Positions 1-17,405 of a DNA stretch of 17,405 bases are shown here, piece by piece. The position numbers and the translations under genes are program-made. Location: positions 1,223,303-1,240,707 of the forward strand of contig CP070751.1 in the NCBI GenBank assembly GCA_020348445.1, written 5' to 3'. The notes under the pieces were generated by a model. That model was not told the DNA's origin. It worked only from the letters and a program-made list of their open reading frames with translations, and did not search any database. Numbering within the stretch: the stretch's first letter is position 1; every line of letters starts with the position of its first letter. Source of the stretch: Thermoplasmata archaeon. GTDB lineage: Archaea; Thermoplasmatota; Thermoplasmata; GCA-020350865.

Positions 1-242
1 CTCCGTGCTCCTTTTAGGAGCACTCAGTTGTTAATTTATTCCAGTGAAAGGTGCTGGGAATCATAAATTCCCAACTTAACGGACCCTCGTCCTACCTCCG
101 GGCGAGGCTTCACTTTCCACCCTCTAGCCTTTCGCCTCTGCGCTTTTGATGTCTCGCTTCGCTCGCCATCTAAATTTTCAAATTTCTTCGAAATCCGAAA
201 ATGGACCTGGTACTATTGGTGAGCCCCTACCTGCTCAGGGCG
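1..242. repeat. Cassette-separating repeat R0, subtype A, left-truncated, carrying both optional inserts
   Basis: Nearly colinear with 4311-4552; ends in ccctacctgctcagggcg. Confidence 0.9.
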
Positions 243-261
243 GGAGGCTCGCTTCGTAGCA

Positions 262-636
262 TTATTCCAAAATAATTACGTTTTTTAGACCTTTAAAATG
301 TTTGTCTTTTGTTAATAATTTAGATTTCATTGAACGTGCGGAAGCATAAATGATTGCATCAATGCTATAAAGACCATGTTCTCTTTTCATATCTGCTCCA
401 AACAATGCGATTTTTGGGTCTAAATCAATTATTGAAGATTGTTCATAAATAAAATCAATTCTACTTTTCCATTTTCTATTCTCTCTTTGATATTTATTTT
501 TAATTTCTAATAATGCAATGCTTGGAGTATATATTGTCTCTTGATTATCAATATATTCTTTGACTATTTGTCCCAGATCTGATCCCGAGAAATACTCAAT
601 CCAAGCACTTGAATCAAATGTTACGGTCATGCTCAT
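262..636 (-). CDS. vapC: PIN-domain (VapC-like) toxin
   Basis: N-terminal FDSSAWIEY, later EI and SIIDL motifs, IDAIIYASA, LLTKDKHF; start may be the Met at 630. Confidence 0.85.
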   Translation of the reverse strand: MSMTVTFDSSAWIEYFSGSDLGQIVKEYIDNQETIYTPSIALLEIKNKYQRENRKWKSRIDFIYEQSSIIDLDPKIALFGADMKREHGLYSIDAIIYASARSMKSKLLTKDKHFKGLKNVIILE

Positions 637-814
637 CCCTAAGATCGCTTAAATCTGTTTGTTTTAACCAAGGATCCGCTCCAAACATGTTCTTGCGTTT
701 TCTTGAAAAATGCTTAGATAATATATCATTTATTGTAACTGATATTCTACGTTTACCATATTCTCTAACAATCTTTTGATATATATCGTCTCTAATCTCA
801 ATTGTAGTTCGCAT
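614..814 (-). CDS. Putative VapB-like antitoxin, 66 aa (MRTTIEIRDDIY...)
   Basis: Small gene overlapping the PIN start; the track ORF to 934 extends into repeat R1, so the ATG at 814 is preferred. Confidence 0.65.
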   Translation of the reverse strand: MRTTIEIRDDIYQKIVREYGKRRISVTINDILSKHFSRKRKNMFGADPWLKQTDLSDLRDEHDRNI

Positions 815-860
815 ACTATCAATAAGGCATATATGCTTATGCCTAATATATACTTTTCGG
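815..860 (-). promoter_or_regulatory. Archaeal BRE/TATA-like promoter with palindromic operator
   Basis: Minus strand aaaagtatata (847-857); inverted repeat aggcata 825-831 / tatgcct 838-844. Confidence 0.55.
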
Positions 861-887
861 TCTAAAAATGCTACTTCGCTCGCCTCC

Positions 888-1098
888 GTTAAGTGACGAC
901 CTCGTTCTTCGCTCTGTTGGGTAATCACCAACAACCGCTAAGGATTACTTCCTAATAAATGCTATTGGTCCAGAAGCAACCCTCCGGCTTAACGGAGCCA
1001 ACCTCCTACCTCCGGGCGAGGCATCACCTTCCACCCTCTAACCTTTCGCTCCTGCGCTGGACCCTGTGCAATCGGTACTCCCCTACCTGCTCGGAGCG
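888..1098. repeat. Repeat R1, subtype A
   Basis: gttaagtgacgacctcgttcttcgctct ... ccctacctgctcggagcg. Confidence 0.9.
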
Positions 1099-1117
1099 GG
1101 CTTGGGTGGATTTACTT

Positions 1118-1375
1118 TTAATAGATATTATCATGATGATCATAATCAAAAATAGTTACGGTCTTACTTTCTTCATCAATTTCATAAACAATTACAAAGG
1201 ATCCTATATGAGCTCTTCTAAGACCATCTAATGGGAATTTAAGTGGTTTAAAATGATATGGATCTTTTAAAATTTGTTTTATCTTTTTTCCAATCCGTCT
1301 TAATTGTTCTTTATCTTTTTTAGCTAACTTCTTAAATATCTTATCCGCTGAAGGCTTGATTTCAAGATTGTACAT
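1118..1375 (-). CDS. relE: RelE/ParE-superfamily toxin
   Basis: MYNLEIKPSADKIFKKL...LKDPYHFKPLK...RRAHIGSFVIVYEIDE pattern, 85 aa, basic. Confidence 0.8.
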   Translation of the reverse strand: MYNLEIKPSADKIFKKLAKKDKEQLRRIGKKIKQILKDPYHFKPLKFPLDGLRRAHIGSFVIVYEIDEESKTVTIFDYDHHDNIY

Positions 1376-1609
1376 TTAATTCAATCCATATCGATCTTCG
1401 AAAGATTTCACTTTAATACTCTTTTCCTTGCGGATTTTCTTGATTTTATCGATATATTCAGGTCTTAGTTCAGGTTCCATCACTTCTTCTTCGTAGATAT
1501 CTACTACTTTTTCAATTGCTTCGGATTTATCTTTAAGACCGTACTGTGCTTTTACAATGTTGAGTACTTGATTAGTGCGATTATCGATATCTATTATAGC
1601 TTTCACCAT
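1376..1609 (-). CDS. Antitoxin, resembles the archaeal DUF2683 family
   Basis: MVKAIIDID..NQVLNIVKAQYGLKDKSEAI..EPELRPEYI; directly upstream of the RelE-like gene. Confidence 0.7.
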   Translation of the reverse strand: MVKAIIDIDNRTNQVLNIVKAQYGLKDKSEAIEKVVDIYEEEVMEPELRPEYIDKIKKIRKEKSIKVKSFEDRYGLN

Positions 1610-1665
1610 ATTAACACCATGTTAATGTCATATATATTCCATATATATTTAATACTTTCGCTAAT
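1610..1665 (-). promoter_or_regulatory. Putative archaeal promoter of the TA cassette
   Basis: Minus strand gaaagtattaaa (1648-1659); direct repeat catatatatt at 1629 and 1640. Confidence 0.45.
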
Positions 1666-1689
1666 ATTTTCGTAAATCCACCCTTCGCC

Positions 1690-1889
1690 TTTAAGCCCCA
1701 TCCCTAAAACCATTATCTCTCTACGAGGATAAAGGTTTTGCCACTCCGTCGTGCGCTATGCCATGTGTACACTGGTAGTCGCTAATGATTTCTCCCTTTG
1801 GTCGCAACTTCTCCGCTCGGTCGTAACCTCGCTCCGAAGCGGAGCTTCCACAGATGCTTGCGTCAATGGGACATTGTCCTCGCATCGAA
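1690..1889. repeat. Repeat R2, subtype B
   Basis: tttaagccccatccctaaaaccatt ... gcttgcgtcaatgggacattgtcctcgcatcgaa. Confidence 0.9.
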
Positions 1890-1915
1890 AGGCGAACTAC
1901 GAAATGCTCTGTTTG

Positions 1916-1968
1916 CCACACCCTTCCGCTCCTCCGCTGAACCCACAAACGCCTTCTGCTCGGAGCGG
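1916..1968. repeat. Partial right-end fragment of a subtype C-like repeat inside the cassette
   Basis: ccacacccttccgctcctccgctgaa...cttctgctcggagcgg resembles 13850-13900. Confidence 0.7.
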
Positions 1969-1995
1969 TGCTGAAAGTCGTATGCCCCTTCAATT

Positions 1996-2403
1996 TTACT
2001 TCAATCGTAGTTCTTCTCCTTTGTCAAACTCAGCGAGAAATTGATCGATAGCTTTTACTCTACCTAATATTGGTGGAACATCATCGCTCTCTGCGATCAA
2101 AACAGGCGCTTCTAATTCATGACCACCTACTCTCATTTTTAGGTTATGCAGATAAACTACTAATCTGGCATAAGGTACAATGCCACTTACATCAGTTCTC
2201 ATTCCACTCTCTATATTCTCAATAAACATTGATCCTTGGGAGTATGGCAATACCGATAAATCAGCCCCTGTATCAACGAGAACATTCTCAATTATAAACC
2301 ATTTGTTACCTATTGGAGAGAAAATTTCAATATCTATTAATGGTCTTTTTATAATTCCCAATATCTTGCTGTGACGCTCTTTATATTTATGACTATTAGA
2401 CAA
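1996..2403 (-). CDS. Retropepsin-like (clan AA) aspartic protease
   Basis: RPLIDI...VLVDTGADLSVLP...PILGR signature; TTG start. Confidence 0.8.
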   Translation of the reverse strand: MSNSHKYKERHSKILGIIKRPLIDIEIFSPIGNKWFIIENVLVDTGADLSVLPYSQGSMFIENIESGMRTDVSGIVPYARLVVYLHNLKMRVGGHELEAPVLIAESDDVPPILGRVKAIDQFLAEFDKGEELRLK

Positions 2404-2551
2404 TTAGAATATCCTCCTTTGTAGGCACCCAGGACACAGATATTTTCCTATTAGGAAACTTATTCATTATCTCCTGGAATTTACTTTGGAGGTCTAAACC
2501 TTCCCATATCACATTATCATCTACCTTTATTATATACTTGTGATTGGGCAT
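2396..2551 (-). CDS. Small 51-aa protein (MPNHKYIIKVDDNVIWEGLDLQSKFQEIMNKFPNRKISVSWVPTKEDILIV), partner of the protease; not in the ORF track
   Basis: Hand translation; caggtga RBS upstream; TATA-like ctttatata at 2586-2594; overlaps the protease start. Confidence 0.65.
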   Translation of the reverse strand: MPNHKYIIKVDDNVIWEGLDLQSKFQEIMNKFPNRKISVSWVPTKEDILIV

Positions 2552-2670
2552 ATTGCGTCACCTGATATTAGATAGTATTTTAGCCTATATAAAGCCATCG
2601 CAATTATTTTAGCCCTTAATCGAGGCATCCCTTTATTATTATTGCTTATTTGGGCATTCCTCCGTTCGCC

Positions 2671-2870
2671 TTCAAGTGACGAACCCCGTCCTGAACGTTC
2701 GCTTCCGTCACTATTATTGACACGCTCACATGGGATTGCTCCCTTATCGTCTTTTCGATTATTTAGTCGCAACTCCTCGGTTACGGACCCATGCCCTACC
2801 TCGGAGCGGGGCATCATCCCTCCCCTAACCTTGCGCCCCTGCGCCGGCCCTACCCTACCTGCTCGGGGCG
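2671..2870. repeat. Repeat R3, subtype D
   Basis: ttcaagtgacgaaccccgtcctgaacgttcgct ... ccctacctgctcggggcg. Confidence 0.85.
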
Positions 2871-2895
2871 TCCTCGGAGAGGCCATTTAATTAGA

Positions 2896-3633
2896 TTATT
2901 CTTCTATTCTGCTTTTAATTTCCTTCTGGATTTTTTTATGATATCCTCTGTTATTACTGAATGCTAGAAAAGGAAATGTTCTCCCATCAGTAAGATAAAT
3001 ATTCCCCCGATCCACATTTGATATTTCTTTCCAACGGAATTCATACTTTCGATAGGGGAGAACCAATTCTAATGTATCTTTTCTGTAAACCACCTTATTA
3101 GGTGGTAAGATATATCTAACTCTTCTACCAGATATTTCATCCTTATTAATATATATCCTGTTCTTTTTAGCAATATCAAAAAGAAGATGCTTGCCTCTTT
3201 TCCCAAGCTCTCCTTTTTCTAAAAGAATTCGTTCATTGTATTTGGTAATCAAACAGATAGCCGCAATCCCAGGTATTCCTAAACTCTTATTTTTATAATC
3301 ATTGGGTAAAATTTCAATTATATCCTTATAATCTATTTTTTTCCGCTTATCGCTAAAAAAACCATCTGGTATTTCAAGATCATTTTGATAAAAAATTATG
3401 GGTTTCCTTTTAAAAGCAACATATAATTCCAAAATTGCTACAAGTAATACTATTGGACCTACTACTAAATATAATAATCTCGAAATAAGTTCTGATCCCC
3501 GAAAGTTGGTGCCAGGAATTAGGGCTAAGGAGATAATTAATATGGAAAGGAAAATCAACAAAAATCCAATGAATTTTGAAAGCCAAACATTGTTATAACA
3601 ACGGTAAATAATTTTTTCATTAGATTCATCCAC
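2896..3633 (-). CDS. Hypothetical membrane protein, two N-terminal TM helices plus soluble region
   Basis: 245-aa ORF filling the cassette; hydrophobic stretches FIGFLLIFLSILIISLALI and LLYLVVGPIVLLVAILEL. Confidence 0.7.
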   Translation of the reverse strand: MDESNEKIIYRCYNNVWLSKFIGFLLIFLSILIISLALIPGTNFRGSELISRLLYLVVGPIVLLVAILELYVAFKRKPIIFYQNDLEIPDGFFSDKRKKIDYKDIIEILPNDYKNKSLGIPGIAAICLITKYNERILLEKGELGKRGKHLLFDIAKKNRIYINKDEISGRRVRYILPPNKVVYRKDTLELVLPYRKYEFRWKEISNVDRGNIYLTDGRTFPFLAFSNNRGYHKKIQKEIKSRIEE

Positions 3634-3680
3634 TTTTGCTCACCCCAATAAGGATGGCCTTTCCTCGGACCCTTCGGGCT

Positions 3681-3958
3681 CTTAAGCCCCAACCTTGGCT
3701 CAGTCGTTTTCGGTATTTGTTTGATATAATATAAAACCTACCTTCACTCCCTCGCCAACCACCTCGCCGTGAACATTCGCTGCCGTCACCCAGAGGGTTT
3801 ACTCACTCACATGCGATTGGAGGTTTTTCCGTCTTTGACAGGTGCCACCTCCAACCCGTCGTGCAAACGGCCTTCCCTGCAACTCCGGGCGAGGCATCCA
3901 CCTCCCTCACACCGTTTCGCTGGCTCACCGAAGCCCTACCCCTTCAAGTTCGCCGACG
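3681..3958. repeat. Repeat R4, subtype C (divergent right end)
   Basis: cttaagccccaaccttggctcagtc ... gtgcaaacggccttccctgcaactccgggcgaggcatcc. Confidence 0.85.
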
Positions 3959-3979
3959 GGGAACTCGGGTGCATAGTTA

Positions 3980-4192
3980 TCATATCTCTTTCGGTTCATT
4001 AATTCGACGCAAGATTATGATAATAGGAATGATAAATAAGATTATTAAAATAATTCGAATCGTCCATATCACATTTTTATTAGAGGTGTTTAGGAAAAAA
4101 GTTAGGTATAAAAAAATGAACCAAAGGAAAATGTCAATATAGACTAAAGCATCAAAATAATTAATATTTCTTCCATTAAGTTCATCTTCCAT
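3980..4192 (-). CDS. Small hypothetical membrane protein (2 TM)
   Basis: 70 aa; ggtga RBS; fills the cassette. Confidence 0.65.
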   Translation of the reverse strand: MEDELNGRNINYFDALVYIDIFLWFIFLYLTFFLNTSNKNVIWTIRIILIILFIIPIIIILRRINEPKEI

Positions 4193-4211
4193 CTTTTCAC
4201 CCTTCGTTCCC

Positions 4212-4552
4212 TTAAGTGACGACCTCGTTCTTCGCTCTACCGGTTTTCACCTGTAACCGCTAAGGATTGCTTCCTAATAAATGCTATTGGTCCGGAAGCA
4301 ACCCTCCGGCTTCGTGCTCCCTTCAGGAGCACTTAGTTGTTAATTTATTCCCCTAATAAATGCTGGAAGTCATAAATTCCCAACTTAACGGACCCTCGTC
4401 CTACCTCCGGGCGAGGCTTCACTTTCCACCCTCTAACCTTTCGCCTCTGCGCTTCTGATGTCTCGCTTCGCTCGCCATCTGAATTTTCAAATTTCTTCGA
4501 AATCCGAAAATGGACCTGGTAATATTGGTTCTCCCCTCCCTGCTCGGAGCGA
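4212..4552. repeat. Repeat R5, subtype A with 74-nt and 58-nt inserts (longest copy)
   Basis: ttaagtgacgacctcg ... ccctccctgctcggagcga. Confidence 0.9.
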
Positions 4553-4578
4553 GCGAGGAGCCCCAATTTAATAGATTA

Positions 4579-4815
4579 TTATTTCTTTAGCGTTGATTTA
4601 AGTTGTTTTGGATTTAAATATAGTTCAATATGGCCACAATCTAAGCAAGTTCCACATAGAACTTGTTCACCTGAAAGCATCTTATTTGAAGAACGATATA
4701 ATATGCTCGATCCAGTGAATGCTCCAACTGCAAAGCTTCCAGATGTAACAAGAGATCCATAATCAAGTTCACCGCCACAATAAGAACACTTTTGTGATTT
4801 ATTCTTTGGTTCCAT
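4579..4815 (-). CDS. Small Zn-ribbon protein
   Basis: CSYCGG...CLDCGHIELY (two CxxC); ggtgaggag RBS. Confidence 0.7.
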   Translation of the reverse strand: MEPKNKSQKCSYCGGELDYGSLVTSGSFAVGAFTGSSILYRSSNKMLSGEQVLCGTCLDCGHIELYLNPKQLKSTLKK

Positions 4816-4832
4816 AATAATCGCTCCTCACC

Positions 4833-5052
4833 TTCAAGTGATGACCTCGTCCTAAACATTCGCTGCGTCGTTTATAGACGTCTCCGCTCACATAGAATTA
4901 CTCCTTTATCGTCTTTTCCATATCATAGTCGTAACTTTTTGGCTTCACGGCTCCTCAGCCTACCAAAAAGCGAGGCATCTCCTCCTCCCCTCTAGCCTTT
5001 CACTCCTGCGCTGGACCCTATACTATCGGTACTCCCCTACCTGCTCAGAGTG
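4833..5052. repeat. Repeat R6, subtype D
   Basis: ttcaagtgatgacctcgtcctaaacattcgctgcgtc ... cccctacctgctcagagtg. Confidence 0.9.
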
Positions 5053-5092
5053 GGCAACATTGGGCACTTTGTTACAATTAATATGTAAAATT

Positions 5093-5752
5093 TTAACTTC
5101 CATATCTAATCGGGTAGTTACTAGCTTTTATGTTAATATTATTGATCTTTTTTTCAATTTCATTAATTCCCTCTAGTAAATTCGCAAACAGTGGATTTCG
5201 ATTTAATTTTTCTTGCGTAATAGGAATTTTAACTTCTTTTATTTCTTTTAAAACTAAATGATATCTTCTAAGATTAAATTCCCTCTTAAATTCAAAGGCT
5301 AATGATTCGGCAGCTTCAAGAACTTCTACCGTCCATTTTCTTGGGGTATCTTTTGGAGTTTTCCAATTGGTATCTTTAAAATCTACATAAAGGCTTTGCT
5401 CTCTAATTATATTTAGGTCTTCAAATATTATAGTTCTTATTGCAAGGTCAATAGCATCTTTACCAAATAAACTTAGATCTGCAAAACTTGCTGTATATTG
5501 TTTCCTTTTATGATTTCTCCAAGTTTTCCAAAAAGTACCCCACTCAATTTTTTGTCCATTATTAATCCATACTGCTGCTAACAATAGTAAGTAAACTTTT
5601 CCAAGTTCTTCTAATGATGATATTGCTATAGCAGTTGCTGTTGAATAACGTCTTTTGCTATATAATCTCCTAGCGTCCTCTGCTAATTTATATCCGTTTT
5701 CTGCACATATACAAGCGCCTTTGATTGCTTCTTCAAATGTTATTTTTGACAT
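5093..5752 (-). CDS. AbiV-family (HEPN) abortive-infection protein, 219 aa
   Basis: LAEDARRL..RYSTA..A...LEELGK, NHKRKQ, REQSLYVDF...WKTP motifs; true start MSKITF at 5752 with aagggg RBS (the track extension to 5884 lies in R7). Confidence 0.75.
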   Translation of the reverse strand: MSKITFEEAIKGACICAENGYKLAEDARRLYSKRRYSTATAIAISSLEELGKVYLLLLAAVWINNGQKIEWGTFWKTWRNHKRKQYTASFADLSLFGKDAIDLAIRTIIFEDLNIIREQSLYVDFKDTNWKTPKDTPRKWTVEVLEAAESLAFEFKREFNLRRYHLVLKEIKEVKIPITQEKLNRNPLFANLLEGINEIEKKINNINIKASNYPIRYGS

Positions 5753-5791
5753 ATTACCCCTTCCCAAATTATTATCGTGCCCAATGTTGCC

Positions 5792-5991
5792 GTTAAGCCC
5801 CATCCCTAAAACCATTATTGTCCTTCGGACATAAAAGTTTTGCCACTGCCCTCCTTCGTTTTGTTGTTTATTGCTAACAACCACTCACGGTTGCTCAGCC
5901 TTCGGCCTCGCAACATCTCCGCTCGGTCGTAACCTCACTCCGAAGCAGAGCTTCCACAGTTGCTTGCGTCGCTAGAAAGCGTTTCGCAGCT
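5792..5991. repeat. Repeat R7, subtype B
   Basis: gttaagccccatccctaaaacc ... gcttgcgtcgctagaaagcgtttcgcagct. Confidence 0.9.
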
Positions 5992-6028
5992 AAGGCGAGG
6001 AATTTGTTATCACTTACTTCCTCGCCTT
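5992..6028. other. Empty (gene-less) cassette: perfect 11-bp inverted repeat around a 15-nt spacer
   Basis: aaggcgaggaa 5992-6002 / ttcctcgcctt 6018-6028, between two complete repeats. Confidence 0.8.
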
Positions 6029-6281
6029 CAAGCCCCGTCCGCTCATTGCGCTGGCTTATTTCACTATCATTCTCTACGCCTGCTCGTTCGCCCCTAAAAC
6101 CATTATTGTCCTACGAACATAAAGGTTTTGCCACTCCGTTCTGCGCTTTGTTGATTATTGCTATCAACCGCTAAGAATTGCTCGGATTTCATCCTCGCAA
6201 CTCCTCGTTCGGGTCGTAACCCTCACTCTGAGCAGAGCTTCCACAGTTGCTTGCGTCAATTGAAAATTGTCCTCGCAACTA
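6027..6281. repeat. Repeat R8, subtype B with an extra left module
   Basis: ttcaagccccgtccgctc...cccctaaaaccattattgtcc ... tgtcctcgcaacta. Confidence 0.85.
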
Positions 6282-6340
6282 AGACGACTCCCTATTGTTA
6301 ATAACGAATGGAGGCACTTAGCTTATTCTCCCCAAACCCT

Positions 6341-6392
6341 CCACCACACCATTGCGTGCCTGTGCTGAAGCCATCCCCCTTCTACTCGGCAC
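6341..6392. repeat. Degenerate subtype C-like right-end fragment inside the cassette
   Basis: ccaccacaccattgcgtgcctgtgctgaagccatcccccttctactcggc. Confidence 0.6.
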
Positions 6393-6408
6393 TTATAGAT
6401 TAAAAATG

Positions 6409-6795
6409 TTACCAAGATATTACTTTTAATGCAGTAACTCTTTTGAAATGATTGGTATCCCTTGTTATCAGTGAGCAACCATTTACTTTTGCTATTCCTG
6501 CTATCATAGCGTCTCTCATTGGTATTTCTTTTCCTTTTATCCTTAAATCTGCATAGATCCTAGCTGCTTCATCAGCTGCGAATCTGTTAAACTCGAATAT
6601 ATGAAATCTCGATAAAAGAAGTTGAGCAGCTTCTAATTTCTTTTTACTTAATTGATTAGCACCAGCTAATAGTTCAAAAAAAGAGATGGAGGTCGTGAAA
6701 TATTCTTTATTTTCATCAAGTTCGTTAACTAACTTTCGAACTTTCGGTACATCGTTTAAAACATCGATTAAGAAATCAGTATCTACACATCTCAT
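6409..6795 (-). CDS. vapC: PIN-domain VapC toxin
   Basis: CVDTDFLIDVL, SFFELLAG, DAMIAGIA, LITRDTNHF. Confidence 0.9.
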   Translation of the reverse strand: MRCVDTDFLIDVLNDVPKVRKLVNELDENKEYFTTSISFFELLAGANQLSKKKLEAAQLLLSRFHIFEFNRFAADEAARIYADLRIKGKEIPMRDAMIAGIAKVNGCSLITRDTNHFKRVTALKVISW

Positions 6796-7028
6796 TAGCT
6801 ACCCAACCTTCTTTTCAGTTCATCGTCGCTGTCTTCCCAGGATTTCTTAATATCTTCGAATATTTTCCGCTCTTTTTGAGATAGTTTCCATAAACCTAAA
6901 CATTCCTTCAATGTTCCATGTTTACTTGTCAACCTAAGTGCTAAGTTCGAAAAACTTTCACGCTCTCTTTTTTCCCTTATTAATGCTTCATATGCAGATT
7001 TCGTGATAGTAATTGTTTTAGTTACCAA
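6795..7028 (-). CDS. vapB: VapB-family antitoxin (DUF217-like)
   Basis: TKTITITKSAYEAL.REKR.RESFS.L..RL; cggtga RBS; TTG start; stop/start overlap with vapC. Confidence 0.8.
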   Translation of the reverse strand: MVTKTITITKSAYEALIREKRERESFSNLALRLTSKHGTLKECLGLWKLSQKERKIFEDIKKSWEDSDDELKRRLGS

Positions 7029-7075
7029 TGAATCACCGTTTAAACATATATGTATGTTTAGATATAAATATTTCG
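7029..7075 (-). promoter_or_regulatory. TATA-like promoter with palindromic operator
   Basis: Minus strand gaaatatttatat; inverted repeat taaacat 7041-7047 / atgttta 7054-7060. Confidence 0.55.
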
Positions 7076-7128
7076 GTTCAATTATCTAAAGTTCGTGCCT
7101 CCAGCCTCGCTTATTTTCGGGAGTCGCC

Positions 7129-7340
7129 TTTAAACCCCATCCCTACAAACCTTTAATGTGTTTCCATACTTAAACGGTTCGCGCCACTCCCCCAGCGGGC
7201 CGGTTGCTTCTTGTCCTCGATATATTTTGCTGGAAATATAACTCTTACTGTCGTCGCAACATCTCCGCTCGCCTCGTCGGCTAGCTCCGATAGGGAGCTT
7301 CCACAGATGCTAGCGTCAATGGGACATTGTCTTCGCATCG
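7129..7340. repeat. Repeat R9, subtype B
   Basis: tttaaaccccatccctacaaacc ... gggacattgtcttcgcatcg; only copy with AAA instead of AAG at the left end. Confidence 0.9.
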
Positions 7341-7390
7341 AAGGCGAGGGGGCTATTTAATTGCTTTTCGGAGTTTGGCTTTATACCTTA

Positions 7391-7449
7391 ACCTCCCCTT
7401 CCCATTTCGATTCTGCGCTGGCTCCATCCCCAACACCTGCTCGAATCGG
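7391..7449. repeat. Degenerate right-end fragment of an A/C/D-like repeat inside the cassette
   Basis: acctccccttcccatttcgattctgcgctggctcc...cacctgctcgaatcgg. Confidence 0.55.
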
Positions 7450-7470
7450 AAAATTCATAATTAAGATTAA

Positions 7471-7863
7471 TCACCAACTTTGTTTCTTAATTAATTTATT
7501 TTTTTGGAGTTTATTAAAATGAGAATCCTCAGATAATAATTTATTGCAATTATGTATTATATATGTTGATGCAATTATTGAATCAATACTAGGTATATTA
7601 TAAGATGTAGATATCTCTCCAGCTTTCTTAGCAATTTTAACATCACAGTCAACAATCTTTATATTTTTTCCTTTCATCAAAGAAGAAATTAAATCATCTA
7701 AATCCTTGAGTTTTCCTTTCCTAATTGCACTTCGAGTCAACTCAAGAATTGTGACAGATGGTATAACAAAACTATTCTTCTTTGTATCCTTGATCAATTT
7801 AATTGCTTTCGGATCGCTTTCACTCAATTTTATAAAGAACCAAGTATCTAAACAATATCTCAT
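7471..7863 (-). CDS. vapC: PIN-domain toxin
   Basis: YCLDTWFFI, SVTILEL, IDSIIAST, LLSEDSHF. Confidence 0.85.
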   Translation of the reverse strand: MRYCLDTWFFIKLSESDPKAIKLIKDTKKNSFVIPSVTILELTRSAIRKGKLKDLDDLISSLMKGKNIKIVDCDVKIAKKAGEISTSYNIPSIDSIIASTYIIHNCNKLLSEDSHFNKLQKNKLIKKQSW

Positions 7864-8105
7864 CTTTCATCTTCCCGTTCTTTTTGAATCTCTTTCCAAT
7901 CTGATTCTGTAAGACCGAGAGATACCAGTGATTCTATAATCTTTTCTATGGGTTTGGTTGCTACCTTATCTATCACAATCCGACCATCAACATCTATTAC
8001 TCTAACATATGAATTTGAGTTGATATTCTCTTTCTTCCTAATTTTAGACGGTATAACGATCTGGCCTCGTTCACCAACTTTTACTATCTCTTCTATTACT
8101 TCCAT
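7860..8105 (-). CDS. AbrB/MazE/SpoVT-family antitoxin
   Basis: KVGERGQIVIPSKIRKK.NI....YV.V...DGRIVI. Confidence 0.85.
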   Translation of the reverse strand: MEVIEEIVKVGERGQIVIPSKIRKKENINSNSYVRVIDVDGRIVIDKVATKPIEKIIESLVSLGLTESDWKEIQKEREDER

Positions 8106-8160
8106 AATATCAACTCAACGTATGAATATATGAAATTCATACATTATATACTTTTGCATT
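8106..8160 (-). promoter_or_regulatory. BRE/TATA-like promoter with perfect 8-bp palindromic operator
   Basis: Minus strand aaaagtatataa (8144-8155); gtatgaat 8120-8127 / attcatac 8135-8142. Confidence 0.6.
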
Positions 8161-8206
8161 AAATTATTAAAAGCCAATCTCCTTTTGTTTAAATTGCCCC
8201 CTCGCC

Positions 8207-8515
8207 TTAAGCCCCATCCCTAAAACCATTATTGTCCTACGGACATAAAGGTTTTGCCACTCCGTCGTCGCTTAGCTACATTATTATTGCAGTCGCTAAT
8301 GATTGCTCGGCCTTCAGCCTCACAACCCCCATGCTCGGGCCTGAACCCTCACTTGGGGGCGGAGCTTCCACGGAGGCCTGCGTCCTTTGCTCTTACCTTC
8401 TTCCTCCCCACACCGGTTGCGTGCCTACGCCTCCGATGTGCTCACTTCGTTCGCCCATCTTAGTTTTCAAATTTCTTCAAAATTCGAAAACGAAGCCGTC
8501 CCCCTTATGCTCGGC
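8207..8515. repeat. Repeat R10, degenerate chimeric copy (B core, C-like tail, remnant of the 58-nt insert)
   Basis: ttaagccccatccctaaaacc ... cctccccacaccgg ... ttttcaaatttcttcaaaattcgaaaa ... tatgctcggc. Confidence 0.75.
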
Positions 8516-8661
8516 ACGCTTTTTAAGGAGGGAATTGTCTAAAGCATATATTGAATAATATGCGAGAAAATTATAAATATCGCAAACTCCATGTATGTCT
8601 GGCTTTGGAAGGGAACCAACACGTGCGTTCTCGAGGGGCCAATACAAGGAGGGAGTAAGAT

Positions 8662-11241
8662 ATGAGAAGATTTACATTTGTTCTTATTGTACTTGTACTT
8701 AACATGACAATTGTCGAACTTGCGACAATGGTACCGACCGTTCCCGCCGAGCCTGGGCTACCTCTTGAGTCCATGGCCACATATCATCTGAGCTACAAGG
8801 GAAGGTACGAGCACCAGCCAAAAGGTCCCGATCACCTACTGGGCCTTGAGATGGTCAATGGGGAGCTCTTGGTCACAGGTTATCTTGGCGCCTACTTTGT
8901 GGACTGGAGCCTTGCCAACTCGTCCTATCTTACCACGTACATCTCACATTTCAAGCCCAAATTCAACATTACGACCAACCGGGATGATGCTCCAGTTCCT
9001 CCCGAATCAGAAAATTATTCCCCAAGTTTCTACGGATCGGTGACTTATGACGCTGGCGGTGGAACCAAGTATATATACATTAATGCCAGGTACGTCGGCA
9101 TCTATATCCTGTCAACGAGAGGGACCAATCTCAAATACCAAGGCCGGATAATACAGAACCGTCGTTTTTCCGAGGGTTTGGCAATAGACGGCGATTATCT
9201 ATATGCCGCCCACCATGCGGACGGCATCGAGATCTACGACCTGTCCGCTAATCCCGCAAGTCCAACGGTCGTCGGGAACATCACGACCGGCTTCACTGAT
9301 GCCTGGGCCGTCTTCCCGGCTGGTAACACACTTTACGTGGCTGACGGTCGGGGCGGTCTTAAGGTGGTGGACATATCGAACAAGGCCAATCCTTCCATAA
9401 CATGGTCTGAAGACCCGACCACAAGCCCAGGCAACATGATGGACGTCGTGGCCGTTGGAGACTACGTGTATGGAGCCTGTGGTGGTCAGGGCATAGCCGT
9501 CTACAAGAGAGACGCATTCGATCAGAGGACAGTCACCATGATCAATGGATCGTCCCAAGCCTTGGCACGAATGGCCCAGGAGGACATTGCCGTGGCAGCC
9601 CGGTCATGGATACATGTCATACGTCCCGACGGTGCTGGCGGCTTTGATATCCTTGCCTCCGAGAGGATGATAAGGAGGGCCGGAGACAAGGCACTCATGG
9701 GGCGAATAGCCCAGGACATACTAGTTGTGGGAAAGCAGGTAGTCTCTGCCTCCTGGGACCAGGTAGATGTGTACGAGCTCATGGATAACCCGTCAGACAA
9801 CCAACCTGATGTCCTCTTCGGCAAGCAGATGGTCAACTTCGGTGTCGACGGACGGTCTGAATCCATAAAGATAGAGAACCAGGGCACGGCCAACCTGAAA
9901 TTACACCAACCCCAGATAGAGTCCAAGGGTAAATTCCAGGCCACCCTTTCAAAGGGATGGGTCCCACCAGGTGACTTTGCTTGGTTGACCATCACCCACG
10001 ACGGACGAGGGAACGATACCAGAGCCAATATAACCATCCAGACGAATGATCCCGACGAGAATCCCATCAGGTTCATGGCCTATGGTAGGACAAGATATGT
10101 CGATATCGGAGAGCCGATGTACAACTTCACTCTTGACTCGGGTCAGGGTGACTTCAGCGGACCTACCCCAGAATGGACCTTCACCAACATTAACGTGTCA
10201 GACCGAGTCGGCGAGAGGGTACCTGTATTGGAGACACCGCTCCCCGACCTGACCATGGAGGAGGACAACGTCACCAGTGGGATCGATCTACTGAACGTGT
10301 CTGGCCACTTCACATCAGGAACCACTGGAAAAGTAACTCTCTATGTGATAGTTGGTTCTTGGTGCCCAGCATGTCCTCCAGCCTTCACATCCATTGGATA
10401 TGACTTCTATCAGAGATATCAGCATCGCGACGATTTCGATGTCTATCTCATGAGTAAGATGGAGAACAATGGCACAATGATGCATCTCATGGAGAAGACG
10501 AGGATTCCTGGAGGCATGATATTCGACGAGGTCGGGAATATTACCAATCGTACCCTCAAACAATACGATGTCGGCTTACCTTTTGGTAGGAGCTACATCG
10601 TCGACCACAAGGGCATAATCAGATCCGTGGGAAGGGGCTACAATCCCCATGGTGCATGGAAGGTTCTTGACGGGATTTTTGCCGAGATTGACAATGCAAC
10701 AGACCTAAGGTACGAGGTCTCATATGAGGAGAACCCATTGATACTGGAAGCCTCAGGTGGGAACGGACCATTATTCTCCTTCATTCAAAACCAACCGAAT
10801 TGGATCGGTAGCCTATCGTTCAAGGTCAGAGCCCTGAACTCGGGCGAGGACTGGATTCCCAACAATTCAGATGATATGAGCCTGGAAAGCAATCTCTTCA
10901 ATGTGACAGTCCTTCCAAAAGTCCTTTCATCAATGATTAACATCGACCCCAACACTCTCAACCTAAAATCCAAAGGCAGATGGATAACCTGCTATATCAA
11001 TCTAAATGACCCTTACGATGTCAACAACATAGACATCAGCACTATTCTTCTTGAAGACACAATCCCAGCTGAATGGGGTGACATTCAAAGCGACACGCTT
11101 ATGGTCAAATTCGACAGAAGCGATGTTGAGGATATGCTTTCTATTGGAACTTACAATCTGAAGGTTACTGGTGAGTTGACAGATGGGACCTCGTTTGGGG
11201 GATATAGTGATGAGATCAGGGTTATTGATCCTGGGAAATAG
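8662..11241 (+). CDS. Large secreted multidomain protein: signal peptide, LVIVD-like beta-propeller repeats, Ig-like domain, thioredoxin/AhpC-like CxxC domain, cadherin-like segment, C-terminal domain
   Basis: Hydrophobic N-terminus; repeats such as YLYAAHHADGIEIYDLS and LYVADGRGGLKVVDIS; SWCPAC; ggaggga RBS; clearly more GC-rich than the cassette ORFs. Confidence 0.85.
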   Translation: MRRFTFVLIVLVLNMTIVELATMVPTVPAEPGLPLESMATYHLSYKGRYEHQPKGPDHLLGLEMVNGELLVTGYLGAYFVDWSLANSSYLTTYISHFKPKFNITTNRDDAPVPPESENYSPSFYGSVTYDAGGGTKYIYINARYVGIYILSTRGTNLKYQGRIIQNRRFSEGLAIDGDYLYAAHHADGIEIYDLSANPASPTVVGNITTGFTDAWAVFPAGNTLYVADGRGGLKVVDISNKANPSITWSEDPTTSPGNMMDVVAVGDYVYGACGGQGIAVYKRDAFDQRTVTMINGSSQALARMAQEDIAVAARSWIHVIRPDGAGGFDILASERMIRRAGDKALMGRIAQDILVVGKQVVSASWDQVDVYELMDNPSDNQPDVLFGKQMVNFGVDGRSESIKIENQGTANLKLHQPQIESKGKFQATLSKGWVPPGDFAWLTITHDGRGNDTRANITIQTNDPDENPIRFMAYGRTRYVDIGEPMYNFTLDSGQGDFSGPTPEWTFTNINVSDRVGERVPVLETPLPDLTMEEDNVTSGIDLLNVSGHFTSGTTGKVTLYVIVGSWCPACPPAFTSIGYDFYQRYQHRDDFDVYLMSKMENNGTMMHLMEKTRIPGGMIFDEVGNITNRTLKQYDVGLPFGRSYIVDHKGIIRSVGRGYNPHGAWKVLDGIFAEIDNATDLRYEVSYEENPLILEASGGNGPLFSFIQNQPNWIGSLSFKVRALNSGEDWIPNNSDDMSLESNLFNVTVLPKVLSSMINIDPNTLNLKSKGRWITCYINLNDPYDVNNIDISTILLEDTIPAEWGDIQSDTLMVKFDRSDVEDMLSIGTYNLKVTGELTDGTSFGGYSDEIRVIDPGK

Positions 11242-11328
11242 AAAAATTAGAAACGACAATCCCCTCCTTTTACTATCAAACGAACGCAGGCCTCGGAATG
11301 GCATTCAGCTACAGCGTGATATACCATT

Positions 11329-11537
11329 TCTAAGTGACGACCTCGTTCTTCGCTCTACTTGTTTTCACCCGTAACCGCTAAGGATTACTTCCTAATAAAT
11401 ACTATTGTTGTGGAAGTAACCTTCCGGCTTAACGGACCCTCGTCCTACCTCCAGGCGAGGCTTCACTTTCCACCCTCTAGCCTTTCGCCTCTGCGCTGGA
11501 CCTGATACAGTTGGTTGGCCCCTACCTGCTCGAGGCG
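11329..11537. repeat. Repeat R11, subtype A
   Basis: tctaagtgacgacctcg ... ccctacctgctcgaggcg. Confidence 0.9.
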
Positions 11538-11593
11538 GGCGAAGGCTCTAAGAAGTATCGGTGGGGGCACTTAATTCCTCATTATTATAAACA

Positions 11594-11926
11594 TTATACT
11601 GGCATATTAACTTTATAAATCTCTTCACGTTTATATAGATACAAAGCAAAAATTATTATTGGTATTATAAATGCTAAGATTCCCCATAATTGAGGTGACC
11701 ATGCTACAACACGGGAATGTTTACGCCTTGGTGGTGCATTACCTGCATTAATTTTTTTAGCATCTGAAAAGATCATAATACTGGTAAATAAATGGTAGAA
11801 GGTAAATATTCTACCAAATCCTATAATTAATATACAAATCGCATCCATATTTAATAATATCGAAAATAAAGTTGAATATATTAAAGCTATAAAAAACACT
11901 TCGAGAATAAATAAGAGAATTAGCAA
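11594..11926 (-). CDS. Hypothetical membrane protein; frame is open upstream to a possible ACG start at 11971
   Basis: Three hydrophobic segments; SPQLWGILAFIIPIIIFALYLYKR C-terminus. Confidence 0.65.
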   Translation of the reverse strand: MLILLFILEVFFIALIYSTLFSILLNMDAICILIIGFGRIFTFYHLFTSIMIFSDAKKINAGNAPPRRKHSRVVAWSPQLWGILAFIIPIIIFALYLYKREEIYKVNMPV

Positions 11927-12009
11927 ATTATTTTTCTTATATACGTATCTTTTTCGTTTGGGAATATTCGTGCCCCCTACCTTCCAATATAAATCGCCTT
12001 CGCCTCGCC

Positions 12010-12226
12010 TTTAAGCCCCAGCCCTACAAACCTTTAATGTATTTCCATACTTAAACGGTTTGCGCCACTCCTTCAGTGTACCGATTGCTCCTAGTCCTAT
12101 GATTATACATCATCGAGTATATCAATGTTGACTCTCGTCGCAACTTCTCCGCTCGCCCCGTTGGCTCACTCCGAAGAGGAGCTTCCACAGATGCTTGCGT
12201 CAATGGGTCATTGTCCTCGCATCGAA
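12010..12226. repeat. Repeat R12, subtype B
   Basis: tttaagccccagccctacaaacc ... tgtcctcgcatcgaa; very similar to R17. Confidence 0.9.
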
Positions 12227-12254
12227 GTCGGTCGGGTGTTGACTTTATTGAAAA

Positions 12255-12521
12255 TTATTTTCTATATCCTCGACCTCGTTTAAAAACTTCAATTACTCTT
12301 ACAGTTTTTTTCTCAATTAGATAAATAATTCGATATTCTCCAACTCTAAGACGGTGTTTTTGAGGTTTAGTTCCACTTAAAGGTGATATATCTGCATTCG
12401 GGCGAGCTTTTATTGGATCTTTTTCTAATTCTTTTAAACCTGCTTTTATCCGTTTTTGTACGCTTTTATTGAGAGAATTAAATATCTTTTGAAAAGTTCT
12501 TGAAACTAGAACTTTGTACAT
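12255..12521 (-). CDS. relE: RelE/ParE-superfamily toxin
   Basis: MYKVLVSRTFQKIFNSL...LEKDP...HRLRVGEYRIIYLIE...VIEVFKRGRGY. Confidence 0.9.
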   Translation of the reverse strand: MYKVLVSRTFQKIFNSLNKSVQKRIKAGLKELEKDPIKARPNADISPLSGTKPQKHRLRVGEYRIIYLIEKKTVRVIEVFKRGRGYRK

Positions 12522-12706
12522 TATAATTCGTCCAATGGAATAAATTCATCTTCTTCAAGAATCTTGTTCCATCTAGCATCTAGCTTCTTCCAGCTAGCTT
12601 CTTTAATTAATTTATTAATTACCTCATCATAACTCTCACCCTTCTCTCCTAATTGTCGCAGTAACTCCTTAGTTTCATGCGTTACAGCTACAGTTGTCGT
12701 TGTCAT
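12521..12706 (-). CDS. Putative antitoxin (RHH-like)
   Basis: TTVAVTHETKELLRQLGEKGESYDEVINKLI; acidic C-terminus; stop/start overlap with relE. Confidence 0.75.
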   Translation of the reverse strand: MTTTTVAVTHETKELLRQLGEKGESYDEVINKLIKEASWKKLDARWNKILEEDEFIPLDEL

Positions 12707-12770
12707 CTATAACACCTATAGAGCATATAGAAGTTATATTATTTATAGTTTATGCTATAAAAAGTTTACA
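12707..12770 (-). promoter_or_regulatory. Putative TATA-like promoter/operator of the TA cassette
   Basis: Minus strand ctttttata (12756-12764); inverted repeat agcata 12722-12727 / tatgct 12751-12756. Confidence 0.4.
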
Positions 12771-12795
12771 TCAAAATCGTCAACACCCTCCCTCC

Positions 12796-13061
12796 TTAAG
12801 TGAAGACCCCGTTCTTCGCTCTATTGTCTATCACCATCAATCGCTAAGGATTACTCCCTATTTGGTTTTATCGTTGAGGGAGTAACTTTTTTGCTTAACG
12901 GACCCTCGTCCTACAAAAAAGCGGGGCTTCTTTCTCCGCCCTCTAACCTTTCGCTCCTGCGCTTCTGATGTCTCGCTTTGCTCGCCATCTGAATTTTCAA
13001 ATTTCTTCGAAATCCGAAAATGGACCTGGTACTATTGGTACTCCCCTACCTGCTCGAGGCG
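12796..13061. repeat. Repeat R13, subtype A variant with the 58-nt insert
   Basis: ttaagtgaagaccccgttcttcgctct ... ccctacctgctcgaggcg. Confidence 0.9.
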
Positions 13062-13086
13062 GGAGGCTTGCTACGGAGAAATTTCC

Positions 13087-13602
13087 TTATATTTTAGTAG
13101 ATCCACTACTCAGATAGTCTGCGAGAGTATATACATTGAATCTACCGCTTAGATATGATGTGATTTCATTTAATTCAGGTATTGAATCAGAACTCTTTTT
13201 TGAAATCCATATCCTGGTATAATCAGGATTAGGCTGTGATTCCTTGGCTATATACAAGTTAGTCCTTATCTCAATGAGTTCAAATCTATATTTACCCGGA
13301 TCAAAATAATAATCTTTCATTTTTTCAGTTAGTTGATATTTTATTTTATTATTTATGAGATAGGTTTCTATCGTAGAAATCACTTCTTCAATCTGTCTAT
13401 CAATTACTATCTGCTCCCATCTCCCAGTCCCAGTAGAGAATGTAAATAGAACAATGAATATTATTACTAAAACTATTAAGATAATAAATAGATCTGTCCA
13501 AGCTTCATACAATGATGAATATAAAATAATTGAAATTGGAATGACACCAATCAGTAAAATGATTGCTATCCTTTTGGCTATTTCTTTATTTATTTCTCTC
13601 AT
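13087..13602 (-). CDS. Hypothetical membrane protein (2 TM plus soluble domain), 171 aa
   Basis: Start MREINK at 13602 after a ggagg RBS; the track extension to 13632 lies in the inverted repeat/R14. Confidence 0.7.
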   Translation of the reverse strand: MREINKEIAKRIAIILLIGVIPISIILYSSLYEAWTDLFIILIVLVIIFIVLFTFSTGTGRWEQIVIDRQIEEVISTIETYLINNKIKYQLTEKMKDYYFDPGKYRFELIEIRTNLYIAKESQPNPDYTRIWISKKSSDSIPELNEITSYLSGRFNVYTLADYLSSGSTKI

Positions 13603-13627
13603 TGAAATTTCTCCTCCGCTCGCCTCC

Positions 13628-13899
13628 TTCAAGCCCCAACCTTGGCTCAGTCGGTCTCAATATGCTCTTACGATTCTTTAAACCTTTCGTCTTCCTTTGC
13701 CAACCACCTCGCCGTGAACATTCGCTTGTGTTGTCCAAAGACATACCCGCTCACATGCGATTATTCCTTTTAGCGTCTCTAGTACGAGCCAGTCATAACT
13801 CGTCGTGCAAACGGCCTTCCCTGCAACTCCGAGCGAGGCATCCACCTCCCCACACCATTTCGCTCCTCCGCTGAAGCCCTACCCCTTCTGCTCGGAGCG
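13628..13899. repeat. Repeat R14, subtype C
   Basis: ttcaagccccaaccttggctcagtc ... ccctaccccttctgctcggagcg. Confidence 0.9.
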
Positions 13900-14409
13900 G
13901 GAGACATCGGTTTCTAATTGATATTTGCCCTGAAATGTTTTTATCTCACATTTTGATTCTAAAAATTTCAATGCATTCTTTGATATCTGCCAAATTCTTA
14001 CGAGCTTATCTTGATATTTTATCTTTATTTTTGGTGTAAGATCGCCATACCATAAATATTGCTTTGTTGTGCGTTCTGGGATCATGATGTATTCAATATC
14101 AGCATATTTTATAAATTCTTTTTTCAAAGGATTTCTATACAAAAGAATTCCATTTTCATAGTATTTGATCCCACGTTTATAATAATTAATAAAACCTAAA
14201 ATAGCAGTAAATAAAAAAAAGATTACTGGTGCATAAAGTAGAAAGTCGTTCCATAAATCTCCCTTGAATAATGATTCGTCAATAGTCAAGTAGAGATAAT
14301 TTAAGTAAACAATTTCAAATATAATTGACACTACTAAAATCATAAAATATATCTTACGATTTTCATTAGTCATAACAAATGGACCTTTATCAATATCATT
14401 AACATCCAT
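13879..14409 (-). CDS. Hypothetical membrane protein (2 TM); stop codon lies inside R14
   Basis: 176 aa; C-terminus TDVSRSEQKG is encoded by the inverted repeat and repeat end. Confidence 0.7.
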   Translation of the reverse strand: MDVNDIDKGPFVMTNENRKIYFMILVVSIIFEIVYLNYLYLTIDESLFKGDLWNDFLLYAPVIFFLFTAILGFINYYKRGIKYYENGILLYRNPLKKEFIKYADIEYIMIPERTTKQYLWYGDLTPKIKIKYQDKLVRIWQISKNALKFLESKCEIKTFQGKYQLETDVSRSEQKG

Positions 14410-14461
14410 TAATCATATCTCCCAAGATGCACCCTTCAGTTCAATATCAACCGATGTCTCC

Positions 14462-14732
14462 TTAAAGCCCCAACCTTGGCTCGGTAGTCAATCGCTTTGC
14501 TAAGATTTATTATTATCGCTCTTTCCTCCCTCTCCAACCACCTCGCCGTGAACATTCATTACCGTCATCCAGAGGATGTACCCATTCACATGCGATTGGA
14601 GGCTTTTCCGTCTATGACATGTGCCACCTCCTACCCGTCGTGCAAACGGCCTTTCCTGCAACTCCGGGCGAGGCATCCGACCTCCCTTAACCTTTCGCTC
14701 CTCCGCTGGCCCTACCCTACCTGCTCGGAGCG
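14462..14732. repeat. Repeat R15, subtype C
   Basis: ttaaagccccaaccttggctc ... ccctacctgctcggagcg. Confidence 0.9.
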
Positions 14733-14743
14733 GGAGGTGGCAA

Positions 14744-15130
14744 CTAAGAATTCAATCTTTTTATTTGTGAATATGCTCTTAGAAAAGGAATAAATAAAAG
14801 GAAAACACCAGGCAAAACTAGAATAAAATAGAGTGTCACATTCACTAATAGTGCTATTGATAGAGACAATATGATCATAACAACTCCTACAATGAATACA
14901 ATTCTATCAATTTTTGATCCTAAAAATGTCTCATTATCAATGGGATTAGATTGAATTAAAGGAATCAAGATGAATATAAAGCTTAGAATAAAACCAACTC
15001 CGGCTAAAATTAAAAAAGCATTGCGTTTTATAATATCGAAGTTATTTTGTTGAATATAAATAAATATTCCAAATATAACAAATGGAATTACTATCCCCGT
15101 ATAAAGAAACATTTGTTGTGATTTATTCAA
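14744..15130 (-). CDS. Hypothetical membrane protein (about 4 TM)
   Basis: 128 aa, strongly hydrophobic, TTG start, fills the cassette. Confidence 0.7.
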   Translation of the reverse strand: MNKSQQMFLYTGIVIPFVIFGIFIYIQQNNFDIIKRNAFLILAGVGFILSFIFILIPLIQSNPIDNETFLGSKIDRIVFIVGVVMIILSLSIALLVNVTLYFILVLPGVFLLFIPFLRAYSQIKRLNS

Positions 15131-15184
15131 AGTTAGCCCTTTTACGATTCTATTCCCTCCTCTTTATTATTCGTTGCCACCTCC

Positions 15185-15402
15185 TTCAAGTGATGACCTC
15201 GTCCTAAACATTCGCTGCGTCAATTACTGACGTCAACGCTCACATAGAATTACTCCCTTATCGTCTTTTCGATTTGCGGTCATAACTCCTCGGGCCCAAC
15301 GGCCACCCTGGACCTCAGAGCGAGGCATCTCCTCCGCCCCTCTAGCCTTTCGCTCCTGCGCTGGACCCTGTACTATTGGTACTCCCCTACCTGCTCGGAG
15401 CG
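15185..15402. repeat. Repeat R16, subtype D
   Basis: ttcaagtgatgacctcgtcctaaacattcgctgcgtc ... cccctacctgctcggagcg. Confidence 0.9.
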
Positions 15403-15452
15403 GGAGGCGGAACTTTTTATAAAGTCGGGATGCTACTAAAGAGATTACTCAA

Positions 15453-15818
15453 TTAACTAAATGATGAAATGTAATTATTGATTCCCTCTTCAATCCTTTT
15501 AATATATTTACCACCGACAACCAACCCCCAAGTCTTATAACTCACATTTGATTTTGTTTCGTACATAATCAAAAATACTGATTGAATTATCGTTGAATGT
15601 AAACCTGTTTTATCTACTAGCTTATTCATTTCACTTATAGTATTTTCATTTAAATTATTCTTAACTAACAGAATGATTGATGCACCTGATTCTCTTGTGA
15701 ACCATTTACTTTTATATCTTTTAGTAATATACGTCCGAACTATTTCCTTAATTTTCATTAGATCATCAATGGAATCAACCCTTAAATCTGTTAAATCTAT
15801 GATAATTGCCACATACAT
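15453..15818 (-). CDS. Hypothetical soluble protein
   Basis: 121-aa ORF, AT-rich, no family recognised; about 140 bp AT-rich leader upstream. Confidence 0.6.
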   Translation of the reverse strand: MYVAIIIDLTDLRVDSIDDLMKIKEIVRTYITKRYKSKWFTRESGASIILLVKNNLNENTISEMNKLVDKTGLHSTIIQSVFLIMYETKSNVSYKTWGLVVGGKYIKRIEEGINNYISSFS

Positions 15819-15995
15819 TGTAATTTTCTTTTCCTTATAAAAAACACTTATAATATTAATCTCCTCATATTTTTCTCCATCAATTTTTTTAAAAATTTAT
15901 ATCTTTGAGTTTATTTTCAATTTCATTTACTAAAGTTTGATACATAAATTATACCTCCTGTTACGCATCCCTTTTATGAATTTCGTTCCGCCTCC

Positions 15996-16212
15996 TTCAA
16001 GCCCCATCCCTACAAACCTTTAATGTGTTTCATACTTAAACGGTTTGCGCCACTCCTTCAGTGTACCGATTGCTCCTAGTCCTATGATTATACATCAAAG
16101 AGTATATCAATGTTCACTCTCGTCGCAACTTCTCCGCTCGGGCCGTTTCCCTCGCTTCGAAGAGGAGCTTCCACAGATGCTTGCGTCAATTGGAAATTGT
16201 CCTCGCATCGAA
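15996..16212. repeat. Repeat R17, subtype B
   Basis: ttcaagccccatccctacaaacc ... tgtcctcgcatcgaa. Confidence 0.9.
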
Positions 16213-16221
16213 GGTGAGGCT

Positions 16222-16449
16222 CTAAATATTCTCGGCTGTATCTATTTTTTTCTCATTACATGTTTTATACAATCTAATGTAAATGGCATTCATTGCAGTG
16301 AGCGTTAAAATAATTACGATAAATTGACCGATATGTAATATATGTGTATATACATCTTCCACACCATATTTAGTTAAAAGACCAAGAGACATACCTATAA
16401 TTACAAAACTTGGTCCCAGTAAAGACCATTTCGATATTTTTACGCTCAT
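16222..16449 (-). CDS. Small hypothetical membrane protein (2 TM)
   Basis: 75 aa; ggagg RBS; fills the cassette. Confidence 0.65.
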   Translation of the reverse strand: MSVKISKWSLLGPSFVIIGMSLGLLTKYGVEDVYTHILHIGQFIVIILTLTAMNAIYIRLYKTCNEKKIDTAENI

Positions 16450-16502
16450 AGATCATTCCTCCACTTAATTCAAGATACAGCCTCGCTTTTATTCGCCTCG
16501 CC

Positions 16503-16711
16503 TTCAAGTGAAGACCCCGTTCTTCGCTCTGCTGTCTATCACCATCAACCGCTAAGGATTACTCCCTATTTGGTTTTATTGTTGTGGGAGTAACTTTTTT
16601 GCTTAACGGACCCTCGTCCTACAAAAAAGCGGGGCTTCTTTCTCCGCCCTCTAGCCTTTCGCTCCTGCGCTGGACCCTGTACTATCGGTACACCCCTACC
16701 TGCTCGGAGCG
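16503..16711. repeat. Repeat R18, subtype A variant without inserts
   Basis: Near-identical to R13 apart from the 58-nt insert. Confidence 0.9.
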
Positions 16712-17215
16712 GGCGACTCCCTTAGTCTTTTTTCGGCTGGAGGTCCTTTTATTTATTCTATTTTCAATTTCTCTTATCTCTTGGATATTATTGTCTTTTA
16801 TTGGGCCAATTGATACAACAGTATATTTGTGCCCACGAAATCGGAATCCATATTTCTTTAAGTTTATTTTAAAGTTTTTTTCATACAACAAAAAACTATG
16901 AATGTCATGAGATAGAATATGTTGTGGGATAAGTTTATAATTGATTCTATTTTCCTTTAATATATTCTCAATATCTTTTCGTACAATTTTATAATCCAAA
17001 GAGATATATCTTTTTTCCCATCCTCGCTTTTTATAATTTTCATGTGAAAACCATAGAAAAAATACTCCCCAAAATAAAGCCGTAATAAATGCTCGTGTTA
17101 AAAGAACATTTAATGTTAATACATACCATAAGGCTAAGATAGCGCCAAATAGGGTAAGAAATAGTGTAAATAGAATAAATTTGATAGAATAATTCTTCCA
17201 ATGCTTTGACCTCAT
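16682..17215 (-). CDS. Hypothetical membrane protein (2 TM); stop codon lies inside R18
   Basis: 177 aa; C-terminus GVARSEQVGVYR is encoded by the inverted repeat and repeat. Confidence 0.65.
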   Translation of the reverse strand: MRSKHWKNYSIKFILFTLFLTLFGAILALWYVLTLNVLLTRAFITALFWGVFFLWFSHENYKKRGWEKRYISLDYKIVRKDIENILKENRINYKLIPQHILSHDIHSFLLYEKNFKINLKKYGFRFRGHKYTVVSIGPIKDNNIQEIREIENRINKRTSSRKKTKGVARSEQVGVYR

Positions 17216-17261
17216 AATCTAACTTCCATGCCTCCAGCCTCGCTGATAATCGGGAGTCGCC

Positions 17262-17405
17262 GTTAAGCCCCATCCCTAAAACCATTATTGTCCTTCGGAC
17301 ATAAAGGTTTTGCCACTGCCCTCCTTCGTTTTGTTGTTTATTGCTAACAACCACTCACGGTTGCTCAGCCTTCGGCCTCGCAACATCTCCGCTCGGTCGT
17401 AACCT
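17262..17405. repeat. Repeat R19, subtype B, right-truncated
   Basis: Matches 5792-5935 with one mismatch over 144 bp. Confidence 0.9.

What the first reader, a model, noticed from the sequence alone, without database searches (positions are those of the whole stretch)
1..17405. Probable archaeal integron-like cassette array built on long, non-canonical recombination-site repeats
Seen: 20 copies of a 200-340 bp GC-rich repeat family alternate strictly with 19 slots. 17 slots hold short AT-rich co-oriented genes (TA pairs, AbiV, small membrane proteins); the array runs off both ends of the window. Established: co-oriented, mostly promoterless single-gene cassettes rich in TA systems are the hallmark of integron arrays, and integrons with attC sites have been reported in archaea. 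Canonical attC sites are shorter and bounded by RYYYAAC...GTTRRRY. Seen by eye: these repeats lack those ends, and their two ends are not complementary to each other. Inference: a distinct cassette-shuffling platform, or a highly diverged integron class that standard attC models would miss. No recombinase lies in the window.
Basis: partly seen in the sequence, partly recalled or inferred. Interest (0 to 1): 0.95.

Follow-up and report, generated by a model that had tools for sequence, protein, structure and literature searches.

The report
Archaeal gene-cassette array with HUH transposase
This whole contig of an uncultured Thermoplasmata archaeon is a row of small self-contained gene cassettes (toxin-antitoxin, anti-phage, membrane proteins) separated by long folded DNA elements. 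In this genome and in related families such rows start beside a small IS200-type single-strand DNA transposase gene, so it looks like an integron built from different parts, which I did not find described.

Summary
There are 20 co-oriented GC-rich units (X, about 200-340 nt) and 19 slots: 17 with minus-strand genes, one plus-strand gene and one empty.

It is not an integron. No IntI was found in the MAG (82% complete), and a crude scan found no canonical attC boxes.

New here:
- Every cassette is bracketed by its own complementary arms. Cognate duplexes average -27.8 kcal/mol against -13.4 for non-cognate pairs (p<5e-5).
- Every X ends in CACTT or GGGGCTT.
- The X 5' module has a helix with compensatory changes in 5 of 6 pairs. 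It occurs in 24 of 151 genomes of the class.
- Those genomes are largely the ones with a close relative of one catalytically intact Y1/HUH (IS200-type) TnpA. That gene lies within 0.4-1.7 kb of an array start in at least six loci.
- TnpA is followed by a conserved site ending in CGTGACTT. Congeners diverge immediately after it.
- Two window cassettes have homologues inside tnpA-linked arrays of other families. Their homology starts right after CTT and stops at the downstream arm.

Best reading (about 0.6): single-strand DNA cassette capture by a dedicated Y1 transposase. The mechanism is inferred.

This scan noted the same kind of array before on other DNA (e1-4478092, e1-5720352). I found no paper describing it.

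The parts
1..243 (-). X unit (A type), cut at its 3' end by the contig end. The D-arm of cassette c1 lies at about 243-261.
262..934 (-). Cassette c1: PIN toxin (262-636) plus an upstream small antitoxin-like ORF. Arms: U GGAGGCGAGCGAAGTAGCA just below 891, D TGCTACGAAGCGAGCCTCC at about 243-261.
   Evidence: homologue in L025
891..1099 (-). X unit (A type). M5 module at 1028-1107; ends ...GTCGTCACTT at 891.
1100..1692 (-). Cassette c2: ParE toxin (1118-1375) plus DUF2683 antitoxin (1376-1609) with its own TATA/SD. Arms 1672-1683 / 1104-1115 (GGGTGGATTTAC / GTAAATCCACCC).
   Evidence: homologue in L035 with the same arms
1693..1888 (-). X unit (B type), ends GGGGCTT at 1693. An extra M5 remnant at 1907-1976 lies inside the arms of cassette c3.
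1889..2673 (-). Cassette c3: 135-aa ORF (1996-2403) of unknown function. Arms 2654-2672 / 1889-1907.
   Evidence: (I18)
2674..2871 (-). X unit (A type).
2872..3683 (-). Cassette c4: 245-aa membrane protein (2896-3633). Arms 3654-3670 / 2870-2886.
3684..3951 (-). X unit (A subtype 3, ends GGGGCTT).
3980..4192 (-). Cassette c5: 70-aa membrane protein.
4214..4552 (-). X unit (A type) carrying a 58-nt insert inside M5 and a second insert.
4579..4815 (-). Cassette c6: 78-aa Cys-rich (zinc-ribbon-like) protein.
4836..5053 (-). X unit (A type).
5053..5794 (-). Cassette c7: AbiV-type HEPN protein. Perfect 15-bp arms 5777-5791 / 5053-5067.
   Evidence: (I23)
5795..5992 (-). X unit (B type). 5786-5935 is 99% identical to 17256-17405, and the identity stops at ...GGGGCTTAACGGC just before the private arm.
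   Evidence: (D13)
5993..6029 (-). Empty slot: U-arm AAGGCGAGGAA, a 15-nt loop, then D-arm TTCCTCGCCTT, lying between two B units.
   Evidence: c7e
6030..6280 (-). X unit (B type). M5 remnant at 6336-6402 inside cassette c8.
6281..7131 (-). Cassette c8: PIN toxin (6409-6795) plus VapB antitoxin (6795-7028). Arms 7119-7130 / 6281-6292.
7132..7341 (-). X unit (B type). M5 remnant at 7389-7457 inside cassette c9.
7341..8208 (-). Cassette c9: PIN toxin (7471-7863) plus MazE/AbrB antitoxin (7860-8105). 20-bp arms 8189-8208 / 7341-7360.
   Evidence: (I6)
8209..8524 (-). X unit (diverged B type).
8525..11331 (+). Cassette c10: 859-aa LVIVD-repeat/redoxin surface protein on the opposite strand. It is still bracketed by arms (11255-11269 / 8525-8539) in the polarity of the array.
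11332..11538 (-). X unit (A type).
11539..12012 (-). Cassette c11: 110-aa membrane protein (11594-11926). Arms about 11996-12010 / 11538-11552.
12013..12225 (-). X unit (B type).
12226..12797 (-). Cassette c12: ParE/RelE toxin (12255-12521) plus DUF7557/VapB-like antitoxin (12521-12706). Arms 12779-12788 / 12234-12243.
12798..13062 (-). X unit (A type, with the 58-nt insert).
13062..13630 (-). Cassette c13: 181-aa membrane protein. 24-nt arms 13604-13627 / 13062-13085.
   Evidence: (I7)
13631..13900 (-). X unit (A subtype 3).
13879..14409 (-). Cassette c14: 176-aa membrane protein.
14465..14733 (-). X unit (A subtype 3).
14733..15187 (-). Cassette c15: 128-aa membrane protein. 19-nt arms 15166-15184 / 14733-14751.
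   Evidence: (I11)
15188..15403 (-). X unit (A type).
15403..15998 (-). Cassette c16: 121-aa ORF (15453-15818). Arms 15985-15995 / 15403-15413.
15999..16211 (-). X unit (B type).
16222..16449 (-). Cassette c17: 75-aa membrane protein.
16506..16712 (-). X unit (A type).
16713..17264 (-). Cassette c18: membrane protein of about 170 aa (the 16682-17215 ORF call runs into X).
17265..17405 (-). X unit (B type), cut at its 5' end by the contig end.
   Evidence: (D13)

Best explanation
The window is an orphan stretch (no enzyme gene on this contig) of a gene-cassette array that works at the level of single-stranded DNA and is serviced by a dedicated IS200-type Y1/HUH transposase encoded at the head of such arrays.

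Each cassette is a self-contained unit: promoter, ribosome-binding site and gene or gene pair. Its two ends carry cassette-specific complementary arms. Cassettes are separated by a long multi-hairpin element, X, whose sense strand folds and which always ends in ...CACTT or ...GGGGCTT.

Proposed mechanism (inferred by analogy with IS608 'peel and paste'):
- On the single-stranded sense strand the arms pair across the cargo. This brings the upstream CTT junction next to the downstream X.
- TnpA cuts 3' of CTT and at the other cassette end. It releases a single-stranded circle and re-inserts it 3' of another ...CTT, either at the conserved site next to tnpA or at the end of any X. That would give head-to-tail, one-directional arrays.

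Shown here: the anatomy; selection on pairing; the physical and phyletic link to the TnpA clade; the conserved primary site; homology breakpoints at CTT; and related cassettes in arrays of different families.

Inferred: that TnpA is the enzyme, the exact cut sites, whether X travels with the cassette, and the circle intermediate.
For: Arms.
- Cognate U/D duplex energy averages -27.8 kcal/mol against -13.4 for non-cognate pairs.
- The cognate partner is the best of 19 in 14 of 19 cases (U against all D) and 16 of 19 (D against all U). Permutation p<5e-5.
- The plus-strand cassette keeps arms in array polarity.
- One slot is a bare arm hairpin.

Structure under selection.
- The M5 helix is paired in 98.4% of cells, with double changes in 5 of 6 pairs; 0 of 500 shuffles reach this.
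- With DNA parameters the sense strand folds better than the antisense strand in 16 of 16 X units.
- Many hairpin loops are C-GAA-G or C-GUA-G triloops.

Junction.
- All 19 complete X units end in CACTT or GGGGCTT.
- Two 99%-identical X copies diverge a few bases after it.

Enzyme link.
- A 137-aa Y1 TnpA (HUH and Tyr intact; NF033573; IS608 TnpA 2A6M at E 6e-26) lies 1.2 kb upstream of an X at a contig end of this MAG.
- M5 occurs in 24 of 151 genomes of the class. Close TnpA relatives (E<1e-35) occur in 19, and 18 of those have M5. They fall in the same six families.
- TnpA is co-oriented with, and 0.4-1.7 kb upstream of, the first M5 in L007, L014, L019, L022, L023 and L024. It lies at the core/array border in L017, L025, L027, L028, L030 and L033.

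Primary site.
- A conserved site of about 110 nt ending in CGTGACTT follows tnpA in G000 and G002, and also in families f21 and f23.
- Congeners diverge right after it.
- X units of f21 and f23 also end in GTCACTT.

Cassette exchange.
- Window cassettes c2 and c1 have homologues (76-79% and 61-65% aa) inside tnpA-linked arrays of other families, whose TnpA is only 47-52% identical.
- Homology begins right after CTT and ends at the D-arm.
Against: - No TnpA lies on this contig, and the 141-kb contig with an embedded array has none nearby.
- In G001 and in record L020 the TnpA has no array within 10 kb.
- Three genomes with M5 (G103, G138, G145; 74-83% complete) show no close TnpA.
- The six families may share ancestry, so the co-occurrence may count few independent events.
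- The cassettes lack the two subterminal hairpins that define IS200/IS605 ends.
- Homologous cassettes in different families carry unrelated, lineage-specific X units. So either X does not travel with the cassette or it is homogenised within a genome. The mobile unit is therefore not defined.
- No excised circle, empty site or presence/absence polymorphism was seen. No exact copy of two window proteins is on record elsewhere.
- G.T wobbles and structural covariation fit a sense-strand RNA as well as single-stranded DNA.
Confidence: 0.6

Rival explanations
1. X is a non-autonomous IS200-derived element (PATE/MITE or REP-like) that TnpA multiplies and that piles up between the genes of a variable island. 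The genes themselves are not mobile cassettes.
For: The same TnpA link applies. X copies are mosaic and lineage-specific, as expected of elements that multiply within a genome. In G103 and G138 the M5 module is spread over many contigs. Earlier scan notes describe stacked PATEs in other archaea.
Against: Insertion of X cannot create arms that pair across each gene, including across the plus-strand gene. In this MAG, X is confined to five or six arrays. Gene content turns over completely between congeners from the CTT junction onward. Homologous cassettes keep their own arms and promoter but not X.
Confidence: 0.15
2. X is a structured RNA on the sense strand (processing, stability or regulatory element). 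The arms are long-range RNA helices that loop out each ORF, as in rRNA processing stems. The array is then an operon-like unit.
For: There are compensatory changes and G.U-compatible pairs on the sense strand. The sense strand folds better than the antisense strand. The elements are GC-rich in an AT-rich setting.
Against: - There were no Rfam matches at E<=1.
- TATA-like boxes and SD sequences lie between the U-arm and the start codon, and T-runs follow several stop codons. Cassette mRNAs would therefore not contain both arms.
- The arms also bracket a gene on the other strand.
- The elements are linked to a single-strand DNA enzyme and to a conserved junction where homology breaks.
- My early 'UUCG tetraloop' reading was wrong: the hairpin is GCUCCG-CUU-CGGAGC.
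Confidence: 0.12
3. A CALIN, that is an integron array whose IntI lies elsewhere, with very diverged attC sites; or an array serviced by another recombinase such as the Xer-type enzymes noted for DPANN arrays.
For: The layout is integron-like and rich in TA and defence cargo. Archaeal integrons and CALINs exist (PMC9668308). The MAG is only 82% complete.
Against: - No integron integrase was found: TIGR02249 reached 25 bits against a cut-off of 265.
- There are only two fragmentary tyrosine-recombinase hits, neither near an array.
- There are no R''/R' box pairs.
- The units are 200-340 nt and multi-branched.
- Array heads in at least 10 loci carry Y1 TnpA, not a tyrosine recombinase.
Confidence: 0.05

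Closest known systems
Integrons, in particular sedentary chromosomal integrons and CALINs (IntI, attI, attC; archaeal examples in Ghaly et al. 2022, PMC9668308)
   Same: - One-directional array of small cassettes rich in toxin-antitoxin and defence genes.
- One folded single-strand site per cassette.
- An enzyme gene plus a conserved primary site at the head of the array.
- Lineage-specific sites, as with Vibrio VCRs.
- Part of the site's stem ends up on the far side of the gene, as with the 6 nt of the attC R' box.
   Different: - No IntI and no RYYYAAC/GTTRRRY boxes.
- Sites are 200-340 nt and multi-hairpin, not a single hairpin of 57-141 nt.
- The linked enzyme is an HUH/Y1 nuclease, not a tyrosine recombinase.
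- The folding strand is the gene-sense strand.
- The arms are 9-24 bp and cassette-specific.
- Most cassettes carry their own promoter.
IS200/IS605 single-strand 'peel and paste' transposons (IS608, ISDra2) and their transposase-less derivatives (PATEs)
   Same: - TnpA is a clear family member: HUH, Tyr and YxxxQ motifs, and 2A6M at E 6e-26.
- Strand-specific folded DNA, with no direct target duplications seen.
- A short conserved sequence (CTT) at the junction, like the TTAC target of IS608.
- Head-to-tail stacking.
   Different: - The gene is single-copy. Its identity falls with host distance (80-90% within the genus, 62% in the sister family, 45-52% in other families), and it sits at a fixed genomic border with a conserved flanking site. 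It is not a multi-copy IS.
- The mobile units carry unrelated cargo and no transposase.
- The ends are cassette-specific arms that pair with each other, instead of two conserved subterminal hairpins.
- A structured spacer of 200-340 nt lies between units.
REPtrons (RAYT/TnpA-REP plus REP/BIME or REPIN repeats)
   Same: A domesticated-looking single-copy Y1 enzyme whose gene is flanked by the structured repeats that it presumably processes.
   Different: - REPs are 20-40 nt palindromes dispersed genome-wide and carry no cargo.
- The RAYT subclasses are bacterial, and archaea were reported to have only subclass 1.1 (PMC6006769).
- Here the repeats delimit gene cassettes in a few arrays.

Membership tests
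Integron | IntI-type tyrosine recombinase with the integron-specific insertion | tested here: not met
   TIGR02249 gave a best hit of 25.5 bits against a cut-off of 265. PF00589 gave two fragments only, on unrelated contigs. The MAG is 82% complete.
Integron | attC sites: 57-141 nt imperfect hairpins bounded by RYYYAAC and GTTRRRY | tested here: not met
   My own regex-and-pairing scan found 2 box pairs against 3.6 expected, and none with adjoining pairing. The units are 200-340 nt and multi-branched. The IntegronFinder/HattCI models were not available.
Integron | Primary site (attI) next to the enzyme gene, followed by a co-oriented cassette array | tested here: met
   Met by analogy only. 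A conserved site of about 110 nt ending in CGTGACTT follows tnpA, and cassettes begin right after it.
IS200/IS605 (Y1 HUH single-strand transposons) | TnpA with an HUH motif and a single catalytic Tyr (Y-x-x-x-Q) | tested here: met
   EDHVHIF and NYIASQ are present, and both motifs are conserved across the clade. PF01797 at 110 bits, NF033573 at 128 bits, and IS608 TnpA 2A6M at E 6e-26. The gene is not in the window.
IS200/IS605 (Y1 HUH single-strand transposons) | Conserved subterminal imperfect hairpins at both ends of the mobile unit, with no terminal inverted repeats | tested here: not met
   The cassette ends are cassette-specific arms that pair with each other. The conserved hairpins lie in X, outside the arms.
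IS200/IS605 (Y1 HUH single-strand transposons) | Insertion 3' of a short specific target sequence, on one strand | tested here: inconclusive
   All junctions follow ...CTT, and homology between genomes and between cassettes breaks there. No insertion event was observed.
IS200/IS605 (Y1 HUH single-strand transposons) | Excision as a single-stranded DNA circle | not testable with these tools
   This needs reads or an experiment.
REPtron (RAYT plus REP) | RAYT-class TnpA (class 2 motifs) with short REP palindromes dispersed in the genome | tested here: not met
   The TnpA motifs are of the IS200 type (DHVH, YxxxQ; compare the table in PMC6006769). In this MAG the repeats are long and confined to arrays.
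Known RNA families (Rfam 15) | Match to a curated covariance model | tested here: not met
   There were 0 matches at E<=1 over the whole window on both strands. No tRNA or tmRNA was found.

The most novel reading that the evidence does not exclude
Some Thermoplasmata families own a second, independently evolved kind of gene-cassette capture platform. A vertically kept Y1/HUH enzyme moves promoter-bearing cassettes as single-stranded DNA into a primary site and into the ends of long folded spacers. Each cassette carries self-complementary arms that act as its own synapsis device. Cassettes are exchanged between arrays of different archaeal families.
Probability: 0.5. Interest if true: 0.9.

Novelty: categorically new. 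Interest (0 to 1): 0.85.

Why it matters
Integrons are the only established platform that stockpiles and shuffles single-gene cassettes. Their chemistry (a tyrosine recombinase acting on folded attC DNA) has been treated as the defining solution.

An array with the same logic, but tied to an HUH single-strand nuclease and to quite different sites, would show that cassette capture evolved more than once. It would add a major route of gene flow and defence-gene turnover in archaea. It would explain why attC-based tools miss these islands.

It would also offer a small, possibly programmable single-strand DNA insertion enzyme with a defined landing site.

The cassette-specific arms are a new structural idea and can be tested in vitro.

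Tried and rejected
1. Structured RNA was my first reading, from apparent UUCG/GNRA loops. On re-reading, the 'UUCG' hairpin is a 6-bp stem with a CUU loop, and many loops are C-GAA-G or C-GUA-G triloops. Promoters lie inside the arms, and an antisense gene has arms too. I downgraded this reading.

2. BHB (archaeal splicing) motifs in the arm helices. The arms are continuous helices without the 3-4-3 bulge pattern where I inspected them. Not pursued.

3. The GTTAAGC and GCTTAAC strings as attC R boxes. They are in the wrong relative order and are no commoner than chance.

4. Defining the mobile unit from duplicated cassettes within the MAG. No nucleotide-level duplicates of any cassette exist in the MAG or in congeners.

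5. Exact-protein look-ups for population variants of two window proteins returned nothing on record.

6. Recombinases at the two array borders that are visible in long contigs. Only housekeeping genes (GatE, aminotransferase, cyclophilin and others) and a 656-aa ORF with no family match were found.

7. The genome-contig scan with TnpA found only three close loci.

8. RNAalifold on full-length A and B alignments gave sparse consensus structures, because the units are mosaic and gappy. I therefore rely on the M5 helix and on the arms for the statistics.

9. I tested whether the window joins the tnpA contig directly. The truncated X units at the two contig ends differ in sequence, so no direct join is supported.

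Full report
**1. What is there**

The window is a complete 17,405-bp contig of a MAG. The 'genome' is about 350 contigs joined by runs of 100 N, 5.16 Mb in total, 41.5% GC and 82% complete. Titles of sister records read 'uncultured Thermoplasmata archaeon'.

Twenty GC-rich units (called X here; 45-56% GC) alternate with 19 AT-rich slots of about 30% GC. All X units have the same polarity, with their sense on the window's minus strand.
- Seventeen slots hold minus-strand genes: three PIN/antitoxin pairs, two ParE-type pairs, an AbiV-HEPN protein, and small membrane or unknown proteins.
- One slot holds a plus-strand 859-aa LVIVD/redoxin surface protein.
- One slot is empty.

X units are mosaic and fall into A and B types. 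Rfam and tRNA scans found nothing.

**2. Anatomy found here**

(a) Arms. Each cassette is bracketed by a cassette-specific inverted repeat: a U-arm a few bases after the end of the upstream X, and a D-arm just after the stop codon.
- I took 40-nt windows set by the conserved X boundaries. Cognate U/D duplexes average -27.8 kcal/mol, against -13.4 for the 342 non-cognate pairs.
- The cognate partner is the best of 19 in 14 of 19 cases (U against all D) and 16 of 19 (D against all U). Permutation p<5e-5.
- The plus-strand gene also has arms, at 11255-11269 and 8525-8539.
- The empty slot is just the arm hairpin AAGGCGAGGAA, 15 nt, TTCCTCGCCTT.

(b) Promoters. Between the U-arm and the start codon most cassettes carry a TATA-like box and a GGTGA/AGGTG Shine-Dalgarno sequence. 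T-runs follow several stop codons. The cassettes are therefore self-contained expression units, not promoterless.

(c) The 3' end of X. All 19 complete X units end in (T/G)CACTT or GGGGCTT, followed by 1-3 nt and then the arm. Two X copies that are 99% identical over 150 nt diverge within a few bases of this point.

(d) The 5' module of X. This module (M5) reads CGCUCC-GAGCAG-[variable hairpin]-CCAGCGCA-GGAGCG-AAAGG.
- Its closing helix is paired in 98.4% of cells over 32 copies from five genomes.
- Five of its 6 pairs show double changes; 0 of 500 shuffles reach this, and slid controls give 35-54% pairing.

(e) Folding strand. With DNA energy parameters the sense strand of X folds better than the antisense strand in 16 of 16 units, by 4.4 kcal/mol on average. 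Many loops are C-GAA-G or C-GUA-G triloops.

**3. Not an integron**

- No integron integrase was found, and there are only two fragmentary tyrosine-recombinase hits, elsewhere in the MAG.
- A scan for RYYYAAC...GTTRRRY pairs gave 2 against 3.6 expected, none with adjoining pairing.
- The two array borders visible in long contigs carry housekeeping genes.

**4. The linked enzyme**

I therefore searched the MAG for Y1/HUH transposases.
- One 137-aa gene (L007:10049-10462) lies 1.2 kb upstream of an X at a contig end, in the same orientation, with one bracketed cassette in between.
- It has EDHVH and NYIASQ motifs. It matches NF033573 and IS608 TnpA (2A6M, E 6e-26).
- The MAG's ordinary IS200 copies (two identical, 33% identity to this gene) are not near arrays.

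Across 151 genomes of the class:
- M5 (model R1) occurs in 24 genomes, and close relatives of this TnpA (E<1e-35) occur in 19.
- Eighteen genomes have both, and both features are found in the same six families. Other families have only distant IS200 hits and no M5.

Physical linkage is the stronger evidence.
- TnpA is co-oriented with, and 0.4-1.7 kb upstream of, the first M5 in six loci: G000, G002 twice, G005, G024 and G131.
- It lies at the border between GC-rich core DNA and an AT-rich repeat array, in either orientation, in G035, G062, G053, G080, G096 and G012.

TnpA identity falls with host distance: 80-90% within the genus, 62% in the sister family and 45-52% in other families. It is mostly single-copy. 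That fits a kept gene rather than a roaming IS.

**5. A primary site**

Directly after tnpA lies a conserved site of about 110 nt: ...TAAGGGCGGGGT, an AT-rich palindrome, then ...CGTGACTT.
- G000 and G002 share it and diverge right after CTTAAAGGCGA.
- G053 and G117 (one genus, family f21) and G080 (f23) share the same design. They diverge right after CGTGACTTGGG.
- X units of f21 and f23 also end in GTCACTT.

The same junction motif therefore marks the tnpA-adjacent site and every X.

**6. Cassette exchange**

- Window cassette c2 (ParE plus DUF2683) has a homologue in a tnpA-linked array of family f9 (L035): 76-79% aa and 75% nt identity.
- Cassette c1 (PIN plus antitoxin) has a homologue in family f23 (L025): 61-65% aa identity.
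- The TnpAs of those genomes are only 47-52% identical to this MAG's.
- For c2, homology starts right after CTT, includes the promoter and the arms (GGATTTAC / GTAAATCC), and stops just past the D-arm. The X units upstream and downstream are of different, lineage-specific types.
- For c1, the promoter/operator palindrome is conserved. The arms are entirely different yet still complementary: GGGGTGTTCT / AGAACACCCC.

This argues for selection on arm pairing and for movement of cassettes between arrays. It leaves open whether X moves with them.

**7. Reading**

The best-supported explanation (about 0.6) is a single-strand DNA cassette platform serviced by this Y1 TnpA. It is functionally like an integron and mechanistically closest to IS200/IS605 peel-and-paste. 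The arms hold the two cassette ends together on the folded sense strand.

Two variants remain:
- The cassette is arm-to-arm plus its downstream X, with each X regenerating a CTT target and X units homogenised within a genome.
- The cassette is arm-to-arm only, with X as a resident landing pad.

The tnpA-adjacent site shares only the terminal motif with X, which favours the first variant. The lineage-specific X units next to homologous cassettes favour the second.

Rivals are:
- X as a multiplying PATE/REP-like element between immobile genes (0.15). This cannot explain the arms.
- A sense-strand structured RNA (0.12). Promoter placement, the antisense cassette and the DNA-enzyme link argue against it.
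- A CALIN or another recombinase (0.05).

**8. Limits**

- Nothing here shows an excision or insertion event.
- The enzyme gene is not on this contig.
- Some TnpA loci lack nearby arrays (G001, L020), and some incomplete genomes with M5 lack the TnpA.
- The families that carry both may be related, so co-occurrence counts are not independent.

**9. Literature**

Searches for integron-like, HUH/IS200 and cassette-array terms in archaea found the archaeal integron paper (canonical IntI/attC; PMC9668308) and the Y1 survey (archaea reported to have only ordinary IS200-type subclass 1.1; PMC6006769). Neither describes this arrangement, and nothing else found does.

The scan itself has flagged the same kind of array on other DNA (e1-4478092, e1-5720352), and the arms in this same window (e1-5775220).

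Noticed in passing
L007:9532-9876 (-), G000 4214531-4214875: A truncated Y1 paralogue lies divergently next to tnpA. It is 114 aa, its HUH is degenerate (NHVR), and it lacks the C-terminal Tyr helix. The pair is conserved in G001, G003, G002 and L020 (38-49% identity to TnpA). It may be a dead partner subunit.
   Followed up: partly
window 114-251, 4423-4560, 12933-13070 (-); also L005:2878-3015 and L006:1513-1650: A 58-nt insert (ATTTTCGGATTTCGAAGAAATTTGAAAATT...GGCGAGCRAAGCGAGACATCA) sits at the same point inside the M5 module of five X units. It looks like a small nested element or an optional extra hairpin.
   Followed up: no
window 1907-1976, 6336-6402, 7389-7457 (-): Extra M5-like modules lie between the stop codon and the D-arm, that is inside the arms, of three cassettes that are followed by B-type X units. 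They may be remnants of older sites or nested cassettes.
   Followed up: partly
window 10920-11241 (+): The last 100 aa or so of the LVIVD/redoxin protein is a C-terminal module repeated at 71-80% nt identity in at least 14 other genes of the MAG. It is probably a shared surface-anchor or sorting domain.
   Followed up: no
L020 (CP070825.1:3278373-3298777): A record titled 'Candidatus Aminicenantes bacterium' carries the same tnpA plus dead-paralogue pair at 78% aa identity, with no X array within 10 kb. Either the bin is mislabelled or chimeric, or there was cross-domain transfer.
   Followed up: partly
window 850-880 (-) and L025 about 5110-5140: The promoter region of the PIN/antitoxin cassette holds a palindrome (GGCATAAGCATATATGCC) that is conserved in the homologous cassette of another family. 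It is likely the antitoxin's operator.
   Followed up: no
L027:8490-8590 and L029:5190-5290: In G053 and G117 a tRNA-like gene lies between tnpA and the conserved primary site.
   Followed up: no
L004:11131-13101 (+): A 656-aa ORF with no Pfam or NCBIfam match converges on the distal end of another array of this MAG.
   Followed up: partly
G000 3733235-3755626 (L001-L003): A second, older-looking array sits inside a 141-kb contig. It has partial B-type X units 1-4 kb apart and larger cargo (BNR and PD40-like secreted proteins), some on the opposite strand. GatE and an aminotransferase flank it and no tnpA is nearby.
   Followed up: partly

What the first reader, a model, noticed from the sequence alone, without database searches (positions are those of the whole stretch)
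243..17261. Every cassette is enclosed by its own private inverted repeat that pairs across the gene
Seen: the sequence just right of repeat n is the reverse complement of the sequence just left of repeat n+1, and it differs for each cassette. Perfect matches: ggcaacattgggcac 5053-5067/5777-5791 (15 bp); 13900-13912/14449-14461 (13); 7341-7353/8196-8208 (13); 14733-14744/15173-15184 (12); 15403-15413/15985-15995 (11); 1104-1114/1673-1683 (11); 13075-13085/13604-13614 (11); 12234-12243/12779-12788 (10); 16712-16721/17252-17261 (10). Imperfect matches: 2870-2886/3654-3670 (14 of 17); 6282-6292/7119-7129; 16210-16220/16495-16505; 11538-11546/11996-12004; 4555-4561/4823-4829; 1890-1897/2664-2671; 243-263/867-887. 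Inference: both ends of a cassette travel together, so gene plus IRs is the mobile unit. In a circular cassette carrying one repeat, the IR would close the repeat into one large stem-loop. This is the logic of integron R''/R' matching, but with much longer cassette-specific arms.
Basis: partly seen in the sequence, partly recalled or inferred. Interest (0 to 1): 0.92.

Follow-up and report, generated by a model that had tools for sequence, protein, structure and literature searches.

The report
Archaeal gene cassettes closed by matching stems
In an uncultured sediment archaeon, a long row of small accessory genes is built so that each gene sits between two matching inverted ends; gene plus ends are inherited as one piece between large folded repeats, an integron-like layout with no integron parts, and the best enzyme candidate is a pair of IS200-type single-strand-DNA genes at the head of the row.

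Summary
Observation confirmed. All 16 listed pairs are at the stated coordinates. Same-cassette flanks match far better than other flanks (0 of 100,000 permutations).

Interpretation partly supported. Four cassettes recur in relatives or metagenome contigs. Homology starts and stops at the outer ends of the inverted repeat (IR), so gene plus IR is the inherited unit. Orthologous cassettes carry compensated IR changes. The repeats on both sides differ in type between copies, so a circle carrying one repeat is not supported. The IRs are also not fully private: the outer 5-9 bp are semi-conserved, and whole bipartite end modules recur around unrelated genes.

No integron integrase or attC-like site was found, and Rfam gave no match.

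New here: a distinct clade of IS200-type Y1 HUH genes lies at or inside these arrays in four species. It is usually a pair, one intact and one catalytically degenerate. In four loci, the intact gene is followed by a conserved element that ends in a repeat-like left end joined directly to a first cassette's IR.

Best model (about 45%): single-strand cut-and-join at the base of each cassette stem.

The scan reported analogous arrays on other Thermoplasmata DNA (e1-5541585, e1-4478093). I found no paper describing them.

The parts
1..242 (-). repeat r1 (type A right part with inserted module; cut by contig start)
243..887 (-). cassette c1: PIN toxin 262-636 plus upstream small ORF. Bipartite IR 243-263 / 867-887 (6 bp, 8-nt bubble, 7 bp)
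   Evidence: same cassette in L142 and L156 with other repeats and a compensated IR change
888..1103 (-). repeat r2 (type A1)
1104..1683 (-). cassette c2: ParE 1118-1375 plus DUF2683 1376-1609. IR 1104-1115 / 1672-1683, 12 bp
   Evidence: same cassette in L153 behind a B-type repeat end
1684..1889 (-). repeat r3 (type B)
1890..2671 (-). cassette c3: ORFs 1996-2403 and 2396-2551, with an M3-type hairpin module inside at about 1916-1975. IR 1889-1897 / 2664-2672, 9 bp
2672..2869 (-). repeat r4 (type A2)
2870..3670 (-). cassette c4: 245-aa ORF 2896-3633. IR 2870-2886 / 3654-3670, 14 of 17
3671..3961 (-). repeat r5 (type C)
3962..4204 (-). cassette c5: 70-aa ORF 3980-4192. Weak IR 3959-3964 / 4206-4211
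4205..4554 (-). repeat r6 (type A1 with two inserted modules)
4555..4829 (-). cassette c6: 78-aa ORF 4579-4815. IR 4555-4561 / 4823-4829, 7 bp; its 5' arm on the gene strand doubles as the ribosome-binding site
4830..5052 (-). repeat r7 (type A2)
5053..5791 (-). cassette c7: AbiV-type HEPN gene (ORF 5093-5884; likely start near 5752). IR 5053-5067 / 5777-5791, 15 bp
5792..5991 (-). repeat r8a (type B)
5992..6028 (.). gene-less 'empty cassette': 11-bp stem around a 15-nt loop between two complete repeats
   Evidence: the only one found in all loci examined
6029..6281 (-). repeat r8b (type B)
6282..7129 (-). cassette c8: PIN 6409-6795 plus 77-aa ORF 6795-7028, with an internal M3-like module. 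Bipartite IR 6282-6292 / 7119-7129 plus 6319-6326 / 7097-7104
   Evidence: same end module as c18 and other cassettes with unrelated genes
7130..7340 (-). repeat r9 (type B)
7341..8208 (-). cassette c9: ORFs 7471-7863 and 7860-8105. IR 7341-7353 / 8196-8208, 13 bp, plus a second inner block
8209..8524 (-). repeat r10 (type B start, M3-type end, inserted module)
8525..11329 (+). large slot: 859-aa LVIVD/redoxin surface-type gene 8662-11241 on the other strand. IR 8525-8539 / 11255-11269 (14 of 15), then a conserved local-hairpin module ending CCATTTC at 11329
11330..11537 (-). repeat r11 (type A1)
11538..12004 (-). cassette c11: 110-aa ORF 11594-11926. IR 11538-11546 / 11996-12004, 9 bp
12005..12233 (-). 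repeat r12 (type B)
12234..12788 (-). cassette c12: two small ORFs, 12255-12521 and 12521-12706. IR 12234-12243 / 12779-12788, 10 bp
12789..13074 (-). repeat r13 (type A1 with inserted module)
13075..13614 (-). cassette c13: membrane-type ORF 13087-13632. IR 13075-13085 / 13604-13614, 11 bp, with an outer block 13062-13067 / 13622-13627
   Evidence: partial homologue in L140
13615..13899 (-). repeat r14 (type C)
13900..14461 (-). cassette c14: 176-aa ORF 13879-14409. IR 13900-13912 / 14449-14461, 13 bp
14462..14732 (-). repeat r15 (type C)
14733..15184 (-). cassette c15: 128-aa ORF 14744-15130. IR 14733-14744 / 15173-15184, 12 bp
15185..15402 (-). repeat r16 (type A2)
15403..15995 (-). cassette c16: 121-aa ORF 15453-15818. 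IR 15403-15413 / 15985-15995, 11 bp
15996..16209 (-). repeat r17 (type B)
16210..16505 (-). cassette c17: 75-aa ORF 16222-16449. IR 16210-16220 / 16495-16505, 10 of 11
16506..16711 (-). repeat r18 (type A1)
16712..17261 (-). cassette c18: 177-aa ORF 16682-17215. IR 16712-16721 / 17252-17261, 10 bp, plus an inner block; same end module as c8
17262..17405 (-). repeat r19 (type B; cut by contig end)

Best explanation
The window is one piece of a large chromosomal gene-cassette array in a Thermoplasmata archaeon. The inherited unit is IR-gene-IR'. The two arms pair in single-stranded DNA of the gene-sense strand. The gene loops out, and the right end of one folded repeat is brought next to the left end of the following repeat. 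A single-strand-specific HUH enzyme then cuts and rejoins at the base of this stem. The candidate is the IS200/IS608-type Y1 protein 'IIa', usually encoded beside a catalytically degenerate paralogue 'IIb' at the head of the array. Because cutting happens at both junctions, cassettes and repeats can be exchanged independently. The semi-conserved outer base pairs of the IR plus the conserved repeat ends would form the recognised site. The private inner base pairs only have to pair. Shown: the IRs, their co-inheritance with the gene, compensated changes, folded repeats, and the physical link with the Y1 genes. Inferred: single-stranded DNA as the substrate, the enzyme, the cut positions, and whether the cassette or the repeat is the moving part.
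For: (1) The IR pairs are real and cognate-specific. (2) Four cassettes appear in different contexts. Homology ends at the IR outer ends, and the flanking repeats differ in type on both sides. Contigs of related populations also break at these same boundaries. (3) IR changes are compensated. c1 has TAGCATT/AATGCTA in the window and TAGTGTT/AACACTA in L142. The L153/L154/L004 orthologues show paired substitutions and a paired 1-nt indel. (4) The stems are almost purely Watson-Crick: 358 WC pairs, 2 G.T and 7 A.C. This fits DNA pairing better than an RNA helix under selection. (5) The repeats are folded. The M3 basal stem has at least 8 fully compensated variants, with observed pairing 0.63 against 0.39 when shuffled (shuffled max 0.51). 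The gene-sense strand folds better (-40.9 against -27.2 kcal/mol). (6) Class-II Y1 genes lie at or within 3 kb of arrays in 9 of 10 loci examined in four species. Ordinary IS200 copies do so in 0 of 3. In L003, L160, L162 and L163, the IIa stop codon is followed by a conserved 100-155-nt element. That element ends ..GTGACTTAA and joins directly to AGGCGA.., the reverse complement of the array's IR'-plus-left-end junction. In L003 the element folds with z = -5.0. In L003 and L162, IIa sits at the border between the array and core genes. (7) IIa matches IS608 TnpA (E 6e-26) with the HUH motif and Tyr intact. IIb lacks the second His and the Tyr helix. (8) No integron integrase was found, and only two tyrosine-recombinase fragments lie elsewhere in the genome.
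Against: No circle junction and no emptied site was seen. Only assembled contigs could be laid, not reads. The Y1 link rests on neighbourhood alone. IS200-type elements are known to seek hairpins, so the Y1 genes could be invaders or cargo of the arrays. In G003 several pairs sit between repeats and in either orientation. One class-II pair (L161) has no repeat within 8 kb. All five genomes of the genus are incomplete MAGs (80-91%), so another recombinase may be unassembled. A 500-2700-nt loop is far larger than any hairpin known to be used by IS608 TnpA or IntI. Promoterless cassettes would carry the IR in their mRNA, and in three cassettes the 5' arm is the ribosome-binding site. So an RNA-level role is not excluded.
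Confidence: 0.45

Rival explanations
1. The repeats are the mobile parts. They would be gene-less IS200/IS605-type elements (PATE-like), with an M3 hairpin at one end and a hairpin plus linker plus ..CTTAA at the other. The Y1 enzyme would insert them next to the base of any suitable stem. The cassettes would be the resident DNA between insertions.
For: On the gene-sense strand, each repeat starts with a hairpin directly at the junction. It ends with a hairpin, a roughly 13-nt linker and CTTAA or CTTGAA, like the left and right ends of IS608 (IS608 anatomy from PMC5027513 and my own knowledge). Repeats also follow a conserved local hairpin module ending CCATTTC behind large surface-protein genes, in 18 copies. 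Repeat types assort independently of cassettes.
Against: This does not explain why small genes should already sit inside long-range stems. It also does not explain why the same cassette with its IR turns up in different arrays of different species. The repeats are confined to arrays rather than scattered through the genome.
Confidence: 0.17
2. The pairing works in RNA. The array would be transcribed as long RNAs, the repeats would be structured processing or insulating elements, and each IR would close the mRNA of its gene for stability, processing or control of translation. Shuffling of cassettes would happen by some other means.
For: The better-folding strand is the gene-sense strand, and single mismatches in the M3 stem are mostly G.U-compatible on that strand. 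Ten of 17 cassettes lack a TATA-like box and have only a ribosome-binding site. In c5, c6 and c13 the IR 5' arm is that site, so pairing with the CCTCC-type 3' arm would mask it.
Against: The toxin-antitoxin cassettes have a TATA-like box downstream of the 5' arm, so their mRNA would lack that arm. The IR stems contain almost no G.U pairs. No Rfam family matches. RNA function alone does not explain homology breaks exactly at the stem base with changes of repeat type. The stems show no bulge-helix-bulge geometry (read from the sequence).
Confidence: 0.18
3. It is a true integron relative. An unassembled tyrosine recombinase would act on very large attC-like sites, each made of IR', a repeat and IR.
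For: The layout fits: co-oriented small cassettes, many toxin-antitoxin pairs, and matching of cassette start to cassette end, which is the logic of R'/R''. The genome is only 82% complete.
Against: No IntI-type match reaches the cut-off. The best is 25.5 bits against 265. The repeats are 200-350 nt, and reading of the sequences and alignments shows no R or L boxes. The repeats are not inherited with their cassette on either side. None of the five species shows a tyrosine recombinase next to any array edge examined.
Confidence: 0.07
4. Cassettes are reshuffled only by homologous recombination between repeats. The IRs would be leftovers, for example of old terminal repeats, with no present function.
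For: The repeats are mosaic and modular, as expected after many crossovers.
Against: Breakpoints lie at the cassette edge, where the neighbouring repeats share no homology because they differ in type. Compensated changes show that the pairing itself is maintained.
Confidence: 0.08

Closest known systems
Sedentary chromosomal integrons and CALINs, including those reported in Archaea (Ghaly et al. 2022, PMC9668308)
   Same: Long arrays of small, co-oriented, mostly unrelated accessory cassettes rich in toxin-antitoxin pairs. The start of a cassette is complementary to a sequence at its end. A folded single strand is likely involved, and there is an enzyme-plus-site 'head' next to core genes.
   Different: There is no IntI and no attC (57-141 nt with R and L boxes). 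The private pairing is 8-17 bp and spans the gene instead of forming a compact hairpin behind it. The 200-350-nt inter-cassette repeats are not inherited with the cassette. Many cassettes carry their own promoter-like box. The candidate enzyme is an HUH Y1 protein, not a tyrosine recombinase.
IS200/IS605 family (IS608, ISDra2) and their gene-less derivatives (PATEs); 'peel and paste' single-strand transposition (PMC5027513)
   Same: IIa is a clear TnpA homologue with the HUH motif and Tyr. Hairpins sit at the ends of the repeats. The junctions are sharp and unrelated in sequence on the left and right. The strand asymmetry matches.
   Different: The enzyme genes are not inside each unit. They come as an intact-plus-degenerate pair at the array head. 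The units form one ordered array rather than dispersed copies. The exchanged piece is bounded by a long-range stem private to it, which IS608-type elements do not have.
REP/BIME sequences with RAYT (TnpA-REP) domesticated Y1 transposases (PMC3333891, PMC8266576; classification in PMC6006769)
   Same: A resident Y1 HUH gene is associated with many copies of a structured non-coding repeat that it presumably processes as single-stranded DNA.
   Different: REPs are 20-40-nt palindromes scattered between genes across the chromosome. Here the repeats are 200-350 nt, modular, confined to arrays and alternate with cassettes. The proteins carry the IS200-type Y---Q motif (subclass 1.1-like), not the RAYT class.

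Membership tests
Integron | Integron-type tyrosine recombinase (IntI, TIGR02249) next to the array | tested here: not met
   The best match in the genome scores 25.5 bits against a cut-off of 265, on an unrelated 1.8-kb contig. Only two Phage_integrase fragments exist in the genome. None lies at any array edge in five species. The genome is 82% complete.
Integron | attC sites: 57-141-nt imperfect palindromes with R''/L''/L'/R' boxes and a GTTRRRY core | tested here: not met
   The inter-cassette elements are 198-350 nt, of at least four types. Their ends read TTMAAG.. and ..GAGCGG or ..CATCGAAG. No attC covariance model was available, so this rests on reading the sequences and alignments.
Integron | Each cassette carries its own recombination site when it moves | tested here: not met
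   The same cassette is flanked by repeats of different types on both sides in different genomes and contigs.
Integron | Array of co-oriented, unrelated, mostly single-gene cassettes | tested here: met
   Seventeen of 18 gene slots are on the minus strand. They hold PIN, ParE, DUF2683, AbiV and small membrane ORFs. No cassette is duplicated within the genome.
IS200/IS605 family | Y1 HUH transposase with HUH motif and catalytic Tyr | tested here: met
   PF01797 matches at 5e-32. IIa matches IS608 TnpA at E 6e-26 over its full length with HVH and the Y---Q helix; IIb is degenerate.
IS200/IS605 family | A discrete element with subterminal hairpins at both ends that encloses the transposase gene and occurs as dispersed copies | tested here: not met
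   The class-II Y1 genes sit at array heads or between repeats, not inside each unit. The repeats occur only in arrays.
IS200/IS605 family | Excision as a single-stranded circle and insertion 3' of a fixed 4-5-nt target | not testable with these tools
   Only Logan contigs could be laid, and no raw reads were available.
REP/RAYT (REPtron) | RAYT-class Y1 protein flanked by short REP palindromes that are dispersed genome-wide | tested here: not met
   The repeats are 200-350 nt and clustered. The protein carries IS200-type motifs (classes as in PMC6006769).
Known structured RNA families (Rfam 15) | Match to a curated covariance model | tested here: not met
   There were no matches at E up to 1 on either strand of the window.

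The most novel reading that the evidence does not exclude
This would be a gene-capture platform run by an HUH single-strand-DNA enzyme pair instead of a tyrosine recombinase. A Y1 gene pair plus an attachment element would head a chromosomal array. The recombination site of each cassette would not be a fixed sequence. It would be a private long-range stem that only has to pair, flanked by conserved ends of large folded spacer elements. That would make it a second, independently evolved solution to the problem integrons solve, found in Archaea.
Probability: 0.4. Interest if true: 0.92.

Novelty: categorically new. Interest (0 to 1): 0.86.

Why it matters
Integrons are the only well-understood system that stockpiles and reshuffles single genes as cassettes. 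They depend on one enzyme family and one kind of folded site. An array that gives the same layout with different parts would show that cassette platforms evolved more than once, and in Archaea. Here the parts are private stems spanning each gene, large structured spacers, and probably an HUH enzyme pair.

A site defined mainly by pairing rather than by sequence would also interest people who engineer single-strand DNA insertion. The natural 37-nt empty cassette gives a ready minimal substrate for testing.

The cassettes carry toxin-antitoxin and abortive-infection genes, so the array is probably a reservoir of defence and stress functions for these sediment archaea.

Tried and rejected
- **Rfam:** the scan of both strands gave nothing.
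- **Integron integrase and tyrosine recombinase:** nothing relevant was found.
- **Exact-protein look-up of the ParE cassette protein:** not on record.
- **Duplicated cassettes inside the genome:** none.
- **Sequencing runs:** no RNA holder is listed. All holders are kept as Logan contigs.
- **Laid contigs:** laying them showed breaks at cassette edges in related populations. It showed no circle junction and no clean empty site. Contigs cannot show rare forms.
- **Strand test on the IR arms by wobble pairs:** too few mismatches to decide (2 against 7).
- **Bulge-helix-bulge splicing motif at the stem base:** the flanking bases do not allow it (read from the sequence).
- **Reading the IR as guide plus target of a TnpB-like RNA-guided nuclease:** the geometry can be drawn that way on either strand. 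I left it untested; I ran no TnpB search and saw no such gene in the array-edge ORFs I scanned.
- **IR'-plus-left-end junction motif:** a class-wide search found enrichment only in this genus. The other 396 sampled genomes had 0-4 hits, mostly 0-1, similar to the reversed-pattern control. The sample included the unpublished genome G301 with one such hit.
- **IIa-IIb complex prediction:** I did not run it. A pass would mainly reflect likeness to solved TnpA homodimers.

Full report
**What the window is.** The 17,405 bases are one whole contig of a 5.16-Mb metagenome-assembled genome (82% complete). Its contigs are joined by runs of 100 N, and the contig starts and ends inside repeats. Earlier notes of this scan call the organism an uncultured sediment Thermoplasmata archaeon. 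I did not re-derive the taxonomy.

AT-rich segments (20-35% G+C) alternate with 198-350-nt segments of 45-65% G+C. The AT-rich segments hold small genes. All but one are on the minus strand: PIN, ParE, DUF2683, an AbiV-type HEPN protein, and small membrane-type ORFs with no family. The exception is an 859-aa LVIVD/redoxin protein on the plus strand.

The G+C-rich segments are direct repeats of at least four modular types.
- Types A1 and A2 start TTMAAGTGA.. and end in a hairpin module that I call M3 (..CTGCTCGGAGCGG).
- Type B starts TTAAGCCCCATCCC.. and ends ..CTCGCATCGAAG.
- Type C starts like B and ends with M3.

The genome has further pieces of such arrays on contigs that also break in repeats. 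Two contigs show an array edge.

**The observation.** I scored all right-flank windows against all left-flank windows. Same-cassette pairs average 10.75, and all other pairs average 5.34 with a maximum of 10. The cognate partner is the best or tied best in 15 of 16 rows. No permutation out of 100,000 reaches the observed total.

The slot with the 859-aa gene was said in another note to lack an inverted repeat. It has one at 8525-8539 / 11255-11269, matching 14 of 15. Slot 3962-4204 has only a weak pair. It found 26 further distinct pairs, many of them perfect over 12-17 bp.

The arms are not entirely private.
- The outermost 5-9 bp fall into a few forms (GGAGGCGG, AAGGCGAGG, GGCGA..).
- Some whole bipartite end modules surround unrelated genes. 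Each consists of an outer block, an unpaired stretch and an inner block. Cassettes 6282-7129 and 16712-17261 and a 279-aa gene cassette at the array head share one such module. Cassette 7341-8208 shares another with an unrelated cassette family in L153, L154 and L004.

**What travels together.** The genus has five species genomes, and all carry the repeats. A 24-nt scan of metagenome contigs added 24 loci from estuarine and marine sediments. Four cassettes recur in different surroundings.
- 243-887 recurs in L156 (90% identity) and L142 (77%).
- 1104-1683 recurs in L153 (90%).
- 6282-7129 recurs in L142 (83%).
- A cassette of another array of this genome recurs in a sister species (L002/L013, 87%).

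In each case the alignment starts at the first base of the left arm and stops at the last base of the right arm, within 2-3 bases of microhomology. The repeats beyond are of different types. For 243-887 the left neighbour ends with M3 in the window but with a B-type end in L142 and L156. The right neighbour is type A in the window and type B or another type elsewhere. Contigs of related populations laid on the window also diverge at these boundaries.

Neither neighbouring repeat belongs to it, which argues against a circle that carries one repeat.

**Is the pairing maintained?** Yes.
- In 243-887 the inner block reads TAGCATT/AATGCTA in the window and L156 but TAGTGTT/AACACTA in L142. Two positions have changed on both arms.
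- In the orthologous cassettes of L153, L154 and L004, the inner block changes by paired substitutions and a paired single-base deletion. The outer block shows G-C in one copy, T-A in another, and mismatched intermediates.
- Across 26 distinct stems I counted 358 Watson-Crick pairs but only 2 G.T and 7 A.C. This fits pairing in DNA, or copying of one arm from the other, better than an RNA helix under selection.

**The repeats are folded.** The 6-bp basal stem of M3 occurs in at least eight fully compensated versions, for example CGCTCC/GGAGCG, CGTGCC/GGCACG, CGCCCT/AGGGCG and CGTGTC/GACACG. Observed pairing is 0.63, against 0.39 when the arms are shuffled among copies (shuffled maximum 0.51). 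A consensus fold of 15 type-A copies is better on the minus, gene-sense strand (-40.9 against -27.2 kcal/mol). Single mismatches in M3 are mostly A.C on the plus strand, which is G.T on the gene-sense strand. On that strand, each repeat begins with a hairpin directly at the junction with the preceding cassette arm. It ends with a hairpin, a short linker and CTTAA or CTTGAA. No Rfam family matches.

**The enzyme candidate.** The genome has no integron-type integrase, and no tyrosine recombinase lies near an array. One array edge in this genome (L003) carries two divergent PF01797 (IS200-like Y1) genes. The genus has 5-17 Y1 genes per genome. They fall into two groups: ordinary IS200 TnpA, and a distinct class that usually comes in pairs.
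- 'IIa' matches IS608 TnpA at E 6e-26 over its whole length, with the HUH motif and the tyrosine helix.
- 'IIb' in its short form has lost the second histidine and the C-terminal tyrosine helix.

Nine of ten class-II loci examined in four species have array repeats or junctions within 3 kb. None of three ordinary IS200 loci does.

In L003, L160, L162 and L163, the IIa stop codon is followed by a conserved 100-155-nt element rich in AT palindromes, which may hold a promoter. It ends ..GTACGTGACTTAA and is joined directly to AGGCGA.., the outer arm of a cassette. This is the reverse complement of the array's usual junction between a right arm and a type-A left end. In L003 the element is closed by a 13-bp stem and folds far better than shuffled sequence (z = -5.0). 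In L003 and in L162 (another species), IIa sits between the array and ordinary chromosomal genes: hydantoinase in one case, and TFB, thioredoxin, Usp and a transporter in the other. In L003 the first cassette's gene points the same way as IIa.

This is the arrangement of an integron platform, but with an HUH enzyme. The published survey of Y1 proteins lists only ordinary IS200-type proteins in archaea and mentions no pairs (PMC6006769). My literature searches found no description of such arrays.

**Most likely mechanism.** In single-stranded DNA of the gene-sense strand, the two arms pair and the gene loops out. This sets the end of one repeat beside the start of the next. A Y1 enzyme cuts on both sides of the stem base and rejoins the ends, as IS608 TnpA does at its two unlike ends (PMC5027513). 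This accounts for four features:
- the sharp junctions, which are unrelated on the left and right;
- the independence of cassettes and repeats;
- the need for pairing without a fixed sequence;
- the semi-conserved outer base pairs.

I put this at about 45%. The substrate, the enzyme, the cut sites and the moving partner are all inferred.

**Rivals.**
- The repeats could be the mobile, PATE-like parts that insert beside stems (17%). In favour, 18 copies of a conserved local hairpin module ending CCATTTC also sit directly before a repeat start, behind large surface-protein genes.
- An RNA-level role is not excluded (18%). Ten of 17 cassettes look promoterless, and in three the 5' arm is the ribosome-binding site. 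The toxin-antitoxin cassettes, however, have a TATA-like box inside the arm.
- A true integron with an unassembled integrase (7%) and plain homologous recombination (8%) fit the breakpoints poorly.

**Distribution and limits.** This repeat family was found only in this genus among 401 sampled genomes of the class. That sample included the unpublished genome G301, on which nothing here depends. Earlier follow-ups of this scan described analogous arrays with other repeats in other Thermoplasmata (e1-5541585, e1-4478093). I treat them as leads only. All genomes used are fragmented MAGs, and arrays break assemblies. No reads were available to look for circles.

Noticed in passing
L003:16532-17625 (G000:C1:4214531-4215624); also L160, L161, L159, L011, L164: Recurrent pairs of IS200-type Y1 genes. 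One member is intact (HUH motif plus Tyr). The other has lost the second His and the C-terminal Tyr helix. The pair can be divergent, convergent or tandem. A second pair type has both members intact.
   Followed up: partly
window 11283-11329; 17 more copies in L004, L005, L008, L009, L011, L015, L140, L141, L143, L149, L150, L153, L158: A conserved module of about 47 nt forms a two-part local hairpin and ends CCATTTC directly before a repeat start. In the window it lies behind the large plus-strand surface-protein gene, and its other copies are concentrated in loci that hold large surface-protein genes.
   Followed up: partly
G000:C1:3733181-3758528 (L004, L005): A second, looser array holds large secreted or surface-protein genes. 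They share a C-terminal domain of about 100 aa with the window's 859-aa protein and alternate with degraded copies of the same repeats.
   Followed up: no
window 5992-6028: Between two full repeats lies only an 11-bp stem with a 15-nt loop and no gene. It is the only such case in all loci examined and would be a natural minimal substrate.
   Followed up: yes
L142:4170-4195 versus window 7105-7129: In the L142 copy of cassette c8, four bases of the outer right arm are inverted (GGAG to CTCC). This breaks the outer block, while the inner block is longer (12 bp).
   Followed up: no
window 4555-4561, 13075-13085, 4196-4204 (gene-strand 5' arms): In three promoterless cassettes, the IR arm upstream of the gene is itself the Shine-Dalgarno-like sequence 6-9 nt before the start codon. 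Pairing with the far arm would mask it.
   Followed up: no
window 145-215, 4454-4524, 8430-8500, 12964-13034; also 4312-4385 and 1-75: Optional inserts of 60-75 nt, themselves hairpin-rich, are present in some repeats and absent from otherwise similar ones. The repeats are therefore built from exchangeable modules.
   Followed up: no
window 13879-13912 and 16682-16721: Two cassette ORFs read through their downstream IR arm and stop inside the neighbouring repeat. Their last codons would therefore change with the neighbour.
   Followed up: no

What the first reader, a model, noticed from the sequence alone, without database searches (positions are those of the whole stretch)
945..16593. Compensatory base changes show the repeats are folded structures
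Seen, subtype A stem: ttGcttcc/ggaagCaa (4267-4274/4294-4301), ttActtcc/ggaagTaa (11385-11392/11412-11419), ttactCcc/ggGagtaa (16559-16566/16586-16593). In R1 (945-952/972-979) both mismatches would be G-T pairs on the minus strand. Seen, subtype B terminal hairpin: caatG-gga-Cattg (1864-1876), caatT-gaa-Aattg (6257-6269), caatT-gga-Aattg (16187-16199), replaced by a different hairpin cgct-agaa-agcg (5970-5981). Loops tgtcc-ttcg-gaca (5819-5831) and tgtcc-tacg-gaca (8233-8245) read as C(UNCG)G RNA tetraloops on plus, or C(GNA)G DNA triloops on minus; both are established extra-stable loops. Inference: selection acts on a single-stranded fold. Whether it is ssDNA or RNA, and which strand, is unresolved.
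Basis: partly seen in the sequence, partly recalled or inferred. Interest (0 to 1): 0.75.

Follow-up and report, generated by a model that had tools for sequence, protein, structure and literature searches.

The report
Folded junction repeats of archaeal cassettes
The long repeats between the small genes of this sediment archaeon are conserved single-strand folds, formed by the strand that reads like the genes. They most likely serve as cutting sites for a single-strand DNA transposase that heads integron-like gene-cassette arrays.

Summary
Observation confirmed. Every coordinate is exact, and larger alignments show strong covariation. For A-type elements (123 distinct copies), 93.6% of cells pair against 83.2% when shuffled. 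41 of 47 pairs carry double changes against 22 (0/500 shuffles). B core and B tail also pass.

The window's minus strand, which is the gene-sense strand, is the one that folds. G·U exceptions outnumber A·C 152 to 47, and the sense strand has the lower folding energy.

No Rfam family matches. The window is a whole contig of an uncultured Thermoplasmata MAG, and it is one cassette array.

The conserved 5' hairpin (M1) occurs in 18 of 151 genomes sampled from the class. It co-occurs with one clade of IS200/IS605-type Y1 transposase genes. In five genomes of three families, that gene's right end stops at GTGACTT and cassettes start right after it. Junction elements end the same way, in CACTT or GGGGCTT.

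Hairpin tips favour C(GNA)G triloops, the loops of very stable DNA mini-hairpins. My best reading (about 0.55) is folded single-stranded DNA sites that play the role of attC for an HUH transposase. A structured RNA is not excluded (about 0.25).

The scan has reported other repeat families with the same layout elsewhere in this MAG and proposed the same enzyme type there.

The parts
16500..16721 (-).
   Evidence: Model R1, 257 bits; structure
11326..11547 (-).
   Evidence: R1, 249 bits
885..1108 (-).
   Evidence: R1, 240 bits
4208..4561 (-).
   Evidence: R1, 153 bits; nhmmer map
12792..13071 (-). A-type element with INS in the M1 loop
   Evidence: R1, 191 bits
15182..15412 (-). A'-type junction element (same frame, different P4/P5 arms)
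   Evidence: R1, 151 bits; folds
4830..5062 (-). A'-type junction element
   Evidence: R1, 172 bits
2668..2880 (-). A'-type junction element
   Evidence: R1, 89 bits
13633..13909 (-). C-type junction element (M1 plus C body plus a tail ending in GGGGCTT)
   Evidence: nhmmer; R1, 34 bits; end motif
14460..14742 (-). C-type junction element
3660..3935 (-). C-type junction element
15991..16219 (-).
12005..12233 (-). B-type junction element
7124..7458 (-). M1' module, then the cassette's 3' private repeat, then a B-type element
6075..6397 (-).
5787..6002 (-). B-type element whose first hairpin is replaced by CGCT-TTCT-AGCG (5970-5981); tail loop at 5819-5831
1685..1977 (-).
8203..8522 (-). M1 with INS plus a degenerate B core plus a B tail (loop at 8233-8245)
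17256..17405 (-). B-type element cut by the contig end
1..252 (-). A-type element with INS, cut by the contig end
   Evidence: R1, 65 bits, truncated at its 3' end
15419..15990 (-). Example cassette: gene 15453-15818 enclosed by its private two-block inverted repeat, which lies flush with the neighbouring elements
   Evidence: statistics over 121 cassettes
5992..6028 (-). 'Empty' cassette: an 11-bp private repeat around 15 nt, between two B elements

Best explanation
The repeats are cassette-junction elements of an integron-like array in an uncultured Thermoplasmata archaeon. They fold as single strands on the gene-sense strand, which is the window's minus strand.

Most likely the folded form that matters is single-stranded DNA. 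Each element carries a conserved irregular 5' hairpin (M1, or the B core). Its 3' part copies the right end of an IS200/IS605-type transposon: a hairpin, a short linker and a terminal CTT.

A Y1 HUH transposase (TnpA) is encoded at the head of such arrays. I infer that it cuts after this CTT and exchanges strands between two such sites. The junction element would then play the role of integron attC, and the transposase's own right end the role of attI.

The private inverted repeat around each gene would be the closing helix of the junction element in a circular single-stranded cassette.

Shown: the fold, the strand, the shared end motif, and the co-occurrence and synteny with tnpA. Inferred: the cleavage, the circle and the direction of the reaction.
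For: Fold: covariation in all helices.

Strand: G.U 152 against A.C 47; 32 pairs against 4. The sense strand has the lower energy.

Enzyme link:
- Y1_Tnp genes lie on element-bearing contigs of G000, G002 and G003 and of G035, which belongs to another family.
- In a sample of 151 genomes of the class, the M1 core is in 18 and the close tnpA clade in 20.
- 15 genomes have both, 3 only the element, 5 only tnpA, and 128 neither. The families holding both are f1, f2, f9, f17, f21 and f23.
- Five genomes of three families show tnpA followed by a right end that stops at GTGACTT, with a cassette starting immediately after. Upstream of tnpA is ordinary chromosome.

Shared end: 147 of 154 elements with a tail module end in CACTT, GACTT or GGCTT.

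Cassette boundaries: homologous cassettes break at the upstream element's end in 3 of 3 pairs. They carry the downstream element along in 2 of 3.

Loops: C(GNA)G triloops on the folding strand occur in 27 of 34 B tails and 15 of 23 M1 tips in other families. Such loops are exceptionally stable in DNA and much less so in RNA (PMC13037366, PMC3201870).

Exclusions: no reverse transcriptase, at most one weak TnpB-like match (22 bits) and no integron integrase near the arrays.
Against: - No cleavage, circle, or empty-versus-filled site was observed.
- IS200/IS605 biology as known needs only small hairpins. It does not explain three extra covarying stems, the B-core stem-loops with NNCG loops and tandem G.A, or the private repeats across genes.
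- The private repeats show no sense-strand wobble excess (23 against 39).
- This 17-kb contig carries no tnpA.
- A stem across 300-2000 nt of single-stranded DNA seems unlikely if single-stranded gaps at archaeal forks are short (my own expectation, not checked here).
- The same strand is transcribed with the genes, so an RNA would fold the same way.
- Co-occurrence across related genomes is not independent evidence.
Confidence: 0.55

Rival explanations
1. The elements act as structured RNA. They are co-transcribed with the cassette genes and serve as processing punctuation, insulators or stabilisers. The private repeats would pair the 5' and 3' untranslated ends of each message.
For: The folding strand is the transcribed sense strand. 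A-type elements form a four-way junction with conserved unpaired bases and an invariant U.G. The B core has NNCG loops (UACG, UUCG) and tandem G.A. Pairing across 300-2000 nt is easy in RNA. The co-orientation with the genes also fits.
Against: No Rfam family matches at E<=1. No known ribozyme or protein-binding motif was found. C(GNA)G triloops favour DNA (PMC13037366). The elements share their 3' end with a DNA transposon's right end and co-occur with its transposase. Nested insertions and module swaps are DNA events.
Confidence: 0.25
2. Dual or guide use. The element RNA plus the private repeat that follows it acts as a guide, in the manner of an omega RNA or bridge RNA. It would pair with the complementary repeat at the other end of the cassette and program where the HUH enzyme acts.
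For: The private repeat starts exactly at the element's 3' end, where IS605 omega RNAs carry their guide. It is complementary to a site on the same strand. Archaeal IS200/IS605 omega RNAs are known to be expressed (PMC12558985).
Against: No OrfB_IS605 match and only one weak 22-bit TnpB-type Zn-ribbon match, not near an array. No precedent exists for RNA-guided TnpA. There are no expression data.
Confidence: 0.07
3. The elements are canonical integron attC sites used by an IntI tyrosine recombinase.
For: The layout fits: co-oriented small accessory genes, including toxin-antitoxin pairs, each separated by a folded repeat.
Against: Elements are 200-330 nt rather than 57-141. There are no R''/R' GTTRRRY boxes. 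The sense strand folds, not the bottom strand. Only two Phage_integrase matches exist in the MAG (one above and one below the Pfam cut-off), both on other contigs.
Confidence: 0.03
4. The elements are double-stranded palindromes or protein-binding sites with no single-stranded form, or the apparent pairing is chance among related copies.
For: The copies are related, which can inflate shuffle tests.
Against: Slid-partner controls keep relatedness and still fall far below the observed values. The G.U against A.C asymmetry is not expected for duplex DNA.
Confidence: 0.03

Closest known systems
IS200/IS605 transposon ends and their gene-less derivatives (PATEs), cut by Y1 HUH TnpA on single-stranded DNA (IS608, ISDra2; PMC3597680, PMC6006769)
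   Same: Strand-specific folded ends. A right-end hairpin, short linker and fixed terminal bases. An IS200-type TnpA with HUH and Y...Q motifs is physically linked. The new DNA begins right after a short conserved word.
   Different: Elements are 200-330 nt with up to nine covarying helices. They separate unrelated cargo genes in long co-oriented arrays. Each gene has a private inverted repeat. The transposase sits at the head of the array rather than inside each unit.
Integron attC sites and sedentary chromosomal integrons or CALINs, including archaeal ones (PMC9668308)
   Same: Arrays of promoter-poor accessory cassettes rich in toxin-antitoxin genes. Recombination sites are defined by single-strand structure rather than sequence. 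Cassettes are reshuffled between genomes.
   Different: No IntI and no R/L boxes. The sites are two to five times longer. The sense strand folds rather than the bottom strand. The likely chemistry is HUH rather than tyrosine recombinase.
REP/BIME repeats with RAYT (TnpA_REP) transposases
   Same: Intergenic folded repeats tied to a Y1 HUH protein.
   Different: REPs are 20-40-nt hairpins scattered through the genome. The TnpA here is the IS200 type, not the RAYT type (motifs read). The array layout is absent from REP systems.
Omega RNAs of IS200/IS605 TnpB/IscB elements, and IStrons
   Same: A structured element of 150-300 nt at the transposon right end, with private sequence beginning at its 3' boundary.
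   Different: No OrfB_IS605 match and only one weak TnpB-type Zn-ribbon match. No group I or group II intron match.

Membership tests
Integron attC | An IntI tyrosine recombinase gene adjacent to the array | tested here: not met
   PF00589 gives two matches in the MAG (47.3 bits, above the cut-off, and 22.4 bits, below it), both on other contigs. None lies in the element-bearing loci examined.
Integron attC | R''/R' boxes (RYYYAAC ... GTTRRRY) and a length of 57-141 nt | tested here: not met
   Elements are 200-330 nt. The conserved ends are CGCTCC... or CGATGC... at the 5' end and ...CACTT or ...GGGGCTT at the 3' end. IntegronFinder itself was not available.
Integron attC | The bottom strand, antisense to the cassette genes, is the folded substrate | tested here: not met
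   The sense strand folds.
IS200/IS605 ends or PATE | An associated Y1 HUH transposase (PF01797) with HUH and catalytic Tyr motifs | tested here: met
   DHVH and Y-I-A-S-Q can be read in the L017:4049-4462 product. The window itself holds no tnpA.
IS200/IS605 ends or PATE | Sub-terminal hairpins on one strand only, with the right-end cleavage site a few bases 3' of the hairpin | tested here: met
   One-strand fold. P2 or the tail hairpin is followed by 4-13 nt and a terminal CTT. The tnpA right ends have the same architecture.
IS200/IS605 ends or PATE | Insertion 3' of a short fixed target, without target duplication or terminal inverted repeats | tested here: inconclusive
   Cassettes begin right after CTT in 3 of 3 homologous pairs. 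However, each cassette has a private inverted repeat, and no empty-versus-filled site was found.
IS200/IS605 ends or PATE | TnpA-dependent cleavage and a circular single-stranded intermediate | not testable with these tools
   This needs biochemistry or read-level data.
Any Rfam RNA family (group I/II introns, ribozymes, omega/HEARO RNAs and the rest) | A match to the family's covariance model | tested here: not met
   No match at E<=1 on either strand.
TnpB/IscB omega RNA | A TnpB or IscB gene overlapping or adjacent to the element | tested here: not met
   PF01385 gives none. PF07282 gives one weak hit, not near an array.
REP/RAYT | 20-40-nt REP hairpins flanking a RAYT-class TnpA | tested here: not met
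   The element size and layout differ. The TnpA carries the Y...Q motif of the IS200 type, subclass 1.1 of PMC6006769.

The most novel reading that the evidence does not exclude
These arrays are a gene-capture platform that works like an integron but is built on HUH chemistry. A Y1 transposase gene sits at the head. Its right end serves as the landing site. Each cassette carries a 200-330-nt multi-helix single-stranded DNA element as its recombination site, closed in the free circle by the cassette's own private helix. A still bolder version, which the evidence does not exclude, is that element transcripts use the private repeat as a guide.
Probability: 0.4. Interest if true: 0.9.

Novelty: new variant of a known kind. 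Interest (0 to 1): 0.78.

Why it matters
If this reading is right, archaea have a second, independent solution to modular gene capture. The sites are defined by single-strand structure, as in integrons, but they are handled by an HUH transposase rather than a tyrosine recombinase.

That would widen the known roles of IS200-type enzymes. It would also explain why accessory regions of these sediment Thermoplasmata assemble so poorly.

The system offers a compact set of testable parts: one small enzyme and defined oligonucleotide substrates. The covariation data also supply a ready seed alignment and model for an element family that is missing from Rfam and occurs in several families of the class.

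Tried and rejected
- Rfam at E<=1 and tRNA scans of the window found nothing.
- I first read L001 and L002 as flanks with housekeeping genes and no integrase. I withdrew this when the 'single contig' proved to be 354 contigs joined by 100-N spacers, with the window being one whole contig.
- IMG/VR scans for two element motifs found nothing.
- Reverse transcriptase (PF00078) and OrfB_IS605 (PF01385) were not found. The TnpB-type Zn-ribbon family (PF07282) gave one weak hit. Phage_integrase gave two matches on other contigs. This argues against retro-mobility, omega RNA and IntI models.
- The array at 3.73-3.76 Mb holds only cargo genes.
- Group I/II intron or IStron reading: no model match, and no terminal-G or U.G logic is evident.
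- Bulge-helix-bulge splicing of the private repeats: the repeats are two blocks with an equal-length internal loop, not helix-bulge-helix.
- 'Element inserted into a hairpin tip': rejected, because the flanks of one element are not complementary beyond 4-6 bases, while the flanks of one gene are.
- Wobble asymmetry in the private repeats was uninformative.
- M1 as the left end of the tnpA unit: no M1 lies upstream of tnpA.
- RNAalifold on plain MAFFT alignments of the B core missed helices that manual and column counts support.


Full report
**What the window is.** The 17,405-base window is one entire contig of a metagenome-assembled genome. The '5.16-Mb single contig' is 354 contigs joined by 100-N spacers, so its neighbours in that file carry no information. 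Related contigs are titled 'uncultured Thermoplasmata archaeon'.

The contig is one array. About 20 small genes lie on the minus strand: three PIN toxins, a MazE antitoxin, a HEPN/AbiV protein, small membrane proteins and orphans. Each gene is separated from the next by a 200-330-nt repeat. One 859-residue LVIVD/redoxin gene lies on the plus strand.

**Checking the observation.** To test whether the pairing is more than chance, I collected more copies:
- from the other arrays of the same MAG;
- from four genomes of the same genus;
- from 37 metagenome contigs found with a motif of the 5' module.

Profile searches mapped about 210 elements. They are built from modules. There is a 5' hairpin module M1, a module M2, alternative 3' bodies A, A' and C, and a separate B type made of a core, a variable middle and a tail.

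**The A-type fold.** In 24 full A-type copies, RNAalifold on the sense strand gives 47 pairs in nine helices:
- the M1 hairpin;
- a long-range helix P2 (columns 86-94 with 208-217) that closes a junction of three stems;

Counting gives 97.4% paired cells against 90.4+-0.5 after shuffling. 22 pairs have changes on both sides against 11.3+-1.8 (0/500). Partner-slid controls, which keep relatedness, give 2-8.

A covariance model built from this alignment found 126 matches in the loci held, each co-oriented with the other elements of its locus. On these, 93.6% of cells pair against 83.2+-0.3. 41 of 47 pairs show double changes against 22.2+-2.5, and 414 cells against 105+-18. This alignment is fitted to the model and leans towards it, but the plain MAFFT alignment gives the same answer.

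**The B-type fold.** For the B core (35 copies) I wrote the structure by hand. It has:
- helix GAUGC/GCAUC, which alternates with GUUGC/GCAAC;
- a second stem-loop in which CUUC/GAAG alternates with CAUC/GAUG and UCCC/GGGA;
- a C-G pair that alternates with U-A, next to tandem G.A;
- an inner hairpin with UACG, UUCG or (G/A)ACGG loops.

Here 90.3% of cells pair against 77.9+-1.0, with 78 double-change cells against 30.4+-4.2. In the B tail (34 copies) the three apical pairs covary.

On the plus strand TGTCC-TTC-GGACA is five pairs and a triloop. The C(UUCG)G register would leave a C.A mismatch below it.

**Which strand.** In pairs that are mostly Watson-Crick, the exceptions are G.U in 152 cells and A.C in 47. 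G.U exceeds A.C at 32 pairs, and the reverse holds at 4. Two further positions are U.G in most copies.

The sense strand has the lower folding energy in 23 of 23 A-type copies with RNA and with DNA parameters. Its consensus energy is also lower, -47.4 against -34.0. The folding strand is therefore the window's minus strand, the one that reads like the genes.

**What surrounds the elements.** Each gene is enclosed by its own inverted repeat, as earlier notes of this scan said. Over 121 cassettes the cognate flanks give a mean duplex energy of -37.8 kcal/mol against -27.7 for non-cognate flanks (Mann-Whitney p = 4e-23).

The repeats start flush with the upstream element's end and stop flush with the downstream element's start. 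They are two blocks around an internal loop of equal length on both sides.

Homologous cassettes in different arrays (about 87% identical) have unrelated upstream elements. Homology begins at the upstream element's last bases in 3 of 3 pairs. In 2 of 3 pairs it continues into the downstream element. So the unit that moves is bounded on its left by the 3' end of a junction element.

**The enzyme lead.** Following a lead from other follow-ups in this MAG, I searched for candidate enzymes. Results for the MAG:
- no reverse transcriptase match and no OrfB_IS605 match;
- one weak TnpB-type Zn-ribbon match (22 bits);
- two Phage_integrase matches, both on contigs other than the arrays;
- five Y1_Tnp (IS200/IS605 TnpA) matches. 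Two of them form a pair 1.2 kb upstream of an element on the same contig.

Homologues of this tnpA lie inside or beside element arrays in two other species of the genus and in a genome of another family.

A class-wide search with the model found the M1 core in 18 of 151 genomes, often as a roughly 90-nt minimal element in arrays. The close tnpA clade (best E-value 2e-26 or lower, about 45% identity or more) is in 20 genomes. 15 genomes have both, 3 only the element, 5 only tnpA, and 128 neither. At family level both features occupy f1, f2, f9, f17, f21 and f23. These genomes are related, so this is co-distribution and not a statistical proof.

More telling is the anatomy. In five genomes of three families the tnpA unit ends in a hairpin followed by (T)ACGTGACTT, and a cassette with its private repeat starts at the next base. 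Upstream of tnpA is ordinary chromosome.

Junction elements end the same way. 147 of 154 elements with a tail module stop at CACTT, GACTT or GGCTT. In A-type elements the helix P2 plus ACTT corresponds to the right-end hairpin plus linker of the tnpA unit.

**DNA or RNA.** Neither is proven. Four points favour single-stranded DNA:
- the enzyme link above;
- the shared right-end architecture;
- clear DNA-level events, such as a 60-nt insertion at one exact point of the M1 loop, nested M1 hairpins and swapped middle modules;
- loop choice.

On the folding strand, the B-tail tip is a GNA triloop (GAA, GUA or GCA), mostly closed by C-G, in 27 of 34 copies. The M1 tip in other families is C(GCA)G or C(GAA)G in 15 of 23 copies, although the stems beneath differ. 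d(C-GNA-G) mini-hairpins are exceptionally stable and occur at single-strand replication origins. Their RNA versions are much less stable (PMC13037366; closing-pair dependence in PMC3201870).

Four points favour RNA:
- the folding strand is the transcribed one;
- A-type elements keep three more covarying stems and conserved unpaired bases than a transposase is known to need;
- the B core has NNCG loops and tandem G.A;
- pairing across a whole gene is easier in RNA.

I put single-stranded DNA sites for a Y1 transposase at about 0.55, a purely RNA role at about 0.25, and a guide-like dual role at about 0.07.

**Proposed mechanism (inferred).** A free cassette is a single-stranded circle made of the private 5' repeat, the gene, the private 3' repeat and the junction element. 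In the circle the two private repeats flank the element and close it as a basal helix, with the CTT cleavage point at its 3' foot.

TnpA cuts there and after the CTT of a resident site, which is either its own right end or any junction element. It then swaps strands. The cassette lands downstream of the resident element, and its private helix is split to either side of the gene.

This accounts for four observations:
- the repeats are private yet flush with the elements;
- the first bases of the repeat follow the type of the downstream element;
- left breakpoints sit at CTT;
- tnpA heads the arrays.

It does not yet account for the extra stems, or for the one cassette pair whose downstream elements differ.

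**Comparison with known systems.** The system works like an integron, but it fails every defining test for attC and IntI.

It meets the IS200/IS605 tests that sequence alone can address: a Y1 TnpA with HUH and Tyr motifs, one-strand hairpins, and a right-end hairpin-linker-cleavage layout. It departs from that family in element size and complexity, in the array layout and in the private repeats.

It matches no Rfam family. I found no paper describing it. The scan itself has reported other repeat families with the same layout in this MAG and proposed the same enzyme class there.

Noticed in passing
window 136-201, 4445-4510, 8425-8490, 12955-13020 (minus strand): A 60-nt mini-element ('INS') is inserted at one exact point of the M1 hairpin loop in four elements. 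It also occurs alone elsewhere in the MAG (G000 989268 and 2909156). It contains a GCGAAGC-type mini-hairpin.
   Followed up: partly
window 8662-11241 (+): This is the only plus-strand gene. It encodes an 859-residue secreted-looking protein with LVIVD repeats, an Ig-like domain and a redoxin domain. Its GC content is about 54% against about 38% for the rest. Its 3' part recurs next to elements in G002 (L057) and at 3.75 Mb of the MAG.
   Followed up: partly
window 5992-6028: An 'empty' cassette lies between two B elements: an 11-bp private inverted repeat around 15 nt, with no gene.
   Followed up: partly
L077:1231-1318 and 1710-1796; L079:1439-1525: In two genomes of family f17, 87-88-nt tRNA-like genes with a long variable arm lie between tnpA and its right end. 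ARAGORN calls them Phe-GAA (twice) and Leu-CAG.
   Followed up: partly
L017:3532-3876 (-) and L017:4049-4462 (+); also L055, L056, L057, L059: The tnpA genes come in pairs. One copy has HUH and Y...Q motifs. The partner is shorter, with a degenerate HUH and no Tyr motif. The pair is divergent in the orthologous head position and tandem inside arrays.
   Followed up: partly
whole MAG (G000): The 'single contig' is 354 contigs joined by 100-N runs. Element arrays sit at contig ends or make up whole short contigs, so these repeats break the assembly.
   Followed up: yes
window, all cassette flanks (e.g. 15970-15990 and 15409-15425): Private repeats begin with GGAGG(C) or AAGGCGAGG and end with (G)CCTCC or CCTCGCCTT. 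These resemble a Shine-Dalgarno sequence and its complement, and lie 40-70 nt from the start codon.
   Followed up: no
window 5793-5854, 8207-8268, 15995-16059 (minus strand): The 5' arm of the B-tail hairpin holds a TATA-box-like word (TTTATG or TTTAAGTA) about 30 nt before the element's end. A promoter role was not tested.
   Followed up: no
L067 (G035:C1:15000-26164), L068, L070, L071: Other Thermoplasmata families carry arrays of a roughly 90-nt minimal element (the M1 hairpin plus a short tail) spaced 0.6-1.3 kb apart. In G035 it is flanked by a direct AGCCAG(T/A)C word.
   Followed up: partly
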